A stretch of DNA of 64,000 nt from Anaerolineae bacterium. Its GTDB lineage: Bacteria > Chloroflexota > Anaerolineae > Epilineales > JAHCIE01. The stretch spans positions 475,666 to 539,665 of the forward strand of contig JAXLWL010000005.1 of assembly GCA_046328505.1 (NCBI GenBank), in the 5' to 3' direction. The translations under genes and the position numbers were made by a program. Positions 1 through 64,000 of this stretch are shown in pieces; within the stretch, counting starts at the first letter, position 1, and every line of letters starts with the position of its first letter. The notes beneath the pieces are model-generated. The model saw nothing but the letters and a program-made list of their open reading frames with translations, was not told where the DNA came from and did no database searches.

Positions 1-1606
1 AGCGACAGGGCAGGGCAACCCGGACGCGGCAGCAAAGCTCGCCGCGGCGGCCAATGTCGTCATGATTACAGGCGTCGTCACCCCGACGACCAATGCCGGC
101 GCGTTGAACTACGCCTGGGTCTTCCCGCAGTCCGGACTGGGCGCGAGCGCGCGGCAGAAGTGGCAGGCGCTTGCCGCGCCGACGGTCGCGGAGGCTGGTC
201 TGGCCTCCGGCGCGTCGAGTCAGCCGCGCGATAGCTCGTCCTTCCACCTGCGCCTGGCCGCCGCGGACGGCTCCCAATTGGATGACCGGGTGGTGACGCC
301 CATCGACAATGACATCCACGAGGCGGCGGGCTTTCAGGCAGCCGACCCAACCGCAGCCAAGAGCTTTGCGCTGACCTTTCCCGCGCCTAACGGTGTTGTG
401 GCTGAGCTCGACCTGATGGAGGGGGCGACCGTGTTGGCCAGCCTCCGGCCGGGGCCGGCGGCGCCCACGGTCAGCATCCTTAAGCCCGCCGCCGGCGAGG
501 CTTTTGATACGTCAATGACCATTCAGTGGCGGGCGTCCGATCCGGACGCGGCGGATCGTTTGCTGTACACCGTCCAATACAGCCCTGACGACGGCCGCTC
601 GTGGCGGGCGCTGGTGACCGGCTTGCCCGGGCCGCCAGACTCCGATGTCGTCACCTTATCTCTTCCATCGCTCAGTGGGATTCCCGGCGGCGAGACGGCT
701 CTCATCCGCGTTGCGGCCAGCGACGGCTATCACACTGCCCTCGCTACCTCAGGCGTCTTCCGCGTTCCCAACCGACCGCCACAGGCGACCATCTTGCGCC
801 CCTTCGCCGGGCAGACGCTCCCGCCGGAGCAGGCGGTCGTTCTGCGCGGCGCCGCCAGCGACGCCGAGGACGGCGGCGAACCCGCTGACCGCCTGAGCTG
901 GGCGGTGGACGGCGCGGGAGTGGGAGCGGGGCCACAGACGGAAGTGGCCGGCTTAGCCCCAGGCGCCCACACTTTGACCTTCACCGCGCGCGACGCTAAC
1001 GGCCAGACGTCCACAGCCCAGGAGACGCTCAACGTAGACTGGCTGCGTATCCCGGCCGGCCAGCCGCCGACGCTGGACGGGGGATGCGACGACGCGGCGT
1101 ACGCGGCGGGCGTGACTGTGCCGCTCGTGCCCTACTCCGACGGCAGCCAGGCCGTGGTCCACCTGCTGCACACTGACACGGACCTGTGGGTATGCTTCAG
1201 CCATCTTAAGCGGGGAACCGGCGTCCAGGATGATGGAGTGGCCCTCCAGGCGGATGTTCACTACCAGCGGGGAAACGGCGTGCCGCCAGACCACTATAGC
1301 CTGGCCGTTGGGGAGGACGGGACGCCGTCTGCGGATCCCGCCAACGGCGAGGCGCAGGTCATCGTCTCGGCTACGACCTGGGACGCCGAGATGCGTATCC
1401 CCGCCGCCGGGCTGGGAGGCTGGAATCACCTGGTCGGTCTGCACCTGGGACACTACTGGGTCGGCGCTGTGGGCGACGACTACTATTGGCCCTATCACGC
1501 GGCCTACGATAGACCCAGCGCCTGGGCCACGACTCTGATCGGTGAGTTGCCCCAGCGCCTGTACTTGCCGCTCCTGGAGCGCGACGAAAGCCTGTCCGGC
1601 CGCTAG
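1..1606 (+). CDS. Secreted multidomain protein, 5'-truncated at window edge (Ig/Fn3-like beta-sandwich repeats plus C-terminal CBM9/DOMON-like module)
   Basis: ORF 62..1606 stays open in frame back to nt 2 with no stop, so the true start is probably upstream of the window. It has two repeated beta-sandwich-like segments (TVSILKPAAGEAFD...YSPDDGRSW; ATILRPFAGQTLP...TFTARDANGQ). The C-terminal region (LDGGCDDAAY...LWVCFSHL...ALQADVHYQRG) resembles CBM9-like modules. Confidence 0.6.
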   Translation, partial: ATGQGNPDAAAKLAAAANVVMITGVVTPTTNAGALNYAWVFPQSGLGASARQKWQALAAPTVAEAGLASGASSQPRDSSSFHLRLAAADGSQLDDRVVTPIDNDIHEAAGFQAADPTAAKSFALTFPAPNGVVAELDLMEGATVLASLRPGPAAPTVSILKPAAGEAFDTSMTIQWRASDPDAADRLLYTVQYSPDDGRSWRALVTGLPGPPDSDVVTLSLPSLSGIPGGETALIRVAASDGYHTALATSGVFRVPNRPPQATILRPFAGQTLPPEQAVVLRGAASDAEDGGEPADRLSWAVDGAGVGAGPQTEVAGLAPGAHTLTFTARDANGQTSTAQETLNVDWLRIPAGQPPTLDGGCDDAAYAAGVTVPLVPYSDGSQAVVHLLHTDTDLWVCFSHLKRGTGVQDDGVALQADVHYQRGNGVPPDHYSLAVGEDGTPSADPANGEAQVIVSATTWDAEMRIPAAGLGGWNHLVGLHLGHYWVGAVGDDYYWPYHAAYDRPSAWATTLIGELPQRLYLPLLERDESLSGR

Positions 1607-1631
1607 AGTGGGCGTTCCGGTAATCTGCCGG

Positions 1632-1661
1632 CCGGAAGGCGAGGATGCGCTCGCCTTCCGG
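1632..1661. terminator. Perfect 12-bp stem / 6-nt loop hairpin between convergent genes (bidirectional terminator candidate)
   Basis: ccggaaggcgag-gatgcg-ctcgccttccgg read directly. It lies between the stop of the 1..1606 gene and the stop of the 1695..2636 gene. No U-tract follows, which is expected in a G+C-rich genome. Confidence 0.45.
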
Positions 1662-1667
1662 GCCGGT

Positions 1668-1681
1668 GGGAATCACAGCGG
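1668..1681 (+). repeat. 14-nt direct repeat GGGAATCACAGCGG, copy 1, 3' flank of NmrA-like gene
   Basis: An exact 14/14 match to 2718..2731. The extended 17-mer GG[T/C]GGGAATCACAGCGG has one mismatch. Confidence 0.7.
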
Positions 1682-1694
1682 CCCGTTACTGAGG

Positions 1695-2636
1695 TTACGT
1701 GAGCCCTTCCACGAAGCCGCGGCGCCAACTGGGATACACCATCTCCCATCCCAGCTCTCGCTTTGCCTTCGCGTTCGACCCACCGCGGATTTTTGTCATC
1801 ATCGACACGCCGCCTTCACCGAGTACCACCCTGGCAAGCCAGGCCGGCACCTTGAATGGCGGACGCGCCCCGACTGCCTTGGCCAGCGCCGGCAGCCAGA
1901 CCGAGACGGGGGCCGGGTCGTCGTCGACAATGTTGTAGAGGCCCGGCGCCCCACACGTGACGGCGGCAGCCGTCGCGCGCGCGGCATCGGCGATGTGGAT
2001 GAATGACCACACGCCGGCTCCATTTCCGACGATTGGTAGCCGGCGCTTTCGCACCATGTCCACAACCGGGCCGTCCCGAGCGATACTGGTGCCAGGCCCA
2101 TAGAAGAAACCATATCGCAGGGCAAGCGCCTCGACATCGGCTGCGTGTTCTACGGCGTTCTCCAGATATCGGATAGCGGCCAGGGTCTTGGCGAAGCTGG
2201 CAGGCGGTGAGGGATCGAGTGGATCGTCCTCGGTCTTGACCGGGCCGCCCTGGCGCGCGAAGGGCCATCCGCAGAAGCTCTGGGCGATGAAGCGCCGAGC
2301 GCCCACCTGCCGCGCGGCTGCCAGCAGGGTGTCGGTCACCTCGGTGCGGAAGCGATTGGTGAGCGCGAATTGCTCGTCCAGGTGCTTGAAATCGCCAACG
2401 CCGGTCAGAGCCGTCAGTTCGTGGACAATGACCTCCGGCTCGGCCTTCACGATAGCTGCCGTCAACTCGCGCTTGTCAAGGGGATCGGCGATCGCCGCTC
2501 TTGCGCCCGCCGCCTCCACCTGGCCGGCCCTTTGTGGCGACCGAACGAGCGCCACCACGTTGTGTCCTTGCGCGACCAGGTCCGGCAAAAGAACCTTTCC
2601 TATCGCCCCACTGCTTCCCGCAACGAATACCTTCAT
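1695..2636 (-). CDS. NAD(P)-binding Rossmann-fold protein, NmrA-like / atypical SDR (NAD-dependent epimerase/dehydratase family)
   Basis: N-terminal MKVFVAGSSGAIGKVLLPDLVAQGHNV is a GxxGxxG dinucleotide-binding motif. The start is set at the ATG at 2636, which has a GAGGAG RBS 8 nt upstream. The longer ORF call to 2690 is rejected. Confidence 0.8.
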   Translation of the reverse strand: MKVFVAGSSGAIGKVLLPDLVAQGHNVVALVRSPQRAGQVEAAGARAAIADPLDKRELTAAIVKAEPEVIVHELTALTGVGDFKHLDEQFALTNRFRTEVTDTLLAAARQVGARRFIAQSFCGWPFARQGGPVKTEDDPLDPSPPASFAKTLAAIRYLENAVEHAADVEALALRYGFFYGPGTSIARDGPVVDMVRKRRLPIVGNGAGVWSFIHIADAARATAAAVTCGAPGLYNIVDDDPAPVSVWLPALAKAVGARPPFKVPAWLARVVLGEGGVSMMTKIRGGSNAKAKRELGWEMVYPSWRRGFVEGLT

Positions 2637-2717
2637 GCCGATGACTCCTCTGCAAACGTCAATGCCCCCGGATGGAAGGTGTGTCCGCACAATCCGTGCC
2701 TACGCAGTCCTGCGGGC

Positions 2718-2731
2718 GGGAATCACAGCGG
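2718..2731 (+). repeat. 14-nt direct repeat GGGAATCACAGCGG, copy 2, 5' flank of NmrA-like gene
   Basis: Exact match to 1668..1681. It lies about 82 nt upstream of the NmrA-like start. A TGTG-N4-CACA inverted repeat at 2676..2687 lies between it and the start. Confidence 0.7.
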
Positions 2732-2801
2732 GTGTCAAAGACGACTGGCGTCGTCTCTGGCACCCGCTGTTCCCAACAGGAGGTTAGAGGATCAGTCCTT
2801 A

Positions 2802-3300
2802 TTACTCGATCCGAACGATGGCGGGGAGCCAGAGGTGTATCGGCGGCTCGTGGGTCTGCGTCACCCGCACCGGCGCCTTCATGCCCTCGACGTTCCCTGC
2901 CCGGTCGATCGCTCGGCTGTTCACCATCACGTCCCCAACCGGCGTCGGCAGCACAATCGCCCACAGCTCTTCCGTGGCGCCGGCTTGCGCCGCCTTTCCA
3001 TAGCGGCCCAGCAGCTCCGCCGCTGCCTGCCCTATCTCCGCCTGGTGCCACGCCTGGCCGCCATCGACGCTGACTTCGACGGCGGTGACGCCCCAGCCGT
3101 CGAGGGCGTAGCCCCACGCCAGCATCTCACCCGGCAGGACGTTCTGGTCGGGCAGGGGGAGTGTCGCGCCGGGCTGCGGCGAGACGATGCTGGACTGCGG
3201 CCTGACGTTGTCGACGGTGACCTTGATCGGCTCGCTGGGCTGCCCGATGTTGCCGGCGGCGTCGACCGCGCGCACGCGCACCTGATGCTCGACACCCTCC
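2802..3300 (-). repeat. 3'-terminal about 500-bp tract nearly identical to 15277..15775 (gene-conversion tract, copy A)
   Basis: Nucleotide alignment by eye gives about 95% identity over about 480 nt. Elsewhere the two genes are only about 80% identical at protein level in the C-terminal 1000 aa, and less upstream. The antisense ORFs 2818..3003 and 15206..15463 share an identical 57-aa stretch. Confidence 0.7.
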
Positions 3301-6300
3301 TCGTTGGGCAGGGTCCAGCTCTGACGCCAGGTGACGGTTCCGTCGGCGCTCGGCTGGCCGACGATCTCGGCCGCTCGCCAGGGGCTGTCATCGGCCTGGG
3401 TCTCGACGCGGCTGATGCTCCCGCCGGTCGGGAATGGGTCGCGGGCCGTGCCGTACAATTGCGCGACGACTTCCCGCCGGACCAGGTTCTCCGGCGCCGT
3501 GGCACTGGCGACCGGCGGCACATCGTCCACGGTGACCGTTCGCGTTGTCACGTCGCCGACCAGGTCGAAGGCATCGCTCGCGCGCGCCGCCACCATGACC
3601 GTCCCGGCGAGCGGGATGTCGACCTCGGCCTGCCACGCCGTCGTCCCCTCGGCCGTCTGCCAGGCTCCGTCGCCGAGGCGAACCTCGACCTTGCCGACGC
3701 CGCTCGGCCCCGCGCTTGCCGTTCCACGGATGACCTGGCGGCCGGATGGCAGGGTCGCGCCCTGGCCTGCCAGATCGATCTGCGCTTGAGCGCGCCGCCC
3801 GTCCACGGTGTGAGTCAGACGCGCCACGGTCAGGGTCGGCTCGCTGGCCAGCAATCCTGTCTGGAGGAACGCCGTCAGGGTCACCGCCGTTGTCGCCGCC
3901 AGATCGTTGTCGAGGCGGGCGGTGACGGTGATGGGCGCGAGCGCGCCGCTGGGGAGGGCGCCGAGCTCGATGTTCCAGACCTGACCGCTCGGCGGGGTCG
4001 GGTAGCCTTGCAGGCCCACCAGTTGCAGGCCGTCGGTGGTGGTCAGCACGAGGTGGGCGTTCTCGTGCACCTCCGGATCGCGGTTCGCGACGCGTACGAC
4101 ATACTGGATGGTTTGAGCCGGACCGGCGAGGGTCGTGGTGGGCGGCTCGCTGGTCACGGTCATCTCGACATGATGGCCGTGGGGCTGATTGGCATTGGGG
4201 ACGGCGCTGGGCGACAGCGCGGCCCAGTGGTAGGCGTCGCTCCACGCGCCCAGCAGCGAGTTGGACGTGGGGAATACACTCCGGACGTGCTCTTTATCGG
4301 ATGCGAGGCTGAAGGCGAGCAGCCGCACATCCGCCGCGCCGACACTCGTCTGCAGCGCGGACCATGGCAGACGCAGCTCGGTGTCGCCCTGACCATCGGT
4401 GGCCACTGCCACATCAGCTGCGTCGAGTGGCTGCCAGCTCGCGCCGTCGTAGCGCAGCACACGCGCTCCGTCCGTCTCCAGCACCACGAGCGTGTCTGCG
4501 TCGAACGGCAGCTGATAGCGCGTCGGCAACGGCGTCTCATCGGCGGGTTGCCAGAGGCTGCTCGTCCCGCCGCCTCCCGTGTCCAGGTAGATGTAGCCGC
4601 GGCCGAGGCTCGCCCAGTTGGCGCCGCGCCAGCCGAGGTACATCGCGCTCCCGTCAAAGCTGGCCCAGAGCTCCTGGGTCGGGGCGATCCGCGGGTCCCG
4701 GTCGAGCTGCTCGGTGGCGGTATCCCACTCCCCGCCGGCCACGTCCAGTTGGCCGTCCACCTGGATAGAGGACTGCCACTGCGGGCCGGGCGCGCTGGCA
4801 AGGCGAGCGCCGACGAACCAGGGGCCGAAGTGGCGGACGGTGAGGTTGCCGACGCCGTCCTGGGCGGCGAGGTGGATGTAGAAGGTGCCGGCCTGGGTGA
4901 ACTGAGCGGTGTAGCTCGGGCCGCTGAGCGGCGTGCCCGTGGTCGACGGCACGGTGTCGCTGATGGTGTCCACCGTCACAAAGGTCTTTACGACCCCGCT
5001 GGCGTCCCGCGGCGGCGCCCATTCCAATTGCACTTGAGCGGGCGCTGCGAGATGGCTCTCCTGAGCCGGCGTTGCGGTCACGGATTCGAACGGTGTCGGT
5101 CCCCACGTGTCGACCACGATCAACCGCGTCGCGGATGTTTCGTTGCCGGCTTGATCTCGTGCGCGCACGAGGACCGGATAGGTAACATAGTCATTATCGG
5201 CTGGCGCCGGGAGGAGTATCTCCCAACGGTTCTTGGTCAGGGTCGCGGGCGTCCACACGTAGCCGCCATTGAGACTGACATCGACCGCAACCAGGCCGCT
5301 GCCACTGTCATCCGCACTGCCGCTCAACGTGAACGGCTCGTTGACCACCGCCGCCTCCGCGGGCGCGGTGACCTGCAATGATGGCGGCGTCAGATCGAGA
5401 ACGACGTTGACGCCATCGGACCCAGACGGCTTCTGATCACCTGGCTCTGCCGCGATACGGTGCGTCCCCTCACCCGCAAGGGTCACTGTCCCCGACCAGC
5501 TGCTGAAGCTCGCCTGTGGGTCGGCCAGCTGAGCCGTCCCTGCTGCTGCGCCGTCTACGTAGAGCGCCACATGGTAGGGTGGAGTGCCCACAAAGCGGCC
5601 ATAGCCCTGGACAGGAACTACCGTCGTCATCACGGCGCTCTCATCGACGGGCAAGGACACCATCGCTGAATCATGCTTGGCCAGGGCCGTCACCGTTCGC
5701 GGAACGCTCCGCGTCTCGTTGCCGGCCCGGTCGCGGGCAACGGCCACGATCGTGTGCGCCCCGTCGCCGACAGGCGCCGGCGCCCGATAGACGATGCCGC
5801 CGCCGACCTGGTCCGCGGTGACGACGGTTCCGTCGATCTCGAGGTAGACCGTATCGAGGTTCGACTGGGTCTTGGAGCCAACCTTCACTGTGTCCTTGGC
5901 GTGTACGACCAATTCCAACACCGGGTCGCCGGTTGTAGCGCCATCCGAGGGCGACTTGAAATCGAGCTCGGGCGGCGTCGTGTCCACCACGAACGAGTCG
6001 CGATACCACGCGCTTCCGACCGTCGACCCGCTATTCGCCGCCCCCTTGGCAGCCGACGTATCCATGTCCGACCCGGCCGCGCCTTCCACCATGTTCCCCG
6101 CGCGATCCGTCGCTCGCGCGTAGACGCGGTACATGCCATCGCCCGAATTCGGCGTGACGGATGCTGTCCAGTAGGAGCCGGCCTGGCTCGCGGTCTTGAG
6201 TGTCGCCGGCAGCCACGCCGAGGGCACCGTCGCGGTGATAGGTAGCGTGGCGTCGGTCACGAAGCTCAGGCCGACCTCTACCTTGCCGATGCCGGAGACG

Positions 6301-9300
6301 GCCATGGCGCACGAGGTTCCGGCCGTACCCAGCAGGAGCGTCAGCGGCACCGCGACCACTTCGCGGTAGCCCATGTCCATCCGCGAGCCGCCGCCGACCG
6401 GCACATCCGCCAGCGGGTCGGCCGTGTCTACCGCGGGGGACTTGGATTGCAGGCGGTAGTCCGCGTGGCCTGCGTCCACAAACAGCGGGTCGCGGTTGAC
6501 GATGTCGTTGGCGCCCTGGACGAGCGTCGTGCCGGCGCCGACCTGGTAGTTGACGGTGTTCGCGTTGAGCAGATTGTAGTCGTTCAGAATCTGCCCCCCA
6601 GACGCCGTCGACAGCCCCGCCGTGTTGTTGGCCAGGATGTTGTCGCGCACCTCGACCCATGTGCCCGCGCCCGTACTGGACACGCCAGTGCCGGTATTGC
6701 TGACGATGGTGTTGTTGAGGACGAGCCCCGATGAGCTTGTCCCGAAGCTAATGCCGCCCGTGCTGCGCACGACGTTGCGCGTCACAGTGATGAAGCTAGA
6801 CGCGTTGACGACACTCACCCCCGGCTGAGAGCCTGCGCCGGTGAGCGTGAAGCCACTGACTTCGACTTGTGTCGCGCCGCTCACTATGACGGGGGTGGCG
6901 CTGCTGCCGTTGATTGTCGTCTGCTCCGCGCCACTCCCGATGAGACGCACGTGACTCGGGATGGTCAGCCGCTCGCTGTAGGCGCCCGGCCCCACGCCGA
7001 CCGTGACCACCGCGCCCGTTGCCTGGTCCGTCGGGAGCGTGCCGGAGGCGCTGACGGCTTTGACGAACTGCGAAGCGGCGTTCACGGCGTCCTGAATCCT
7101 GGTGAAGGCGTCCACCTGCCAGGTCAAGCCGTCGTTGACACACGTCTGGCAGTAGCCGTCGTCGGCGAAGAACGACGCCTGGACCTGCTGCACGTAGCCG
7201 ATATCCACGCGTGTGCCAGAGCCGGGCGGCACCGGGTCGGCGGGGTCGCCGGCGCCAATGACCGGTGAGTCGGACAGCGGCCGATAGTCGTTCACCGATG
7301 GGTTTGTGAAGAGCGGGTCGCCGAACACGGCGCCCGGTGTTGCTGCGTCGCGGGCGTTGCCGTCCACAACCAGGTCGGCGGCGTTTGCCCAGAACAGGTC
7401 ATACGTGATGGATGGCGCCGATCCGGCCGGACAGCCCTGTGTTACGTAGCGAATTCCCGTGTTCGTGTGGTAGGCGAAGATGGTGTTGCGCACGGCCACC
7501 GTGCTGCACGTTACGTCCAGCCCCGTGCCGCCGCCGATAATTGTGTTGTTGACCACCTCGGCCTGAGTTGCGCTGTCCGCCACGGTGATGGCGGTGACGG
7601 CGTTGCGGATGATGCTTCGATTGACCTGCACGCCCTTTCCGCCGCCGTTGATGAAGATTCCTGTCGCCGTCCCGCCCGCGTCCACCGTCAGCCGCGACAG
7701 ACTGGCGTTGCTGGCGCCTGAGATAGTGACCAGCTTCGTCACCGTGGAGGAGGGACTCTGGACGATGGTGGCGTCAGCGCCCGAGCCGATGACCTGGACG
7801 CCGGTCCGCAGTGTGAGCGCTTCACGATAGACGCCCGGCCCGACCATGATGCGCTGAGCGCCGGCGTTGATCGCCGCCTGGATGCCGGAGAAGGCCGTCG
7901 TGCCCCAGACGTAGCCGTCGTTCGCGCACGAGCTGCAGTAGCTTGGCGAAACGTGAACCGTCGCGGCAGCCGTCAGTGCCTTCGAAGCCAGGAGGCGAGC
8001 GGCTCCGCTGTCGCCTGACGTCGTGCCGACGGGCAGGGACGCCTCGCTGACGTGAGGAACGGGGCCGTAGCTCAGCTCGGTGCGCGCCAGACTACCGGCG
8101 GCGGCATCCTGGGGCACCACCAGCAGGTCCGACGATCGGTCGCAGTTCAGGTCGGCGCCGGCGGCGAAGGGGGTCGACGCGACGCTGGCAACTTTGGTGA
8201 GGGTAGCCGCGGGGCTGGGCGTCGTAGGCAAGTTCGTCGAGCCCATGAAGAGGTAGGCCGCTCCATCGCCCTTGACGATGACGAGGTCGTTCAGGCCATC
8301 GGGCGCTGCCGCGTTGGGTCCGGCGACATCGCCGGGTGCGGCGACGTACCCGGTAGCGCCCATGGTGTAGCCGGAGAAGATACGGTCGCCCGCGTACCCT
8401 TGCGGCCAATCATGCTTGGTGCGCCCAAAGACCAGATGCGCCAGGCCCGCGCTGACAAAGGCAAAGTCCGCGAGCTTGTCACCGTTCACGTCGCCGAGCG
8501 CCGCAAACGAGGCGCCGACCGGCGTCGGCCCTGTGAATGTGCCGGCGCGGTCGGTGAGGGGAGCGAGACTCTGCTGCGCGTGCGTGCTCGATGCCTTCTG
8601 GAAGCTCGGCGAGCCGAGGAAGAGGTACAACGCGGCGCTGCTGCCATGGAAGCTGTTGTTCGGGTCGGCGACGATGAAATCATCAAGACCGTCGCCGTTC
8701 GTGTCGCCGACCCCCATCGCCATGGCGCCATTCGGGTCCAGGGGCAAGACGGCTCCGGCGTCCTTCGTGACGTCCACGGTGCGGCTGCTGAAGTTCTTGC
8801 GACCGAGGACGAGATAGGCGTGGCCGGCCTGGCCCGCCGAGCCTGGCGCGCCGATCAGCATGTCGGCATAGCCGTCGCCGTTCACGTCGCCGGCCGACGC
8901 GACCCACGCGCCAATCGTCCGGCCGGTGGACGTGAGAATCACGCCGCGCGCCGACTGGTTCGAGTTCCGAAGCTGGGTCAGGTCCCAGTCGGCCCCCATC
9001 GGCCCGATTCGGCCGAAGACAACATAGACCACGTCGTTCGTCGGGTCCCCGACGAGAAGGTCGGCGAGGCCGTCGCCGTTGACGTCGCCGGCGGGAGCGA
9101 CGTGGGCGCCGAGCGCGGACGCGCCGGCGGCAACCAGGCTGCTATCCGAGGCGTTGAGAGCCTCGGTGGCCGGTGGCACAGGCCAGCCGCCCGCGCGCCC
9201 CTTGAGAATGAGGACCCGCCCCGTTCCGCCGTTGTAGGCGGGCATGCCGATGGCCGCATCCGCCCGGTTATCCCCGTCCACGTCTCCCAGCCACGTCACA

Positions 9301-12300
9301 GTCGCATTTCGTAGGTCGCCGATCTGCGCCGGCTCGAGAAGGACGGTCGCGCTGATGACACTATCTCGCGTGCCTTGCAGGGGCACGGGACGCGGCGCCA
9401 GCGGAACGTTGGCAAGATCGTCGGCGTGCCCCTGAATTGTGATTGCCTGGCCCGATTTCACGGTCGTCACATAGTTGGTGATGACATCGGCCGGCGCGAC
9501 CACATCTACGACGACGCTGATCGTCTGCGCATTGCCCACCTGACCCAGCGCGTCAATGGCGCGCACCGCGAGCGTGTGCGCGCCGCTGGCGTTCGCGTTC
9601 AGCTTCCAGGGGTAGCTCCAGGACGTCGACGACGGGTTACTTGCCTGGGTGTTCTGCCATACTGACTGCCAGGGCCGATTGTCGATGCTGAGTTGCACAA
9701 CGTCGACGCCGGCGACCTGCGAGATGCCGGAAAGGATGAGGTCCGTTGCCGTGCCGCTCAGCGTCACCGTCGCGCCACCCGTACTGTCAGGCGTCAGCCC
9801 CGTCAGGACCTGCCCGTCCTGCACGCTCGTAATCGCGGCGGCAGGCGCTTTCGTGTCGACGATCACCTGGGAGCTGGCGTCAGGCGAGACTCGCCCGACC
9901 GCGTCGGTCGACCGCGCGCGTAGCGTGTAGACGCCGTCGCTCGGTAGCGCGCTCCACGTCCAGGTCCAGTTGTCAGATCCGTTGGCGGTTTTCGATGTCG
10001 CCCAGTTGTCTGCCGACACTTGAACAGAATTGACCCAGCTTGTGCTGTCTTTCGCGGTGCCGCCGACGACGTACGCCGTGCCGTTGATGGCCTTGCCGCT
10101 CTCCGGGGCCGCAATCGTCGTCTGCGGGCTATCGACGTCGATCTTGACGGTCGCCGCCTGCGTGGCGGTCTTGGCGCTCCCGTCGGTCGGGTCCTTGTAC
10201 GGCAGGCTCACGTTGATGGTCGTCTCCAGAGACTGGGACGCGGAGAGTGCTCGCGCCGAGAACGTCACCCAGACCGTGTTGCCGGGGGTGAACGGACGCG
10301 GGCTGAAGTTCCAATTCATGCAGTTGTTGCCGTCCTGGGTCGAGCCCGTCGGGAACGGTGGAACGTAGGTCCCTCCGCTCGTCACAGCCGGGAATGAGAA
10401 GGCTGTGCTGCTTAGGCAGAGCTGCATGGTGCTAGTGATCGTGGTCGCCGTCGTGTTGGTGACGGTGAACGCGCCGGTCACCGAGGCGTCGGGCTTGACC
10501 AGGGTAATGCTCGACCCACCGTGCGAGACTTGAGGGCCGGTGCTCAAGTCCAGTCTCACCGCCGTGTTCGGCGCCCACGGACTGAGACCAATCGACTTCT
10601 CCTGGAGATCGGTCAGGCCGTCGTGGTCCGAATCTGGGTCGAGCGGGTTGGAGCAGACGTGGACGACGGAGCCGCTGGCGAACTTGACATCCCAGCCGCC
10701 GACGAGTTTCCCGGTCGAGTCGACGTGGCACACCTCGTCGCCGTCCTTGAGGCCGTCGCCGTCGGTGTCGGCCACGTTAATCGACGTGCCGAGGCGATAC
10801 TCCTCAGCGTCCGTCAGGCCGTCGCCGTCGGTGTCCTTCTTGGCCGGGTTAGTCCCCAGCGCCGCCGCGTTCTGCCACTCCCAGCCGTCCGACAGCCCAT
10901 CGCCGTCGGTGTCCCACGCGCTCGCGCTGGTGCCGATGGAGGCTTCCTGGCTGTCGGCGATGCCGTCGCCGTCTTTGTCGCGGTTCGTGACCTGGTTCCA
11001 CGACCAGAGGTTGTCGACGGTGTTGGGCAGGACGTCAAGGTAGATGGGGCTGGTTGCGTCGTTCCACGCATCCTTGTCGTCTGTTGTCGGCCCAGAGCCT
11101 TTGGCCGTGTCGGCGCTGCACGTCCGGGCAAGCGGAACTTTCCAGCACTTCTGGTAGCGCAGCGAGTAGTCGATAATGCTGGTGACATGGATGGCCGCGT
11201 TGCGCACGGCCTGCGCCGGCGTGAACGATGTCGTGATCGTGCTAGGGCAGTGCTTCACGCTGCCGCTCATCCAGCACGTGCCGTTCTGCGTCGTCGGCGT
11301 CGAGTCGCTCGATGCCCAACGGGTGAACGCCGAGCTTTGCTTGACGTCGTCGACCTTGCCACTGCGGCTGTGCGCCCAGTTCCAATGCGACTCGCCCGGG
11401 CCGACCACGATGGTCGTCGTCAGGTGCGTCTGGAAGGTGACCCGGTTGTTGACAACGGTGCCTAGATTGTCGTCCGCCAGCGTGAGGGTCAGGTCGCTGC
11501 TATCGACCGGGTGATTCTCATCCAACTCGGCGTAGAAGGCGACCTTGAGGATGTAATTCGCCAGCCAATCGACAATATGGCTGAAGGTATTGAGCGGGTT
11601 CCAGTCGCCCGTGATCAAGGCCACAAAGAGATACGTCAGCACCGCGACGATGATCTCCACCAGTATGCCAATTTCGGTGGAGGCGACGGCCACCAGCACA
11701 AGGGAGAGGACAAGCGTGAACACGATGACGATGGTCGAGGCAATCGCGCTGGCTAACTCCATGTCCGTTTGGAGATGGGATACGCTGTCGGAGTAGCCGT
11801 GGAAGCTGCTCCAGACCATGACCAGCGCGACGACGGCGACGATGATGGCCACGCCCACTGCGATCTTGCCCAGGCTCTTGGAACCTGAAGCCGCTGCCTC
11901 CGCGGCCCGAGTCACACCGGTCGCAGCGTCCGACAGGCGCAGCGCCTCTTTGATCGCGCCATAGGCGACGCGCACGCCCCACTTGATGCCCTGGCCGACG
12001 AGACGAATCACCGGCAGAACCTGTATGAAGACGGCGCCCGCTGCCGCAATGAACGTGGCTATCCCCTGGCTTGTTGGGGTCGCCTGGTTGAACTGCGAGG
12101 CGGCCCACTCGCGCCAGCCGGCGACTGCCCCGTCTAGGGCGATGGTGGTCGCCAGGTCGTTCAGGTGATATGCTGCCTGGACGTAGCCGGGCAGCTTCGG
12201 CTGGGATGGCTGCGAGAACCTGGCATAGAGTGCGGCGTCGTCGGCCTTGGGGCCGACCAGCGTCTGGCCGTTGACCGCCACGTAGTTGACCTGCCCGCCA

Positions 12301-15152
12301 TAGTAGGTCAGCCACAACGTCCGAATGTACACATCGGCCTGGTTGCCGTAGCGCCGGTCCAGCTCCCCGAGGGACTGGTTCATGGTCAGCGCCTTCCAGG
12401 CCATTTTCCCGTCAGAGCCTTTGACGTAGCGATACTGCTGAATCTGGACGCCTCGGGTGGTGAAGATGGAGTTGTAGCTCAGGTTGAAGCCGACGGAGGT
12501 CGTCGACGTGCTGTCCTGGACGACGATGCCCTGGTCCCCGCCGATGTCTTGCACACCGGTCTTCTCTTCGTAGGCGAGCGCCAGCGTCGGCGTGAGGGTG
12601 TGCTGGTAGTACTTGTCCAGGAACTGCACCGTCGTCGTCATGGTAGTCGAGGCGATGGCCTCGTCCTCGTGCTTGTAGGTCGAGGTCGTCAACTGGACTG
12701 GAGTCTGCACGCCCCACTTCTGCTCAGTCGGTGTGGACGGGTCCGTAAAGCGTTTCGCAATCGCCGGGATGTCCGGCTGGGCATTGAAGAGGAAAGCGGG
12801 CGCCATGCCGGAGACGAGGTTGAAGATATCGCGCGCCTCGTCGGGCGCTGTGCCGGTCGAAATCTCCGGCGCTGTCGGTACGCCGAACATCCCCACGGTC
12901 ACGTCTTCGCTCTCGGTGACGTTCAGCCCCGTCACCCGCATCTGGGGCTCGTAATACGACACAATCACCGAGTCGGTCACCTCGACCGTGTGCTGGAGGC
13001 ATGTCGAGCCGGCCTGCACCAGGCACTTCGACTGGTCGAGCTTGGCCTGCGCCATCCAGCCTAGCCGGACCTCGGTCAATTGCAGGGTCGACGCGAGCTC
13101 GGCGGGCATGAGGGCCAGGCGCCCGCTGAAGGCGGAGATGTTGCCGCCCGATTCTACCGTGTTGAGTGGAATCAACAGGCGGAAATACTGATTGTTGACA
13201 TTCTCGACGTTGATGCCGTACTGGGCGGCTAGCTTCGGGTTTACCGTGCTCTTCAGGTCGAGAACAGGAATCAGCTTGACGTCATCGGTAGAGTTGTCGA
13301 GGTCCTGAATCTGGGCTTTGTCGTCGTAGGGCCAATCGAGAACGCTTGTGGTATAGCGCAGGTGCGCGGTATTCTGCGGCTGGACCTGGACGTCGAGATA
13401 GACATACGAATTGCTATGCAGCGTATTGCCCGTGGGCTTTGTAATCGAGAAGCTGTAGTTTGCGCGATAGGGCATGACTTTGAACGGCGACAGATCGACG
13501 TCATCCGGGACGTTATCACCGTCGTTGTCGGTGTCCCAGGCGTTGGGAATGCCGTCGTTGTCGTAATCGAGCGTCGCCGGCTTGTTCTTGACCCAGTCGG
13601 GGTTCCACTCCATCGCGTCGTCCATACCATCGTGGTTCGAATCGCGCTGGAGCGGATCGGTCGTCCACGTCTTGCCGTTCAGCGTGAATCCCTTGACCTC
13701 GTCGCCGTCGCTGATGCCGTCACCATCCGTGTCCGCGTTGAGATAGTCGGTTCCCAGGCATCGCTCGACGCCATTCGTCAGGCCGTCGTGGTCCTCGTCA
13801 CCCGACGCCGAGACGCCCTGGGGCAGCGTGAGACAGTCGTTCATGCTCGCCGTCGCCGCCGGCCCGGTCTTTGCCATGTCGGCGCGCAGCGCGGCGATCC
13901 TATCTGGCTCGGCCGGCGATGGGGCAAGGCCAAGGCTGGCAACGGCCTGGGGCAGTGGCTCTTGCGCCGCGACGCGCGTCGCGTACCGCGACATCAAAAC
14001 GGCCTCGAGCAGGGGCGCGGCCAGAAGCGCTACGAGGATGTAGAGCACCAGGCCGGTGTAGACCCCGCGACGCCGGCGGTACCAAACGCTGAGGCCGGCC
14101 ATGCCAATCACCAGCACCCCGGCGAGGCACTTGAGCACAGTCGGCCAGGCCGCGGCTACCCGGCTGGTGATGGCCGAGATGAGCGGGGTGCTCGTTACGG
14201 CCGCCGTACGCGTATCCTGAGTCGCGGGCCCAGCCGCCACGGCTGGGTCCGGCGCGTCGGATTGCGCGCTCGCATACACGGTCCAGGCCCCGTCTGGCCC
14301 GCCCGGGCTTGGCGCTTCGATCGGCGCGACAGAGACGCCAAACTGGCTGTAGTCAATCAGCATGTGGATCTGGGCGTCGTTCGTGTCGCTCGCCGCCGGG
14401 AGACTCATGTCCACATCCATGCGCCGCGGCAGGCCGTCGCCGTCGATCCAAAGCTCACCCGCACCCGTCATGCGCTGGTACATCGGCGGCGCTTGCAGCT
14501 CTACGCCCGGCGGCAGGTCATCCGCCAGCAGCAATTGCAACTGATTCCTCAGATACTCCGCATAGCGAGGGCCGTCCAGCGTGAAACGATAGTGACGCGC
14601 GCCGCGCCCGTCATCGGCGCCGGCCGCCGTATCATTCACGGGCTGGACATCTTTCACGGCGGTGAGAAAGCTCAGGTAGTCGGCCACGGGCGCGGCGGCG
14701 CTGAGGGGGTTCTCCACCACGCGCCAGGCGCCGGCATGCCCGACGAAGGCGCGGTTGCCGACCACCAGCAACTCTATCGGCGCGCTTGCGCCGGCAGCAG
14801 TCCTTTGCGGGCCCTGCCCGAAGACTGGCTGGCCGGATGCGTCTCCGTCGCCGCCCAGACTCAAATTCAGCCGGGCGCGGTCGGGCACCTGCGCCTCGCC
14901 CTCGACGCGCAGAGTCGTGCGCGTGTCGCCCTTGCCGAGGTTTTCCGGCACGGCGCGAGGAATCAGCGTCTGCTGGATGTCGCCAGCGAGGTGATAGCTC
15001 CCGGCGGCGTGAGCGTTCGCAAGCGCATCGGCAATGACGTCGGTGGGCGCGGGCGAGGATGCGCGCCGCAAGCTGAGACCCATGGCCAGGACCAGGGCAA
15101 CCGGGACGAAGAGCAGAGCGACAACGACGAGACGACGTGTGCGGGTGTCCAT
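2802..15152 (-). CDS. Giant polytopic cell-envelope protein, copy 1 (4116 aa): signal anchor, conserved N-module, TM hairpin, TSP3-like Ca-binding repeats, large unknown domain, 4-TM cluster with GDWNP, TSP3-like repeats, Ig-like domains, FG-GAP beta-propeller, right-handed beta-helix repeats, conserved C-terminal about 1000 aa
   Basis: Single 12.35-kb ORF. N-terminus is MDTRTRRLVVVALLFVPVALVLAMG (signal anchor). A TM hairpin WPTVLKCLAGVLVIGMAGLSVWYRRRRGVYTGLVLYILVALLAAPLL lies at about nt 14000-14170. DTDGDGISDGDE, DYDNDGIPNAWDTDNDGDN and DTDGDGLSDGWE are thrombospondin-type-3-like repeats. The TM cluster (IAVGVAIIVAVVALVMVW ... LFVALITGDWNPL) lies at about nt 11585-12065. FG-GAP motifs are GDVNGDGLADLLVGDP and GDVNGDGYADMLIGAP. 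Beta-helix repeats are NRSIIRNAVTAITV and VRNTIFAYHTNTGIRY. It is paralogous to 15277..28796. Confidence 0.9.
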   Translation of the reverse strand: MDTRTRRLVVVALLFVPVALVLAMGLSLRRASSPAPTDVIADALANAHAAGSYHLAGDIQQTLIPRAVPENLGKGDTRTTLRVEGEAQVPDRARLNLSLGGDGDASGQPVFGQGPQRTAAGASAPIELLVVGNRAFVGHAGAWRVVENPLSAAAPVADYLSFLTAVKDVQPVNDTAAGADDGRGARHYRFTLDGPRYAEYLRNQLQLLLADDLPPGVELQAPPMYQRMTGAGELWIDGDGLPRRMDVDMSLPAASDTNDAQIHMLIDYSQFGVSVAPIEAPSPGGPDGAWTVYASAQSDAPDPAVAAGPATQDTRTAAVTSTPLISAITSRVAAAWPTVLKCLAGVLVIGMAGLSVWYRRRRGVYTGLVLYILVALLAAPLLEAVLMSRYATRVAAQEPLPQAVASLGLAPSPAEPDRIAALRADMAKTGPAATASMNDCLTLPQGVSASGDEDHDGLTNGVERCLGTDYLNADTDGDGISDGDEVKGFTLNGKTWTTDPLQRDSNHDGMDDAMEWNPDWVKNKPATLDYDNDGIPNAWDTDNDGDNVPDDVDLSPFKVMPYRANYSFSITKPTGNTLHSNSYVYLDVQVQPQNTAHLRYTTSVLDWPYDDKAQIQDLDNSTDDVKLIPVLDLKSTVNPKLAAQYGINVENVNNQYFRLLIPLNTVESGGNISAFSGRLALMPAELASTLQLTEVRLGWMAQAKLDQSKCLVQAGSTCLQHTVEVTDSVIVSYYEPQMRVTGLNVTESEDVTVGMFGVPTAPEISTGTAPDEARDIFNLVSGMAPAFLFNAQPDIPAIAKRFTDPSTPTEQKWGVQTPVQLTTSTYKHEDEAIASTTMTTTVQFLDKYYQHTLTPTLALAYEEKTGVQDIGGDQGIVVQDSTSTTSVGFNLSYNSIFTTRGVQIQQYRYVKGSDGKMAWKALTMNQSLGELDRRYGNQADVYIRTLWLTYYGGQVNYVAVNGQTLVGPKADDAALYARFSQPSQPKLPGYVQAAYHLNDLATTIALDGAVAGWREWAASQFNQATPTSQGIATFIAAAGAVFIQVLPVIRLVGQGIKWGVRVAYGAIKEALRLSDAATGVTRAAEAAASGSKSLGKIAVGVAIIVAVVALVMVWSSFHGYSDSVSHLQTDMELASAIASTIVIVFTLVLSLVLVAVASTEIGILVEIIVAVLTYLFVALITGDWNPLNTFSHIVDWLANYILKVAFYAELDENHPVDSSDLTLTLADDNLGTVVNNRVTFQTHLTTTIVVGPGESHWNWAHSRSGKVDDVKQSSAFTRWASSDSTPTTQNGTCWMSGSVKHCPSTITTSFTPAQAVRNAAIHVTSIIDYSLRYQKCWKVPLARTCSADTAKGSGPTTDDKDAWNDATSPIYLDVLPNTVDNLWSWNQVTNRDKDGDGIADSQEASIGTSASAWDTDGDGLSDGWEWQNAAALGTNPAKKDTDGDGLTDAEEYRLGTSINVADTDGDGLKDGDEVCHVDSTGKLVGGWDVKFASGSVVHVCSNPLDPDSDHDGLTDLQEKSIGLSPWAPNTAVRLDLSTGPQVSHGGSSITLVKPDASVTGAFTVTNTTATTITSTMQLCLSSTAFSFPAVTSGGTYVPPFPTGSTQDGNNCMNWNFSPRPFTPGNTVWVTFSARALSASQSLETTINVSLPYKDPTDGSAKTATQAATVKIDVDSPQTTIAAPESGKAINGTAYVVGGTAKDSTSWVNSVQVSADNWATSKTANGSDNWTWTWSALPSDGVYTLRARSTDAVGRVSPDASSQVIVDTKAPAAAITSVQDGQVLTGLTPDSTGGATVTLSGTATDLILSGISQVAGVDVVQLSIDNRPWQSVWQNTQASNPSSTSWSYPWKLNANASGAHTLAVRAIDALGQVGNAQTISVVVDVVAPADVITNYVTTVKSGQAITIQGHADDLANVPLAPRPVPLQGTRDSVISATVLLEPAQIGDLRNATVTWLGDVDGDNRADAAIGMPAYNGGTGRVLILKGRAGGWPVPPATEALNASDSSLVAAGASALGAHVAPAGDVNGDGLADLLVGDPTNDVVYVVFGRIGPMGADWDLTQLRNSNQSARGVILTSTGRTIGAWVASAGDVNGDGYADMLIGAPGSAGQAGHAYLVLGRKNFSSRTVDVTKDAGAVLPLDPNGAMAMGVGDTNGDGLDDFIVADPNNSFHGSSAALYLFLGSPSFQKASSTHAQQSLAPLTDRAGTFTGPTPVGASFAALGDVNGDKLADFAFVSAGLAHLVFGRTKHDWPQGYAGDRIFSGYTMGATGYVAAPGDVAGPNAAAPDGLNDLVIVKGDGAAYLFMGSTNLPTTPSPAATLTKVASVASTPFAAGADLNCDRSSDLLVVPQDAAAGSLARTELSYGPVPHVSEASLPVGTTSGDSGAARLLASKALTAAATVHVSPSYCSSCANDGYVWGTTAFSGIQAAINAGAQRIMVGPGVYREALTLRTGVQVIGSGADATIVQSPSSTVTKLVTISGASNASLSRLTVDAGGTATGIFINGGGKGVQVNRSIIRNAVTAITVADSATQAEVVNNTIIGGGTGLDVTCSTVAVRNTIFAYHTNTGIRYVTQGCPAGSAPSITYDLFWANAADLVVDGNARDAATPGAVFGDPLFTNPSVNDYRPLSDSPVIGAGDPADPVPPGSGTRVDIGYVQQVQASFFADDGYCQTCVNDGLTWQVDAFTRIQDAVNAASQFVKAVSASGTLPTDQATGAVVTVGVGPGAYSERLTIPSHVRLIGSGAEQTTINGSSATPVIVSGATQVEVSGFTLTGAGSQPGVSVVNASSFITVTRNVVRSTGGISFGTSSSGLVLNNTIVSNTGTGVSSTGAGTWVEVRDNILANNTAGLSTASGGQILNDYNLLNANTVNYQVGAGTTLVQGANDIVNRDPLFVDAGHADYRLQSKSPAVDTADPLADVPVGGGSRMDMGYREVVAVPLTLLLGTAGTSCAMAVSGIGKVEVGLSFVTDATLPITATVPSAWLPATLKTASQAGSYWTASVTPNSGDGMYRVYARATDRAGNMVEGAAGSDMDTSAAKGAANSGSTVGSAWYRDSFVVDTTPPELDFKSPSDGATTGDPVLELVVHAKDTVKVGSKTQSNLDTVYLEIDGTVVTADQVGGGIVYRAPAPVGDGAHTIVAVARDRAGNETRSVPRTVTALAKHDSAMVSLPVDESAVMTTVVPVQGYGRFVGTPPYHVALYVDGAAAGTAQLADPQASFSSWSGTVTLAGEGTHRIAAEPGDQKPSGSDGVNVVLDLTPPSLQVTAPAEAAVVNEPFTLSGSADDSGSGLVAVDVSLNGGYVWTPATLTKNRWEILLPAPADNDYVTYPVLVRARDQAGNETSATRLIVVDTWGPTPFESVTATPAQESHLAAPAQVQLEWAPPRDASGVVKTFVTVDTISDTVPSTTGTPLSGPSYTAQFTQAGTFYIHLAAQDGVGNLTVRHFGPWFVGARLASAPGPQWQSSIQVDGQLDVAGGEWDTATEQLDRDPRIAPTQELWASFDGSAMYLGWRGANWASLGRGYIYLDTGGGGTSSLWQPADETPLPTRYQLPFDADTLVVLETDGARVLRYDGASWQPLDAADVAVATDGQGDTELRLPWSALQTSVGAADVRLLAFSLASDKEHVRSVFPTSNSLLGAWSDAYHWAALSPSAVPNANQPHGHHVEMTVTSEPPTTTLAGPAQTIQYVVRVANRDPEVHENAHLVLTTTDGLQLVGLQGYPTPPSGQVWNIELGALPSGALAPITVTARLDNDLAATTAVTLTAFLQTGLLASEPTLTVARLTHTVDGRRAQAQIDLAGQGATLPSGRQVIRGTASAGPSGVGKVEVRLGDGAWQTAEGTTAWQAEVDIPLAGTVMVAARASDAFDLVGDVTTRTVTVDDVPPVASATAPENLVRREVVAQLYGTARDPFPTGGSISRVETQADDSPWRAAEIVGQPSADGTVTWRQSWTLPNEEGVEHQVRVRAVDAAGNIGQPSEPIKVTVDNVRPQSSIVSPQPGATLPLPDQNVLPGEMLAWGYALDGWGVTAVEVSVDGGQAWHQAEIGQAAAELLGRYGKAAQAGATEELWAIVLPTPVGDVMVNSRAIDRAGNVEGMKAPVRVTQTHEPPIHLWLPAIVRIE

Positions 15153-15193
15153 GGAACGGCCTCCCCCCTCTTCAGCGCAACGCTTGATGCCAG

Positions 15194-15226
15194 CGGGGGC
15201 GCCGCGTGTGCAGCGCGACGCCCCCG
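15194..15226 (-). terminator. Interrupted 12-bp GC-rich hairpin in the 124-nt spacer between the tandem giant genes (terminator/attenuator candidate for copy 2)
   Basis: cgggggcg/cgcccccg outer stem with cgcg/cgcg inner stem and a 7-nt loop, read from the sequence. There is no U-tract. Confidence 0.3.
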
Positions 15227-15276
15227 TGCAGGTTGTCTATGGCGAATGGTGACGATCGCTTCGGACGATCTGTCCG

Positions 15277-15775
15277 CTACTGCTCAAAGATGATGAGGGG
15301 GAGCCAGAGGCGCATCGGCGGCTCGTGGGTCTGCGTCACCCGCACTGGCGCCTTCATGCCCTCGACGTTCCCTGCCCGGTCGATCGCCCGGCTGTTCACC
15401 ATCACGTCCCCCACCGGCGTCGGCAGCACGATTGCCCATAGCTGGGCCGCGGTTCCGGCTTGAGCAGCCTTCCCGTAGTGGCCCAGCAGCTCTGCCGCCG
15501 CCTGCCCTATCTCCGCCCGGTGCCACGCCTGGCCGCCATCGACGCTGACTTCGACAGCGGTGACGCCCCAGCCGTCGAGGGCGTAGCCCCACGCCAGCAT
15601 CTCACCCGGCAGGACGTTCTGGTCGGGCAGGGGGAGTGTCGCGCCGGGCTGCGGCGAGACGATGCTGGACTGCGGCCTGACGTTGTCGACGGTGACCTTG
15701 ATCGGCTCGCTGGGCTGGCCGACATTGCCGGCGGCGTCGACGGCGCGCACGCGCACGTCGTGGGACACGCCTTCT
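15277..15775 (-). repeat. 3'-terminal about 500-bp tract nearly identical to 2802..3300 (copy B)
   Basis: See the 2802..3300 repeat feature. Confidence 0.7.
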
Positions 15776-18700
15776 TCCTTCGGGATGGTCCATGTTTGCT
15801 GCCAGGTGACGGTTCCGTCGGCGGCCGGCTGGCCGACGATCTCGGCCATTCGCCACGGGTTGCCGTCGACCTGGGTCTCGACGCGGCTGATGCTCCCACC
15901 GCTTGGGAACAGGTCGCGGGCCGTGCCCCGGAGCGAGCCGGCCACTCCGTAGACAATGGAGCTGTCCGGCGGGCTCACGCTGGCGATCGGCGGCACGTTA
16001 TCGACGGTGATCGTCCGCGTTGTCGCATCGCCGACCAAACCGGCCGCGTCACTCGCTCGCGCCGCGACAACGAGGGTGCCGGTGAGCGGGATATCGACCT
16101 CGGCCTGCCATGCGTTGGCGCCTTGCGCCGTCTGCCAGGCTCCGTCGCCGAGGCGAACCTCGACCTTGCCGACACCGCTCGGCCCGGCGGTCGCTGTGCC
16201 GCGGATGATCTGGCGGCCGGCTGGCAGGGTCGCGCCCTGGGCTGCCAGATCGATCTGGACTTGAGCGCGCTGTGCGTCCACGGTGTGGGCTACACGCGCC
16301 GCGGTCAGGGTCGGCTCACTTGCCAGCAGCCCGGTCTCGAGGAGAGCCGTCATGGTCACCGCCGTTGTCGCTGCCAGATCGTTGCCGAGGCGGGCGGTGA
16401 CCGTGATGGGCGCGAGCGCGCCGCTGGCGAGACTTCCCAGGTCGATATTCCAGCGTTGTCCGCCGGGTGGGGTCGGGTAGCCCTGCAGGCCGACGAGCTG
16501 CAAGCCATCAGTCGTCGCCAGTACGAGGTGGGCGTTCGGGCGCGGCTCCAGGTCGCGGTTGGTCACCCGAACCACGTATTGGATGGACTGCCCTGGGCCA
16601 ACCGGTGCGGACGTCGGCGGCTGGCTGCTAACCGTCATCTCGACATGGTGGCCGTGGGGCTGGTCGGCATTCGGAACGGTGCTCGGCGAGATCCCGGCCC
16701 AGTGGTAGGCGTCGCTCCACGCGCCCAACAGCGAGTTGGAGGTCGGGAAGACGGTGCGTGGCAGCGTCTCGTCGCGCCCGAGGCTGAAGGCCAGGGCTCG
16801 CACGTCGCCTGCCCCGACGCTCGTCTGTAGCGTCGACCACGGCAGCCTTATCTCGCTATCCCCCGTGGCGCCCAACGCGATCGAGACCTCTGGCGCCTGG
16901 AGTGGTTGCCAGCTTGACCCGTCGAAGCGTAGCACCCGCGAGCCGGCCGTATCGAGCACCACGAGCGTGTCTGCGTCGAACGGCAGCTGATAGCTCGGCG
17001 GGAGCGGCGTCTCGCCCTCCGGTACCCATGGGCTGCGCGTCCCACCGGCCACCGTATCCAGGTAGATGTAGCCGCGGCCGACGCTCGGCCAGTTGGCGCC
17101 GCGGCTGCCGAGGTACATCGCGCTCCCGTCGAAGCTGGCCCACATCTCATGGGCCGGCGAAATGCGCGGGTCGCGGTCGAGTTGCTCAGTGGCAGGATCC
17201 CACTCGCCGCCGGCCACGTCAAGGCGGCCGTCCACCTGGATGGAGGACTGCCACTGCGGACCGGGCGCGCTGGCGAGGCGGGCGCCGACGAACCAGGGGC
17301 CGAAGTGGCGGACGGTGAGGTTGCCGGCGGCGTCCTGGGCGGCGAGGTGAATGTAGAAGTTACCGGCCTGCGAGAGCTGAGCGGTGTAGCTCGTGCCGCT
17401 GAGCGGCGTCCCTGTGGTCGACGGCACGGTGTTGCTGATGGTGTCGGCCGAGGCGAACGTCCTCACCGTGCCGCTTCCGTCATCGAGCGGCTGCCAGGCG
17501 AGCGTGACCGACGCCGGCGCCGTCAGGTGGCTGCCCTCGATGGGGCTGGCCGTCGTCAGGCGGAAGGGAGTCGGCCCGAGGTTATCCACCACGAACGTGG
17601 CCGACTGCGTCCCAATGTTGCCCGCCTTGTCGATGCCACGGACGCGCAGGGGGAACGTCGCGTAGTCGGTCTGCGAGGGGGCGGCCCAGGCGTATGTCCA
17701 CGCCGTGCCGTTGACCGTCGCCGGCGACCAGGTGTAGCCGCCGTCCACGCTCACCTCAACGGCGTTCAGGCCGCTTCCGCCGTCACTCGCCGTGCCCTGG
17801 AAGGTCACGGAGTTGATCACTGTGCTGCTCGGCGCCTGCACTGTGACGGCCGGCGCGGTCGAGTCCTTGGTCAGCGAGAACGTCGTCGTGTATGGCGTGC
17901 TCGCGCCGGTGGTGCGGCTGGCGCCGATGGCGAGGGTGTGCGCGCCCTCGGCACTGAGGGTCACGTTCGCCGTCCAGCGCGTGGCTTGCGCGGTCGAGTC
18001 GTCTAGCGTGGCAATGACCGGTGTCGTGCTATTATCGACCTTCACTTTGACCTGGCCGTTGCCACTCGTGTCTTTGAAGTGGACGTAGCCCTGGAGCGGC
18101 AACGTGGTGGAGATGACCGCGCTGCTCGGCGCCGGTGTCGTCAGATCCGCCTCGTTGCGGGTCGTCGAGACCGTGATCTGCGAGGTCGCGCTCTGCCCGA
18201 CGTTGCCGGCCTTGTCAACCGCCTTCGCCGTGATGCTATGGCTGCCGTCCCGCAGCGCGGTCACCGCGCGGTAGCGCTGGTTGCCGGTCGCTGCGCCGGC
18301 GGTGAGCTGCCGCGCCGCGATTTGCGTGCCGTCGACCTCGAAGTACACGCGCGCGACGTTGTACTGCGTGCCGGCGCCGGTCGCGACGTAGTCGCTGACG
18401 TCGGTCTCCATCGCCACGGCCGCCGCCGATGTCGCCAGGCCGTTGGTCGGCGTGATGATGGACACCGTCGGTGCGGTCTTGTCTGCGATGAAAGACGCGC
18501 GGTAGACACGCGAGTCGGTTACGTCGAGCGTGTTCCCCGCCATGTCCGTGGGTCGGGTGTAGAGACGGTACAGACCGTCCGACTGATAGATGCCGCCGCC
18601 CGTCGCGAGGTTGATGGGCAGTGTCCAGTACGAGCCTGCCTGCCCACGCGTCGTCAGCGTCGCCGCGGTCCACGTTGTCGGCAGGGTGTTCTCGGGCGAG

Positions 18701-21700
18701 ACAGAGGCATCCGGTACGTAGCTCACACCGACCTCGACCGAACTGACGCCCGCGTTGCCGGCGCCGCAGGTCGTTCCCTGCTTGCCGAACATCAGCGTCA
18801 CGGGCGTCGCCAGCAATTCCTTGTAGCCCAGGTCGGCGCGGTCGCCACCGCCCAGGGGCACCGGCTGCCAGTCAGTGGCTGGCACCGCATTCACCGCCGG
18901 CGACGTTGCTTGCAGTGTATAGTCCGCCGGATCCCAGGGGTTGGGATCGAAGAACTGTGGGTCCTGGTTGGCGATGTCGGTCGGGTCGAGCGTGACGGTG
19001 CCGCTGGTGTTGCCGCCGCTATTCTGGTAGAACAGGTTGTAGCCGTCCTGGAACAGGCCCACGCTGTTGTTGTTCGCACCCTTGCCGCCGTTGTAGGCGA
19101 AGATGTTGAAGCGGGCGTTGACCCAGGTGTGGCTGTCGGCCAGGGTGAGACCGTCGCCGGTGTTGTTGGCTACGGTGTTGAAGCCGAAGACGCCGCTGGA
19201 GGCGTTGCGGAAGATGGCGCCGCCGCCGGCGTTGAGCTGCATGATATTGTGGGTGACGGTGATGGTGTTCGACGCGCCCGAGACGACGATACCCGCGTTC
19301 GACGCGTCGCTGTTCTGGAGACCGAAGCCGGTGACCTCGACGTGGGTGACACCGTTGAGCGTTACAGGCGCGCCTGTCCCGTCCGCGTCGATGATCGTCT
19401 GCTCCGCGCCGCTACCAACGAGGCGGACGCCGCTCTTGGGCGCGACGCGCTCGGTGTAGTAACCCGGCGCGACGCCGACCGTCCACTCTCCGGCGATGGG
19501 TGGCACGTGGCTGATGCCGTCCTTGATGGTGTTGAAGGCATTGACCTGCCACTGCAAGCCGTCGTTGATGCACTGGGCGCAGTAGTCGGGCGAGACGTAC
19601 ACGGCCGCGGAGGAGGACTGGGCATAGCCGATGTCTACTCTACCACCGGTGCCGGGCGGGGTTGGATCACGCGGATCGCCCGCGCGGACGACCGGCGACC
19701 CGTCCTGGGGCCGGAAGTCCTGCGCGTCGGGGTCGATGAAGCGCGGGTCGGCGAAGACCTCGCCCGGACCGGGCTGGTCCACGTTATTGCCATTGATGCT
19801 CAGGTCGTGCCCATTGCGCCAGAAGTCGTTGTAGGTGTGCAGGTAGGTCGTGGCGCAGTTCTGGTAGTAGCTCAGGGCTGTCCCAGTGTGGTAGGCGAAG
19901 ATGGTGTTGCGCACGTCCACGTTGCCGCAGCTCGCCGCCGCCACGCCGTTGGTGTTGTTGGTCAGGGTGTTGTTGACGAGCAGCGCCTCGGCTGAGGTCG
20001 CGCCTGTGCCTGACCCGGTCACCTTCACGGCGTAAGGCGTGTTGCGGATGACGGAGCGCGTCACCGAAATGAAGCCGCCCGCGTCCACGTGGAGTCCGTC
20101 GTCGTGGTCCTCACCCGTTATGGTCAGCAGGGCCACGCCGGCGTCCTTGACGCCTTCGGCGCCAATCAGGAAGCTGGAGGTCGCATTTGGCGGCGCGATC
20201 ACCGTCAGCGCGGCCCCCGTCCCGAACAGGTCGACACCGTTGACGAGGTAGATGCGCTGGCGGAAGAGCCCAGGCTCGATCAGGACGCGCTGCGCGCCGC
20301 TGTTGATACCCGCCTGGATGTCGTTGAACGCGTCGACACCCCAGGTATGGCCGTTGTTGCTGCACTTCTCACAGTACGTCGGGTTGACGTAGACCGGCGC
20401 GTGATAGGTGTAGTAGCCGAGGTCGGTCTGGTCGGCGGCCTTCCCGCGCGCCAGCGAGGTGGACAGCAGACGGAAGACCTGCTTAGGCTGGTCGCGGAAG
20501 GCGGCCTGCGTTAGCGCCATCTGGGTCATCGACGTGCCGGTCGGAGGCTTCGCCGAGTTCCAGTCGGCATTGGTGCCGGTCTGGCCCGCAAAGCCGTTGT
20601 TCGTATTCAGCAGCGAGAGGGAGATGCTGTTGTTGTTCTGGAGCCACTGCGGCAGCGGCGCTGCGTTGGGCAGGGCCACGAACAGGTTGTCGCGCAAGTA
20701 GAGGGCGTTGGTGATAGCGCCCGTGTTCTGGATCAGCACGATGCCGGAGCTATTGGCGACCAGAGTGTTGTGCCGCAGCTCGACGCCGGAGGTGTTGACT
20801 GCCACGGCCTTGCTGCTGGCCTTGTCCTGATAGAACAGGACGTTGCGGACGCGAATGTTGTTCTGGTCGGCTAGGTCGGTCGAGCCGGCCGTGCCGCCGT
20901 AGTTGACCTCGATGCTCGTGACGGCGTTGCGGATGGTCAGGTTCTCGATCACGACGCCCTTGAGGCCGCCTGCCGTTGGCGAGTACTCGGAGGCCGGGAG
21001 GACCTGAATACCGGTGCCGCCGCCCGCGTCGATGAACACCGCGTCGGGGTCCACGCCGTGGAGGGTGATGAAGTTCTTGCCGGCGTGGAAGACGGCCTTG
21101 TCGTACGTGCCGGGGCCGACGATGATAGTGTCGCCCGGCGCGCTTGCGCTCGTCCCGCCCGTCGCCGCGTCTAGAGCCGCCTGAATGGTGCTAAAGGCCG
21201 TCGTGCCCCAGGCATGGCCGTCGTTGGCGCAAGATGCGCAGTAGTCGTCGTCGACGTAGCGAGTCTGGGCGGCCGTCATGACCTGGCCCGGCTCGGCCAT
21301 CGCTTTGGAGCTCAGCGCCTCGGCGTCGATGACACTGGCGAAGGCCGACGGAGCGGCCAGCCCATCGCCATTCTGCATGAAGACCGGTAGCTCATTCAGC
21401 GGCCGCGGCGCGGTTGATGGGCCGAGGTCTAGCTCGCGCCGCACGGCGCGCTTGTACTCGGCCGTCTCCTTGGCGCTGGCCGTCATTTGCGTTCCGAAGG
21501 GGACGAGCAGTAGATCGGATGATTTGTCGCAGTTTACATCTGCGGCCGCGGCGTAGGGCGCCGAGGCGGCCGCCCCAACATCGGAGAACTGGGCCTGGAT
21601 AGGATGGTTGGTAGCCAAGTCCGCCGCGCCTCGGACGAGGTACGCGCGCCCGCTCACGGTGCCGAGCATAATGTCGCTCTTGCCGTCGCTGTTCACGTCC

Positions 21701-24700
21701 CCGACGCCGGCGATGAAGCCGTTGGGCGCGACGGGGTAGCCCGTGAACGAGACGTTGGCCGTCATGTTCATGCTCCAGCCGCTGGTCCGCCCGTAAGCGA
21801 TGCGCGGCGCGTTGCCGCTGCTGTAGGCGAAGTCGGGCAACTGGTCGCCGTTGACGTCGCCGAGCGCCACGACTTGCGAGCCGACGGGCATTCCGGCATC
21901 GCCGGTGAAGCGGCCGTTAGCGCCCTGGACGGGGTTGACGACGGTGGGGTTGCCGACCCCGACATAGGACGGGCCGCCGAAGAACACGTAGACGCTGGCG
22001 CTGTTGGCGCCGCTGAGCGCCTTGTTGGGGTCGCCAATGGCGAAGTCGGCGTACTGGTCGTTGTTGACGTCGCCGAGGCCCGTGGCGACAGCGCCGTTCT
22101 TGTCCATCAGGATGCTCGCCGCGACAATCGGCCGCGACAGCGCCTGCTGGTCGTCCAGTGTGAATTTCTGCTTGACCGAGAGTGGCCCGTTCGATGGGTT
22201 GCCACCCAGGACGAGATAGACCAGGCCCTTGCCGTCGGACCGGTTCGTCGCGCCGATCAGGATGTCGCCGTAGCCGTCGCCGTTGACGTCGCCGGCGGGC
22301 GCGAACCACTTTCCGACGTAGCCGTTGTTGACCGTGAAGATCTTGCCCTTCGACTTGTTGGAGGAGTTGATGAGGCTCGTGGGGTCGAGGGCGCCCATCG
22401 GTCCGACGCGGCTGAAGATCAGGTAGACCTGGTTGTTGAGCGGGTCGCCGATCAGGATGTCGCTCAGGCCGTCGCCGTTGACGTCGCCGGCGGAGGCGAC
22501 ATACGCGCCAAGCTCAGCGCCGGGCTTACCGGTGAATGTGCTCGGCGAGTCCTTCAGGGCGATGCCGTCGGGTGACAGCGGCCAGCCGCCGGGTTGTCCG
22601 TAGAGGATAGACACGCGACCCGCGTTGGCGGCGCCGTTGATCGCCGAGCCGGGCGTACCGACGGCCATGTCGGCGCGGCCGTCGCCGTCGACATCGCCGA
22701 GCCAGGTAACCGTCTTGGTGATGTCCTCGGTCGGCCCGTTCGGCATCAGCCAGACTGTGGCCTGGTCGATAGGATTCAGGGGCGTGCTGGAGACACCGCC
22801 CTCCAGAGCGACCGGGCGGGCAGGCAGCGGGACGTTGCCGGTGTCGTCGGCGTGGCCTTCGAAGGTCACCGTCTTGCCGGCCTGGACCTCGGACGCTGCG
22901 TTGGACCACATGTCGGTCGGCGGCAGGGTGTCGACGATGACCGTGATCTGCTGCGCCGCGCCGACGAGACCGCCGGCGTCGATGGCGCGAACGGCCAGCG
23001 TGTGGCTGCCGTACTTCTGGTCCGCCAGCTTCCACGCGAACGACCAATCGCCCGTCGCGGGGTGGTCCGACGTGTAGGTCTTGACGTTGCGCCAGGGCTG
23101 GTTGTCGATGCTGAGCTGGACAGTCGCCAGGCCGGCGACCTGCGGCGCGTGCGACACCAGGTCGCTGGCCGTCCCGGTAATGGTGACGGTACTGTAGGTG
23201 ATATTCTTCAGCGCCTGCCCGTCGGCCAGGCTGCCGAAGCTGGCGCTGGGCGGGGTGTTGTCGACGATCATGGAGACGCCAGCCGCCGGTGTCTCGACGT
23301 GGTTCACGGCGTCGGTGGCGCGGCTGGCGATGGTGTACACGCCGTCCGCGGGCAGCGGCGTCCACGTATAGTCCCAGATATCGGTGCCGTCCGCTTGCTG
23401 CCAGTGGGAGTCGTAGCTCGCGCCGGTGATGTGTACCTCGACCTTGCTCGGCCAGGAGGTCGGGTCGGTCGCGGTGCCGCCGAGGGTGAAGGCTGTGCCG
23501 TGGACGGCCTGGCTCGGTGTCGGCGCGGTCACCAGCGAGCTTGGCGCGTCGGCGTCGATTAGCACCGTCTGCGTGCTGCTGACCGTCTTCATGGCCTTGA
23601 CGGTGGTGTCGCTGTAGGGAACGCTGGCTTGCAGGACCGTGCGGGCAGACATGCCGACATTCGCCTGGACCTTACCACCGATGGTGGACGTCATCGCTTC
23701 CGTCGCGGCGAGCGGCTTCTGGGTGAGGTTCCAGGAGAAGCCGCCGCTCGTAGCGGTCGGCGTCGGCGGCGTATAGCCCGACGAGCCGGTCTGCTGGCTG
23801 ACGGCCAGGCCGCTGAGCGCGGCGGTGTCGTAGGACAGGGTCATCGGCTGGTTGACCGCCGCCGTCGTGGTATTGTTGAGGTTCAGAACCGTTTGCAGCG
23901 AGTCGCCCGGCTTCAAGAGCGTGTAGGCCGAGCCGTTGTGCGTCGTCGTCGGGGTGACATTCAAGACGAACGACGGCGCGGTGTTGGGCGCGTAGGGGCT
24001 GGTGCCGGCGGCCTTCTCCTGCGAGTCGAGCAGGCCATCGCCGTCGTAGTCGCCCTTGGTGGGATCGGAGCAGACGTGGCTGACTAGCCCACTGGCGAGC
24101 TTGACATCCCACCCGCCGATGATCTTTCCCTGCGTGGCATCGAAGCGGCAAACCTCCTCGCCGTCGGAGAGGCCGTCGTTGTCGGTGTCGGCATTGGTCG
24201 GGTCCGTGCCGTAGATAAGCTCCAGGCGGTCGGACAGGCCGTCGCCGTCGGTGTCCGCCTTCTTCGGATCGAGCGCCACCTTGTCGCGGTTATCGTACTC
24301 GAAGCCGTCGGACAGGCCGTCGTTGTCGGTGTCCCACTTGGTCGAGTCGGTGCCGAGGGACTGCTCGGTCGCGGTGGAGATGCCGTCGCCGTCCTTGTCG
24401 GTGTTCCAGGCCGGGTAGGTGCTGTTGTCGATGAGGTTCTTGACGTCCCACGTCCACAGCGCGTCCAGCGTGGCAGGCACGGCGTCCATCGTGACGGACG
24501 AGCGCGCGTCCTGGTAGTTCTCCGGATCCTGGGTCTTGTCGGGGCCTTTGCTGTAGTTGATGTCGGCGCTGCACGTGAAGCCGACACCGGCATACCAGCA
24601 CTTCTGGTAGCGGAGATTGGCTTCGAGCTGACTCAGGAAGGGGAAGGTCAGGTTAGGCCCCGACTGGGTCATGTTGAACGTCATCGACGTCGTGTTGTAG

Positions 24701-27700
24701 CAGCGCTTGTATTTCTGGGCGTCGACCAGGCTGTCGCTATCGCAGAAGCCCTGGGGATTGGACCCGTTGCCTGACGTCACCGCCGAGTTCTTGACGCTAA
24801 AGTTGCTGGTCCAGGCCGGCGGGTTGCCGTTGAAGGAGTCGGGGTCCTGGAACATCTCGGCAAAGGCCCAGCTCTGCTTCACATCGTCCAGGTTGCCCTG
24901 GCGCATGTGCCAGTAGTCCTTCTTGATGTCGATGTTCGTATTCGCGGTCAGTGTCGTGACCATCGTCATCGTAATCTCGTAGGTCGTGAGATTGTCGGCG
25001 ATGGACCCGAACGCCGTCTGATTGGCCGGGTTCGCGTGAACCGTCAGGCTCGGCTGGGACGGTATAGCCCCGACGTCAGGGTCGTTGACCAGCATGTCTA
25101 TCTTGAGAATGGCCTCGCTCAGCCACTCTATCAAGTGCTGGAAGGTATGCATCGGGTTCCAGTCGCCGCTTATGGCGGCGACCACTATATACGTGATTAT
25201 TAAGATGATTAGCTCGATCAAGAAGCCAACACCCGTGCTGGCGGTCAGCGCGATGATGGTGTCGACGACGAACATGAACACGGTGAGGACGGTGCTGGCG
25301 ATGGTCTGCGCCAACAGCGTATCCTGCTGGATGCTGTTGATGTCGCCGCCGTTGTTCTTGTGCCAGACGAGCCACGTCGCCACGACGGCAATCGCCGTGA
25401 CGATCCCGCCGATCACAACCATCTTGATCTTGGCGCGCTTGGCGCCACTGGCGACCGCTCGAGGATGGTCGAACAGATCGTGGGTTGGATTCGGAGACAG
25501 TTTGAGCTCGCGCCGCACGATAAACTGCAACTCCGCATTCCGCGAGCGGAATGAGAAGGCATAGAACGGAGCGACAAGCGCCGCCATAATTCTATAGCTC
25601 AGCCTGGTATCCATGCGGACCATGCGGGTTGCCCAGAAATTCGCGTACCTCATCATAGTGACCGCGTACTTCACGTAGCGGACCATGGGCACGACGAGGA
25701 GCTTCACAAAAGCCTGGATGTTCAGCGTTCGGCTCAGCCGTGTGGCCCAGCTATCCAGCGCCTGCGACGTGCCCTTGTTCTTGATGTCGAGGACCAGGGC
25801 ATCCAACTGGTAGGCCGTGCGCATGTATGCGGGCAGATTGTGCGTCCCCACGGCGAAGAACTGGTTCAGGTCGGACGGATTGGCGGTTTGGCCGACGTCA
25901 GGCGTCGGCTGGCCGTCGATGCTCATGACCCGGCTGCGGCCCTCGTAGTAGGAGCCGAAGAGCATCATCATCATCGTCCCGTAGTCGGCCTGCGTCTCGT
26001 TCGGGTACCGCCGCTGTATCTCGGCCTGTCCCTCTTGGGATGTGAGCGCCTGCCAGGTCGGATTACTCGTCGTCGGGTCGACGCGGCAGCCGTACTGGGT
26101 GAGCTGGACGCTGCGCACGACGTTCAGCGAGGACTGGGCTAACTGGAAGTTGAAAACGATAGGATTGCCGTTCTGCATGTTCGGCTCGCCGTTCGTGACA
26201 GTGACCAGGCCTGTCTGGGTCGGGTCGAGGCCGCTGTTTGTCTCCTCGTAGGCCGTCACGAGCGTCGGCGTCATCGCGTTTGTCGCGCCTGCCTTGCACT
26301 CGATGTAGTGCTGGTTCAGGAACTGCACGGTCGTCGTCATCGAGGTCGTCGACAACGCCTGGTCCGTGTGAGAGTAGTAGCCCAGGTTGGTGATCGTGAC
26401 CTTGGGGTCCACGTACCACGTATCGGTGATGGTCTGCCCTTGCGCGGGGTGCGCGAACTTGTCGACGATCTGGGGCAGCGTCGGGTTGAGATCGCCCAGG
26501 AAGGTCGGCGCCAGCCCAGACAGCAGGTTGAACATCACCTTGCCTTCATCGTCGACATTCGGGTTCGTGGTCGTCTCCGGCGCCGTTGTGCCGAAGAGCG
26601 CCACCTGGACGTTCTTGCTCTCCGACAGCTCCAGGCCTGTGACGCGGAACAATGGCTCATAGTACGCCGAGATGACCGACGGCTGGGTGTCGATCTCACA
26701 GTTACTGGCGTCCGCCGGCTTGCTGGAGTCCTTGCAGTTGGTATAGCTGTCGATCTGCGCCTGTGTCAGCCATAGCAGCCGTCCCTCACTTAACTTGAGC
26801 GACGTGCCGACTTCCTTGGCGGTGAACGCGATGTGGCCGGAGAAGGCGGAGACCTGGCCGCCGGTGCCTACCGTCTGGAGCGGTACCGTGAGCTGGTAAT
26901 AGGTCTTGTCGTCGCTCTGGGTGCTGGCGATGCTGTATTCCTCGGCCAGCGAGGGATTGACCGGGCTGTTGATTTGCAGCACGGGCAAGAGCTCTACGTC
27001 CTGGGTAGAGTGGTTCAGGTCCTGAATCTGGCCGGCGCTGTCGTCAGGCCAATCGAGCCACGTCGTGCTGTAGCGCAGATGATTCATGGCCTGCGGCTGG
27101 AGCTGGACGTCGACGTAGACCACGGTGTCGGGGTGGCTGCCGGCGATGTCGATTTCCATCTTGGGCCGGTAGGCCAGGTTGTTGTTATCAGTCGGCGAGA
27201 GGTCGTCCGCGTTGAGCACGCCGTCGTTGTCGATGTCGTCGTCCCAGGCGTCGGGGATGCCGTCGCCGTCGATGTCACTGCAGGTGAACTTCCCCGTCGT
27301 GCTGTCAACATAACAGACCGACCCGTCATCGATACCGTCGAGATTGGTGTCCGCGGCCAGGGGGTCGAGGAGCCAGGTCTTGCCGTGGCTGTCGGTATAG
27401 CCCTTGACCTCGAGGGTGTCGGTGATGGTGTCGTCGTCTGAATCGACATTCTTGAAGTCGGTACCCAGGCACCACTCTTCGCTGTTCTTCAAGCCGTCGT
27501 TGTCGTCGTCGCCGTTGGGGTCTACGCCTTCGCTTGAATAGAGTGTGCGGCAGTCATTCAAGCCTGTGCCCGACGAGCCGAGGGGAGTCGTCTGGGGGAC
27601 GGCGTTCTTCGGGCTTTCAGGCAGCGTCTGTGCCAGGCGAGCCAGGAGGTTTTGCGCCGCCGCCTCATCACTCGGCGCTCCGGTCAGTGTCGAGATGGCC

Positions 27701-27861
27701 TTGTCCAGCGGTGGCGAGGCGCTCTGGCTGGCGACGCGGTTGTTGAACCGCACCGTCAATGCCGCGCTCGCCAGCGGCGCGCCCACCATGGACAGGATCG
27801 TCGCGACCGCAATCGCGGTGTACAGGGGGCGGCTGCTGCGGCTGCGTACTAGCAGAGCCAC
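15277..27861 (-). CDS. Giant polytopic cell-envelope protein, copy 2, main part (4194 aa ORF starting at an internal GTG). The true gene most likely continues upstream to 28796 across a frameshift.
   Basis: Same domain order as copy 1 (TSP3-like DTDKDGDGIS / DTDNDGLSDGFE, TM cluster ...ISGDWNPMHTF at about nt 25150-25640, FG-GAP, beta-helix, conserved C-terminus). The reading frame stays open upstream of the called GTG for about 165 nt and encodes RAAAGRAQLAKRAPLALYALAVIALATFVALLV. This is homologous to the first TM helix of the copy-1 hairpin. Confidence 0.9.
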   Translation of the reverse strand: MALLVRSRSSRPLYTAIAVATILSMVGAPLASAALTVRFNNRVASQSASPPLDKAISTLTGAPSDEAAAQNLLARLAQTLPESPKNAVPQTTPLGSSGTGLNDCRTLYSSEGVDPNGDDDNDGLKNSEEWCLGTDFKNVDSDDDTITDTLEVKGYTDSHGKTWLLDPLAADTNLDGIDDGSVCYVDSTTGKFTCSDIDGDGIPDAWDDDIDNDGVLNADDLSPTDNNNLAYRPKMEIDIAGSHPDTVVYVDVQLQPQAMNHLRYSTTWLDWPDDSAGQIQDLNHSTQDVELLPVLQINSPVNPSLAEEYSIASTQSDDKTYYQLTVPLQTVGTGGQVSAFSGHIAFTAKEVGTSLKLSEGRLLWLTQAQIDSYTNCKDSSKPADASNCEIDTQPSVISAYYEPLFRVTGLELSESKNVQVALFGTTAPETTTNPNVDDEGKVMFNLLSGLAPTFLGDLNPTLPQIVDKFAHPAQGQTITDTWYVDPKVTITNLGYYSHTDQALSTTSMTTTVQFLNQHYIECKAGATNAMTPTLVTAYEETNSGLDPTQTGLVTVTNGEPNMQNGNPIVFNFQLAQSSLNVVRSVQLTQYGCRVDPTTSNPTWQALTSQEGQAEIQRRYPNETQADYGTMMMMLFGSYYEGRSRVMSIDGQPTPDVGQTANPSDLNQFFAVGTHNLPAYMRTAYQLDALVLDIKNKGTSQALDSWATRLSRTLNIQAFVKLLVVPMVRYVKYAVTMMRYANFWATRMVRMDTRLSYRIMAALVAPFYAFSFRSRNAELQFIVRRELKLSPNPTHDLFDHPRAVASGAKRAKIKMVVIGGIVTAIAVVATWLVWHKNNGGDINSIQQDTLLAQTIASTVLTVFMFVVDTIIALTASTGVGFLIELIILIITYIVVAAISGDWNPMHTFQHLIEWLSEAILKIDMLVNDPDVGAIPSQPSLTVHANPANQTAFGSIADNLTTYEITMTMVTTLTANTNIDIKKDYWHMRQGNLDDVKQSWAFAEMFQDPDSFNGNPPAWTSNFSVKNSAVTSGNGSNPQGFCDSDSLVDAQKYKRCYNTTSMTFNMTQSGPNLTFPFLSQLEANLRYQKCWYAGVGFTCSADINYSKGPDKTQDPENYQDARSSVTMDAVPATLDALWTWDVKNLIDNSTYPAWNTDKDGDGISTATEQSLGTDSTKWDTDNDGLSDGFEYDNRDKVALDPKKADTDGDGLSDRLELIYGTDPTNADTDNDGLSDGEEVCRFDATQGKIIGGWDVKLASGLVSHVCSDPTKGDYDGDGLLDSQEKAAGTSPYAPNTAPSFVLNVTPTTTHNGSAYTLLKPGDSLQTVLNLNNTTTAAVNQPMTLSYDTAALSGLAVSQQTGSSGYTPPTPTATSGGFSWNLTQKPLAATEAMTSTIGGKVQANVGMSARTVLQASVPYSDTTVKAMKTVSSTQTVLIDADAPSSLVTAPTPSQAVHGTAFTLGGTATDPTSWPSKVEVHITGASYDSHWQQADGTDIWDYTWTPLPADGVYTIASRATDAVNHVETPAAGVSMIVDNTPPSASFGSLADGQALKNITYSTVTITGTASDLVSHAPQVAGLATVQLSIDNQPWRNVKTYTSDHPATGDWSFAWKLADQKYGSHTLAVRAIDAGGLVGAAQQITVIVDTLPPTDMWSNAASEVQAGKTVTFEGHADDTGNVPLPARPVALEGGVSSTPLNPIDQATVWLMPNGPTEDITKTVTWLGDVDGDGRADMAVGTPGSAINGAANAGRVSILYGQPGGWPLSPDGIALKDSPSTFTGKPGAELGAYVASAGDVNGDGLSDILIGDPLNNQVYLIFSRVGPMGALDPTSLINSSNKSKGKIFTVNNGYVGKWFAPAGDVNGDGYGDILIGATNRSDGKGLVYLVLGGNPSNGPLSVKQKFTLDDQQALSRPIVAASILMDKNGAVATGLGDVNNDQYADFAIGDPNKALSGANSASVYVFFGGPSYVGVGNPTVVNPVQGANGRFTGDAGMPVGSQVVALGDVNGDQLPDFAYSSGNAPRIAYGRTSGWSMNMTANVSFTGYPVAPNGFIAGVGDVNSDGKSDIMLGTVSGRAYLVRGAADLATNHPIQAQFSDVGAAASAPYAAAADVNCDKSSDLLLVPFGTQMTASAKETAEYKRAVRRELDLGPSTAPRPLNELPVFMQNGDGLAAPSAFASVIDAEALSSKAMAEPGQVMTAAQTRYVDDDYCASCANDGHAWGTTAFSTIQAALDAATGGTSASAPGDTIIVGPGTYDKAVFHAGKNFITLHGVDPDAVFIDAGGGTGIQVLPASEYSPTAGGLKGVVIENLTIRNAVTSIEVNYGGTAGSTDLADQNNIRVRNVLFYQDKASSKAVAVNTSGVELRHNTLVANSSGIVLIQNTGAITNALYLRDNLFVALPNAAPLPQWLQNNNSISLSLLNTNNGFAGQTGTNADWNSAKPPTGTSMTQMALTQAAFRDQPKQVFRLLSTSLARGKAADQTDLGYYTYHAPVYVNPTYCEKCSNNGHTWGVDAFNDIQAGINSGAQRVLIEPGLFRQRIYLVNGVDLFGTGAALTVIAPPNATSSFLIGAEGVKDAGVALLTITGEDHDDGLHVDAGGFISVTRSVIRNTPYAVKVTGSGTGATSAEALLVNNTLTNNTNGVAAASCGNVDVRNTIFAYHTGTALSYYQNCATTYLHTYNDFWRNGHDLSINGNNVDQPGPGEVFADPRFIDPDAQDFRPQDGSPVVRAGDPRDPTPPGTGGRVDIGYAQSSSAAVYVSPDYCAQCINDGLQWQVNAFNTIKDGISHVPPIAGEWTVGVAPGYYTERVAPKSGVRLVGSGAEQTIIDADGTGAPVTLNGVTHVEVTGFGLQNSDASNAGIVVSGASNTITVTHNIMQLNAGGGAIFRNASSGVFGFNTVANNTGDGLTLADSHTWVNARFNIFAYNGGKGANNNSVGLFQDGYNLFYQNSGGNTSGTVTLDPTDIANQDPQFFDPNPWDPADYTLQATSPAVNAVPATDWQPVPLGGGDRADLGYKELLATPVTLMFGKQGTTCGAGNAGVSSVEVGVSYVPDASVSPENTLPTTWTAATLTTRGQAGSYWTLPINLATGGGIYQSDGLYRLYTRPTDMAGNTLDVTDSRVYRASFIADKTAPTVSIITPTNGLATSAAAVAMETDVSDYVATGAGTQYNVARVYFEVDGTQIAARQLTAGAATGNQRYRAVTALRDGSHSITAKAVDKAGNVGQSATSQITVSTTRNEADLTTPAPSSAVISTTLPLQGYVHFKDTSGNGQVKVKVDNSTTPVIATLDDSTAQATRWTANVTLSAEGAHTLAIGASRTTGASTPYTTTFSLTKDSTAPAVTVQAPSSTVINSVTFQGTASDGGSGLNAVEVSVDGGYTWSPATVNGTAWTYAWAAPSQTDYATFPLRVRGIDKAGNIGTQSATFVVDNLGPTPFRLTTASPIEGSHLTAPASVTLAWQPLDDGSGTVRTFASADTISNTVPSTTGTPLSGTSYTAQLSQAGNFYIHLAAQDAAGNLTVRHFGPWFVGARLASAPGPQWQSSIQVDGRLDVAGGEWDPATEQLDRDPRISPAHEMWASFDGSAMYLGSRGANWPSVGRGYIYLDTVAGGTRSPWVPEGETPLPPSYQLPFDADTLVVLDTAGSRVLRFDGSSWQPLQAPEVSIALGATGDSEIRLPWSTLQTSVGAGDVRALAFSLGRDETLPRTVFPTSNSLLGAWSDAYHWAGISPSTVPNADQPHGHHVEMTVSSQPPTSAPVGPGQSIQYVVRVTNRDLEPRPNAHLVLATTDGLQLVGLQGYPTPPGGQRWNIDLGSLASGALAPITVTARLGNDLAATTAVTMTALLETGLLASEPTLTAARVAHTVDAQRAQVQIDLAAQGATLPAGRQIIRGTATAGPSGVGKVEVRLGDGAWQTAQGANAWQAEVDIPLTGTLVVAARASDAAGLVGDATTRTITVDNVPPIASVSPPDSSIVYGVAGSLRGTARDLFPSGGSISRVETQVDGNPWRMAEIVGQPAADGTVTWQQTWTIPKEEGVSHDVRVRAVDAAGNVGQPSEPIKVTVDNVRPQSSIVSPQPGATLPLPDQNVLPGEMLAWGYALDGWGVTAVEVSVDGGQAWHRAEIGQAAAELLGHYGKAAQAGTAAQLWAIVLPTPVGDVMVNSRAIDRAGNVEGMKAPVRVTQTHEPPMRLWLPLIIFEQ

Positions 27862-28796
27862 AAAAGTGGCCAGCGCGATGACGGCGAGCGCATAGAGCGC
27901 CAGGGGGGCACGCTTGGCAAGCTGCGCGCGGCCAGCGGCGGCGCGGGGGCGGTGGACGGAGCGGACGGCAGGGCCAGCGCGCCGTTGGCGCCGGCGACCG
28001 GCGCCAGGATCGGCGGGACATGCTCGTCATAGCGCGAGAAATCCACTACCAGGTGGACCTGGGCGTCCTCGGTCGCGCTGGTCTGGGGTAGGGACAGGTC
28101 GAGGATCTCGCGGCGTGGGCGGCCATCGCTATCTACCCACAGCTCGCCCCGGCCGCTCATTCGGTCATAGAGCGGCGAGCGGGTCAGTTTGACCCCGTCA
28201 GGGATCTGGCCTGCCAGAAGCGTCTCCATGCGCTCGAGCTGATAGTCGGCGTAGCGCGGCCCATCGACCCGGAAGGTGTAGCGTGCCATGCTCCCCGCCG
28301 AGGTCTTGACCGAGTCGGCCTGGGCTACATCGGCCACCGCGGCCAGGTAGCCCAGGTAGTCGCCCTGGGGAGCCGTCGCGCCCAGCGGATCATCCACCTT
28401 CTGCCACTTGCCGCCGTAGCCGACGTAGGCGCTTCCGCCTACGAGCAGCAGCTGCACAGCCGCGCTTTTCTTGTCTGTGCCCAGGGTCAATCGGGCGTCG
28501 GCAGGCACATCTGCGGCGCCTCCCTCCGGCCGGGCTACGTCGCCGTCCACGCGCAGCATCGTCTTCTCATCCGTCCGCCCGGCGTTGGCCGGCACGGCGC
28601 GCGGAATGATGGTTTGCTGGGCGTCTGCCGTCACATGGTAGCTGGCAGCGGCGCGCGCTTGACGCAGGGCATCCGTGATGGCGTCGCCAGGAGTGGCGGA
28701 CGCGGCGCGGGTCAGAGTGTAGCCGGCCGCGAGGACGACCAGCAGTGTGGGCAAAAGGGCACAAATCAATAGCCTTAAGCGTTTCTGAGCGGACAT
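27849..28796 (-). CDS. N-terminal fragment of giant protein copy 2 (signal anchor plus conserved about 250-aa N-module), separated from 15277..27861 by a frameshift
   Basis: 315-aa ORF. MSAQKRLRLLICALLPTLLVVLAAG is a signal anchor. It is homologous along its length to residues 1-300 of copy 1 (QQT[IL]IPRAVP, GELW[VI]D[GS]DG[LR]PRR conserved). The last about 30 aa are out-of-frame nonsense. It overlaps the giant ORF by 13 nt in a different frame. Confidence 0.65.
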   Translation of the reverse strand: MSAQKRLRLLICALLPTLLVVLAAGYTLTRAASATPGDAITDALRQARAAASYHVTADAQQTIIPRAVPANAGRTDEKTMLRVDGDVARPEGGAADVPADARLTLGTDKKSAAVQLLLVGGSAYVGYGGKWQKVDDPLGATAPQGDYLGYLAAVADVAQADSVKTSAGSMARYTFRVDGPRYADYQLERMETLLAGQIPDGVKLTRSPLYDRMSGRGELWVDSDGRPRREILDLSLPQTSATEDAQVHLVVDFSRYDEHVPPILAPVAGANGALALPSAPSTAPAPPLAARSLPSVPPWRSMRSPSSRWPLLWLC

Positions 28797-28998
28797 GGTA
28801 GAACCTTCCTGGATGGGCAGCGCAGGCGGGGTCGAGCGCGTGGGGTGATCGACGCGGAGGAATTCGTTGGCAGCTTTCGGACGTGAGCGAACCAGATCAT
28901 GCAGTTTGGTCTTGTATCGTGCACACAGTTAGGCCGAGCTTCGGATATGGCAGGCAGCGTGCAGGGCATTTGGACAGAAAATGAAGCTCCCCAAACGC

Positions 28999-29007
28999 AA
29001 TATAGCA
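28999..29007 (-). promoter_or_regulatory. Extended -10 element TGc-TATATT about 195 nt upstream of giant gene copy 2 start (promoter candidate)
   Basis: Minus-strand read is ...TTCGTTTGCTATATTGCG... Other promoters in this window use the TGn-TAnnnT form. Confidence 0.25.
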
Positions 29008-29046
29008 AACGAACGTAGCGAAATCGCATCCGGCGGTGGACAGGCA

Positions 29047-29292
29047 TTACGGCGGCCGGACGGCACGACCGCCGGGTGGATCAATGGGCGGCAGAATGTC
29101 GAGTGGCTCGAGGAAGAAGGAACCCTCGGTCTCCGCTCGCAGAAAAGCCAGCAGCGCGTCCAGGCTGGCAAACATCCGGCGCTCGCCTGTATGCGGGCTT
29201 TCCAATGACACTCGCCAGGCAGGCCCATTCTCACTCCCTACCTGCCACAGGCGTAGCATATAGGCCAGGTAACGCGGGGGCTCGGTGATCAT
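29047..29292 (-). CDS. Small hypothetical protein (81 aa) with an N-terminal YxxRLW..WR.SLE..TGER..F.SL..L..FL pattern
   Basis: ORF MITEPPRYLAYMLRLWQVGSENGPAWRVSLESPHTGERRMFASLDALLAFLRAETEG. The 5' end overlaps the upstream leader of the SARP regulator on the opposite strand. No strong RBS was seen. Confidence 0.3.
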   Translation of the reverse strand: MITEPPRYLAYMLRLWQVGSENGPAWRVSLESPHTGERRMFASLDALLAFLRAETEGSFFLEPLDILPPIDPPGGRAVRPP

Positions 29293-29401
29293 CGCTCTCC
29301 TTCCGCGACGCAGTCGCTGGTCTCAGCATATCAGAGGTGCGTATCGAGATCGCAGCGGGAACGTAGCGCCCGGCTGGTTCGGTGGTCTTTTGTCGAGCGC
29401 C

Positions 29402-29429
29402 TGTGAACGGGCTGACCTATGCTATAATG
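29402..29429 (+). promoter_or_regulatory. Sigma-70-like promoter candidate: TGTGAA, 16-bp spacer, TATAAT, upstream of the SARP regulator
   Basis: A perfect TATAAT is at 29424..29429 with a weak -35 (TGTGAA). An ATG at 29462 follows, with a G-rich RBS (GGGGGGA). Confidence 0.35.
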
Positions 29430-29461
29430 GAAGAAGGCAGCTGTTGATCGGGGGGAAACCA

Positions 29462-32400
29462 ATGTCGCGTCTGGCGCTATCCCTGTTGGGGCCATTCCAG
29501 GCTGTGCTGGAAGGGCAGCCTGTAGTTGGCTTTCGATCAGATAAGGCCCGCGCTTTGCTGATATTCCTCGCGGTCGAGGCTAGCCGTCCCCATGCCCGCG
29601 AAACGCTGGCCGGCCTGCTGTGGCCCGACTACCCGAACGCCACGGCACTCACCTACCTACGCAGCGCACTCGCCAACCTGCGCCACCTTCTCGATGAACC
29701 CTCAAAGGGGTTGGCGACCTCGTCATCTCTTTTTCTGTTAGTCAACCGCGAGACCGTCCAATTCAATCCGGTGGCGGATGCTCGGCTCGACGTCGTCGCC
29801 CTTACCCGACTGCTGGAGGGGCATCCGACGCTGGGTGACCTGGAACAGGCCGTCGCCCTATGCCGCGGGCCGTTTCTCGAAGGGTTCTCGATCGGCGCGT
29901 GCGCCGCCTTCGATGAGTGGCTCCTCTTCAAGCGCGAGCAGTTCAGCCGCCTCGAATTGTCGGCGCTGCATCGTCTGGCAACAGCCTATATCGCCAAGGG
30001 CCAGTATGCCCAGGCTGAGGCCTGCGCGCGCCGGCAGCTCACCCTTGATCCATGGGACGAACCGGCTCATCGGCAACTGATGGCCGTGCTGGCGTTCGAT
30101 GGCCGGCCGGGCGCCGCCCTGGCTCAATATGAAGCATGCCGCCGCGTGCTGGCCGAGGAACTGGGCGTCGCGCCGGCCCGCGAAACCGTGGATCTCCGCG
30201 ATAGGATTCAGGCAGGTACCCTGGACGAAGTGTTGCCCCAGGTGAAAGACGCTGGGGGGCACCGCGCGCCCTTTGTCGTCCGCGACCGCGAGCTGGCCCA
30301 GCTAGAGTCCCACCTGACCCAGGCGCTGGCTAGTAACGGCGGCGTGGTCTTCGTCATTGGCGAAGCCGGCAGCGGCAAGACGACTCTCATGCGAGAGTTT
30401 TCACGGCGTGCTGTCGCCAGCCACAGAAACGCGGTCGGCGCGACCGGCAGGTGCACAGCCTCTATCGGCCTGGGCGATCCCTACCTGCCGTTCCGTGAGG
30501 TCGTCCAGATGCTTACGGGTGACATCGACGTACTACGGGCCGGCAGCGCGCCGGTGCCCGAGCACGTTCAGCGCCTGTGGGCGGTGGCGCCGACGGCCGT
30601 GCGGACCCTGGTTGAAAGCGCGCCGGGACTGGTTGACCGTTTTGTGGCCGGCGACGCCCTGGCGCTCCGAACCGAAGCCTTCGCCGTGGCCGATGGGCTA
30701 CACACCACCGCGGGCGCGCGTGCCGCGTTGGCGGCCCGCGTGCGAAGTCAGGCCGAGCGCAACAAAGGGGCAACCATTCTGGAGCAATCGGACCTTTTCG
30801 AGCAGGTCACAGCCTTCCTGCGCGCCCTGGCCCGCCACCACCCCCTCATACTCCTACTAGACGACCTGCAGTGGGCTGACAATGGCTCCATCAGTCTCCT
30901 CTTCCATCTGGGACGCTCCCTCGCTGGCAGCCGCATCTTGATCGTTGGCGCCTATCGTCCAGAGGACATTGCTCAGGGCCGCGACGGCGGACGTCACCCT
31001 CTGTCGGCCGTCGTCCACGAGTTGCAGCGTGACCTCGGCGAGATCGTGTTGGACCTGAATCAGGCGGCAGGACGGCCGTTTATTGATGCTCTCCTGGATA
31101 GCGAGCCGAATCGGCTTGGGGAGGTGTTTCGCGACACGCTCTACCGCCGCACCGAAGGGCACCCCTTGTTCGCCGTCGAGCTGCTGCAAAGCTTGCAGGA
31201 GCACGGCAGTTTGACACGAAACGACGCTGGGGAGTGGGTCGAGGGACAGACGCTGGACTGGGAAACGCTGCCCGCGCGCGTCGAAGCAATCGTTGCCGAG
31301 CGTATCGAGCGTCTGCCGGCGGAGGTGCAGATGCTCTTGGGCGCCGCCAGCGTCGAGGGCGAGGAGTTCTCTGCTGAGATCGTCGCCCACGTGCAAGGGC
31401 TTGAAGAACGCGATCTCAAGGCTCGGTTGAGCTATGCGTTGAGCAGCGACTATCACCTGGTGCGCAGCCGTGGCTTGCAGCGGATCGAGGGACGCCTCTT
31501 TTCCCGCTATCGCTTCCGCCATCATCTCTTCTGGCAGTATCTTTACAACCGGCTCGACGAGGCGGAGCGCGCGCGCCTGCACGAGGCCGTCGGCGCTATG
31601 TTGGAATCGCTGTACGCCGCGGCCGCCGACCACGACACCAGTCGCGCGCCGCGGCTCGCGTGGCACTTCGAACAGGCGGGCCAGATCGACAAGGCGGTGC
31701 TCTACCGTCGTCGGGCCGGGGATGAGGCCATGCGGCTGGCCGCCTGTGAGGAGGCGATCGCGCACTACATGCACGCCCTGGCGCTGCTGGCCACGTTGCC
31801 CGCATCGGCCGGGCGAACGGAGCAGGAGGTAGCCTTGCGCTTTGCTCTGGCCGCCCCGCTCTCCCTCACACGGGGGTGGGCCGGTCTAGAGACGCGGGAT
31901 GTGCTGGCCCGAGCCTACGAGCTGGCCCAGGCGATCGATGCCGGGCCACAGTTTGTGGCGACTTTGTTGGCTCTGTCTGCGATGTACATTGCGCAGGGTG
32001 AGATTCAGAAGGCCGTCGCTCTGGGTGAGGAGCTTCTCCAAGTAGCGGAGCAGGCCGAGGACCCGCTTTCCCTTGCCGCGGCGCACGTGGGCATTGGGGC
32101 CGCGCTATTCTTCCAGGGCGTGGTGCAAAGGGCGCGCGACCACCTAGAGCAAGCAGAGGCTCTCTATGCCGTGCAGCCGTCCGGGCCGCTCGGGCTGCCA
32201 ATCGGTCTGGATCCAGAGGTCAGTGGTTTAACCTGGCTGGCGTTGGTGGTGTGGGAGGCGGGATATCCCGATCAAGCGGCTGAACGTAGCCGGGCGGCTA
32301 TCGCGCGCGCGCGCGAACTGGGCCAGCCCACGACGCTGGCCTTCGCGTTGGCTATCGCCGGCGCATGGTTCCACAGTCTTCGCCGGGAGATGGAGGAAGT

Positions 32401-32998
32401 CCAGGCGTGTCAAGAGACCCTTCGCCGGATCGCGTCTGACAAGGGATTGATCGTCTTCCAGGTGCTCGGAATGCCATTGGAGGGTCGCATACGAATGTGG
32501 CAGGGGCAGGCCGACGCGGGTATCGCGCAGATACGCGAGGCGACGGCGGCGTGGCAAGCGATGGGGACCATGGCCGGCCAGGCCATGTATCTCTTGCTGT
32601 TGATTGAAGCGTACCGGGATGCCGGTGACGTTGCCCAGGCCATGGCGACTGTGGAAGAAGCCCTGGCCCTCATCGAGCAAGCGGGGTTACGTTCCAGCGA
32701 GGCTGAGGTGTGGCGACTCAAGGGGGAGTTGCTGGCAAGCGGCGCCATACCCGGCGAAGCCGAGGCTGAGGCCTCCTTCCAGCACGCGATTGCCCTGGCC
32801 CGTCAGCAGGGTGCGCGGTCGTGGGAGTTGCGGGCCACCGTCAGCCTGGCGCGTTTGTGGCGACACCGGGGACGGACCGAGGAAGCGCGGCAGATTTTGA
32901 CGGACATCTACAGCTGGTTCACCGAGGGATTCGATACGCCGGACTTGAGAGAGGCCCGGGACTTGCTGCAAGACCTGGGGTGTGGGGAATTCGCCTGA
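29462..32998 (+). CDS. AfsR/SARP-family transcriptional regulator: OmpR-type wHTH plus BTAD, NB-ARC/STAND P-loop ATPase, C-terminal TPR array
   Basis: N-terminus MSRLALSLLGPFQAVLEGQPVVGFRSDKARALLIFLAVEASRPHARETLAGLLWPD is wHTH/BTAD. The Walker A motif is VFVIGEAGSGKTTLMREF. A long TPR-like helical C-terminus follows. The start is moved from 29285 to the ATG at 29462, which matches the family N-terminus and has an RBS. Confidence 0.85.
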   Translation: MSRLALSLLGPFQAVLEGQPVVGFRSDKARALLIFLAVEASRPHARETLAGLLWPDYPNATALTYLRSALANLRHLLDEPSKGLATSSSLFLLVNRETVQFNPVADARLDVVALTRLLEGHPTLGDLEQAVALCRGPFLEGFSIGACAAFDEWLLFKREQFSRLELSALHRLATAYIAKGQYAQAEACARRQLTLDPWDEPAHRQLMAVLAFDGRPGAALAQYEACRRVLAEELGVAPARETVDLRDRIQAGTLDEVLPQVKDAGGHRAPFVVRDRELAQLESHLTQALASNGGVVFVIGEAGSGKTTLMREFSRRAVASHRNAVGATGRCTASIGLGDPYLPFREVVQMLTGDIDVLRAGSAPVPEHVQRLWAVAPTAVRTLVESAPGLVDRFVAGDALALRTEAFAVADGLHTTAGARAALAARVRSQAERNKGATILEQSDLFEQVTAFLRALARHHPLILLLDDLQWADNGSISLLFHLGRSLAGSRILIVGAYRPEDIAQGRDGGRHPLSAVVHELQRDLGEIVLDLNQAAGRPFIDALLDSEPNRLGEVFRDTLYRRTEGHPLFAVELLQSLQEHGSLTRNDAGEWVEGQTLDWETLPARVEAIVAERIERLPAEVQMLLGAASVEGEEFSAEIVAHVQGLEERDLKARLSYALSSDYHLVRSRGLQRIEGRLFSRYRFRHHLFWQYLYNRLDEAERARLHEAVGAMLESLYAAAADHDTSRAPRLAWHFEQAGQIDKAVLYRRRAGDEAMRLAACEEAIAHYMHALALLATLPASAGRTEQEVALRFALAAPLSLTRGWAGLETRDVLARAYELAQAIDAGPQFVATLLALSAMYIAQGEIQKAVALGEELLQVAEQAEDPLSLAAAHVGIGAALFFQGVVQRARDHLEQAEALYAVQPSGPLGLPIGLDPEVSGLTWLALVVWEAGYPDQAAERSRAAIARARELGQPTTLAFALAIAGAWFHSLRREMEEVQACQETLRRIASDKGLIVFQVLGMPLEGRIRMWQGQADAGIAQIREATAAWQAMGTMAGQAMYLLLLIEAYRDAGDVAQAMATVEEALALIEQAGLRSSEAEVWRLKGELLASGAIPGEAEAEASFQHAIALARQQGARSWELRATVSLARLWRHRGRTEEARQILTDIYSWFTEGFDTPDLREARDLLQDLGCGEFA

Positions 32999-33018
32999 AA
33001 TCGACGATGGGGTTCGGA

Positions 33019-33058
33019 AAACGGGTCGGCGGCGGAACGTTCCGCCGCCGACCCGTTT
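33019..33058. terminator. Perfect 40-nt palindrome (18-bp stem / 4-nt loop) between convergent genes; bidirectional intrinsic terminator
   Basis: aaacgggtcggcggcggaacgttccgccgccgacccgttt read directly. It is flanked by A/T runs on both sides. Confidence 0.65.
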
Positions 33059-33086
33059 AGCCACTGTGCGCGCGATGAATGTCTTA

Positions 33087-34394
33087 CTACGCGGTGAACG
33101 GGTATCGTCCCAGCCGGCCGCGACCGCTCCCGTTGTTCGGGGTCCGCCCTGAGCCGGGATTGATGCTCTGGCCCGGCGTCGGCTGTGTCGCCGCCGAGCC
33201 GGTGCGGGTCACACTGAATCCGCTGCCATCCTCTGTCACAGCGGAGGTCGTCGCGATGGTATTATTGTACATGTCGACCATCGTGATGGGGCGGCCGCCG
33301 GCTTGCGCGATCGTTACGCTGTCGCCGTCCTTGACGGCGCTACTACCGCTGAACGTGATCGTTCCGAAGTTGTCGAGGGGCGTGATCCGCCGTCCGGCGA
33401 CGGGCGCCTCTGTCACCCACTCAGCGGACGAGTGCGACGACGAGTAAGTCACGTTCGTCTCGTAGGTCGCGCCCGTCGTGTTGTTCTGGAAGGCGATGAG
33501 CCACTGGTTGGGCTGCGTTTCTGTGATCGAAACTGTCACAGAGTCGCCGGGCTTGACGGCCAAAGCCACGCGGCGCGAGGACTGTGGCAGGGTCTCGATC
33601 CATGCGCTGTACTGGACAGACCCGTTGCCGCGGCTCGTCTCCATCGTGCCGGCCTGAATCAGGTCGCGGCTTGAGACACCTCCGATGCCGACCCAGCTCG
33701 CCGCAGTGCCAAGCGGAATGGCGCCGTCGGACTGGGGGACCGTCCAGGTACCCGTCACGCTGGTATACGAGCCGGTGGTTGCCGCGTAGCCGGACCAGTT
33801 GTGCGACACATTCTCGCTGTTCGGGTTGACGCGCCTGCCCGGCGGGATTGGGCTGGAGGGAGAGGATGGCGCCTGGCCGGGCACGGTCGCGACGCTGCTA
33901 TCGGGATGGTCGTCGTTTTGAATCAGCCATGTTCCCTGGTCGAGGACGAGCGTGTAGACGTTCTGGTCCCGGCTCACGTCGGTCGTGCCGTCTGCGTACG
34001 TCGTCTCCCACGTCTCATAAGTCGTTGCCGTCGCCGTCGTATCGGTCTTCAGGCTGACATCGCCCCACTCGAGCTTGACGAGCTTGATGGCCTTGACACT
34101 GTTACGCGCCAGATCCTGGTTCGTCTGAACCATCTGGTCGTAGTAGTCGCTCGTCGAGGTATCCTTCATAATAGTGGGATCGTGCGCGGCGAAGGCTTGC
34201 TGCTGCGCGTCGTTGGCCTTTTGGATAACGGCCTGGATGGCGGCGGTCGTCGGCTCATCCGCCGATGGGCTGGCCCAGGCCAGGCCGGCGGTGTGGCCGA
34301 AGACGGCCACTAGGGCCAGTGCCAGCGCGAGGGCGACGGCTCGCCAGGCCGGGCTTCTAAGCGCCTCGCGGCGCGAACATGTCTCTCTAGGCAT
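33087..34394 (-). CDS. Secreted peptidase family G1 (eqolisin / scytalidoglutamic peptidase-like) homologue with an N-terminal extra domain
   Basis: Signal peptide MPRETCSRREALRSPAWRAVALALALALVAVFGHTAGLAWA. The C-terminal about 210 aa align with scytalidoglutamic peptidase. NWSGYAAT...VPQSDG...AASWVGIGG...DLIQAG matches NWGGAIL...VPSASG...AWVGIDG...AILQTG, the catalytic Gln context. AEWVTEAP matches AEFIIEDF, the catalytic Glu context. Confidence 0.7.
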   Translation of the reverse strand: MPRETCSRREALRSPAWRAVALALALALVAVFGHTAGLAWASPSADEPTTAAIQAVIQKANDAQQQAFAAHDPTIMKDTSTSDYYDQMVQTNQDLARNSVKAIKLVKLEWGDVSLKTDTTATATTYETWETTYADGTTDVSRDQNVYTLVLDQGTWLIQNDDHPDSSVATVPGQAPSSPSSPIPPGRRVNPNSENVSHNWSGYAATTGSYTSVTGTWTVPQSDGAIPLGTAASWVGIGGVSSRDLIQAGTMETSRGNGSVQYSAWIETLPQSSRRVALAVKPGDSVTVSITETQPNQWLIAFQNNTTGATYETNVTYSSSHSSAEWVTEAPVAGRRITPLDNFGTITFSGSSAVKDGDSVTIAQAGGRPITMVDMYNNTIATTSAVTEDGSGFSVTRTGSAATQPTPGQSINPGSGRTPNNGSGRGRLGRYPFTA

Positions 34395-34541
34395 GAGTAT
34401 CCTCTCTCGCTTGAAAAAGCTGATGCCTTTTGCTTAACACATAGTTTACAAAGTGCGGCTGAAAACGGCAATAGCTCTGGTTAAGAAGAAGATAAGAGTA
34501 GTACCGGCCCCGTAGGTTGAAAAGGTGGAGGCAGAGCGTCG

Positions 34542-34570
34542 CTTGTGGTGTGTAATAGAGTGTGTATACT
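34542..34570 (+). promoter_or_regulatory. Promoter candidate (CTTGTG, 17-bp spacer, TATACT) in an AT-rich island upstream of vapB
   Basis: TATACT is at 34565..34570, 18 nt before the vapB ATG. The surrounding 34395..34560 is conspicuously AT-rich. Confidence 0.3.
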
Positions 34571-34588
34571 TTTGATAGGAGGTGCAGC

Positions 34589-34864
34589 ATGACGCAACTG
34601 CATCGGGTGCAACTACTGATCGAGGAGGAGCAACGCGAAACCCTCGCTGAGATAGCGGCCCGCGAGGGACGGAGCGTGTCGGATGTGGTGCGCGAGGTGA
34701 TTCGCCTGGGCCTGGAACAGCGGCGGCGGACACAAGGCGGCTGGCGTGATGCGCTCGAACGCTTGGCGGTGATTCGCGGCCGTGGCCCGGTTGCGATTGT
34801 CTCTGACCGCGATTTGCTGGCGGAAGCGCGCGCCGAGCGCATCGAGGAATTGGGGGGAGCGTGA
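34589..34864 (+). CDS. vapB: VapB-type antitoxin (ribbon-helix-helix/CopG-like)
   Basis: MTQLHRVQLLIEEEQRETLAEIAAREGRSVSDVVREVIRLGLEQRRR. AGGAGG RBS 6 nt upstream of the ATG at 34589. The stop overlaps the vapC GTG (GTGA). Confidence 0.75.
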   Translation: MTQLHRVQLLIEEEQRETLAEIAAREGRSVSDVVREVIRLGLEQRRRTQGGWRDALERLAVIRGRGPVAIVSDRDLLAEARAERIEELGGA

Positions 34865-35292
34865 CGCGACGAGTCATAGACGCCAATATTGCCATCGCGC
34901 TGGCGCTACGCTATCCCTACTCAGCAGCCGCAAGCCAGCGCCTCATGACGTGGCACGATGACGGTGACGAGCTTTTCGTTCCCTCGCTGTGGCAATACGA
35001 GGTCGTCTCTGTGCTCCGCAAAGCCGTCGCCGCGAAGATGCTGTCCGCGGCAGATGCTCTTGAGGCGCTTGACGCGATATTCGTGCTTCAATTTACTGAG
35101 GTATCGCCTTCGCTCGATACGCATCGCCTGGCGCTTGCCTGGGCCGACCGTCTCAACCACGCAGCAGCCTACGATGCACAGTACCTGGCGGCTGCCGAAC
35201 AGTTGGGCGCGGAGTTGTGGACGGCCGATAGGCGTCTTGTGCAACGTGCTCAGCAGCTAGGCGTCCAGTGGGTACGGCACGTAGAAGACTAA
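34861..35292 (+). CDS. vapC: VapC-type PIN-domain toxin
   Basis: MTRRVIDANIAIALAL...(D)...SLWQYEVVSVL...DAQYLAAAEQLGAELWTADRRL has the PIN acidic residues. There is a 4-nt overlap with vapB. Confidence 0.8.
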   Translation: MTRRVIDANIAIALALRYPYSAAASQRLMTWHDDGDELFVPSLWQYEVVSVLRKAVAAKMLSAADALEALDAIFVLQFTEVSPSLDTHRLALAWADRLNHAAAYDAQYLAAAEQLGAELWTADRRLVQRAQQLGVQWVRHVED

Positions 35293-35302
35293 GCCGGGAG
35301 CG

Positions 35303-36715
35303 CTACGCTTCTTCCGCCGCTTCCTTGGCTGTCGAAACGGCCGACGCCGTCGGGTTGTGCCAGCCGCCGTGCGGCTCAATGAGCCTGTTCGCTTCCGCCG
35401 GTCCCCATGTATTTGGCTCATACTCATAGACAGGCGTCGGATTCTGCAGCGCCGGCTCCACGACTTCCCACGCGGCTTCGACGGCGTCCTGCCGCGTAAA
35501 GAGGGTCGGATCGCCACGCAGTGCGTCGCCGAGTAACCGCTCGTAGGGCGTCATCTGGCGCGGTGGCTGGTGAACGGCGACCAACTCCACCCACTCCCCC
35601 TTCATCGCCTCGCCCGGCATCTTGGCTTGCCCACCGACGGCGATGAGCACCTCTGGACTGAGACGGAAGCGGAAGGTGTTTGGCTCGCCGGTCGGGGCGG
35701 TGCGGAAGACGGCGTGCGGCGCGTACCGCAGCTTGACCAGCACCTCCGTCGTCGTCACCGGCAGGCACTTGCCCGCTCGGATGTAGAACGGCACATTGTC
35801 CCAACGCCAGTTATCCACATAAACCCGCATGGCGGCGAAGGTCTCGACCTGCGAGTCCGCCGCGACGCCGTCCTCCTGCCGATAGCCGCGATATTGCCCG
35901 CGCACTACGTCGGCCGGCTTGACGTCGCGCATGGCTTTGAGCAGGACGGCTTTCTGGTCGCGTGTCGCCTCGTTATCGTCCTTCGACGGCGCTTCCATTG
36001 CCAGCAGCGCCGCGACCTGGAGCATGTGGTTCTGCACGACATCGCGAATAGCGCCGACTTCCTCATAGAAACGGCCGCGGCCGCGCACGCCGAAATCCTC
36101 GGCCATCGTGATTTGCACACTCGATACGAAGTGGCGGTTCCAGATCGGCTCCAGGAAGGCGTTGGCGAAGCGGAAGAAGAGCAGGTTCTGGACGGGTTCC
36201 TTGCCGAGGTAGTGGTCGATTCGGAAGATCGCCTCTTCCGGGAAGTACTGATGCAGAATCTTGCTCAGCTCTTTCGCCGACGCCAGGTCGCGCCCGAACG
36301 GCTTCTCGACGACGACGCGGGCGTTCTCGGCGCACCCCGACTCGGCCAGCCCTTGAGCCACTGTCGCGAACATCGACGGCGGGATGGCAAGGTAGTGCAA
36401 GGGGTGGGCGGCAGAGCCGAGGAGAGCGCGCAATTGCTTGTAGGTGTTGGGGTCGCGGTAGTCGCTGTCCACGTACTGCAGGCGCTCCACGAGCTTGCGA
36501 AAGGCGTCTTCGTCCACGCCGCCGGCGTGCGCCAGGCTATCACGGGCGCGCTCGCGTAGCTGTTCGAGAGACCAGCCGGACTTCGCGACGCCGATAATGG
36601 GCATATCCAGGTATCCACGGCGAATCAACGCCTGGAGCGCGGGGAAAATCTGCTTGTAGGCCAGGTCACCTGTGGCGCCGAAAAATACAAACGCATCCGC
36701 GTGAGACGATTCCAT
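35303..36715 (-). CDS. zwf: Glucose-6-phosphate 1-dehydrogenase
   Basis: [23 protein letters not shown]-binding motif and RIDHYLGKE active-site signature. 470 aa. Confidence 0.9.
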
Positions 36716-36906
36716 CCTACTCCTCCACTTTATGCAACGCTGCTCGGCCGCTTTGCACTTTTACGTGCGGAACGGAAATTGTACTCTAATTGCGTCAACT
36801 GGCACACCGCGCAAGACAAAATGTTGGGCAACATCTTCGACAGGTGTTGCCCAACATCTTGCTACGTTTCCAGATACTCGCCGGTGAAGGCGAGTCGTGT
36901 GCGGTC

Positions 36907-37680
36907 TCACATCGCCGCAACCGCGTCTTCGCCCATGCCTTCGCTGCCCGACCTCTGGAGTGCGGGCCGCGCTCGGCGGGCGCGTTGCGCGCGCGTGACC
37001 TTGATGCGATACGCGGTGAGCGCGACAACGCTGGCGGCGGTCAGAGCGTACATCAGCCGCACGGCGAGGTTCGTGCTATCCGTCCCGGACATCAGGCCGT
37101 GAAGTGTGACCATGACGTAGACGGCGAAGCTGCTGTAGTGCAGCGCGCGCCAGGCGCGATGTCCGATGTACTGCCGAACGTAGAAGCTGAAGCTCACCAG
37201 GGCCGCCACGTAGAGGCCGATCTGGCCCAGGCCGACCCACAGGGGGCGGTAGTCGGTGCTCGTGAACGGAACGAGGATCTGCGCCAGTGAGTAGCCGATA
37301 TACTGATCGCCCAGAAGGATAAGTCCGTGAAAGGCCGCGAACGCCAGCGCCAGGAGGCTCACGAATTGGTGCAGGTCCACCGTCGCCAGCCCACCGGGCC
37401 ACTTTCGCCCCAGCTTGTTGGTAATCATCAGGCCAAAGACCACCGACAGCCACATCAGCAGGTAGGCCACGATCGCCGCGCCCCGCGACAGGTACCAGTA
37501 GCCCATGGGCGCTGCGCCGGTGAACGAGGCGATCAGGTTCGCCCACGAGAACGAGATGCTCGAAAGGGCGTTCCATGCTGCCCCCGCGCCTGTGCCCAGG
37601 GCTCCGCCCAAGCCGACAAGTAGCGCGAACATCCCCATGCTGCCGGTCATCCGTGTGAGGGTCATGTTAATCTTGTTCAT
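36907..37680 (-). CDS. Polytopic membrane protein, ferric-reductase-like / MsrQ-YedZ-like transmembrane domain (tentative)
   Basis: Start moved to MNKINMTL (ATG at about 37680). Six predicted TM helices carry conserved His (DLHQFVSLLALAFAAFHGLILL; VYVMVTLHGLMSG). The Arg-rich N-terminal 100 aa of the longer ORF call are the alternative frame of the upstream gene. Confidence 0.5.
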   Translation of the reverse strand: MNKINMTLTRMTGSMGMFALLVGLGGALGTGAGAAWNALSSISFSWANLIASFTGAAPMGYWYLSRGAAIVAYLLMWLSVVFGLMITNKLGRKWPGGLATVDLHQFVSLLALAFAAFHGLILLGDQYIGYSLAQILVPFTSTDYRPLWVGLGQIGLYVAALVSFSFYVRQYIGHRAWRALHYSSFAVYVMVTLHGLMSGTDSTNLAVRLMYALTAASVVALTAYRIKVTRAQRARRARPALQRSGSEGMGEDAVAAM

Positions 37681-37711
37681 CGTCGTGCTCCTTCCTCGTG
37701 TGTGCTTTCCG

Positions 37712-38152
37712 TTACTTCGATGAGCGCGTGCGCGTGACGGCCGCCGGGGCCGTTGTCGTCGTCTTGCTTGTCGTGGATGCCGCTGCTGTTGCCTGCGCGG
37801 TCGCTGTTGGCGCTGCCGTCGGCGCGGTTGTCGCCGTGGCTGCCGGCTGTGTCGTCGCCGTGGCTGCTGGCTGCGTTGCCGTAGCCGCCGACTGCGTGGT
37901 CGGTGTTGGCGGCGCTGAGGTTGCTGTGGCCGTTGGCAGCACGAGCGTGGATGTCGGGGCAGATGCAACCTGGGCCACGACGGCAACGGGCGTCGTATCC
38001 GTGTTCGCCTGCGAGGTGGCGGCGCCGCTATTCGCCAGAATGCCCCAGCTTCCCACGGTAAACCCGATAGCCAACGCGGCGATCGCCGTCTTCACTCCAG
38101 TAAGCCGCTTCCCCTGCTTCCGATTGGGTCCTGCGGGTGTGCGTTCTGTCAT
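37712..38152 (-). CDS. Membrane-anchored Thr/Ala/Pro-rich low-complexity protein
   Basis: AGGAGAG RBS 8 nt upstream of the ATG at 38152. One TM helix (TAIAALAIGFTVGSWGIL) is followed by a TATAPT/ATQPAATATT low-complexity region. It sits 31 nt upstream of the ferric-reductase-like gene. Confidence 0.5.
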   Translation of the reverse strand: MTERTPAGPNRKQGKRLTGVKTAIAALAIGFTVGSWGILANSGAATSQANTDTTPVAVVAQVASAPTSTLVLPTATATSAPPTPTTQSAATATQPAATATTQPAATATTAPTAAPTATAQATAAASTTSKTTTTAPAAVTRTRSSK

Positions 38153-38234
38153 GGTATAGCTCTCCTGAATTCACTATGCTCAAGTTCGTTATGCTCACGT
38201 TCGCGTCAAACTGCGTTGACCGCTTACAGACCAC

Positions 38235-38270
38235 AGTATACCAGGCGGATTTTCAGACATTGTGAAGAGC
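38235..38270 (-). promoter_or_regulatory. Conserved promoter module, copy 1: 23-nt element GCTCTTCACAATGTCTGAAAATC, 4 nt, TGG-TATACT (extended -10)
   Basis: Same module as at 41623..41658 and 45364..45399. It ends about 80 nt upstream of the start at 38152. Confidence 0.5.
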
Positions 38271-38351
38271 CGATTGGGAGAATGTGAGGATGGCGGGCAA
38301 GAAAAACTGCCGACCTGTGTCGGCAGTCTGGAGGTCCGGAGCTGATCGAGG

Positions 38352-39608
<1,257 letters not shown>

Positions 39609-39737
39609 ATTCTGATCACACTCTCGATTTCAATGAGGTGCCTGTTCATAATGTCTCCTATGCCGCTCCTCACCCGGGCTCCCTCTCCCTCGCCGAGACT
39701 CTCGGTGAAGGAGAGGGAAGGCCTGTTCGGGCGCCGC

Positions 39738-41546
39738 TTACATGCCGCCCGCCGGCGGGCCGCCGCCAACACCTGGGATACCCATGCCGCCCTGGTTGCT
39801 CTTGGTCGTGCTGCTGCTCGAACTGCTGCTCCCGCCGGCGCCGCTGACGATGACCACATCGCCTTCCTTCAGATTGGCGCTGCTAATCTCGGTCTTCGAG
39901 CCGTCGGTGAGGCCTGCGGTCACCGGCACCTGGACGCTTTCGCCGTTGCGCAGGACGGTTACGACCTTCTGCTGATTCACCGTCTGGATGGCCTTGGTCG
40001 GTACCGTCAGCACGCCCTGTCGGCTGTCCGTCACGATGTTGAGCGTCGCCGTCATCCCCGCCGCCACGCTCGGGTCGGTCTCCGTCACCTTCACGGTCAC
40101 CGTGTAGTTCACGACGCCGCTCGTGCTCGTTCCCACCGGACTGATCGCTGTAACTTCGCCGGCCAGCGTCTTGTCAGACAGGGCTTCGAGCGCGATGTTG
40201 ACTGTTTGCCCGACCTTGAGCTTGGCGCGGTCTAGCTCGGAAACCTGCGCCTGGATCTGCATATCGTTCAGGTCGGCGAGGTGGATCGGGTTACTGCTGG
40301 CGCTCGCGGTCGTTCCCGCCACCGCGTTAACCTCCGTCACCACCCCCGCTGTCGGCGCGGTGAGCGTCGCCTGCTCCAGCTTGATCTGGGCCTGCTTCAA
40401 CGCTGCTTCGGCTTGCGTCACCGCCGTCTCTGCCACCTGCACCGTCAGGGTATCCGGACCTTTCTTGAGCGCGTCGAGGGCGGCTTGCGCTTCCGTGACA
40501 GCCGCCTTGGCCTGCGTCACTTCGGCGTCTGTCGGCCCCTCCTTCAGCTTGTCGAGCGCGGCCTGGGCCTGGGTCACGTTCTGCTGCGCGACGGCCACGT
40601 CGTTCGGATCGACGTTCGTAAGCTTCGCAAGGCTCGCCTCAGCCGCCTTCTCAGTCTGCTCCGCGGCGGCCACGGCGGCGTCGGTTGGCCCCGCCTGGAG
40701 CGCGGCCAGGTCATTCTGCGCGATCTGCACAGCCGCCTCTTGCTGGTTGACCTGGGCGCGGGCGTTCTGGCAGCTCGAGTCGTTGTCGGGGTCCTTGGTG
40801 CGTCCGCAGGTGGAGTCGCGGCTAGACTGAGCCGCCCAGAGGGCGTTCTTCGCCTGCTCGACCTTCTGCTGCGCGTTGGCGATGTCCGTCGCCGTCGCGC
40901 CCGCCTTGACGCTATCCAGGTTCGCCTGGGCGGAGGTGATGGCCGCCTGCGCCGAAGCGATCTCGGCGGCGGTCGCCGTTCCCTGGCGCGCCTTCGCCAG
41001 AGTTGCCTGCGCCGAGGCCACCTTGGACTGGGCATCGGTCAGTTCGGCCTGGGTAGGCCCGGCGTAGAGCGCATCGAGCGCGGCCTGCGCGCTATCCACC
41101 TTGGCCTGGGCGGTGGCGAGGTCAGTGTCGCTCGCGCCTTCCTTTGCCTGCGCCAGCTTGAGCTTGGCGCTATCGAGGCTTGCCTGGGCGGTCGTTACCT
41201 GCGCTTCCAGGTCCGCCGTGTCGAGTCGGACCAACGCCTGGCCCGCCTGGACGACATCGCCCTGCTTCACCAGGACTTCCTTGACAATTCCGCTCGACGA
41301 AAAGTTAAGATCCGCTTCCGTAGCGGGCTCGATATTGCCGGTCGCAGTCACGGTCGAGGCGAGATCGCCGCGCGCGATTGTGGCCGTGGTCGTGGTCGTC
41401 GCCGTCGCGGCGGACGCAGACTGATAGCGCTCGTACGCGAAAAGGCCTGCGCCGGCCATGATGACTACCACCAAGAGCCACAGCCAGCGGCGGCCACTCC
41501 ATACATTGCGAATCGCTTTTCCATCTCGAAGGGTTGCAGTTACCAT
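39738..41546 (-). CDS. HlyD/MacA-family periplasmic adaptor (membrane fusion protein) with a very long coiled-coil
   Basis: Start at MVTATLRDG (ATG at 41546, GGGAGAG RBS 5 nt upstream). The upstream part of the ORF call overlaps the promoter module. TM is WLWLLVVVIMAGAGLF. A long Ala/Gln-rich heptad region is followed by a beta-barrel/MP domain and a C-terminal Ser/Gly tail. It sits 129 nt upstream of the FtsX permease. Confidence 0.8.
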   Translation of the reverse strand: MVTATLRDGKAIRNVWSGRRWLWLLVVVIMAGAGLFAYERYQSASAATATTTTTATIARGDLASTVTATGNIEPATEADLNFSSSGIVKEVLVKQGDVVQAGQALVRLDTADLEAQVTTAQASLDSAKLKLAQAKEGASDTDLATAQAKVDSAQAALDALYAGPTQAELTDAQSKVASAQATLAKARQGTATAAEIASAQAAITSAQANLDSVKAGATATDIANAQQKVEQAKNALWAAQSSRDSTCGRTKDPDNDSSCQNARAQVNQQEAAVQIAQNDLAALQAGPTDAAVAAAEQTEKAAEASLAKLTNVDPNDVAVAQQNVTQAQAALDKLKEGPTDAEVTQAKAAVTEAQAALDALKKGPDTLTVQVAETAVTQAEAALKQAQIKLEQATLTAPTAGVVTEVNAVAGTTASASSNPIHLADLNDMQIQAQVSELDRAKLKVGQTVNIALEALSDKTLAGEVTAISPVGTSTSGVVNYTVTVKVTETDPSVAAGMTATLNIVTDSRQGVLTVPTKAIQTVNQQKVVTVLRNGESVQVPVTAGLTDGSKTEISSANLKEGDVVIVSGAGGSSSSSSSTTKSNQGGMGIPGVGGGPPAGGM

Positions 41547-41622
41547 ATTACTCTCCCATGCTTCGGTAAATCGGTCGCCAGTTCTGTCAGGATAGAGAAG
41601 GAGTATTCCGTGCTCTGGCACC

Positions 41623-41658
41623 ATCATAGCAGCCGCATTTTCAGACATTGTTAAGAAC
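41623..41658 (-). promoter_or_regulatory. Conserved promoter module, copy 2: GTTCTTAACAATGTCTGAAAATG, 4 nt, TGC-TATGAT
   Basis: Read from the sequence. It ends about 75 nt upstream of the HlyD ATG. A second GACATTGTT half-site lies 21 nt further upstream (41667..41675). Confidence 0.5.
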
Positions 41659-41750
41659 AGATAGCGACATTGTTCGGTTGAAATAGAAACAGACCCACCG
41701 ATGGTGGGTCTGAAGAGAGGACGAACCTGGCGCGGTCGGGATTTTCCCGA

Positions 41751-42125
41751 CTAGCCTTTGACGTAGGACAACTTCTCGGAAATCTTGCCAGCCCTGATAC
41801 GGTAAACATCCACGCCGCGTATGTGGCCCGGCGCTCCGTCCTGTTGGACCCAGCGATATGTCCAGCGCATGACGCAGCGCTCGCCCTCGCCGAAGATTTC
41901 CTCGACCTCGAAGCTCGACTGGCTCGATTGGGAAAAGAAGTTCGCCCAGAACGCTCTGACGGCCGTCATGCCGACGTAGCGTGAGCCGTCGGGTGTGGGG
42001 TAGGTATTCTCAAAAACGCAGTCTTCCGTCATCAACTCCATCATCGAGGCAAGATCGCGTTGGTTGAGAGCGTCGTTGAAGGCGAGCACGAGTTCGACGG
42101 CGCCGACAGGTGTAGTTTGATGCAT
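41751..42125 (-). CDS. SnoaL-like / NTF2-fold protein
   Basis: Start at MHQTTPVGAVELVLAFNDALNQRDLASMMELMTEDCVFE, which matches the typical SnoaL N-terminus. Last gene of the HK/RR operon. Confidence 0.6.
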   Translation of the reverse strand: MHQTTPVGAVELVLAFNDALNQRDLASMMELMTEDCVFENTYPTPDGSRYVGMTAVRAFWANFFSQSSQSSFEVEEIFGEGERCVMRWTYRWVQQDGAPGHIRGVDVYRIRAGKISEKLSYVKG

Positions 42126-42169
42126 GAGTGTGTCTCCATTGTGAGGCGGGGTTAGGGCGGGGCCAAGAT

Positions 42170-43693
42170 TCAATAGGCCCCGCGCAGGTGGGCGACGCTG
42201 GCGCGGATCTCGGTCACCCGAGCGCCAAGGCTTGGCCGCCTGCGCGCGGGGATGCTGTCGGCGCTGCCTGTGACGCCGTCGCCGGCCGCCGGCAGGATCA
42301 TGGTGAATGTCGTACCCTGGCCGCGTACGGACTCGACCGAGATCGTGCCGTCGTGCGCTTCCACAATCGCCTTAGCGATGGCGAGGCCCAGGCCAGACGA
42401 CGTATCATCGGTGCGCTGGCGCGCCTTGTCGACGCGGTAGAGGCGGTCGAAAACAAACGGCAAGTCGTCAGGCTCGATCCCGCTGCCCGTGTCGCTGACC
42501 CTCAGTTGGACCCTGCCGCCTTGCGCGGCGGCGGAGAGGGTGACCTGGCCGTGCGACGTGTGGCGCAGGGCGTTGGAGACCAGGTTGTTCAGCACCTGGG
42601 TCATGCGGTCGGTGTCGACGTAGATGGAGGGTAGATCATCCGGCGCCTCGACGCGAAGCTCCAGCCCCTGCTGCTGCGCCTGCACCATGTAGGCCAGGCC
42701 TGTGCGTTCGAGCAGCGCCCGCGGGTCCACCGCGCGCCGGTTCAGCCGCAACTCGCCGGCGTCGGCCAGGGAGAGCAAGCGCAAGTCCTCGACGAGACGC
42801 TGGAGGTGCTCGACCTCCCCATGCATCACGGCGTACAGCGCGGCGGAGCCTTCGATCCGGCCGTCTTGCAGTCCCTCGGTGTAGCCGCGCAGGATGCTCA
42901 GTGGCGTGCGCAGGTCGTGGGCCAGGTCCGCCGTCATCTGCTTGCGTGTCTGGCTGGCGCGCTCGAGGTCGGCGCTCATCTGGTTGAAGGACTCCGCCAA
43001 CTGGCCGATCTCGTCGCGGGAGCGCACCGCGACGCGCTGGTCGAACTTGCCGCTCGCCATGACCTTCGTGGCGGCCGTCAGCTCCCGAATCGGGCGGGTG
43101 AGCGAGCGAGCGAGCAGGATGCCTAGCGCGAGCGCCATGAGCGCGGCAATGATGGCGCTGATGGCCGAAGCCCAAGTGACCCGCTGCAAGAACTGGACAT
43201 CTGGCGTCGGTCCGCCGCCCGGGGGAGGATTGCCGCCGCGCCGCGGATTATCTCCAGGCGCGCCGGGCGGCCTCTCAGCGCCCGGGTCGAAGAGAACGTA
43301 GCCCACTGTCTGCCCGTTGACGGTGATGGGCGTCGCGGTATCCAGCACGCTCGGTGGCGGTGTCTGGCCCACGGGGAAGGGCCTGTTGCCGATCACTACC
43401 GCGCGGTCGGCGTCCAGCAGCGCCATGCCTCGGCTAGGGAAAGCCAGTAGCGAGCTGCTGGCCAGGTAGCCGTCCACCCCGTCCCAGCTACCCTTCGTCC
43501 TGTAGTAATCGCCAAGCGCGGACACCATGAGCGCCTGGTCCTGCTCGAGGCTCTGGCGGAAGCGGTCGAACTCCGTTCGCGTCTGCTGGGCGACCAGGAC
43601 GGCCACCAGGATCGCCCCGACCAGCCCGACGAGCAAGAACGCCAGGGTGAGTTTGAACGTCAGCGAGCGCATAAGGCCCATCCGATTCCCCAA
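42170..43693 (-). CDS. Sensor histidine kinase (2 TM, HAMP, HisKA, HATPase_c)
   Basis: H-box ADLAHDLRTPLSILRGYTEGL. G-boxes DTGSGIEPDDLPFVFDRLYRVD and GLGLAIAKAIVEAHDG. It abuts the stop of the response regulator. Confidence 0.9.
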   Translation of the reverse strand: MGNRMGLMRSLTFKLTLAFLLVGLVGAILVAVLVAQQTRTEFDRFRQSLEQDQALMVSALGDYYRTKGSWDGVDGYLASSSLLAFPSRGMALLDADRAVVIGNRPFPVGQTPPPSVLDTATPITVNGQTVGYVLFDPGAERPPGAPGDNPRRGGNPPPGGGPTPDVQFLQRVTWASAISAIIAALMALALGILLARSLTRPIRELTAATKVMASGKFDQRVAVRSRDEIGQLAESFNQMSADLERASQTRKQMTADLAHDLRTPLSILRGYTEGLQDGRIEGSAALYAVMHGEVEHLQRLVEDLRLLSLADAGELRLNRRAVDPRALLERTGLAYMVQAQQQGLELRVEAPDDLPSIYVDTDRMTQVLNNLVSNALRHTSHGQVTLSAAAQGGRVQLRVSDTGSGIEPDDLPFVFDRLYRVDKARQRTDDTSSGLGLAIAKAIVEAHDGTISVESVRGQGTTFTMILPAAGDGVTGSADSIPARRRPSLGARVTEIRASVAHLRGAY

Positions 43694-44389
43694 TCACTCG
43701 GCCGATTTCTCGGTCGTGAAGCGATACCCCATCCCGTAAACCGTTTCTATATATATGGGATGCCGGGGGTCCGGCTCGATTTTCGTACGCAGATTACGGA
43801 TATGCACATCAATGGTGCGCTCGTAGCCCTCGTAAGCGTCACCGGCGGTGCGATCGAGCAGGTCCAGCCGGGAAAAGACCTTCCCCGGCGCGGACATCAG
43901 CGCCGCCAGGATGTCGAACTCAGAGCGCGTCAGATCAACGTAGTGGTCGGCGACCTTGACCGTGACCTTCTCGCGGTCCAGCACGATGTCGGCGGCGCGC
44001 AAGACGTCCGCCTCGGCCGCTGCGCGCTGGCTGCGGCGCAGCACGGCCCGCACGCGGGCAATCAACTCGCGCACATTGAAGGGCTTGGTGACGTAGTCAT
44101 CGGCGCCGACCTCGAGACCGAGAATCTTGTCGGTGTCCTCGACCTTGGCCGTCAGCATAATCACGGGCGTGTCCGCCTCTTTGCTGTAGGCGCGCATGAA
44201 CTCGTAGCCGCCCATCTCGGGCATCATGAGATCGAGAATGATGAGGTCGGGCTTTTCGTAGCGGGCCACGTACATCGCCTCTCGGCCGTTGGCGGCCTCG
44301 ACGACGCGGTAGCCCTCCTGTTCCAGGTAAACACGGATCATCTGGCGCAGCTTGGTTTCATCGTCGACGACGAGGATTGTCTGGATCAT
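43694..44389 (-). CDS. OmpR/PhoB-family response regulator
   Basis: MIQTILVVDDETKLRQMIRVYLEQEGYRVVEAANGREA...ILDLMMPEMGGYE receiver domain. C-terminal wHTH YIETVYGMGYRF. Start chosen at MIQT (44389), and the longer ORF call to 44506 is rejected. Confidence 0.85.
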   Translation of the reverse strand: MIQTILVVDDETKLRQMIRVYLEQEGYRVVEAANGREAMYVARYEKPDLIILDLMMPEMGGYEFMRAYSKEADTPVIMLTAKVEDTDKILGLEVGADDYVTKPFNVRELIARVRAVLRRSQRAAAEADVLRAADIVLDREKVTVKVADHYVDLTRSEFDILAALMSAPGKVFSRLDLLDRTAGDAYEGYERTIDVHIRNLRTKIEPDPRHPIYIETVYGMGYRFTTEKSAE

Positions 44390-44521
44390 GCTGTGAGTGG
44401 TCCCGCGTTGAGTCAAAGTGTCTGGTAACATAAGTATAGTCCCGAATACGCTGGCCGTGTACCACGACACCCTCTCTCCCACGCGGGGAGAGAGGGATGT
44501 CATCACGTGGAAAGGACTCTT

Positions 44522-45301
44522 CTACGCGCCCGGCGTCGCGGTCGGCGCGACCGGGGTCTGCTGCGGGCCGCCGGGGAAGCCATGCCCGCCGGGGCCACCA
44601 GGGCCGCCATCGAAGTGGCCCGGGCCGCGCAGCATGTCGTCCAGACTCTGGCTCGCGGCCTCCTGATCGATCTGCTGCTTGATCTGGGTCGCCTGGTCAG
44701 AGGTCAGGCGGCCTGCCGTCACCGCTGCATCCACCTCGGCCTTCTTGGCGGCGACGATGGCCGCCTTAACGGTGTCCGCGCTTACGCCCTTGGACTGGGC
44801 AATGGCGCTCAGGGTCTGGCCCGACTGCAGGGCCGTTTGCAGGTCAGCCGTCGTCATGCCGAGAGCCTTGGCCGCTGCGTCGAACACGGCCGGGCCGCCG
44901 ATGGGGCCGCCAGGGCCGCCGGGGCCACCGCGGCCGGGGCCGCCACCATGGCCGAATGGCAGGCCCTGGCCAGGCTGCCACTGGTCAACGCGGGAGTTAA
45001 TCTGAGTCGCCTGATCCTGAGTGATGTGCCCGGCCTGCAGCTCGCTAGCCACGACATCCTTGGCCGCCGCCTTGACCGCCGTGGTGAGCTGGTCCACCGA
45101 AATGCCCAGCTTGCCGGCGAGCGCCGTCCAGAACGACTGGTCCAGGGTGTTGATCGGGGGCTGGCCGGTCGGAGCGGTGGGGGCGGTTGGGGTAGGCGAC
45201 TGCGCGTTCGCCACGCCAACCGCGCGGCCCACGCCGAACAACCCGATCACCAGCGCCAGCGCCGCAACGCCGGCCAAAACTACGTTCTTAACTCGCTTCA
45301 T
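44522..45301 (-). CDS. Secreted LTxxQ-motif protein, CpxP/Spy/ZraP-like periplasmic stress protein (tentative), with an internal duplication and Gly/Pro/His-rich linkers
   Basis: GGAGA RBS 7 nt upstream. Signal peptide MKRVKNVVLAGVAALALVIGLFGVGRAVGVANA. Two helical repeats each carry an [LI]T[SQ]DQATQI motif (ITQDQATQI; LTSDQATQIKQQ). They are followed by GGPGRGGPGGPGGP and GGPGGPGGHGFPGGP tracts. It is the first gene of the RR-HK operon. Confidence 0.5.
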   Translation of the reverse strand: MKRVKNVVLAGVAALALVIGLFGVGRAVGVANAQSPTPTAPTAPTGQPPINTLDQSFWTALAGKLGISVDQLTTAVKAAAKDVVASELQAGHITQDQATQINSRVDQWQPGQGLPFGHGGGPGRGGPGGPGGPIGGPAVFDAAAKALGMTTADLQTALQSGQTLSAIAQSKGVSADTVKAAIVAAKKAEVDAAVTAGRLTSDQATQIKQQIDQEAASQSLDDMLRGPGHFDGGPGGPGGHGFPGGPQQTPVAPTATPGA

Positions 45302-45363
45302 CTTCTTTCTCCTTGTACGCTTCGTGTGCTATCGTCGTGCGCTTCACCGCCCGACTTGCCCCT

Positions 45364-45399
45364 AGTGTAGCAAGGAGATTTTCAGACATTGTGAAGAAC
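45364..45399 (-). promoter_or_regulatory. Conserved promoter module, copy 3: GTTCTTCACAATGTCTGAAAATC, 4 nt, TGC-TACACT
   Basis: Read from the sequence. It ends about 62 nt upstream of the ATG at 45301. Confidence 0.5.
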
Positions 45400-45604
45400 T
45401 TGTTGGGAAAAGATTGGCGCGGCAGCCCATCGGCGAGGTGACAAACGAGCCTGTTCCCCAAGCAGTCAATGAAATTGCAAGGTTCGCGGGTATCGTTTCG
45501 GGTCTCGGAGTCGTTACATATTCAAATTCTCGGCAAATGGCACACCTTTTGCTTTAGCCCCGGTGCTGCCCTCCGCCGGGGCACAGAGATAGGAGGCTGA
45601 GGAC

Positions 45605-46063
45605 GTGAGTACGAATGAAGTACACGAGATGCAACTCGTGTCAACACATCCCTCGGGCGCCGAGGAGTGGCACTGTCCCACATGTGGTCGCCGCGTGCTC
45701 TTGCAGTCGCAGCTCGACTATCAGCGAATTACCCTGGAGCGTGGTGACGTCTACGCTCTGGCCTGGGGAGCGGAGACTGGCGTGCTGGTGGCGGAGAAGA
45801 CGGTACTCGTTGTAGGAGATGCAACGGCCAGCCATCGCGGCAACAAACTGCCCAGTGTGATGCCTTCTGACGAGGCAGAGTATGCCGGACTCGAGCCGGG
45901 TGAATCGTCTTCTGCCTTAACCGGTAGGCTGAACAACGGAGTACCGGAGGCAGAAGACGAAGATGTTGCCAACCATCAGACGCCGCTGACAGCCGAAATG
46001 CGGCGCTGGCTAACCGAGGCCGGGTTCGAATTGTGGTGGACCAGACCGCTATCGCAGTTGTAA
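45605..46063 (+). CDS. Hypothetical protein with CPTCG zinc-ribbon-like motif
   Basis: GTG start with an AGGAGG RBS 8 nt upstream. 152 aa, contains WHCPTCGRRV. Confidence 0.5.
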   Translation: MSTNEVHEMQLVSTHPSGAEEWHCPTCGRRVLLQSQLDYQRITLERGDVYALAWGAETGVLVAEKTVLVVGDATASHRGNKLPSVMPSDEAEYAGLEPGESSSALTGRLNNGVPEAEDEDVANHQTPLTAEMRRWLTEAGFELWWTRPLSQL

Positions 46064-46084
46064 GTAGCTCGACAGTCGTAGCGC

Positions 46085-47005
46085 CTATGCAACTTCGAGG
46101 AGCGGGCCAAGGCTGACCCCGACAACCTCCGCGTCCCGGACGATCACCGCGGCTACTATTTGGTAGGTGCCTGGATTCGGAAGCTCGAACTGGGCCTCGT
46201 TCGTATAGTTTGTCGCCATTAGGTCCAAGAGTTGCTGACTAGAAGCCAGCACGGTTACGGCCTGGTGGGCCGTGTCGAACGCCAGGAAATGCACGATGCA
46301 CGGTACCCGGCTCGTGTTTGCGAGGTAGAGTCCGTCCGCGCGGAGGCTGAAATCGAGTTCGGCATACATCGCCGGCTCCGGATGTCCTGCTGCCTGTGAT
46401 CCGTTGTTGGACACGAACCCTATTCTCGGCGCTCCCATCTCCATTTCGAGCTGGGCGATGCCTTCCGTGTCCACTCTTGGCGGACCCGCTTCGACGAGTG
46501 GAGATGGGAGATTCGGTCGAAGAGATCCCGTGTCATGCTCCGGGGCCAAGGTCTTTGTACCGGCATTCTCGGCAATAGCGCCTATCAGGTGGCGTTCATC
46601 CCATCCGGCCCACGAGACGTCCTCTCCGCTCTGGGAGTGAACCAGGCGCGTTCGCCTGACGTTGTCGTTGTCGTCCAACAGAAGCTCGACGACGAATGTG
46701 GCGTAGCGCTGCCGACTCTCCACGAAGCTTCCCTCCGTCGACCCTTCACTAGCCTTCGAAGCCAGCCGCTGCGCCTGTTCAGGCCATTCCTGCTTGGCTA
46801 TGCGTTCCTCGGAGATCAGGGGCTGGCTGCCGAGTAGAGTAGCAATGTCGGCCGGGGTCATCGCAGCAAGCTGGGCGTAAGTTAGGACACCGCGCTCGTG
46901 CAGCCAGCTATCGATAGAAGGCCCAATGCCACGGATGATCCTGAAATCATCTCCCGCCCGGTCAACCATCTTGCGTTCTTCGTCCGGCAAGTCTTGTCTT
47001 GACAC
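46085..47005 (-). CDS. Hypothetical protein with N-terminal helix-hairpin-helix (DUF4332-like) motif
   Basis: DFRIIRGIGPSIDSWLHERGVLTYAQLAAMTPADIATLL is HhH-like. Last gene of a same-strand cluster. Confidence 0.55.
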   Translation of the reverse strand: MSRQDLPDEERKMVDRAGDDFRIIRGIGPSIDSWLHERGVLTYAQLAAMTPADIATLLGSQPLISEERIAKQEWPEQAQRLASKASEGSTEGSFVESRQRYATFVVELLLDDNDNVRRTRLVHSQSGEDVSWAGWDERHLIGAIAENAGTKTLAPEHDTGSLRPNLPSPLVEAGPPRVDTEGIAQLEMEMGAPRIGFVSNNGSQAAGHPEPAMYAELDFSLRADGLYLANTSRVPCIVHFLAFDTAHQAVTVLASSQQLLDLMATNYTNEAQFELPNPGTYQIVAAVIVRDAEVVGVSLGPLLEVA

Positions 47006-47058
47006 AGTCTCGGCTCCTTGCCTCTACGCGGTCTCCGTTGCCGAACGACTAGCGGGGG

Positions 47059-47301
47059 TTACTGAAGTCTATAGTCGCCGGAGATGACACGAACAGCAAT
47101 GCCATCAATTTCCTTTGGCCACTGTTCGTCTGCTTCAGCGCCACCTTTCACATGCACGCGAAGCACAGGTACCTGCTCCTCGCCCTCACCTTCAGCTCCT
47201 ATGTCGACCATTGACACGCGCGGATCGGTGAACACCAGACGCACCAGCTTGTCGCGCGCTTGTTCAGCTTTGTCCATCTGCGGCAGTCCACTGTGGCGCA
47301 T
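47059..47301 (-). CDS. Small protein (80 aa) homologous to the N-terminal domain of the adjacent S1 protease
   Basis: PRVSMVDIGAEGEGEEQVPVLRVHVKGG aligns with PNVTLVDVGMPFKDGKLVEGKLAIRVHVRNK in the protease N-terminus. It lies 29 nt downstream of the protease gene. Confidence 0.45.
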   Translation of the reverse strand: MRHSGLPQMDKAEQARDKLVRLVFTDPRVSMVDIGAEGEGEEQVPVLRVHVKGGAEADEQWPKEIDGIAVRVISGDYRLQ

Positions 47302-47330
47302 TTGAGCTTCCTCTCGTTGAGACCAACTCC

Positions 47331-48416
47331 TTAGGCAATCGCTGCTTCCATCTCTGTAGCTTGCAGTACAACCGCCGGGTCTGTGACGATCGCGACGTCA
47401 AGCGCACTGAGGATAGGGTTAATGTCCATCGCCAGCGCCCGGCCGCTGATTCGGTCGCCTGCGAAGTGCAGCCCGAGCGCTTCCTTGCTGGCATCCTCCA
47501 GGTGAAGCGAGCCGGAGTCACCGGGTTGAGTCACATAGGGCTCGCCAGCGAGGGGATCGATCGAGATAACGTGCTGAATCGTCCATGGTATCCCATCATA
47601 TGGGATGCGCAACTGTCCACCAATTCCCGTGATGCGTCCCCGTGTTACCTGAGTCGTGCGGCCCGCCTTGGCTACGATCATGCCTACTGCGGGAGTTCCC
47701 ACGCCGGAGACCGGCCCGAGACCGAGCTGATCGTTCTTGATGGGCCGCGAGCCATTGAGGGTTGCTACGGCAGCATCCAATCCCGCCTTCATTGCGTCCC
47801 GTGTCCACGACGCGATCGTATCGCCGGCATCACCGCCGTCGAGGCGCCCCGGCTGGCAGATAGGAGCATTAGCCAGCGTCCGCCAGCTCCGAGCGAGTAC
47901 GTGCCAGTTGCTAAGAATCATGGGTGCGCCGTCTGGGTCAACGACGAGGCAGCCGAGGGTACCCGCCGAGTTGGCGAAGACTTGAGAGATGCTAATGCCT
48001 CCTTCGAGCACGGCGAACCGCGACCTGGGGTTGGCCGACGTTCGGCTTGTCGCCGACAGCCCATTTCCGGCGCTAAGAGTGTATCGTGCCTCAATCACAT
48101 CAGTAGGGATGCCTCTGATGTCGGCCGGAACAGGACTCGTGAGCCCGCGCGCAACCGCCTCTTCGAGCGCAGAGCCGCGTAGTTTGTTGCGCACGTGCAC
48201 TCTAATCGCCAGCTTGCCTTCGACAAGTTTCCCATCCTTGAACGGCATGCCAACATCCACGAGCGTGACATTGGGCTCATACACGCGATTGTGTGCATCC
48301 TCAAGTGCGGACCATAGCGCGCGCACATCAGAAGTACTGAAAGACATCGCAGACCTCCTGTGGGGTATGATCTCGATCAGGTGGCCAGGGTCCGTCCCGG
48401 CCACCTGATCAGTCAA
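47331..48416 (-). CDS. Chymotrypsin-fold (S1) serine protease with an N-terminal extra domain and no signal peptide
   Basis: Catalytic motifs are SNWHVL (His) and GDSGS (Ser), plus the GCLVVDPDGAPMIL core. The N-terminal 120 aa is non-protease and lacks a hydrophobic leader. Confidence 0.8.
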   Translation of the reverse strand: MTDQVAGTDPGHLIEIIPHRRSAMSFSTSDVRALWSALEDAHNRVYEPNVTLVDVGMPFKDGKLVEGKLAIRVHVRNKLRGSALEEAVARGLTSPVPADIRGIPTDVIEARYTLSAGNGLSATSRTSANPRSRFAVLEGGISISQVFANSAGTLGCLVVDPDGAPMILSNWHVLARSWRTLANAPICQPGRLDGGDAGDTIASWTRDAMKAGLDAAVATLNGSRPIKNDQLGLGPVSGVGTPAVGMIVAKAGRTTQVTRGRITGIGGQLRIPYDGIPWTIQHVISIDPLAGEPYVTQPGDSGSLHLEDASKEALGLHFAGDRISGRALAMDINPILSALDVAIVTDPAVVLQATEMEAAIA

Positions 48417-48444
48417 GGCAACTTGTTCCCACGCGTCGTTGTGA

Positions 48445-49122
48445 CTACGGCTGTACCTGGAACAGAACCGGCCGGCGGTCAGGGTTCTCGGTGCTGAAGC
48501 CGAGATAATAGGCCAGCCAGTCGAAGTCCAGATCCAGCGTCCAGGCAGAGTAGCCGCCGAAGAACGAGGGGATCCCGCCCATGCCGGGGATGTTGGCCGT
48601 GATGTTCATCTCATGCAAGCCGGCAGTGGTGGGTGAGAAGGCCTGGACATCGACGTAGAACTCGGAGCCGAAAATGCCGCCACCAGGGCTAAGAGGAATA
48701 GCCCCTGTGAGCTGACACGCAGGCTCGGCGAGAGTCCAGGTGGTCTTGTTCCCGGTCGAGTACGTCAGATCGACGGTGAGATTGAAGGTCTCGAGGACGG
48801 CTTTCGGGCTCGTAGGACCCGGCAGCATCAGCGCCGGATTCAGGACGAGAACTGTGATGACGTACGCCGTGTCGCCGATGTCGACCACAGCAGCCGGTGA
48901 AAGCGCTGGCGGCGCGAACTGGATGGGGCCAATGGCCATGAGGTCCCACCAGAACTCCGGCTGGGCGGCCTCAGTACCCGTGGCGCTAAGCTCTTGGAGC
49001 TTCGAGTTCAATTTGGCAGCGAACACCTGCCGCACGGCCTCGGTCGACACAGCGGGCTTTTCCGCGGCCTTGGCGGCCGCAACGACGGGCGCGGCACTTC
49101 GCGTGCGGGTAACAGCGGACAT
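48445..49122 (-). CDS. Hypothetical protein
   Basis: Start at MSAVTRTRS (ATG about 49122, AAGGAGAG RBS 9 nt upstream). The Cys-rich upstream extension of the ORF call is rejected. It lies between the SARP-like regulator and the protease. Confidence 0.5.
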   Translation of the reverse strand: MSAVTRTRSAAPVVAAAKAAEKPAVSTEAVRQVFAAKLNSKLQELSATGTEAAQPEFWWDLMAIGPIQFAPPALSPAAVVDIGDTAYVITVLVLNPALMLPGPTSPKAVLETFNLTVDLTYSTGNKTTWTLAEPACQLTGAIPLSPGGGIFGSEFYVDVQAFSPTTAGLHEMNITANIPGMGGIPSFFGGYSAWTLDLDFDWLAYYLGFSTENPDRRPVLFQVQP

Positions 49123-49278
49123 AGCTCTTCTCTCCTTTGCTGAGTACCTGACTGAGTTAGTTGGACAAGAGCAGCAGCGGCGCCACTGATGCTCAAACCT
49201 GGAGCCATCGTAGCACTCGCTGCTTAATTGCCGCTTTACCGAACACTTAATCAAGGCTGACTGCGAAATTAAGTCTTG

Positions 49279-52101
49279 TCAGGCGAGGCGACTAGCCCGA
49301 ATCTGCCCGTATAGACTAATGGTCGCAGGTTCTGGTTCTACATCCAACTCGGCGCGGAGTATTTCAACACATGTCTGATACTGCTGTACTGCCAGGCGTT
49401 GTTGCCCCAACCGACTGTAGCAGAGCATGAGCCGCCGATGGGCATCTTCTCGACATCCGTCACGCGACAACATGAGCTTGCACAGCCGGACACTTTCGCC
49501 ATAGTCTCCGCGCCCGAAGTACATTTGGCTCAGGGTATCGAGCGTATCCAAGTAGGTGGAGCGTAGACGAACGCGGTCAACGATGGGCCACTCCTCGTAC
49601 ATGTCGTCCGCCAGGTAATCGCCGTTGTAGACACTAATCGCTGCTTCATACTCAGCTCTCGCCAATTCGATGACCCCCACGCGTTCCAGGGATTGCCCAG
49701 CTTCCACATGCCGCTCGAACTCCTCCACATCCAGCCATATCTTGAGGTCGGAGCTTATTCGATAGCCTCCGCTTTCAAAGATGACAATGGCAACATCTGT
49801 CGCGGTACTCAAGTCCTTTCGCAGCCCATGCAGAGCCACATTGAGATTGTTGCGGCCAGCATGTGCGTCGGCGTGGGGCCAGAACAGGTCAACGAGCAGC
49901 TCTCGCGGGGTCGTTGTCTGCCTATGGGCGAGCAGATACTTGAAGACGGCCTGCCCGCGTTGGCTTCGCCACTTGGTAATAGGCATATCGTCGACTGAGG
50001 CTACGAAAGATCCAAGAAGGTGGACACTAAGCGTCACGTCTGTCTGGGGGTCTGTCTCCGAGGGGATCTTCGGCGGCCACAGTTCCAGGACTGACGCATC
50101 CCCTTCCTGTTTCGCCCGAGCGTTCTCTTCCAGAGTGGTCTTCTCCATCACTGCACCTGTGGGAAGAAGAAGTGGTTCGCTCATCGGCAAGGCGGGCAAC
50201 TCTTGGAGTCCGCTAAGTGCTGGCTGACTATTCCTCTCAAGATCAACACTTGCTTCATTAGGGCGTCGCCGCAGTCCTAAAGCCCCTAGGACCGTGCTCC
50301 AAAAGCCTTCGGGCCTCTCCGTCGTTGGCAATGGCACTAGCTGAGGCGCCGACAGCTTCACTGACATTGGCGTGCGCAACCAGCCGCGCGTCTCCAATAG
50401 GAACTCATGGTTCAAGGGCGGCAGGCGCAGGAGGTTGTGAAGTTTTTCTGCAAGCTCTTGCTCTGCATGTTCTAGTGCGAAATAAGCTTGCCGATACATC
50501 TCTCTACGGAGGCGGAGTTCCCGCTGACTAAGCATGAGCTGCTTTGTCACCTTAAGCAACTCTGCCATGAAAGGGTCAGCACTCTCATCACAGGTCGAGG
50601 CCGCTTGTGCTAGATACCCTAGTCCCTCATCGACACTCCCAACTTCGGCCGCAAGACAGGCCAATTGCCAGTTGGCCCAACCCGTGTACCAGGTCAGCGT
50701 ACTGGCTTTGGCGGTTGACCGGGCTAGAAGAGCTCGCTCCTCGGCGTAAGCGAGATCGTTGTCCCATGCAGCAAGCGCACTTTCAGCCAGAAGGCTCTGG
50801 CAGGCGCCTTCGGGGTCTTGTCTCGCCATGAATTCGTCGGCTGCTTCAGAAAATGCGCGACACGCCTCATATGCGCTTCCCAGGACGGCTGCAATCTCTC
50901 CACGTGTATACAACAGCCAGGGAGTGCATTTCAGAGTCGCGACGGGTAGATCGGCTATCCAGGTACTCAGACTTGACCACGCCCCCAACGCCATTAGCTT
51001 ATCCGTGGCGGCGCCAACAACTTTGGCGGCGCTGTCGTAGTCATCTATGCTCAGATAGATTTGAAGGGCCCGGTCTACGGCATCGGCTTTAGCCAGATCA
51101 TCCGCTGCCTCGCGCAAGCCCGCACGGTCGGTTTCCACCGAGTGAGGAATGATCGCGCGAATCGGCGCTCGCCACACATCTCGGGTGTGGAACCAGCCGT
51201 CGTCGAGAGGCTGCAGGCACGGGTAGTCGGTGATTGTCGGGCTATGGAGGCTTCCCTCCAAGGCATTCGCGTGAACATACTCGATACGAGTCGCAAGCGC
51301 GAAGGACTTCTGCGCTGGCGGATCAAGGAGGGAATACCAGGCCGACGCGACGCGGCGCAAGAGGTCGTCATGGCGCCCGGCGCGTTTCACGATTTGCTGG
51401 ATAAGGTCAGGCCCGAGCGAGCGCGTGGCGTTGCTGAGCGTGAAGAGAACCTCCGCGCGGCCGTCTGTCAGCTCTGCAATCCGCTGCCACAGATTGCTGG
51501 CGAGGCCAACGACGAGGTTGTGCCCCCAACGTTCGGCAGCGCTCGGATCGACATAGACGTCGCGGACGCCGCGAATGATTGTGTACTCTGGCAGGGCATT
51601 TCGTGCCGGTGCTTTCTGCGCGGTCAGGACGAGCGAAATGCTTGGCGGGAGTTCGGGCACGAGATGCGATGTCAGAAGAGGTAGAATTTGCGAACGCTCC
51701 CCCAGCGCGTCGAGACATTCCAGGACGATGGCGCACGGTGTCGGCAACGCATCGGCCAGCTCTTGCCCGAGCGCGGTGTAGAGGGCCGGCCATCCGGACG
51801 TTGGCCCGGGGCTGCGCCGCATCTCAGCGAGAGTCTTTGCGCCACACGCTGGATTGACGCGCCTTACGGAGTCGATAAGGGAGAGCAGGAACATCGCGGG
51901 ATCGCGATCCGCTTCCTCCAGGCGAAGCCACACGGCTGGCCATCCTCGCTCGTTGAGGATGGAGGCAAGGCCTTCCATGAGCAGGTAGCCTGGTGGCGCT
52001 ACGAAGAGGGTGAGCCGCGAATTCAGTGTACGGTCCCAGACCAGTTGAGGAACAGTTGCGTCTGTGACATGGGGAGCCGTGGACTTTGCGGAAAAGGGCA
52101 T
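49279..52101 (-). CDS. Large regulator with reversed SARP architecture: degenerate MalT/STAND-like N-terminus, TPR-like helical region, C-terminal OmpR-type wHTH plus BTAD
   Basis: C-terminus is LLGSFVASVDDMPITKWRSQRGQAVFKYLLAHRQTTTPRELLVDLFWPH...BTAD helices...LAVQQYQTCVEILRAELDVEPEPATISLYGQI. N-terminus is VPQLVWDRTLNSRLTLFVAPPGYLLMEGLASIL, where the STAND P-loop position has lost GKT. Start chosen at MPFSAK (about 52101). The ORF call begins at a TTG upstream. Confidence 0.7.
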   Translation of the reverse strand: MPFSAKSTAPHVTDATVPQLVWDRTLNSRLTLFVAPPGYLLMEGLASILNERGWPAVWLRLEEADRDPAMFLLSLIDSVRRVNPACGAKTLAEMRRSPGPTSGWPALYTALGQELADALPTPCAIVLECLDALGERSQILPLLTSHLVPELPPSISLVLTAQKAPARNALPEYTIIRGVRDVYVDPSAAERWGHNLVVGLASNLWQRIAELTDGRAEVLFTLSNATRSLGPDLIQQIVKRAGRHDDLLRRVASAWYSLLDPPAQKSFALATRIEYVHANALEGSLHSPTITDYPCLQPLDDGWFHTRDVWRAPIRAIIPHSVETDRAGLREAADDLAKADAVDRALQIYLSIDDYDSAAKVVGAATDKLMALGAWSSLSTWIADLPVATLKCTPWLLYTRGEIAAVLGSAYEACRAFSEAADEFMARQDPEGACQSLLAESALAAWDNDLAYAEERALLARSTAKASTLTWYTGWANWQLACLAAEVGSVDEGLGYLAQAASTCDESADPFMAELLKVTKQLMLSQRELRLRREMYRQAYFALEHAEQELAEKLHNLLRLPPLNHEFLLETRGWLRTPMSVKLSAPQLVPLPTTERPEGFWSTVLGALGLRRRPNEASVDLERNSQPALSGLQELPALPMSEPLLLPTGAVMEKTTLEENARAKQEGDASVLELWPPKIPSETDPQTDVTLSVHLLGSFVASVDDMPITKWRSQRGQAVFKYLLAHRQTTTPRELLVDLFWPHADAHAGRNNLNVALHGLRKDLSTATDVAIVIFESGGYRISSDLKIWLDVEEFERHVEAGQSLERVGVIELARAEYEAAISVYNGDYLADDMYEEWPIVDRVRLRSTYLDTLDTLSQMYFGRGDYGESVRLCKLMLSRDGCREDAHRRLMLCYSRLGQQRLAVQQYQTCVEILRAELDVEPEPATISLYGQIRASRLA

Positions 52102-52464
52102 AGCTCGCCTCCAACGCTGGAATTCCCCCCGGAATATCACAGACAGATGCGGATGGGAGCTAAAGGCGGAAAGAAGACTGTGATGTATGCGATCGTGCTC
52201 CTGAAGCTGCGCAGCGAAGTGCTGACACTTTGGCCCGTCTCTCGTCTTGCCGGTAATTGTAACACAAAAGGCAAGAAAATACTTCACAAATATTGCCATA
52301 AAGTAGTGAATTTTCAGGTGCTCGTAAGATTTAACAACTGACATGACGGCCTTGTGACGCAATGAGTCCGAGCCCGGTGAGAGAGTGTAAGTTGCATCCA
52401 GAACCCGTAATCCGGCCCCTCCTACTTTGCCGCGTGTCCGGCTTGCGGTATACTTCCCTTTGAA

Positions 52465-54048
52465 ATGCCCGCTCCTTCGGCCCAAGCCGCCATGACGCCA
52501 TCATTCGTCGGGCTGCGGCCCACGCAGCTCGCGGTGTTGCGCGCCCTGGTACTTGTAGCCGGGATGGCGAGTCTGGGTATCGAGATGGCTGCGTCGCGCC
52601 TGCTCGCACCCTACTTCGGGACCTCGCTCCTGATCTGGGCCAACATCATCGGGCTGATGCTGGTTTACCTGGCGCTCGGTTATTGGCTCGGCGGTCGGCT
52701 CGCCGACAGGCGGCCCGATCCGACCTGGCTTTACGGCATAGCGGCGCTGGCGGGGGTGCTGATCGGCCTGATCCCGTTCGCCGCCGGGCCGGTGCTGCGT
52801 ACCTCGCAGCAGAGCTTTTTCGACGTCTCGGTGGGTCTGTTCGTCGGCTCTCTGCTGGGGACGCTGGCGCTGTTCTCGCTGCCGGTGATTCTGCTGGGCA
52901 TGATTGCGCCCTTTGCCGTGCGCCTCGCCTTGCGCGACGTGACCTCGGCGGGCAGGGATGTGGGGTCGCTGTATGCCCTGTCCACGGTGGGCAGCATCCT
53001 GGGCGTATTCGCGGCGGCGTTGGTGCTCGTGCCACTCGTCGGCACCCGCGCGACATTCCTGACGTTCGCGGCGGCGCTCCTACTGGCTGCGCTGGCCGGC
53101 CTGATGGCGCATCGGAGGCGGCGGGCTGCGGCGGCCGTCGCCGTCGGAGTGGCCGGGGTGGCCGTGCTGGCGATGCTGCCGCCGAGCGCGGTGAAGCCCG
53201 GCGCGAACGTCCTGTACGAGGCTGAGACTCTTTACAACTACGTTCAGGTGCTTCAGACGGGCGATGACCGTTGGCTGGCGCTGAACGAGGGGCAGGCGCT
53301 CCACTCGTGGTATCGCCCCGGCGCGCTCCTATCCGGCGGCATCTGGGACGACTTTCTGCTGGCCCCACTGTTTGCGCCGGGACCGCCATCTGAGCCGAGA
53401 AGTGTCGCCATTATCGGTCTGGCGGCCGGAACGGTAGCGCGGCAGTACGCCGCCGTCTACCCGAGAGCGCAAGTTGTCGGCGTCGAGATCGACCCGGCGC
53501 TCATCGATATCGGGCGCAAGTACTTCGCGCTGGACGAATCGAAGGCGCGGGCCGTCGCGGGGGATGGGCGGGCCTGGCTGCAAGGGGACGGCGGACATTA
53601 CGACGTCATTGCTGTGGACGCCTACCGCCAGCCGTACATCCCGTTCCACCTGGCGACACGGGAGTTCTTCGCCCTGGCGCGCGAGCGGCTGAGCGAGAAT
53701 GGTGTGCTGGTAGTGAACGTCGGCCACGGCCCGAACGACGACCGACTGGTGACGGCGATCGCGGCGACGCTGCGGGCGGAATTTCCTGATGTATACGTTG
53801 TCACCCCGGCAGGCTCCTTCAACAGCCTGCTCGTCGCGACGCGGCAGCCATCTTCCTTGTCGGATTACGCTGCCCATGCCGAGGCAGCGAATAGCGCCGC
53901 GGTGCGCGATGTCGCGGCGAGCGTCGAGGGGCGGGTGACGGCGTGGACCGGGAGCGGCGAGTTGCTGACGGATGACCGCGCGCCGGTTGAGTGGCTGACG
54001 GATGCGATGATCCTGCGCTATGTTTTTGAAGGCCGACGACAAGACTGA
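52465..54048 (+). CDS. Spermidine-synthase-fold (polyamine aminopropyltransferase-like) protein fused to an N-terminal polytopic membrane domain
   Basis: About 7 TM helices at the N-terminus, then VAIIGLAAGTVARQYAAV...VVGVEIDPALIDIGRKYF...VIAVDAYRQPYIPFHLATREFF. The canonical GGGDGG motif is replaced by GLAAGT. Confidence 0.7.
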   Translation: MPAPSAQAAMTPSFVGLRPTQLAVLRALVLVAGMASLGIEMAASRLLAPYFGTSLLIWANIIGLMLVYLALGYWLGGRLADRRPDPTWLYGIAALAGVLIGLIPFAAGPVLRTSQQSFFDVSVGLFVGSLLGTLALFSLPVILLGMIAPFAVRLALRDVTSAGRDVGSLYALSTVGSILGVFAAALVLVPLVGTRATFLTFAAALLLAALAGLMAHRRRRAAAAVAVGVAGVAVLAMLPPSAVKPGANVLYEAETLYNYVQVLQTGDDRWLALNEGQALHSWYRPGALLSGGIWDDFLLAPLFAPGPPSEPRSVAIIGLAAGTVARQYAAVYPRAQVVGVEIDPALIDIGRKYFALDESKARAVAGDGRAWLQGDGGHYDVIAVDAYRQPYIPFHLATREFFALARERLSENGVLVVNVGHGPNDDRLVTAIAATLRAEFPDVYVVTPAGSFNSLLVATRQPSSLSDYAAHAEAANSAAVRDVAASVEGRVTAWTGSGELLTDDRAPVEWLTDAMILRYVFEGRRQD

Positions 54049-54057
54049 GGCGATCTC

Positions 54058-54723
54058 ATGAAGGTTATTGCGCGCGTGCTGGTGATCGGGCTGATGCCCT
54101 TCTTCCTGTTGATTACGAACACCAACATCGTTTTCAACCACTGGTTTGTCGATTGGCAGTACTCTCAGGGTGACTTCCCGCCCGCGCCGACCATAAACCC
54201 TGCGGAACGCCAGTCGGTAGGCCTCGCCGCCCTCGACTTTGTCCGCGGGACTATCCCTCTGTCTGCCTTCGTTGCCCTCACGGTCAACGGCCGCCCCGCC
54301 TTCAATGAGCGCGAGGTCAGCCATATGGTCGACGTGCGCGACGTACTACACAATGCCTTCATTGCCCAGGTCATCATGGGGGTTCTCATCCTCGTGTCGC
54401 TGTTCGTCATCCGCCGCAGCGCGGGGCGAACGCTCATCTGGGCCGGGGTGTTCACCATCGTTGTGGTGGTCCTCATCGGCATCTTCGCTGCCACGAGTTT
54501 CGACCTCTTTTTCACCCTCTTTCACCGCTTGTTCTTCGAGGGCAATAGCTGGCTATTCCTCGACACGGACACGCTCATTCAGCTCTACCCGGAAGAGCTG
54601 TGGTATAACGGCTCACTGCTTATTGTCGGGCTAACGGTCCTGGAGGCGCTCGTGCTGGGGACGCTGGGCTGGCTGTCGATTCGCCGCCCCGCCGCCGGCC
54701 GCGCTCGGGCCAGTGCCCGCTAG
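54058..54723 (+). CDS. Integral membrane protein (DUF1461/TIGR01906-like, tentative)
   Basis: 4 TM helices. Only 9 nt after the upstream gene. The family assignment is from memory of the motif pattern and is tentative. Confidence 0.5.
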   Translation: MKVIARVLVIGLMPFFLLITNTNIVFNHWFVDWQYSQGDFPPAPTINPAERQSVGLAALDFVRGTIPLSAFVALTVNGRPAFNEREVSHMVDVRDVLHNAFIAQVIMGVLILVSLFVIRRSAGRTLIWAGVFTIVVVVLIGIFAATSFDLFFTLFHRLFFEGNSWLFLDTDTLIQLYPEELWYNGSLLIVGLTVLEALVLGTLGWLSIRRPAAGRARASAR

Positions 54724-54738
54724 GTAAAGGAGATTAAC

Positions 54739-55953
54739 ATGTCATACGATAGACTGGCCTTGATGCGCGAATTGTCCGAAAAAAACGATACCAAAATCGT
54801 CTTACTGGTGATGGACGGCCTCGGCGGCCTGCCCTTCGTCCCCGGCGGGCCGACTGAGCTGGAGGCGGCCCAAACGCCCAACATCGACCGCATCGCTCCC
54901 GAATCCGTGATGGGCCTGAGCCTGCCGGTCGCCCCCGGCGTTACCCCGGGCAGCGGTCCGGGCCACCTCGGCCTGTTCGGCTACGATCCCCTGAAATACC
55001 TCGTCGGCCGCGGCGCGCTGGAAGCCGTCGGCATCGGCATGGACATTCAGGAGGGCGACGTCGCCTTCCGCGGCAACTTCGCCACCATCGACGCGGCCGG
55101 CAATATCACCGACCGCCGCGCCGGCCGCATCGCGACCGAAGAAGCGGAGAAGCGCGTCAAGATTCTGCAGGGTATCCAGGTGCCCGGCATCGAGACGGCG
55201 GTGGAGGAGGTGCGCGAGTATCGCTTCGTGCTGCGGCTACGCGGCCCGAACCTCTCGCCGGAGCTGGCCGAAACGGACCCGCAGGCGACAGGCGTCCCGC
55301 CGCTGGCCGTCAAGGCGCTGGACCCGAAGGCGCAGTACACGGCCGATCTGACCAACCAGTGGATTGCCAAGGCCAAGGAGGCGCTGAAGGACCAGGCGCC
55401 GGCCAACATGGTCATGCTGCGCGGCGCCGCGGGCGATCCGGCCCTGCCCAAGTATGCCGACGTATTCGGGCTGCGCGCGGCAGCCATCGCCGTCTACCCG
55501 ATGTATCGCGGCGTCGCCAGCCTGGTTGGGATGGACGTTCTCAAGCCTCTGGCGACGAAGACGAGCGAGGAAATCGCGCTGATGCGCGAGAACTGGGCGA
55601 AGTACGACTTCTTCTTCATGCACGTCAAGTACACCGACAGCCGCGGTGAGGACGGCAACTTCGACGCCAAGGTCAAGATCATCGAGGAAGCCGATTCCGT
55701 CGTGCCCGACATCCTGGCGCTGAAGCCCGACGTCCTGGTCATCACCGGCGACCACTCGACGCCGGCGGCGCTGCGCAGCCACTCCTGGCACCCGGTGCCG
55801 CTGCTCATCTGGGCCAAGACGGCGCGCCCGGACGGCTACCCGCGTTGGTTCGAGCGCCAGTGCCGCGCCGGCGGCCTGGGACACGTTATGGCGGCGGACA
55901 TCATGCCCCTAGCGATGGCCCACGCTCTGCGCCTGAAGAAATACGGGGCATAG
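54739..55953 (+). CDS. apgM: 2,3-bisphosphoglycerate-independent phosphoglycerate mutase, archaeal type (alkaline-phosphatase superfamily)
   Basis: AGGAGA RBS. KIVLLVMDGLGGLP...TPNIDRIA...VITGDHSTPAALRSHSWHPVPLLIW are the metal-binding motifs of the ApgM family. Confidence 0.8.
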   Translation: MSYDRLALMRELSEKNDTKIVLLVMDGLGGLPFVPGGPTELEAAQTPNIDRIAPESVMGLSLPVAPGVTPGSGPGHLGLFGYDPLKYLVGRGALEAVGIGMDIQEGDVAFRGNFATIDAAGNITDRRAGRIATEEAEKRVKILQGIQVPGIETAVEEVREYRFVLRLRGPNLSPELAETDPQATGVPPLAVKALDPKAQYTADLTNQWIAKAKEALKDQAPANMVMLRGAAGDPALPKYADVFGLRAAAIAVYPMYRGVASLVGMDVLKPLATKTSEEIALMRENWAKYDFFFMHVKYTDSRGEDGNFDAKVKIIEEADSVVPDILALKPDVLVITGDHSTPAALRSHSWHPVPLLIWAKTARPDGYPRWFERQCRAGGLGHVMAADIMPLAMAHALRLKKYGA

Positions 55954-55956
55954 CGC

Positions 55957-57951
55957 GTGCAGAAGCCGCCCGCGGAGACACTACGGCCGGCGCGCGTGAG
56001 CGACCCCGGCGAGACCGAAGCGGCTGCGTCGGACACAACACGCCTGGCACCGGCCCTGGTCGGCGCGCTGGGGGTGCTGGTCGTTGTCATCGTCACAGGC
56101 CTGGTGTACTCGCGCTGGCTGTCTCCGGCGCAGTGGGACCCGGATGAGGGCATCCTGCTCGGCTGGGCGCAGCTCATGGGGCGCGGCTTCCGCATGTATA
56201 CCGATATCTGGAGCGACCAGCCGCCTGGTCTCGCCGTTTCCCTCCTGACGGGCTTTCGCCTGTTCGGGGAGAGCGTCGAGAGCGGGAGGCTGGTCGTCAT
56301 GTTCTATGGGCTGTTGGGGATGGTGGGCGCGGCGCTCCTGGCGGGGCTGCTGGGAGCCTCCCTCACCCCCCATGCCTCTCGCACACAAGGGGCGAGGGGG
56401 GAAAGATGGGTCGGGCCGATTGCGGCAGTCGCGGCGGCCATCCTGCTGGCCGTCGTGCCGAACTTCTTCTGGCTCGCCCGATCGGTGAGCCACGATATCC
56501 CGCCCATCGGCGTCGGGACGCTGGCCGTCGCCTTCGCCCTGCTCTACGCGCGTAGCGGACGACTCGGCTGGCTTGCTGTCGCAGGCGCGCTGCTCGGCTG
56601 GGCCGTGTGGCTCAAGCTCACGGGCGCGGTGTTCGCCATCCCGCTGCTCGCAATGGCCGCCGGCCGGCTGTGGAACGTCCCCAATCCCTGGCGCGAGGCG
56701 TTGCGCGGCGTTCTGGCCCTGGCATTGGGCGCGGTGCTGTCGGCTCTGCCGTTTCTCTTGTTCTTCGACGTCGGCGGCTTCCTGGACCAGGCCATTCTGA
56801 CGCCGCTTAAAGCGCGCGATGCCTGGGGCAGCAACAAAGCCTACAACGTCGGCTGGCTCGTCCAGTACCTCTTCTACGACAATGTTGGCCTGACGGCCCT
56901 GGCCGCGCTGGGTGGGCTGGCGCTGCTGGTACGCCGGTCGTACTCGGGCGCCGTCGCCGTCGGGTGGCTGCTGCTGACCGCCCTCATCCTCGCCAATCAA
57001 GAGCCTCTCTTCCCGACGCATCACCTGGCCCTGCTGCTCCCACCGTTGGCGGCGCTGGCCGGCGCGGGCGTTGGGGCGCTGTGGCTGGCGATTCGCTCGC
57101 CGCGCCGGGCCGGCTGGATACTCGTGCCGGGGGTCGTCGCCCTGGCGATCCTGGTCATGAATCTCCCGGCGCAGGCGGCAAGCCTGACCGATGCTGTGAC
57201 CAACGACAAGTACACCTCGTATTTCAAAGCGGCGGACTGGGTACGCGAAAATACGCCGCCGGACGCCTTTGTGCTCGCGGACCCGCCCATGATCGCGTTC
57301 CGGTCGGGCCGCGCCCAGGCTCCGTGGCTCGTGGACCAGAGCAGCAAGCGCATCGATACTGGCCAGCTCGGGTGGGGGGCGACCCTGGCCGAGCTCGAGC
57401 GGCGGCGACCGGCGGCGATCGCGCTGTGGGGCAATCACTTCGACAAGATACCCAACTTCACCGACTGGGTGGAGATGCACTACGTCGTCGGGCTGCGTTC
57501 GGGCGACCGCGCCATCTGGGTGCCGCTGGCGAGCGCGCCCATCACACCCCAGGCCGGGCGCTTCGGGGAGAATGCCGAGTTCCTGGGCTACAACCTGGAC
57601 ACAAACGACGAGCGCACGCGGCTGACGCTCTATTTTCGCGCGCTGGCGCCGACCGCGACGGCACACAAGGTCGTGGCGCGGCTGGTAGACGCTACGGGAA
57701 AGGTCGTGGACACGGACGAGGGGGAGCCGGACGATGGCTACGCGCCGACGCCGACGTGGCCGGTGGGGCGGCCCATCGCGGACCGGCAGAAGCTGAGCTT
57801 TCCGGTCAAGGGGCAGGGGGAGTACCGCATTCAGGTGGGCCTTGCCGACGCCAAGACGAACGAGTTCATGCCCGCCTTCGACGCCACCGGCCACCCGCTC
57901 GGCGATATGCTCACGCTAGACACGGTCGTGCGGCCGACGCCGGCACCGTGA
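55957..57951 (+). CDS. GT-C fold glycosyltransferase, ArnT/PMT (GT39/GT83)-like
   Basis: GTG start 4 nt after apgM. Polytopic N-terminus with a DPDEG (DE) motif in the first periplasmic loop. C-terminal soluble domain. Confidence 0.65.
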   Translation: MQKPPAETLRPARVSDPGETEAAASDTTRLAPALVGALGVLVVVIVTGLVYSRWLSPAQWDPDEGILLGWAQLMGRGFRMYTDIWSDQPPGLAVSLLTGFRLFGESVESGRLVVMFYGLLGMVGAALLAGLLGASLTPHASRTQGARGERWVGPIAAVAAAILLAVVPNFFWLARSVSHDIPPIGVGTLAVAFALLYARSGRLGWLAVAGALLGWAVWLKLTGAVFAIPLLAMAAGRLWNVPNPWREALRGVLALALGAVLSALPFLLFFDVGGFLDQAILTPLKARDAWGSNKAYNVGWLVQYLFYDNVGLTALAALGGLALLVRRSYSGAVAVGWLLLTALILANQEPLFPTHHLALLLPPLAALAGAGVGALWLAIRSPRRAGWILVPGVVALAILVMNLPAQAASLTDAVTNDKYTSYFKAADWVRENTPPDAFVLADPPMIAFRSGRAQAPWLVDQSSKRIDTGQLGWGATLAELERRRPAAIALWGNHFDKIPNFTDWVEMHYVVGLRSGDRAIWVPLASAPITPQAGRFGENAEFLGYNLDTNDERTRLTLYFRALAPTATAHKVVARLVDATGKVVDTDEGEPDDGYAPTPTWPVGRPIADRQKLSFPVKGQGEYRIQVGLADAKTNEFMPAFDATGHPLGDMLTLDTVVRPTPAP

Positions 57952-58007
57952 CGCTTCATCTCACAACTGTACACATTTATAACCCAATCCTTCCGCCCTC
58001 GCCGCGT

Positions 58008-58035
58008 GTTGACTCTCCTTGCCAGCGTGTTATAC
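58008..58035 (+). promoter_or_regulatory. Near-consensus sigma-70 promoter TTGACT, 16-bp spacer, TATACT upstream of the GH127 gene
   Basis: Read from the sequence. An AGGAGG RBS and ATG at 58065 follow. Confidence 0.5.
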
Positions 58036-58064
58036 TCTAGCGCACATCACGCTCAGGAGGATGC

Positions 58065-59957
58065 ATGGCGACCCATCGCGAGTCAGACTGGACACCGGTA
58101 CCCTGGACGCGGGTCACCCTCGACGGGGGCCTGTGGGGAGAGCGGCAGCGCGTCAATCGGGAGCGCACCCTTCCGGCGATCTACCGCCAGCTCAAGGACA
58201 CCGGCCGAATCGACGCGTTCCGCCTCAACTGGCGGCCGGGTCAGCAGCCGGTGCCGCACCAGTTCTGGGACTCCGACGTCGCCAAGTGGCTCGAAGCCGC
58301 GGCATACAGCCTGGGAACCCACCCCGATCCGGCGCTGGCGGCGCTGGTAGACGAAACCGTCGCCCTGGTCGCCTCGGCGCAGCAGCCCGACGGCTATCTG
58401 AACACCCATTTCACGGCGGTAGAACCCTACAACCAATGGACGAATCTGCGCGACATGCACGAACTGTACTGCGCGGGCCACCTGATCGAGGCCGCCGTCG
58501 CCCACTACGACGCGACCGGGAAGACGACGCTCCTCGCGCCGTTGCGCCGCTATGCCGACACGATCGGCGCGGTTTTTGGCCCGCAGCCCGGCCAGAAGCG
58601 CGGCTACTGCGGCCACGAGGAAATCGAGCTGGCGCTGGTCCGCCTGGCCCACGCGGCGAACGAGCCGCGCTACCTGCGCCTGGCGCAATACTTTGTCGAC
58701 GAGCGCGGCCGGCGTCCGTACTACTTCGACAGCGAAGCGCTGGCGCGAGGCGAGGATCCGGCGGCGTTCTGGGCCGGAACCTATGCCTACAACCAGGCTC
58801 ACATCCCTGTGCGCGAGCAGACCGAGGTCGTCGGCCACGCCGTGCGTGCCATGTACCTCTACTCAGCCATGGCCGACCTGGCGTTGGAGACGGGCGACGC
58901 GACCCTGGCCGTGGCCTGCCGTCGGTTGTGGACGCACCTCACGTTGCGGCGTCTCTACATCACCGGCGGCATCGGGCCGTCGCGCGACAATGAAGGCTTC
59001 ACCGCCGACTATGACCTGCCGAACGAGACCGCCTACGCCGAGACGTGCGCCGCCATCGGCCTCGTCTTCTGGGCGCAACGCATGACGCGCCTGGAGCGCG
59101 ATGCGCGGTACGCCGATGTCCTGGAGCAGGCGCTCTACAACGGCGTGCTCAGCGGCGTCTCCCTCGACGGCGAGACTTTCTTCTACGAGAACCCCCTCGC
59201 CAGCGACGGCCAGCACCTGCGCCAGCCGTGGTATAGCTGCGCGTGCTGCCCGCCGAATCTCGCCCGCGTCATCGCGTCGGTTGGCGGCTATGTCTACGCC
59301 CAGGGCGAGACGGATGCCGTCATTCATCTGTACGCCCACGGCGCCGGCCGTCTGTCCCTCGGCGGACAGACGCTCACGCTGCGCCAGGACACAGGCTACC
59401 CCTGGGACGGCTGCGTGTCGGTCCGCCTGGAGATGGACGCGCCGATGCCGTTCCGTCTCTGGCTGCGGCGGCCAGGCTGGGCGCGGGAGGCGACACTGCG
59501 CGTCAACGGCGCGGAGGTCGACGCGGACAGCGTGACGGAGCGCGGGTACATGCGGCTGGAACAGACGTGGCGGCCGGGCGACGAGGTGATGGTGGAGTTT
59601 CCCATGCCGGTCGAGCGCGTCTACGCGCACCCCGACATCGCGGCGGATGCCGGGCGGGTAGCGCTACGGCGCGGACCGCTGGTCTACTGCATCGAGGGTG
59701 AAGACAGTTCGGTTCCCCTGCATCGGCTGCGGCTGCCGCGGTCGGCGGAGCTATCGGCGGTGTATGACGAGGGGCTGCTCGGCGGCGTGGTCGCAGTGAG
59801 GGGCGAAGCGCTGGCCGCCGAGAGTGACGGCTGGGGCGAGGGGCTGTATCGCGCCGAGCCGCCGACTCTCCGTCCGACGCCGCTCACCGCCATCCCCTAC
59901 TACGCGTGGGACAACCGAACGCCGAGCGAGATGGCGGTGTGGCTGGCGGAAGATTAG
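58065..59957 (+). CDS. Glycoside hydrolase family 127 (beta-L-arabinofuranosidase HypBA1-like, DUF1680)
   Basis: 630 aa. YSCACCPPN Cys cluster (Zn site of GH127) and the HypBA1-like N-terminus (DGGLWGERQRVNRERTLPAIY, VAKWLEAAAY). Confidence 0.8.
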   Translation: MATHRESDWTPVPWTRVTLDGGLWGERQRVNRERTLPAIYRQLKDTGRIDAFRLNWRPGQQPVPHQFWDSDVAKWLEAAAYSLGTHPDPALAALVDETVALVASAQQPDGYLNTHFTAVEPYNQWTNLRDMHELYCAGHLIEAAVAHYDATGKTTLLAPLRRYADTIGAVFGPQPGQKRGYCGHEEIELALVRLAHAANEPRYLRLAQYFVDERGRRPYYFDSEALARGEDPAAFWAGTYAYNQAHIPVREQTEVVGHAVRAMYLYSAMADLALETGDATLAVACRRLWTHLTLRRLYITGGIGPSRDNEGFTADYDLPNETAYAETCAAIGLVFWAQRMTRLERDARYADVLEQALYNGVLSGVSLDGETFFYENPLASDGQHLRQPWYSCACCPPNLARVIASVGGYVYAQGETDAVIHLYAHGAGRLSLGGQTLTLRQDTGYPWDGCVSVRLEMDAPMPFRLWLRRPGWAREATLRVNGAEVDADSVTERGYMRLEQTWRPGDEVMVEFPMPVERVYAHPDIAADAGRVALRRGPLVYCIEGEDSSVPLHRLRLPRSAELSAVYDEGLLGGVVAVRGEALAAESDGWGEGLYRAEPPTLRPTPLTAIPYYAWDNRTPSEMAVWLAED

Positions 59958-60029
59958 GTTCGGGTTATGGCGAACGAACGCGAAGCAATCCCGACCGCCG
60001 GGCGTGCCCCGCGGGGTTAGATCAGCGTG

Positions 60030-61016
60030 TTACATAACGAAGTCGGGGCGGTCCTGGAGGATGGCTGGGGAGGTAGGGCGAAGCTCGCCGGTCAGGACGT
60101 CTTCGACCAGGGCGGCGTCGTTGAACCAGCTTGCCGGTGGGGTGTGGCCCCAGAAGGTTGATCGGCGCGGGTCGTTGATGCTCCACCGCTGCGGCGGCTG
60201 GTCTGGGTCGGACACCATGTAGTCGCCGGCGCAGAGCTCGATGCGGTTGCCATCCGGGTCGCGCAGGTAGAGGAACATGGCGCTGGTCAGGCCGTGGCGG
60301 CCCGGGCCGCGCTCGATGGCCTGCCCGTACCCTGCGGCGGCGAGAATGTCGCAGGTGCGGATGATGTCCATCTCCTCGCGCACGGTAAACCCGATATGGT
60401 GGAGACGCGGGCCGATGCCGCTCATCACGGCGATGTCGTGCACCGTCTGCTTGCGGCGCAGGTACGCCGACCACAGGCGCGCCTCGGGCCCATCGGTCTC
60501 GGTATACTCCGACAGCCAGAACCCCAGGTGGTCGTGGTACCAGGCATACGCGCCGCGCACGTCCGGCGCCTGCACGTTGAAGTGATCCAGGCGCATCACG
60601 CGCGCGCCGCGATAGAGGTCGTAGCGTTGCAGCATCCGCTCGGCCGGCTCCATATAGTGGTAGAACTCCACAGGCAGGCCGGCCGGGTCCTGCACGCGCA
60701 GCGCCTCACCTTGCCCACGCTCCTCGCCAGCCTCCAGCCAACAGTGGGGGAGGCCGCGGCTAGCGTGCAAACGCCCTAGTTCGTCCAGGTCGGCGGGCGA
60801 CGCGACATGAAATGCCAGGTGTCCCAGGCCGGGGCCGGCGGCGCGGCGCAGGATGAGTGAGTGATGCTCGTGCTCCTCGTAGCCGCGCAGGTAGATGCGC
60901 TCGCCGTCGCGTGCCGTCTCCACGAAGCCAAGAATGTCGACATAGAAGGTCTGGGCGCGCCCCAGGTCCGTTACGCGCATCTCGGCATGGGCGGCGCGCA
61001 CGATGTTCAGCGCCAT
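60030..61016 (-). CDS. Extradiol ring-cleavage dioxygenase, vicinal-oxygen-chelate family (catechol/homoprotocatechuate 2,3-dioxygenase-like)
   Basis: Start at MALNIVRAAHAEMRVTDL (GAGGAGA RBS). Two VOC modules with His/His/Glu ligands (HLAFHV; HHIGFTV; ELC). The 133-aa upstream extension of the ORF call is rejected. Confidence 0.8.
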   Translation of the reverse strand: MALNIVRAAHAEMRVTDLGRAQTFYVDILGFVETARDGERIYLRGYEEHEHHSLILRRAAGPGLGHLAFHVASPADLDELGRLHASRGLPHCWLEAGEERGQGEALRVQDPAGLPVEFYHYMEPAERMLQRYDLYRGARVMRLDHFNVQAPDVRGAYAWYHDHLGFWLSEYTETDGPEARLWSAYLRRKQTVHDIAVMSGIGPRLHHIGFTVREEMDIIRTCDILAAAGYGQAIERGPGRHGLTSAMFLYLRDPDGNRIELCAGDYMVSDPDQPPQRWSINDPRRSTFWGHTPPASWFNDAALVEDVLTGELRPTSPAILQDRPDFVM

Positions 61017-61026
61017 AGTCGTCTCC

Positions 61027-61623
61027 TCAACGGCGCGTGTCGTCGTACCACGGGTCGTAGTACATCGGGATGGGCGCGGTGTCGGCGTTCCCGTCCGCCG
61101 GTGGGCGCACAATGGCCTGGGCGAGCTGGCGGTACTGCCCCGCGTAGAACAGCAGCGGCGAGCCGGGCACTTCGCCCTGGTACAGAGCGACAACCCGGCC
61201 GATGACGATCCAGTGGTCGCCGCCGTCGAGGATGTGCTCGACGGTGCAGGCCACCGAGGCGAGGCAGCCGTCCAGGCGTGGTGCGCCGACCCACGGCACG
61301 AAGCGAAAGGCGGGCGGCGCCATTCCCTTGCGCGCGCCACCGGCGAAGTAGCGCGAGAGTGGCTCCTGCTCGACGCGCAGGATGTTGACGGTGAATGTAC
61401 CTGTGTCGCGGACAATGGGAAAGAGGTGAGCGCGCCTGTCGACGTTGAACAGAAGCAGCAGCGGGTCGAGAGAAAGAGACGTGACGGAGTTGGCCGTCAT
61501 CCCGTGAGTTTCTTCTCCCTCCTGCGCGACGATAACGGTGACGCCCGTAGCAAATTGGCCGATGACGCGGCGATAATGTTGGGCATCGGCGGGCGCGTCG
61601 TATGCGGCGGCTAGATCAGACAT
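61027..61623 (-). CDS. Flavin reductase (NAD(P)H:flavin oxidoreductase, HpaC-like)
   Basis: QFATGVTVIVAQEGEETHGMTANSVTSLSLDPLLLLFNV is the flavin-reductase-domain signature. It lies 10 nt upstream of the dioxygenase. Confidence 0.85.
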   Translation of the reverse strand: MSDLAAAYDAPADAQHYRRVIGQFATGVTVIVAQEGEETHGMTANSVTSLSLDPLLLLFNVDRRAHLFPIVRDTGTFTVNILRVEQEPLSRYFAGGARKGMAPPAFRFVPWVGAPRLDGCLASVACTVEHILDGGDHWIVIGRVVALYQGEVPGSPLLFYAGQYRQLAQAIVRPPADGNADTAPIPMYYDPWYDDTRR

Positions 61624-61809
61624 ATTTCTCTTTAGTGCCAGCCCGAAGCGCTCTTTACCCGAGCCTGCATCGGGTCTTTCCTTTCTCCATTTATTATACT
61701 CTATTCTGAATAATGTCTATGATTGCGTTCGCCGTCCGCGCCTGCCCCATGGGCGTGTCGAGCAGCCCAAGCGGTTTGAGTCCACCCAGCGAGCGACAAG
61801 ATAGCGACC

Positions 61810-62970
61810 ATGCAGCGAGCCAGACAACGTTGGGCGATGTTCGCCCTGTATGCCGCGGCCGTTGTCGTTTTCGGCGACATGTATCTGACGCAGCCGATTC
61901 TGCCGATTCTTTCGCAAGAGTTCGGCATTGCGCCCGCGACGGCGGGGCTGTCGGTCTCGGCCGTCGTGCTGCTCATCGCATTCGCCTCGCTCAGCTACGG
62001 CTCGTTGAGCGACAGCCTGGGCCGCAAGCCGGTCATGGTCTGGAGCACGGCGCTGCTGACGATCCCGACGCTGCTGTGCGCTTTCGCGCCTACCTTCGGC
62101 ATCCTTCTCATCTTCCGCGCGCTGCAAGGACTGTTCATCCCAGGGCTGACTGCCGTCGCCGTCGCCTACCTGGGCGATCTCGTCGACCACCGCGCGTTGG
62201 GCGGCGCGGTCGGCGGCTGGATTGCAGCGAACGTCGCGGGCGGGCTTGTCGGGCGCGTCGGCAGCGGCATCATCACCGATTTCTACGGGTGGCGGACCGC
62301 GTTCGCCGTCTTTGCCGCGTTGACCCTCGCTACTGCCATCGGGATGGCGTTCGCATTGCCGCGCGACGGACGGCACGCGCATGGCGACTGGCGCGCCGCG
62401 TATCGCGGGATGTTCTCTCTCCTGCGCTACCGTCGGCTTGTGGGCGCGTTCATCATCGGCGGCGCGCTGTTCTTCGGCTTCCTCGGCTTCTTCACCTACC
62501 TGCCGTACTACCTGACCGGCGCCCCGTTCTACCTGTCGCCGGCCATCGTGAGCCTGGCCTACCTGAGCTACCTGGCCGGCGTTGTCATCTCGCCCATCGC
62601 CGGCCGCCTCTCCACGCACGTCTCGCGGCGCTTGCTCATCGCCGTCGGCCTCGCCGTCGCCATGCTGGGGACCATCCTGACGCTCATCCCGGTCCTGACG
62701 GTTATCGTTGTGTGCCTGTTCGTGCTGTGCAGCGGCATGTTCACGGCTCAGGCGGTCACGCCCGCGTTCGTCAACATCAGCGCGCCCCACAGCAAGGGTG
62801 GCGCGGGCGCGCTGTACCTCGTGTTCTACTACGTCGGAGGGACGCTGGGCGGCGTCGTGCCCGGCCTCGCGTGGCAGAGCGTCGGGTGGATCGGCGTGAC
62901 GAGCGTGTGCCTCAGCGCGTTCGCCGTCGCCCTCCTCGCCGATTGGCTACTGTGCGGCGAACGACTTTGA
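61810..62970 (+). CDS. MFS transporter
   Basis: 12 TM helices. LSDSLGRKPVMVWS loop 2-3 motif. Confidence 0.85.
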   Translation: MQRARQRWAMFALYAAAVVVFGDMYLTQPILPILSQEFGIAPATAGLSVSAVVLLIAFASLSYGSLSDSLGRKPVMVWSTALLTIPTLLCAFAPTFGILLIFRALQGLFIPGLTAVAVAYLGDLVDHRALGGAVGGWIAANVAGGLVGRVGSGIITDFYGWRTAFAVFAALTLATAIGMAFALPRDGRHAHGDWRAAYRGMFSLLRYRRLVGAFIIGGALFFGFLGFFTYLPYYLTGAPFYLSPAIVSLAYLSYLAGVVISPIAGRLSTHVSRRLLIAVGLAVAMLGTILTLIPVLTVIVVCLFVLCSGMFTAQAVTPAFVNISAPHSKGGAGALYLVFYYVGGTLGGVVPGLAWQSVGWIGVTSVCLSAFAVALLADWLLCGERL

Positions 62971-62971
62971 C

Positions 62972-62999
62972 TTGACATCTGAAGTTGGCGCGGTATACT
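62972..62999 (+). promoter_or_regulatory. Near-consensus sigma-70 promoter TTGACA, 16-bp spacer, TATACT for the ROK regulator gene
   Basis: Read from the sequence, immediately after the MFS stop. Confidence 0.5.
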
Positions 63000-63008
63000 A
63001 CTCCCAAG

Positions 63009-63027
63009 GTTTGTTTACCAAACAAAC
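63009..63027 (+). promoter_or_regulatory. 19-bp near-perfect palindrome GGTTTGTTTACCAAACAAAC (operator candidate) between the promoter and the ROK gene
   Basis: 8-bp arms around ACC. Located about +10 to +28 relative to the predicted -10. Confidence 0.45.
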
Positions 63028-63076
63028 TAATGTCGAGGGGTCAACTTTGGATACACTGCGCAGTGTTGACCACGCC

Positions 63077-64000
63077 ATGATGCGTGAAATGAATACCGCC
63101 CTCATCCTGGAGTGCCTGCACCAGCACGCGCCCCTGTCGCGCGCGCGATTGGCCGACATGACCGGGTTGAACAAGGCGACGGTGTCCAGCCTGGTGCGCG
63201 AGCTGCTCGAAGCGCAGTATATTCGCGAGAACGGCCTGAACACCGGCGACACGGGCCGGCCGTCTATCCAGCTCGAGCTGAACCCGGCGGCGGGCGCGAT
63301 CATCGGCGCTGAAATTGGCGTGGACTTCATCTCAATTCTGCTGACGGACTTCTCGGCGGGGGTGTTGTGGCGCCTCTACGAGCGCACGTCCCATCTCGAC
63401 GGCCAGGACGCGATCCTCGAGCGCGTGGCGCGCGGACTGGAGCAGGCGCGGGAAGCCGCGCAGCAGGCCGGGTTGCCGGTGTTGGGCGTCGGCCTGGGCG
63501 TGCCGGGCCTGGTGGACGTCGCTACGGGAACCCTTCTCTTCGCGCCCAACCTGGGCTGGACCGATGTGCCGCTGCGACAGGCTCTCGAAGCCCGCTTCGA
63601 TTTCCCCATCTACGTCGATAATGAGGCCAACCTGGCCGCGCTTGGTGAGGCCTACTTCGGCGCGGCGGAGAATGTGCGCTACGTGCTCTACATTCACTCG
63701 AGTGTGGGATTGGGTGCGGGCGTGGTCCTCGACCGCCGCATTCTGTCCGGCACTGCCGGATTCGCCGGCGAAGTGGGCCACATGACCGTCGAGCCGGAGG
63801 GAGCACTATGCGCCTGCGGCAACCACGGCTGCTGGGAGACGGTCGCCAGCCAGCGAGCGCTTTTCGAGCGCATTCGCGCCGCGATCAACGCCGGCTGCGA
63901 GTCGTGGCTGATCGAGGCGACCGAGGGCCGGCTTGACCAGATTACCATTCAGCTCGTCATCGCTGCCGCGCGACGGGGAGATGCTGTGGCCCTCGACGCG
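63077..64000 (+). CDS. ROK-family transcriptional regulator (NagC/XylR/Mlc-like), 3'-truncated at window edge
   Basis: Manual translation gives MMREMNTALILECLHQHAPLSRARLADMTGLNKATVSSLVRELLEAQYIRENG (wHTH), a ROK sugar-kinase-like fold, and the Zn motif HMTVEPEGALCACGNHGCWE. No stop before the window end. Confidence 0.8.
   Translation, partial: MMREMNTALILECLHQHAPLSRARLADMTGLNKATVSSLVRELLEAQYIRENGLNTGDTGRPSIQLELNPAAGAIIGAEIGVDFISILLTDFSAGVLWRLYERTSHLDGQDAILERVARGLEQAREAAQQAGLPVLGVGLGVPGLVDVATGTLLFAPNLGWTDVPLRQALEARFDFPIYVDNEANLAALGEAYFGAAENVRYVLYIHSSVGLGAGVVLDRRILSGTAGFAGEVGHMTVEPEGALCACGNHGCWETVASQRALFERIRAAINAGCESWLIEATEGRLDQITIQLVIAAARRGDAVALDA

Follow-up and report, generated by a model that had tools for sequence, protein, structure and literature searches.

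Two very large genes, A and B, lie one after the other on the minus strand of the 64,000-nucleotide stretch of DNA analyzed here (the window), next to a divergently transcribed regulator (Table 1). The positions given for the pair in the first-pass annotation match the ORFs exactly. Its description of two giant ORFs holds for gene A, which is whole and has a full-length ortholog of 4119 aa (P0003, 74% identity), but not for gene B, which is present as two ORFs in different frames and reaches 4506 aa once repaired.

Table 1. Features of the giant gene pair and the adjacent regulator gene (positions in the window)
Feature	Position	Strand	Basis
Gene A, giant envelope protein, intact, 4116 aa	2802..15152	-	ATG start, stop codon 2802-2804; ORF list and translation
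A C-terminal tail LWLPAIVRIE, variant resembling the YLP-box putative sorting motif	2805..2834	-	Sequence
A C-terminal Ig-like/PKD/DUF11/Mo-co_dimer-like domains; last ~770 aa 70-93% identical to B	2835..6332	-	Pfam, identity profile
A two right-handed beta-helix regions, aa 2441-2940	6333..7832	-	Pfam Beta_helix, NosD, Disaggr_assoc
A Ig-like domains, then FG-GAP beta-propeller region, aa 1501-2440	7833..10652	-	Pfam Big_13, Big_7, FG-GAP, FG-GAP_3
A second TSP3 repeat block, aa 1384-1500	10653..11003	-	Pfam TSP3_bac E 2.5e-20, 4 stretches
A post-TM beta domain, aa 1186-1383, conserved cysteines	11004..11597	-	AlphaFold2 pLDDT ~85-95
A mid-protein TM cluster, aa 1030-1185: marginal TM4, basic loop, TM5, TM6, TM7, then GDWN(P)	11598..12065	-	
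A 470-aa conserved alpha/beta domain, aa 553-1022	12087..13496	-	Without recognizable relative
A first TSP3-type calcium-binding repeat block, aa 450-552	13497..13805	-	Pfam TSP3_bac
A TM2-loop-TM3 hairpin, aa 336-390, around WYRRRRGVY	13983..14147	-	Kyte-Doolittle 1.99, 2.54
A N-module, aa 36-270, LprG/LppX/LolA-like half-barrel, predicted outside membrane	14343..15047	-	
A TM1, N-terminal signal anchor, aa 8-27, after MDTRTRR	15072..15131	-	Kyte-Doolittle 2.95, Hessa-type sum -2.3
Gene B main ORF, 4194 codons	15277..27861	-	Starts at GTG within TM2
B C-terminal tail LWLPLIIFEQ, YLP-box-like	15280..15309	-	
B TM5-TM7 cluster, GDWN(P) at end, no convincing TM4 ahead	25156..25437	-	
B TM2-RSRSSR-TM3 hairpin, main-ORF frame	27751..27915	-	TM2 Hessa-type sum -3.3
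Gene B N-module ORF, 315 aa	27849..28796	-	Different reading frame from main ORF
G6 run (C6 on coding strand), 1 base short versus intact gene	27903..27908	.	
SARP-like STAND regulator, BTAD + AAA_16 + TPR	29285..32998	+	Pfam; upstream of B, divergent

Gene pair and regulator

The small upstream ORF of gene B encodes an N-module that is 48-57% identical to that of A. Adding one G to the G6 run joins the two ORFs into a single frame (15277-28796), and in a DNA alignment of gene B with its intact ortholog (P0002, 4510 aa), to which repaired B is 84% identical over its full length, the single-base gap falls exactly at this run. That gene B is a genuine pseudogene or phase-variable gene, in which slippage at the G6 run turns the gene off or yields two products, and not the victim of a sequencing error, is a possibility that we entertain only tentatively. 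The placement of the missing base in a homopolymer fits this idea, as does a relative at another locus (L012) in which the same linker was independently uncoupled through an insertion sequence (IS); moreover, the downstream ORF would open with RSRSSR and a signal-anchor-like TM3, like a naturally short family member (P0004). However, both gene B ORFs contain no further stops, and this together with the ortholog identity across 4500 aa means that the lesion is either recent or an assembly/homopolymer error, while a run of 6 bases is short for efficient switching. At least one copy, the frameshifted gene B, may thus be non-functional.

The proposed paralogy of A and B was confirmed by 30-58% identity in the first ~3350 aa and 70-93% in the last ~770 aa, the latter being the extent of the highly conserved C-terminal block, instead of the ~1000 aa first assigned to it. 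In this block A and B are more similar to each other (78.8%) than B or A is to its ortholog (76.5% and 70.8%, respectively). In the N-terminal chassis described below, A and B share just 38% identity versus 78-85% for the ortholog pairs.

The regulatory gene had been placed downstream of the pair but is located upstream. It probably begins at the Met at 29462, with the N-terminus MSRLALSLLGPFQ. A BTAD-STAND regulator adjoins the family gene in 6 of 9 loci (here and in L005, L006, L007, L011, and L012).

The N-terminal chassis, the predicted exported stalk, and their family

Seven hydrophobic segments were identified in A (about aa 8-27, 338-358, 366-386, 1030-1050, 1095-1117, 1135-1157, and 1160-1185; Kyte-Doolittle 19-residue scores 1.99-2.95), and AlphaFold2 modeled the TM segments as long helices. 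On a Hessa-type scale every window of the 2700-aa ectodomain was less hydrophobic than the TM segments, and in A K+R counts peak in the loops predicted to be cytoplasmic. TM1 (AlphaFold2 helix 3-25) is without a lipobox Cys and was found in 58 of 68 full-length relatives. The hairpin (AlphaFold2 helices 324-357 and 362-396) surrounds a loop with the conserved pattern R-x-x-R-x-x-Y (R359 in 29/39 sequences, R362 in 33/39, Y365 in 29/39, and P380 in 37/39), and exactly 2 hydrophobic segments were present in this zone in 58/68 relatives. Hydropathy, structure models, and conservation all back the earlier proposal of a signal anchor, a hairpin around a basic loop, and a TM cluster in the middle of the protein.

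In A the mid-protein cluster gave Kyte-Doolittle scores of 2.25, 2.83, and 2.79 and Hessa-type sums of +1.9, -2.3, -2.9, and -1.5, with AlphaFold2 helices at 1094-1121, 1126-1157, and 1162-1181, and pLDDT below 50 for TM4 and its loop. B has no credible TM4 (best Kyte-Doolittle score 1.26, Hessa-type sum +7.8), and many relatives likewise have just 3 clearly hydrophobic cluster helices. Of the 4 helices suggested for the cluster, 3 are strong, whereas TM4 is marginal in A and undetectable in B, and the total of about 7 TM segments per protein applies to A but drops to 6 convincing ones in B. Conserved cluster positions are W1114, F/Y1117, T1140, and G1162. An intramembrane Asp/Glu of TM7 is kept in 44/57 sequences; A and B have a Glu seven residues earlier in this helix (E1166 in A). 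The GDWNP motif, described as conserved, is shared by A and B but is missing from the homologs at L001 and L002, and its Pro is kept in 9 of 57 family sequences.

Multi-pass anchoring in the middle of the protein is itself conserved, with the same layout in 58-65 of the 68 relatives, and in 58 of them the ectodomain of ~3000 aa has 0-1 hydrophobic segments. The regions before and after the TM cluster both have extracytoplasmic traits (TSP3 repeats on either side and conserved cysteines in the post-TM domain). With an odd number of crossings, the C-terminal 2900 aa would be cytoplasmic; a weakly hydrophobic segment serving as a fourth crossing would avoid this. From hydropathy, AlphaFold2, charge, and conservation, we infer a topology in which the chassis and stalk domains face outward.

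The N-module can be identified by its LprG/LppX/LolA-like fold. The second outside region had been given as ~900 aa with a 750-aa domain; in A it spans ~640 aa, made up of ~100 aa of TSP3 repeats, whose D-x-D-x-D-G motifs are conserved family-wide, the 470-aa domain, and a linker. Neither a sequence nor a fold relative of the 470-aa domain was found. The post-TM beta domain, present in 64/68 relatives, has no Pfam match; three of its cysteines (C1302, C1336, C1345) recur in 47-48 of 55-56 sequences. The N-terminal chassis of 1380 aa is not covered by any Pfam or NCBIfam model above its cutoff, and the chassis profile had no PDB sequence match.

Pfam placed the TSP3 (TSP3_bac), Ig-like (Big_13/Big_7), FG-GAP (FG-GAP/FG-GAP_3), and beta-helix (Beta_helix/NosD) modules where the first-pass annotation had them. 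Two beta-helix regions are present in A, as proposed; B additionally carries an insert of ~350 aa beside them. The exported modules belong to the usual repertoire of giant surface proteins in bacteria. The Ig-like/FG-GAP region remains conserved in the family consensus. At the C-terminus, a [YWFL][LMF]P-type tail occurs in 21/68 relatives versus 0.15 expected by chance. The NCBIfam model NF050076 (sort_motif_YLP) matches the tail of one relative with 12.5 bits, below its cutoff of 15, and gave no match to the tails of A and B; a neighboring 514-aa Ig protein also has a YLP-like tail.

The family comprises 767 clusters at 50% identity. Its members are mostly 3000-7900 aa long (>3000 aa in 68 of the best 149), and the core domain is always located ~500-1250 aa from the N-terminus. 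All 13 named homologs belong to Anaerolineae, Anaerolineales, Caldilineaceae, or Chloroflexota, and nearly all are annotated as 'hypothetical protein' or by a generic repeat name; so far, this unnamed family has been found only in Chloroflexota. Relatives retain the chassis and exchange the distal modules. Full-text literature searches returned no description of the family, which supports the first-pass view that the arrangement is not a recognized one. The pair is not a system peculiar to this window, however, but part of this large family.

A candidate surface fibre and alternative readings

With moderate confidence, we read A and B as paralogous membrane-rooted, calcium-stiffened surface fibres or adhesins. 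The chassis of ~1380 aa, common to all members, would be sewn through the cytoplasmic membrane: the signal anchor TM1 would be followed outside by a predicted hydrophobic-ligand-binding half-barrel of the LprG/LolA type, the TM2/TM3 hairpin would turn around its conserved basic loop in the cytoplasm, the calcium-binding TSP3 repeats and the 470-aa domain would again lie outside, and 3 strong TM helices plus a weak one, with the conserved acidic residue buried in the membrane, would lead to the outer cysteine-containing beta domain. Because the inside-to-outside helices TM1, TM3, and TM7 precede each large exported region, these regions may be launched successively through Sec during synthesis. 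From there a stalk of ~2700-6500 aa would project outward, with TSP3 repeats, Ig-like domains, and an FG-GAP propeller, carrying heads that vary among lineages (beta-helices in A and B; laminin-G, Kelch, or PKD in other relatives) and ending in the YLP-box-like tail, in place of which some relatives have a TM anchor at the C-terminus. Judging from domain content, the fibre might bind polysaccharide or neighboring cell surfaces, for instance in filament cohesion or sheath/matrix attachment, and the adjacent SARP-like STAND activator may switch the giant protein gene on.

The chassis probably does more than anchor the protein, since a passive anchor needs neither 7 helices nor a conserved Asp/Glu within the membrane, a lipid-carrier-like domain, or a 470-aa domain under strict conservation. 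It could be a machine that handles envelope lipids, glycolipids, or wall polymers, with adhesion secondary, a reading that we find unlikely. Here, at the outer leaflet, the LprG/LolA-like domain would capture a hydrophobic ligand, the TM bundle and its conserved buried Asp/Glu would couple this step to the proton gradient or a partner transporter, and the 470-aa domain and long stalk would deliver the ligand outward or tether it. The frequency of the TM7 acidic residue, the Glu that A and B carry seven residues earlier in that helix, and a conservation of the 470-aa domain stricter than an anchor would need point in this direction. However, the protein has no ATPase, MFS, or RND-like domain, none of the nine loci shows a conserved adjoining transporter gene, and adhesin-type modules make up ~70% of the protein. 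In addition, the N-module has been uncoupled twice (by the frameshift in gene B and the IS insertion in L012), and some members begin directly at the RRRR loop and TM3. These truncated and split forms are also what a processed polyprotein might produce, whose internal helices act only as successive signal and stop-transfer elements and whose mature products would not be polytopic giants but a membrane protein similar to LprG, an ectodomain from the middle, and a C-terminal fibre that is sorted via the YLP box and either released or attached to the wall. AXA-like sites after TM3 (ASA before AL in B, AQA before SQ in P0004), the C-terminal putative sorting motif, which implies C-terminal processing, and the existence in L012 of a C-terminal module on its own, equipped with a YLP box, agree with such processing. 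Nevertheless, we regard it as improbable: neither a protease domain nor a conserved cleavage motif was found, since only a minority of the aligned relatives share GDWNP with A and B; both split cases resemble lesions; and in most of the 68 full-length relatives the chassis modules keep their order and their spacing within one polypeptide, which argues that their linkage matters.

A hydrophobic helix cluster midway along a very large multidomain protein also recalls the delivery domain of large clostridial toxins, so that A and B might be contact-dependent or pore-forming effectors whose mid-protein helices, kept in reserve instead of serving as a resident anchor, insert into the membrane of a target cell. 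The flanking domains are predicted to contain very long beta-hairpins, and Foldseek returned weak, non-significant matches to alpha-hemolysin, leukocidin, and gasdermin pores, but these (E 0.04-0.1, probability <=0.1) are at chance level. Moreover, toxin, glucosyltransferase, peptidase, and Rhs/pretoxin domains are all absent, as is any immunity-like gene; the C-terminus consists of conserved Ig-like domains and not of a polymorphic toxin tip; and the signal anchor and positive-inside hairpin loop typify a resident membrane protein. We consider this reading very unlikely.

Relation to known systems

The regulator resembles the SARP/AfsR-type STAND regulators of Actinobacteria in its order of BTAD, AAA/NB-ARC ATPase, and TPR, in the N-terminal LSLLGPFQ, and in adjoining its presumed target. 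It differs in that this target is a giant envelope protein gene and not a secondary-metabolite cluster, and in that Pfam detected no OmpR-type winged helix. The N-module, a putative ligand-binding domain, shares just 6-16% identity with the carriers LprG/LprF/LppX of Mycobacterium and LolA/LolB; it is tethered by a TM helix on each side instead of a lipobox-acylated Cys and is fused to a 3800-aa protein. The tails of A, B, the 514-aa Ig protein, and the 21 relatives share the [YWF]-L-P-hydrophobic-hydrophobic-x-basic pattern of NF050076 proteins, although those of A and B are a W-L-P variant that the HMM missed.

Like eukaryotic integrin alpha and thrombospondins, A and B contain an FG-GAP propeller and TSP type-3 calcium-binding repeats, here within one protein. 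However, the repeats are the bacterial versions, neither an integrin beta partner nor a single-pass C-terminal anchor is present, and the whole architecture shows no sign of common descent. The 'Archaeovorins' of Omnitrophota, predation-linked proteins of 10,000 to >30,000 aa with SecA-DEAD and peptidase domains, are also very large predicted proteins of uncultured bacteria in which several TM regions part mostly extracellular modules and domains are recognizable via structure prediction only (bioRxiv 10.1101/2023.11.21.568195). The A/B family differs in its smaller size range, the lack of a SecA domain, a conserved chassis of its own, and its Chloroflexota distribution so far.

Giant adhesins, both RTX/T1SS proteins (LapA, MpIBP, and SiiE) and Firmicutes Ebh-type proteins, share with A and B a size of several thousand residues, long Ig-like arrays, a stalk stiffened by calcium-binding repeats, and distal ligand-binding modules that vary among relatives; the swapping of such modules on a kept chassis is likewise seen in adhesin families. 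A and B lack RTX nonapeptide repeats, a T1SS signal, and LPXTG, and no T1SS genes adjoin the pair. Where those proteins rely on a sortase, a lone helix at the C-terminus, or a retention plug in the outer membrane, A and B would be anchored by ~7 TM helices in the N-terminal third of the protein, interleaved with 3 exported regions.

Gene structure and domain content of the tandem pair

The first-pass annotation described 2802-28796 as a tandem pair of genes for proteins of about 4100-4500 aa. That is the right biological reading, but as sequenced the region carries three long minus-strand ORFs in the ORF list, and the second gene, B, is frameshifted. In the 315-aa ORF we recognise a homolog of the N-terminal ~290 aa of gene A; it shares 13 nt with the 4194-codon ORF, which is read in another frame. 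This longer ORF has its first start codon midway along a hydrophobic helix and, when read slightly further upstream in frame, supplies the missing first half of a transmembrane (TM) hairpin. Adding one G to the G6 run at 27903-27908 produced an uninterrupted ORF of 4506 aa (gene B), and a DNA alignment with the intact ortholog (P0002, 4510 aa) placed a one-base gap exactly in this run. The frameshift may reflect an error in the homopolymer, a lesion of recent date or a switch.

Features of the giant genes and the adjacent regulator (positions in A are residues of its protein)
Feature	Location	Strand	Description
Gene A	2802-15152	-	4116 aa, ATG start
Gene B, main ORF	15277-27861	-	4194 codons, GTG start
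Gene B, N-module ORF	27849-28796	-	315 aa
C-terminal ~770 codons, putatively homogenised	2805-5117 (gene A), 15280-17590 (gene B)	-	A-B identity exceeds ortholog identity
TSP3_bac repeats, two blocks	A ~450-552 and 1384-1500	-	Pfam
Ig-like domains Big_13, Big_7	A	-	Pfam
FG-GAP propeller region	A ~1950-2420	-	Pfam
Two right-handed beta-helix regions	A 2441-2940	-	Pfam
Ig-like, PKD, DUF11, Mo-co_dimer-like domains	A, C-terminal part	-	Pfam
SARP-like regulator	29285-32998	+	BTAD 4.9e-23, AAA_16 4.5e-24, TPR_12 2.4e-10 (Pfam)

Repaired B can be aligned with A over its whole length, with 30-58% identity over the first ~3350 residues and 70-93% over the last ~770, and B has an extra insert of ~350 aa beside its beta-helix regions. 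Over their full length, A is 74% identical to its ortholog P0003 and B 84% identical to P0002. In the C-terminal block, A and B share 78.8% of their amino acids versus 70.8% for A and its own ortholog, and A-B identity also exceeds that of B with its ortholog; the two blocks are 83.8% identical in DNA over 2163 nt. In the N-terminal 1400 aa, A and B are only 38% identical, whereas orthologs share 78-85%. Because the paralogs are closer than the orthologs at the C-terminal ends and about 38% identical elsewhere, sequence comparison indicates that these ends have been homogenised by gene conversion or late module exchange between the tandem copies. The duplication itself is judged to be old, since A-like and B-like genes are also tandem in two other genomes. 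In the window only 124 nt separates B and A, and a promoter and terminator scan of this gap was empty, so the two genes may be co-transcribed. The B and A orthologs of the closest relative have a 607-aa DUF333/Tricorn/PD40 beta-propeller gene between them (locus L005, 23668-25491). The G+C content is 0.61-0.64 in the chassis-coding parts of A and B (10001-14000, 24001-28000; the chassis is their N-terminal ~1380 aa) versus 0.66-0.70 in the ectodomain-coding parts, a difference probably due to amino-acid composition and not to foreign origin.

Pfam and NCBIfam bore out the TSP3-like, Ig-like, FG-GAP and beta-helix modules proposed by the first-pass annotation. That annotation made two stretches too large: the second region outside the cell, and the conserved block at the C-terminus, which spans ~770 aa. 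No Pfam or NCBIfam model scored above cutoff in A 1-450 and A 553-1383. The proteins end in LWLPAIVRIE (A) and LWLPLIIFEQ (B), a WLP variant resembling the YLP box, and a [YWFL][LMF]P-hydrophobic tail is present in 21 of 68 long relatives (the family members >3000 aa among the best 149 profile matches) versus 0.15 expected from internal windows; eight others of the 68 end in a TM helix and basic tail. The NCBIfam model for this motif (NF050076, 'YLP-box putative sorting motif', 11 positions, cutoff 15 bits) scored 12.5 bits on the tail of the relative P0137, below cutoff, and did not report the WLP tails of A and B; we found no publication on the motif. A 514-aa neighbour with a Big_7 Ig-like domain (62-1606, plus strand) ends in ...RLYLPLLERDESLSGR / ...PQRLYLPLLERDESLSGR, a YLP-type motif as on both giants; apart from this protein and the giants, no open reading segment of 100 aa or more in the window has such a tail. 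At L012 (Anaerolineae MAG GCA_046328525.1) the family gene is closely preceded by a 717-aa ORF, a stand-alone C-terminal module that also has a YLP tail; the tail is all that this ORF and the 514-aa neighbour have in common.

A conserved membrane base in Chloroflexota

The chassis comprises TM1, an N-module, the TM2/TM3 hairpin, TSP3 repeats, a 470-aa core domain, the TM4-TM7 cluster and a post-TM beta domain. A family profile built from core residues 553-1388 of A, aligned with B and one partial Anaerolineae homolog, was used in an exhaustive HMMER search and matched 767 clusters (50% identity) at E<=1e-3, 543 at E<=1e-10 and 168 at E<=1e-30. The size of the family is visible only in this way and not by word-indexed search, which returned one partial Anaerolineae homolog with the core region and four matches with the profile. 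The proteins of the window genome are absent from both protein collections, and the genome is not among the GTDB species representatives scanned. Members were defined by the core domain and the post-TM domain at ~500-1400 aa from the N-terminus, where A and B have them. In the best 149 matches the matched region starts consistently ~450-660 aa from the N-terminus, and 68 of these proteins exceed 3000 aa, the longest having 7871 aa. Among the 68, the N-module and the post-TM domain were each found in 64 and the N-terminal anchor in 58. The hairpin zone has exactly two hydrophobic segments in 58 and the cluster zone two to six in 65, the core domain is free of them in 64, and the distal ectodomain (~3000 aa) has none or one in 58. 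A fits this layout fully and B fits it except for TM4. The chassis, second TSP3 block, Ig domains and FG-GAP region are kept in relatives, and the distal modules vary, including laminin-G, Kelch/propeller, PKD and CLIPPER arrays.

Four GTDB species representatives have homologs with the same layout (two Anaerolineae, one Anaerolineales, one Caldilineaceae). All taxon-named homologs are from Anaerolineae or Chloroflexota, and the family appears restricted to Chloroflexota. At least three members occur in one MAG and at least three in the closest relative of the window genome. Across the family, a copy takes ~12-24 kb of coding sequence. Source annotations read 'hypothetical protein', generic repeat names and one evidently mistaken 'bactofilin'. 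The chassis profile had no match to PDB sequences at E<=1, and literature searches, which covered the YLP box, TSP3/FG-GAP in Anaerolineae and giant proteins of Chloroflexota, returned nothing on the family, which is undescribed and has no Pfam or NCBIfam model. The arrangement singled out as a novel system of the window is real and undescribed, but it belongs to a widespread Chloroflexota family and is not peculiar to this locus.

Hydropathy analysis of A gave seven Kyte-Doolittle peaks of 1.99-2.95 (19 residues) at residues ~8-27, 338-358, 366-386, 1030-1050, 1095-1117, 1135-1157 and 1160-1185. On a Hessa-type insertion scale, five segments of A (TM1, 3, 5, 6, 7) and four of B (TM1, 2, 5, 7) scored <=0 kcal/mol and their partner helices +1.2 to +2.3, and the most hydrophobic window of the 2700-aa ectodomain of A scored +2.45 (median +17). 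AlphaFold2 with family alignments predicted, with good confidence, TM1, the two helices of the hairpin (324-357, 362-396) and three long ones further on (A 1094-1121, 1126-1157, 1162-1181); TM4 and the following basic loop (A 1023-1095) had pLDDT <50. In B we found no credible TM4: the best window scored 1.26 (Kyte-Doolittle) and +7.8 (Hessa-type) in a very basic region. The earlier count of about seven TM segments in both proteins thus holds for A but not for B. The commonest cluster count among relatives, by crude peak-picking, was three. Either a weakly hydrophobic basic helix crosses the membrane, perhaps paired with the buried acid in TM7, or the simple model of the topology does not apply. 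The proposed positive-inside topology agrees with the charges of A: the N-terminus, RRRRG loop and TM4-TM5 loop (six K+R versus three D+E) are on the predicted cytoplasmic side, and K and R are missing from the TM5-TM6 loop and from the stretch that follows TM7. Calcium-binding TSP3 repeats occur both before and after the TM cluster, and the cysteines of the post-TM domain are kept in 47-48 of 55-56 sequences. Independently of hydropathy, both flanks look extracytoplasmic, which calls for an even number of membrane crossings in the cluster.

The TM segments carry conserved features of their own. Asp or Glu occurs inside TM7 in 44 of 57 sequences; in A and B a Glu is found seven residues earlier in this helix (E1166 in A). 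W1114, F/Y1117, T1140 and G1162 are likewise conserved in TM helices, the hairpin loop is conserved as R-x-x-R-x-x-Y, and the Pro at the end of TM3 is almost invariant. Judged by residue conservation, these features are beyond what a passive anchor would need. The GDWNP motif, which the first-pass annotation called conserved, is not family-wide, and reading it as an NPTH-type autoproteolysis motif was dropped because it occurs only in A, B and a minority of the aligned relatives. The 470-aa core domain is confidently predicted and has no known fold relative; its modelled fold is apparently new.

The predicted fold of the N-module is an open antiparallel half-barrel closed by a helix, as in the LolA / LppX_LprAFG superfamily. 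It had no Pfam match and scored 28.6 bits against the NCBIfam SCO4651-family lipoprotein model, below the cutoff of 65. The N-terminus, MDTRTRRLVVVALLFVPVALVLAMGLSLRR, contains no Cys and no lipobox, and is a TM anchor. On the predicted structure, the N-module is a member of the LolA/LprG superfamily and not a lipoprotein. At L012, in the closest relative, the third copy has its N-module as a separate 276-aa ORF, 49% identical to that of A, and a DDE transposase gene splits this ORF from the rest of the protein (L012 3964-5832 and 6001-15600). The remainder starts with MRRRRALY and TM3, exactly at the cytoplasmic loop. The frameshift in B hits the same linker, and its downstream ORF would likewise start with a basic stretch and TM3. 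Either this linker tolerates lesions since TM3 could take over as signal anchor, or decay is under way in both copies. Fusion of the N-module to the rest of the protein does not seem obligatory.

A recurrent SARP-like neighbour and other genes around the pair

The SARP-type regulator described as immediately downstream of the pair is present but lies upstream of B and is divergent; the gene downstream of A encodes an NAD-dependent epimerase. The regulator combines BTAD, STAND ATPase and TPR domains as in SARP/AfsR-type proteins, and no Trans_reg_C domain (OmpR-type winged helix) was found in it at E<=1e-3. The likely start is the Met at 29462, and the N-terminus of the protein, MSRLALSLLGPFQAVLEGQPV, resembles those of SARPs. 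A gene with BTAD, AAA/NB-ARC and TPR domains adjoins a family member in the window and at L005, L006, L007 (two copies), L011 and L012, that is, at six of nine loci, distant members included; it is absent at L008-L010. From this recurrence, the link between regulator and family looks real. No transporter, sortase-like or secretion gene recurs beside family genes at the nine loci. In the divergent intergenic region (28797-29470) we found no SARP-type direct repeats and one 11-nt inverted repeat of doubtful meaning.

Several other genes of the window were noted. Just past the regulator is a gene for a 435-aa Peptidase_A4 protein (33087-34394, minus strand, E 7e-37), a family that is mostly fungal and unusual in bacteria. 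At 38352-44506 (minus strand), ~10 kb from the giants, are a MacB/FtsX-type permease, an HlyD-like adaptor and a histidine kinase/response regulator pair, which are not conserved neighbours of the family elsewhere. A second SARP-like gene (49279-52485, minus strand, 1068 aa) has Trans_reg_C and BTAD at its C-terminal end (aa 845-1063), preceded by ~840 aa without a Pfam match, and is followed by three consecutive minus-strand ORFs without Pfam matches (48445-49254, 47331-48416, 46085-47005). A homolog of the Lit-type lipoprotein intramolecular transacylase (54058-54723) and, ~1.2 kb downstream of its gene, a PMT_2-type membrane glycosyltransferase (55957-57951) are encoded on the plus strand with a phosphoglycerate mutase gene between them; both would have envelope proteins as their targets and may bear on surface-protein modification in this organism.

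Proposed working, rival readings and comparison with known systems

Following standard Sec/YidC insertion logic, the protein would be exported co-translationally in three instalments while rooted in the cytoplasmic membrane, each exported region following a helix predicted to run from inside to outside (TM1, TM3 and TM7). The exported part, about 90% of the protein, would include the calcium-binding repeats before and after the TM cluster, Ig-like spacers, a propeller of the integrin type, pectate-lyase/NosD-type beta-helices and variable distal modules. Because this composition is that of giant adhesins and surface fibres, we infer that in filamentous Chloroflexota the protein serves as a surface fibre or adhesin rooted in the membrane and stiffened by calcium, a reading whose probability we place at about even. 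A dedicated SARP-like STAND activator would turn the fibre gene on, and the far end of the fibre may be processed or attached via the YLP-box tail. Overall, the original interpretation was right in regarding the arrangement as real and undescribed but not in tying it to this locus, and it is the function that is reached by inference.

Three features suggest that the chassis does more than anchor: a conserved acid buried in the membrane, a domain resembling lipid carriers, and a novel domain under strict conservation. The same three features leave some weight for the main rival to a fibre, in which the chassis is a lipid- or polymer-handling or sensing machine, a reading we regard as unlikely. 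In a further reading, which we consider distinctly improbable, the chassis would be a new energy- or ion-coupled Chloroflexota envelope machine that moves or inserts lipid or polymer, or senses fibre load with the SARP-like STAND regulator responding; here the LprG-like domain and the 470-aa domain would act together with the TM bundle and the Asp/Glu buried in it, and the family would be a core component of a poorly understood cell envelope. It is rather unlikely that the giants are processed polyproteins. That they are toxins or pore-formers is very improbable: domains of large clostridial toxins (glucosyltransferase, cysteine protease, TcdA/TcdB pore-forming) gave no Pfam match and no fold match. 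A polymorphic toxin or CDI system was dropped as well, the C-terminus consisting of conserved Ig-like domains with no toxin/immunity pair.

The Chloroflexota envelope is poorly understood as to one or two membranes, wall covering and filament cohesion, and the family offers a concrete, testable envelope component with hundreds of clusters and several copies per genome. The conserved membrane base is of an unusual kind, and one of its domains, predicted with confidence, has no known fold relative. The giants would be a clear example of a very large ectodomain exported in three instalments, each with its own internal signal anchor. They also connect one particular class of cargo with SARP-like STAND regulators and with the YLP box, a sorting motif that is curated but lacks an explanation. 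Annotation with the chassis profile could be more specific than 'hypothetical protein' or generic repeat names such as 'FG-GAP-like repeat-containing protein'.

Giant bacterial proteins with many TM regions have been published for Omnitrophota, at 10,000 aa or more and with SecA domains (bioRxiv 10.1101/2023.11.21.568195), and we found no others. Unlike these giants, which exceed 10,000 aa and carry SecA_DEAD, A and B have 4116 and 4506 aa and no SecA match, and the two groups are unrelated in content. A reading as T1SS adhesins was dropped, as A and B have no HemolysinCabind match and no RTX repeats or T1SS; the genes that flank them encode the epimerase and the SARP-like regulator, and the MacB-like and HlyD-like genes are 10 kb off and not conserved neighbours. 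An NCBIfam scan found no LPXTG anchor in the tail of A. In their proposed working A and B resemble giant repetitive adhesins, but they are without the RTX repeats, T1SS or LPXTG of these proteins. The known part is thus the giant surface protein, and the new part is the conserved polytopic base from which it extends.

Follow-up and report, generated by a model that had tools for sequence, protein, structure and literature searches.

A conserved cassette encoding a reversed-SARP regulator and a NAL1-like serine protease in an Anaerolineae genome

The stretch of DNA analysed in the present work (the window) comprises 64,000 nucleotides of a contig from an Anaerolineae bacterium, and between positions 46085 and 52101 it carries five genes on the minus strand, which are accompanied by a predicted promoter, an intergenic hairpin and a possible accessory gene on the opposite strand. 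These features are given below, with the basis of each assignment in parentheses.

49279..52101, minus strand: REG, a 940-aa activator (Pfam, NCBIfam AfsR, the AfsR structure PDB 8hvr, hhalign to MalT)
49207..49272, minus strand: predicted SARP-dependent promoter of the HYP operon (phased direct repeats and a -10-like hexamer)
48445..49122, minus strand: HYP, a 225-aa cytoplasmic protein, the putative pro-protein and chief product of its operon (alignment; 69 of 78 protease loci)
48375..48410, minus strand: hairpin between HYP and PROT, a putative attenuator or 3'-end stabiliser (RNAfold)
47331..48347, minus strand: PROT, a 338-aa cytoplasmic NAL1-like serine protease (triad, AF2, Foldseek, phrog_20754)
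47059..47301, minus strand: SMALL, an 80-aa free paralogue of the PROT N-domain (BLASTP, hhalign)
46085..47005, minus strand: HHH, a 306-aa protein (NCBIfam; HHH_5, Cdd1 and DUF4332; PDB profile matches)
45605..46063, plus strand: possible accessory gene, 152 aa (tblastn neighbour in 10 of 80 loci)

The five same-strand genes had been proposed in a sequence-only reading of the window, and all five minus-strand open reading frames were confirmed at their coordinates, with one start codon reassigned as described below. That reading had also made co-occurrence in other genomes its own test, and the genes do prove to be a real conserved cassette: the same gene order is found in other genomes, and order and strand are kept across phyla. 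All-versus-all clustering of protease-seeded loci recovered HYP in 69 of 78 and a downstream HHH-family protein in 46 of 78, while tblastn across 80 loci detected HYP in 62, SMALL in 53, the SARP regulator (REG) in 35 and HHH in 27. The collinear cassette occurs in at least eight bacterial phyla, the groups, as assigned from record titles, being Chloroflexota, Cyanobacteria, Acidobacteriota, Actinomycetota, Proteobacteria, Calditrichota, KSB1 and Deinococcales. One HYP homologue (P0134, at loci L088 and L089) has no adjoining protease. In a crude Kyte-Doolittle scan all of the cassette proteins appear cytoplasmic.

The genes had been read as a candidate operon with spacings of 24-53 nt. The four-gene operon hyp-prot-small-hhh stands, but the regulator is not its fifth member, and the spacing is wrong for the junction between REG and HYP, which is a gap of 156 nt holding a predicted SARP-type promoter, with REG as a unit of its own ahead of it. 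Repeats of the TTAAG type lie at 49272-49268 (TTAAT), 49250-49246, 49238-49234 (TAAAG) and 49227-49223, and the last heptamer, TTAAGCA, is followed after 8 bp by the -10-like hexamer TACGAT (49212-49207). The layout resembles that of SARP target promoters, for which the rule is direct heptamer repeats phased at 11 bp with the 3' repeat 8 bp from the -10 (PMC10936776). The pattern of a repeat, 8 bp and TANNNT has a single match in the 64-kb window, which falls in the REG-HYP gap, and none in 100 shuffles. When 59 related loci were scored for three to four direct repeats with 11-bp spacing and a last heptamer exactly 8 bp from TANNNT, the layout was found in 17, against 0 of 5,900 shuffles, and REG was detected upstream in 14 of those 17. 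The repeats are of the TTAAG/CTAAG type in the window and at loci L070, L062 and L036 and of the TTGAG (TTGAGC) type elsewhere; those of the window are weaker than in other loci, one being a degenerate TAAAG and the third lying 1 nt out of phase. Because cognate SARP-type repeats sit in the promoter of the next gene, the locus is, to judge from these signals, an activator gene with a four-gene target operon and not one five-gene operon.

The identification of REG as a reversed-SARP regulator holds. Its C-terminus consists in Pfam of Trans_reg_C (an OmpR-type wHTH, residues 717-782) and BTAD (790-935) and matches the SARP domain of AfsR (PDB 8hvr) with E=2e-10, and the protein matches NCBIfam AfsR. 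The N-terminal ~400 residues are collinear with E. coli MalT from residue 1 (hhalign 93.6%, E=2e-7), and the start at 52101 agrees with the N-termini of four full-length homologues. The resulting order is a MalT-type STAND module (~1-400), a TPR-like helical region, a low-complexity linker, the wHTH and BTAD. REG thus has the wHTH+BTAD, STAND module and TPR-like repeats of AfsR, a large SARP (SARP-NOD-TPR), but in the reverse order, sensor first and SARP module last, and with a MalT-type STAND module that has lost Walker A. With MalT/LAL-type activators it shares a STAND N-terminus, helical repeats and a DNA-binding output domain, which is a SARP module in REG and a LuxR-type HTH in those activators; REG does not keep their Walker A GKT or their Walker B DD. 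In the alignment 'APPGYLLME' stands opposite 'SPAGYGKTT' of MalT, so that the GK[ST] of Walker A is lost, and LE takes the place of DD in Walker B; because of these two changes the module is unlikely to be an NTPase. Of the STAND-like NTPase scaffold that had been proposed, the STAND module therefore survives as a probably inactive one, and with cognate repeats in the promoter of the next gene the output of REG looks to be transcription; REG does not look like a protein scaffold that activates PROT. Nor is the module a regular part of the cassette, since it is present in REG of the window but in only about 5 of 35 regulator-bearing loci; unlike AfsR, most cassette-linked homologues do not have it, and the shorter ones (10 of 10) consist of an N-terminal region of 160-480 aa followed by a C-terminal wHTH+BTAD. 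The regulator appears to be exchangeable, because for about half of the cassettes no SARP gene was detected in the vicinity and in one divergent clade a CHASE2-sigma54 activator replaces it. The setting also differs from that of other SARPs, the cassette being mostly outside Actinomycetota and the predicted target being a protease operon, not a biosynthetic cluster.

PROT is a real gene, but the start that had been assigned to it at 48416, a TTG, gives way to the ATG at 48347, which is preceded by an AGGAGG ribosome-binding site and is most likely the true start. The HYP-PROT gap is therefore 97 nt and contains the hairpin, and in 62 other loci the corresponding gap has a median of 98 nt. The description of PROT as an S1 protease with a non-protease N-domain is borne out by an N-terminal ABD-like domain (~1-95) followed by an S1 chymotrypsin fold, whose triad H149, D191 and S278 is invariant in 84 homologues, and by an AF2 model with a pLDDT of 92; PROT is taken to be catalytically competent in the explanation proposed below. 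It also agrees with the earlier description that neither the window protein nor any of 78 homologues showed a hydrophobic N-terminus in the crude Kyte-Doolittle scan, which is not a SignalP prediction.

The closest full-length structural match of PROT is rice NARROW LEAF 1 (NAL1; PDB 7y77, 8pml, 8hau and others), which accounts for all of the top 33 Foldseek matches (E ~1e-17, TM 0.65-0.70, full length), while the sequence identity is only 16-19% and the profile comparison gives a borderline E=1.3e-3 across the N-domain. Both proteins are intracellular, and in both a small beta/alpha domain (in NAL1 the ATP-binding domain, 89-172) leads immediately into a chymotrypsin-fold domain that carries a His/Asp/Ser triad. 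The N-terminal domain of NAL1 (1-88), with the beta-strand for hexamer formation, is missing from PROT, and in the profile alignment, compared by inspection, the positions of the ATP-contacting R122 and K139 are basic in PROT (K37 and K55) whereas R120 and K123 stand opposite Pro and Asp. NAL1 is a single eukaryotic gene, whereas PROT is an operon member beside a free copy of its own N-domain. The only sequence-level PDB matches for the single PROT sequence are alpha-lytic protease and streptogrisin (MEROPS S1E), whose protease domain is similar (TM ~0.8 relative to the target); these enzymes, however, are secreted and have a large N-terminal pro-region which is a folding catalyst, whereas PROT shows no signal peptide, and the match of its N-domain is to the ATP-binding domain of NAL1 and not to that pro-region.

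HYP begins with a variable helical extension, about 50 aa long, which a conserved junction, E51-x-A-(E/Q)-P55-x-x-W-W-(D/N), joins to a beta-rich core. Across the family the extension ranges from 28 to 76 aa with 21% identity, whereas the core is conserved at 38%, and in the junction E51 is kept in 41 of 44 sequences and P55 in 35 of 44, as is the WW pair. A cut directly before P55 would put proline at P1', an unfavourable site. Foldseek returns generic beta-sandwich matches only, and because the AF2 model is poor (pLDDT 48) the description of the core as an Ig-like sandwich is tentative. The family is small, with 198 representatives among 1.84 billion proteins, and HYP has no match in Pfam, NCBIfam, PADLOC or PHROG; in one member, P0166, the middle domain of HHH is fused at the N-terminus, a link between HYP and HHH. 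The best reading of this layout, we infer, is that HYP is a pro-protein processed by PROT.

The hairpin that follows HYP has a 16-bp stem (RNAfold) and a 6-nt loop, with an inverted repeat (I14) of 15-nt arms, an MFE of -43 kcal/mol and z=-4.45, and equivalent hairpins with z<-2 are found in 49 of 59 loci (83%; median z -4.2). Several loci have a U-tract after the hairpin; the window copy has none. The hairpin may act as an attenuator, as a processing site or as a stabiliser, and it would putatively uncouple the abundance of HYP from that of the downstream genes; with a strong hairpin behind the gene in 83% of loci, HYP is probably produced in excess.

That the 80-aa open reading frame is homologous to the N-domain of PROT is supported both by BLASTP (E=6e-4) and by hhalign between the two family profiles (98% probability, E=1.3e-13, PROT residues 4-94). 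SMALL keeps the RVHV strand and is without the helix that comes next in PROT; it is the next gene after the protease in 53 of 80 loci and is missing from about one third. A putative role for it is that of a regulator of protease assembly or activity. The helix-hairpin-helix assignment of the last gene is likewise sound: HHH begins with an (HhH)2/DUF4332-like domain (~14-85; NCBIfam E=8e-11 for the window protein), HHH_5 is found in 22 of the 38 family members (HHH_5, Cdd1 and DUF4332 in 20-22), and the PDB profile matches are to NusA AR-type and DUF4332-type domains. The middle of HHH is taken up by a small conserved domain (~100-145); beyond a variable linker, the C-terminus is formed by a beta domain, likewise conserved, whose motif is P-x-G-x-Y-Q-[LI]...G-P-x-L-x-V.

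The best explanation of these observations, to which we give about an even chance, is a horizontally spread cassette of two transcription units, in which REG switches on the operon and PROT processes HYP. The sensor region of REG, here a P-loop-less MalT-like STAND module and TPR-like repeats ahead of the wHTH+BTAD, would respond to a signal, upon which REG would bind the phased TT(G/A)AG(C) heptamers overlapping the -35 in the 156-nt gap and, in the manner of AfsR, recruit RNA polymerase. The operon hyp-prot-small-hhh would thereby be switched on, with HYP, encoded by the first gene and followed by the hairpin, made in excess as a cytoplasmic pro-protein whose variable helical extension is joined to the core at E-x-A-E-P-x-x-W-W. 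The trimers of NAL1 form through contacts between its ATP-binding and protease domains (PMC12012508), and by analogy PROT may assemble through contacts between its N-domain and protease domain; it would then process HYP, and possibly HHH, at or near the junction and release the mature core. SMALL may dock on the protease domain to modulate assembly or activity, and HHH, by way of its HhH domain and related beta domain, may be a tether or partner for the product. Among known systems, lantibiotic and bacteriocin precursor-protease operons have a dedicated activator and a product gene placed first with a hairpin next, and they share with gasdermin systems and with the cassette a protease gene beside a protein with a dispensable-looking extension. 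The lantibiotic or bacteriocin precursor, however, is a short peptide, whereas HYP is a folded protein of 225 aa, and the cassette has no modification enzymes or exporter; the inhibitory peptide of bacterial gasdermin is C-terminal, whereas the HYP extension is N-terminal, and HYP differs from these systems in its lack of a PADLOC match and in its low-confidence beta-sandwich model. The binding of REG to these repeats, the status of HYP as substrate, the functions of SMALL and HHH and the purpose that the cassette serves in the cell are what we infer from the observed gene content, homologies, conserved synteny, promoter architecture and hairpin.

A rather unlikely alternative is that the cassette serves regulated proteolysis, with HYP and SMALL as adaptors or inhibitors and with targets elsewhere in the proteome, such as transcription factors, as with plant NAL1. 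NAL1 forms a cage in which transcriptional regulators are degraded (PMC12012508), the assembly domain is mimicked by SMALL, and an HhH protein could direct the protease to targets on the nucleoid. For an adaptor or inhibitor, however, the large excess over the protease that the hairpin after HYP suggests would be less economical than for a substrate, even if stoichiometric inhibitors do exist, and the variable extension and conserved junction of HYP look like a propeptide.

The sequence-only reading had seen a resemblance to defence modules, and an analogy with abortive infection is possible, but as an explanation, with the STAND/TPR regulator sensing infection and the protease and its partners damaging the cell or the phage, it is improbable. 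The patchy phylogenetic distribution and a G+C content of 0.59-0.60 against 0.64-0.69 in the flanks point to horizontal transfer; fusions to effector-type domains occur among relatives of the protease, with Endonuclease_NS in Tsukamurella and with an SLT lytic transglycosylase in a KSB1-like clade; some divergent cassettes have TPR-CHAT proteins in their vicinity; and the phage family phrog_20754, annotated 'protease' and matched by PROT with E=7e-41, has the full PROT fold, as do two BFVD viral proteins. Against this, the cassette corresponds to no known anti-phage system, with no PADLOC match for any of the six proteins, and the flanks of 19 loci hold no consistent defence content, with generic ABC/AAA and scattered single matches only. 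The neighbours in the window are housekeeping genes (a two-component system, an ABC exporter and metabolic genes), and phage and plasmid collections are essentially devoid of the cassette. The STAND module, moreover, is without Walker A and missing from most loci, and the predicted output of the regulator, a promoter, would be slow compared with known STAND systems, which act at the protein level.

Equally improbable is that HYP is a protoxin matured by the protease, as in bacteriocin-like systems or programmed lysis, and released or acting with lytic functions. The order of an abundant product, a hairpin and then enzymes recalls the colicin-type succession of toxin gene, leaky terminator and accessory genes; the operon of the divergent clade ends in the protease-SLT fusion, which would cleave peptidoglycan; protease-nuclease fusions are known elsewhere; and the dedicated activator is like that of SARP-controlled antibiotic clusters. 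HYP, however, is similar to no known toxin or pore-former, and the cassette of the window has no immunity-gene candidate, secretion signal, holin, transporter, SLT domain or nuclease domain.

Fortuitous adjacency, or spurious open reading frames in G+C-rich DNA, which the lack of a database family (Pfam, PADLOC, NCBIfam) for HYP, SMALL and most of HHH might suggest, is vanishingly improbable and refuted by synteny, the genes keeping their order and strand in dozens of loci of different phyla between which the proteins are 25-50% identical; in addition, a ribosome-binding site precedes each start codon, and the NCBI annotation of the source MAG lists both HYP and PROT as genes.

The possible accessory protein has no Pfam, PADLOC or NCBIfam match. 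Its gene converges on the end of the operon and encodes a zinc-ribbon-like motif, SGAEEW-x-CP-x-CGRR, and its homologues adjoin the cassette, on either side, in 10 of 80 loci (tblastn), those that can be assigned being from Chloroflexota.

The conserved unit in this part of the window is an operon of four genes, HYP-PROT-SMALL-HHH, which together with the gene of a SARP-type regulator, REG, makes up what is here called the cassette. The features concerned are the following.

45605-46063, plus strand: 152-aa ORF that converges on the end of the operon and carries a conserved SGAEEW-x-CP-x-CGRR motif
46085..47005, minus strand: HHH, a helix-hairpin-helix protein of 306 aa
47059..47301, minus strand: SMALL, an 80-aa paralogue of the N-domain of PROT
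47331..48347, minus strand: PROT, an S1 protease resembling rice NARROW LEAF 1 (NAL1)
48445..49122, minus strand: HYP, a 225-aa protein and first gene of the operon
49279..52101, minus strand: REG, the SARP-type regulator

The five minus-strand ORFs proposed by the sequence-only reading are present at the coordinates it gave them, and a purine-rich ribosome-binding site lies before each of them, but the uniform spacing of 24-53 nt that it described does not hold, because 156 nt separate the stop of REG (49279) from the start of HYP (49122). The start of PROT is most likely the ATG at 48347, since an AGGAGG site lies upstream of this codon and the N-terminal helix which it retains is conserved in homologues. 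With this start the gap between HYP and PROT is 97 nt, compared to a median of 98 nt in 62 related loci, while the alternative TTG start at 48416 would place a hairpin with a 16-bp stem (48375-48410) within the coding sequence. PROT and HYP are 100% identical to the NCBI hypothetical proteins U0822_22340 and U0822_22345, respectively. The deposited U0822_22340 call is 317 aa long and drops 21 residues of the conserved N-terminal helix, which is seen both in homologues and in a confident AF2 model (helix 5-23).

Conservation was evaluated in 80 genomic loci encoding relatives of PROT at 38-54% identity, assigned by record title to Chloroflexota, Cyanobacteria, Acidobacteriota, Actinomycetota, Gamma- and Betaproteobacteria, Calditrichaceae, KSB1, Deinococcales and others. 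By tblastn, HYP is present in 62 of these loci, SMALL in 53, REG in 35 and HHH in 27, and all-vs-all clustering of ORFs places HYP in 69 and HHH in 46 of 78 loci. The gene order is always HYP-PROT-SMALL-HHH on one strand, and REG lies upstream on the same strand in 27 of the 35 loci which have it and otherwise downstream on the opposite strand. Co-occurrence in other genomes, on which the sequence-only reading had staked its proposal, is thus borne out with order and strand conserved, and the grouping is real and much stronger than chance. A search seeded with HYP led to a divergent clade with the layout HYP-PROT-HHH-like-PROT2::SLT, and to one further HYP homologue that has no adjacent protease. 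Because the regulator beside the divergent clade is a CHASE2-sigma54 activator instead of a SARP, it is the four-gene core that is stable, and the regulator can be exchanged. Duplications occur at several loci: L011 has two tandem copies of HYP (8143-8865 and about 9240-9797), L020 has two genes of the HHH family, and L001 and L002, from one MAG, are near-identical cassettes on different contigs.

The regulator was correctly described as a SARP with its domains reversed. An OmpR-type winged helix (Trans_reg_C, 717-782, E=7e-5, just under the Pfam cut-off) is followed directly by BTAD (790-935, E=2e-26), residues 667-931 match the AfsR SARP domain 8hvr in a PDB search (E=2e-10), and both the wHTH and BTAD are found in 5/5 long family members and 10/10 short homologues. 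The module is not N-terminal with additional domains C-terminal to it; it forms the last 230 residues of the 940-aa protein, and it is likewise placed in every cassette-linked homologue examined. The N-terminal 660 residues match no Pfam or PDB entry and no Pfam NOD model, and a PDB profile search with them returned only designed TPR proteins, so that their relationship to MalT emerged only from direct profile comparison by hhalign, in which a six-sequence full-length REG profile aligned with E. coli MalT over 384 columns, collinear from residue 1 (93.6%, E=2e-7). The N-terminus is therefore homologous to the nucleotide-binding oligomerisation module of the MalT clade of STAND proteins, and neither the Walker A consensus GxxxxGK[ST] nor the Walker B consensus hhhhD[DE] is found in it: MalT ‘SPAGYGKTT’ corresponds to REG ‘APPGYLLME’ and MalT ‘VIDDYH’ to REG ‘VLECLD’, GK[ST] is present in 0/6 family members, and the only invariant residue in the Walker A segment is the Gly before Tyr/His. 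We predict from these residues that the STAND module of REG is of MalT type and NTPase-dead. The locus consists of an activator gene and a four-gene operon, and does not look like the proposed complex on a STAND-NTPase scaffold. REG can be likened to the large SARP and MalT-type activators as a signal-transducing activator, from which it differs in that its SARP module is not N-terminal and its P-loop is missing. The MalT-like module occurs in only about 5 of the 35 regulators; all ten of the shorter regulators have a region of 160-480 aa, TPR-like in two of them, before the C-terminal wHTH and BTAD.

SARP target promoters carry direct repeats at intervals of 11 or 22 bp, the most 3' of which lies 8 bp from the -10 element (PMC10936776), and the region upstream of HYP has this form as a pattern of sequence. 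Three to four direct repeats of (A/T)TTGAG(C/T) are found there at 11-bp spacing, with a three-repeat score of at least 15/18 in 18/59 loci compared to 0/2,950 shuffles. A stricter test, for three repeats in phase of which the last heptamer is followed after exactly 8 bp by a TANNNT hexamer, is satisfied by 17/59 loci and 0/5,900 shuffles, and REG was detected upstream in 14 of these 17. The repeats in the window are of the TTAAG type, as they are in L070, whose REG has the C-terminus closest to that of the window protein (49% identity). The window promoter reads TTAAGCA-GCGAGTGC-TACGAT, preceded at 11 bp by a degenerate TAAAG and, 12 bp before that, by TTAAG. The pattern ‘TWRAG-N6-TTRAG-N10-TANNNT’ matches the minus strand at 49207-49238 and nowhere else in the 64-kb window, and it matches 0/100 shuffles. 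Because a promoter pattern of SARP type sits upstream of HYP, we infer that the four genes form a transcription unit of their own, for which REG serves as dedicated activator. Generic scans for sigma70 promoters and terminators were uninformative.

Many loci carry a palindrome, TGAGCGCTCA, which is nearly perfect and is situated about 10-45 nt downstream of the predicted -10 hexamer; it is found in the REG-HYP intergenic regions of L004, L006, L020, L022, L041, L052 and L067, among others, and the window has only a partial palindrome, TTTGAGCATCA, near 49185-49195. The palindrome is composed of two copies of the SARP-box core TGAGC in inverted orientation. As it has no loop it is unlikely to form an RNA hairpin, and a second regulator, or REG or HHH itself, may use it as an operator.

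PROT has no Pfam match, and its family comprises more than 2,400 clusters at E<=1e-3. H149, D191 and S278 are invariant in 84 family sequences, and the AF2 model based on these sequences (pLDDT 92) has a chymotrypsin fold with a His-Asp-Ser triad. The 33 best Foldseek matches of the model in the PDB are all rice NAL1 (E about 1e-17, TM 0.65-0.70, ~375 columns), whereas alpha-lytic and streptogrisin proteases match over the protease domain only; full-length comparison with the NAL1 constructs 88-458 gives TM values of 0.65-0.68 normalised to the query and 0.64-0.66 to the target. At the sequence level the PROT profile reaches NAL1 at E=1.3e-3, in an alignment that spans the N-domain and continues into the His motif, and that sets PROT residues 33-156 on the NAL1 stretch with the FRIRKG ATP-binding motif (R120-K123). 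NAL1 residues 89-172 are an ATP-binding domain according to the authors of its structure, and form the trimer interface with the neighbouring protease domain (PMC12012508). PROT likewise has a domain of this type directly N-terminal to its protease domain. Of the NAL1 residues that contact ATP (R120, R122, K123 and K139), the profile alignment pairs K139 with the nearly invariant K55 and R122 with the basic K37, and it pairs R120 and K123 with Pro and Asp. By modelled fold and domain order PROT belongs with NAL1, from which it differs in length (338 aa compared to 582 aa) and in lacking a counterpart of residues 1-88; the hexameric cage of NAL1 consists of two stacked trimers which use the N-terminal strand of the NTD. 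No paper discussing bacterial homologues of NAL1 was found in the searched literature. Since Cyanobacteria carry the family and its closest match in structure comes from a plant, entry of NAL1 into plants from a cyanobacterial or other bacterial source is a possibility. The cyanobacterial MAG loci with family members are L003, L008, L051 and L065.

More distant members of the family have other architectures and settings. NAL1-like proteases with a C-terminal DNA/RNA non-specific endonuclease domain (393-606) or SLT lytic transglycosylase domain (435-536) are encoded at L081:5881-7779 (a Tsukamurella plasmid, WP_068739888.1), L086:6703-8460, L085 and L090; the Endonuclease_NS fusion is that of Tsukamurella, and similarly annotated records exist in Rhizobium and Streptomyces. 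Many stand-alone family members bear the JGI name ‘endonuclease G’, which has probably been carried over from such protease-nuclease fusions. Distant paralogues (~30% identity) are found on L082 (Clostridium novyi pCN2) and on C. botulinum group III plasmids, where a single plasmid may have as many as 16 of them, frequently arranged in tandem with small hypothetical genes, a TPR protein and a sigma-factor regulator, in what looks like a paralogue expansion of this protease type.

Two of the other partners are much as the sequence-only reading had described them. SMALL is a free-standing paralogue of the protease N-domain: it matches PROT by BLASTP at E=6e-4, and a profile of 38 SMALL homologues matches the PROT profile over PROT residues 4-94 (98%, E=1.3e-13). 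HHH has tandem helix-hairpin-helix motifs in an N-terminal (HhH)2/DUF4332-type domain, followed by a short middle domain, a variable linker and a conserved C-terminal beta domain. Its residues 14-85 match the HhH tails of L21, NuoE and PhaH (NCBIfam, E=8e-11), 38 members of the family match HHH_5 (22/38), DUF4332 (20/38) and Cdd1 (20/38), and PDB profile matches include 8yy9_O (E=1e-12) and NusA AR (E about 1e-3). Homology between the C-terminal domain of HHH and the core of HYP was considered and set aside, hhalign giving only 55%.

The window HYP protein has no match in Pfam, NCBIfam, PADLOC or PHROGs, and Pfam searches of 44 members gave nothing consistent. A word-indexed search with the single sequence returned only the protein itself and a profile search returned 15 proteins, which limited the depth of the alignment for structure prediction; the AF2 model from these 15 sequences (pLDDT 48) has a long helix and then a beta-sandwich. 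Foldseek matched this model only to generic beta-sandwiches (CARDB/filamin, E>1e-3), so no specific fold match was accepted, and a resemblance to gp130 fibronectin was rejected because the PDB profile matches were insignificant. Exhaustive profile search of 1.84 billion proteins yielded 198 representatives of the family, nearly all stand-alone proteins of 200-290 aa, in which an N-terminal extension of 28-76 aa with 21% pairwise identity precedes a core with 38% identity. The junction between the two has the pattern E51 (41/44 sequences)-x-A-(E)-P55-x-x-W-W-(D/N)...G-P-x-Q. The sole exception to the stand-alone form is P0166, a metagenomic representative of 451 aa whose N-terminal 180 residues hold the HHH middle domain (BLASTP against window HHH 103-145, E=2e-6); it represents a fusion, and thereby a functional link between HHH and HYP, unless two genes were merged in the call.

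The spacer between HYP and PROT contains a very stable stem-loop in 49/59 loci (z<-2; median z -4.2), the window hairpin having an MFE of -43 kcal/mol and z=-4.45, and in several loci the stem is followed by a U-tract, as in an intrinsic terminator. Operons for precursors or structural proteins usually consist of an abundant first gene, a leaky terminator or stabilising hairpin, and then the processing enzymes. Because the hairpin follows the first gene in this manner and the anatomy of HYP resembles that of a protein with a propeptide, we propose HYP as the substrate of PROT, with a likelihood that falls a little short of even. The operon logic is similar to that of known precursor-plus-protease clusters, with the difference that the ‘precursor’ here is a folded 225-aa protein of an orphan family. 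A simple Kyte-Doolittle scan revealed no hydrophobic N-terminus or membrane-spanning segment in any of the five proteins or their homologues, which for PROT upholds the description of a protease without a secretion signal.

A pro-protein maturation system of a kind not previously recognised, built around prokaryotic relatives of NAL1, could combine these elements as follows. The dedicated activator would turn on mass production of HYP, a new cytoplasmic beta-sandwich protein; the cage protease would activate HYP by removing its N-terminal helix; SMALL, a free ‘decoy’ copy of the protease assembly domain, would gate PROT; and mature HYP and its HhH partner would have the nucleoid or the cell envelope as their site of action, with cell death, lysis or dormancy as possible outcomes. 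Taken jointly these steps form a tentative scheme, unlikely to be right in every part.

That the cassette is instead a toxin or lysis system in its own right we consider improbable. A role in conflict or lysis would suit its patchy distribution and its G+C below that of the flanks, the fusion of distant protease relatives to Endonuclease_NS or SLT lytic transglycosylase, the TPR-CHAT proteins near the divergent clade, and the presence of the full fold in phage family phrog_20754 (E=7e-41) and two viral proteins. The defence module proposed by the sequence-only reading is a quite doubtful alternative, positive evidence for phage defence being absent: REG, HYP, PROT, SMALL, HHH and the downstream ORF have no match in PADLOC-DB v2 at E<=0.1, and the pair is not one of gasdermin plus protease, since HYP has no PADLOC match and its low-confidence model shows a helix followed by a beta-sandwich. 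In the flanks of 19 loci, with 103 ORFs, the PADLOC matches that recur are six members of mad3 and mad8, the same count as that of Pfam ABC-transporter ATPases in the set, and the rest are scattered singles; defence content of the flanks was rejected because these matches are only of generic ABC/AAA type. Searches of the literature on NAL1 with phage defence, and on DUF4332 with proteases, returned nothing relevant, and the earlier statement that no named system matches stands, in that none has the composition of the cassette and no paper describing it was found in the searched literature. An origin in a mobile element was dismissed: GenBank phages gave no match to the cassette, plasmids gave no HYP, IMG/VR holds only two distant relatives, and neither a tRNA gene nor an integrase nor a flanking long repeat was found in the window. 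The window has a G+C of 0.60-0.70 that falls to 0.59-0.60 between 46 and 52 kb, and the low value across the cassette (46000-52000), compared to 0.64-0.69 on either flank, fits horizontal acquisition.

If the pro-protein maturation scheme holds, the so-called plant-specific NAL1 would have its origin in bacteria, possibly in Cyanobacteria, and would gain an ancestral substrate. In rice, NAL1 is a protease of agronomic importance, and the structure of its fold is a recent result. A large family of bacterial proteins that share its two-domain core, encoded in a conserved operon beside a proposed substrate and a free copy of the assembly domain, offers a tractable bacterial model for the assembly and regulation of proteases of this type. 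Maturation of HYP by PROT, gated by SMALL, is a specific hypothesis, with cleavage predicted at the E-x-A-E-P-x-x-WW junction of an orphan family which is yet conserved across at least eight phyla. The promoters suggest that phased repeats 8 bp from the -10 element work well beyond actinomycete antibiotic clusters, and with regulators of reversed domain order.

The convergent 152-aa ORF has no family match, and its motif looks like a zinc ribbon; homologues adjoin the cassette on either side in 10/80 loci, and those with informative taxonomy are Chloroflexota. Other neighbours in the window encode a two-component system, an ABC exporter with a HlyD-type partner, a spermidine-synthase-like protein, Lit, a phosphoglycerate mutase and glycosidases. 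Two long ORFs overlap on opposite strands, at 44522-45301 (minus), which matches DUF2680 (E=6e-9), and at 44507-45370 (plus), which has no match, and the minus-strand ORF is probably the real gene of the pair.
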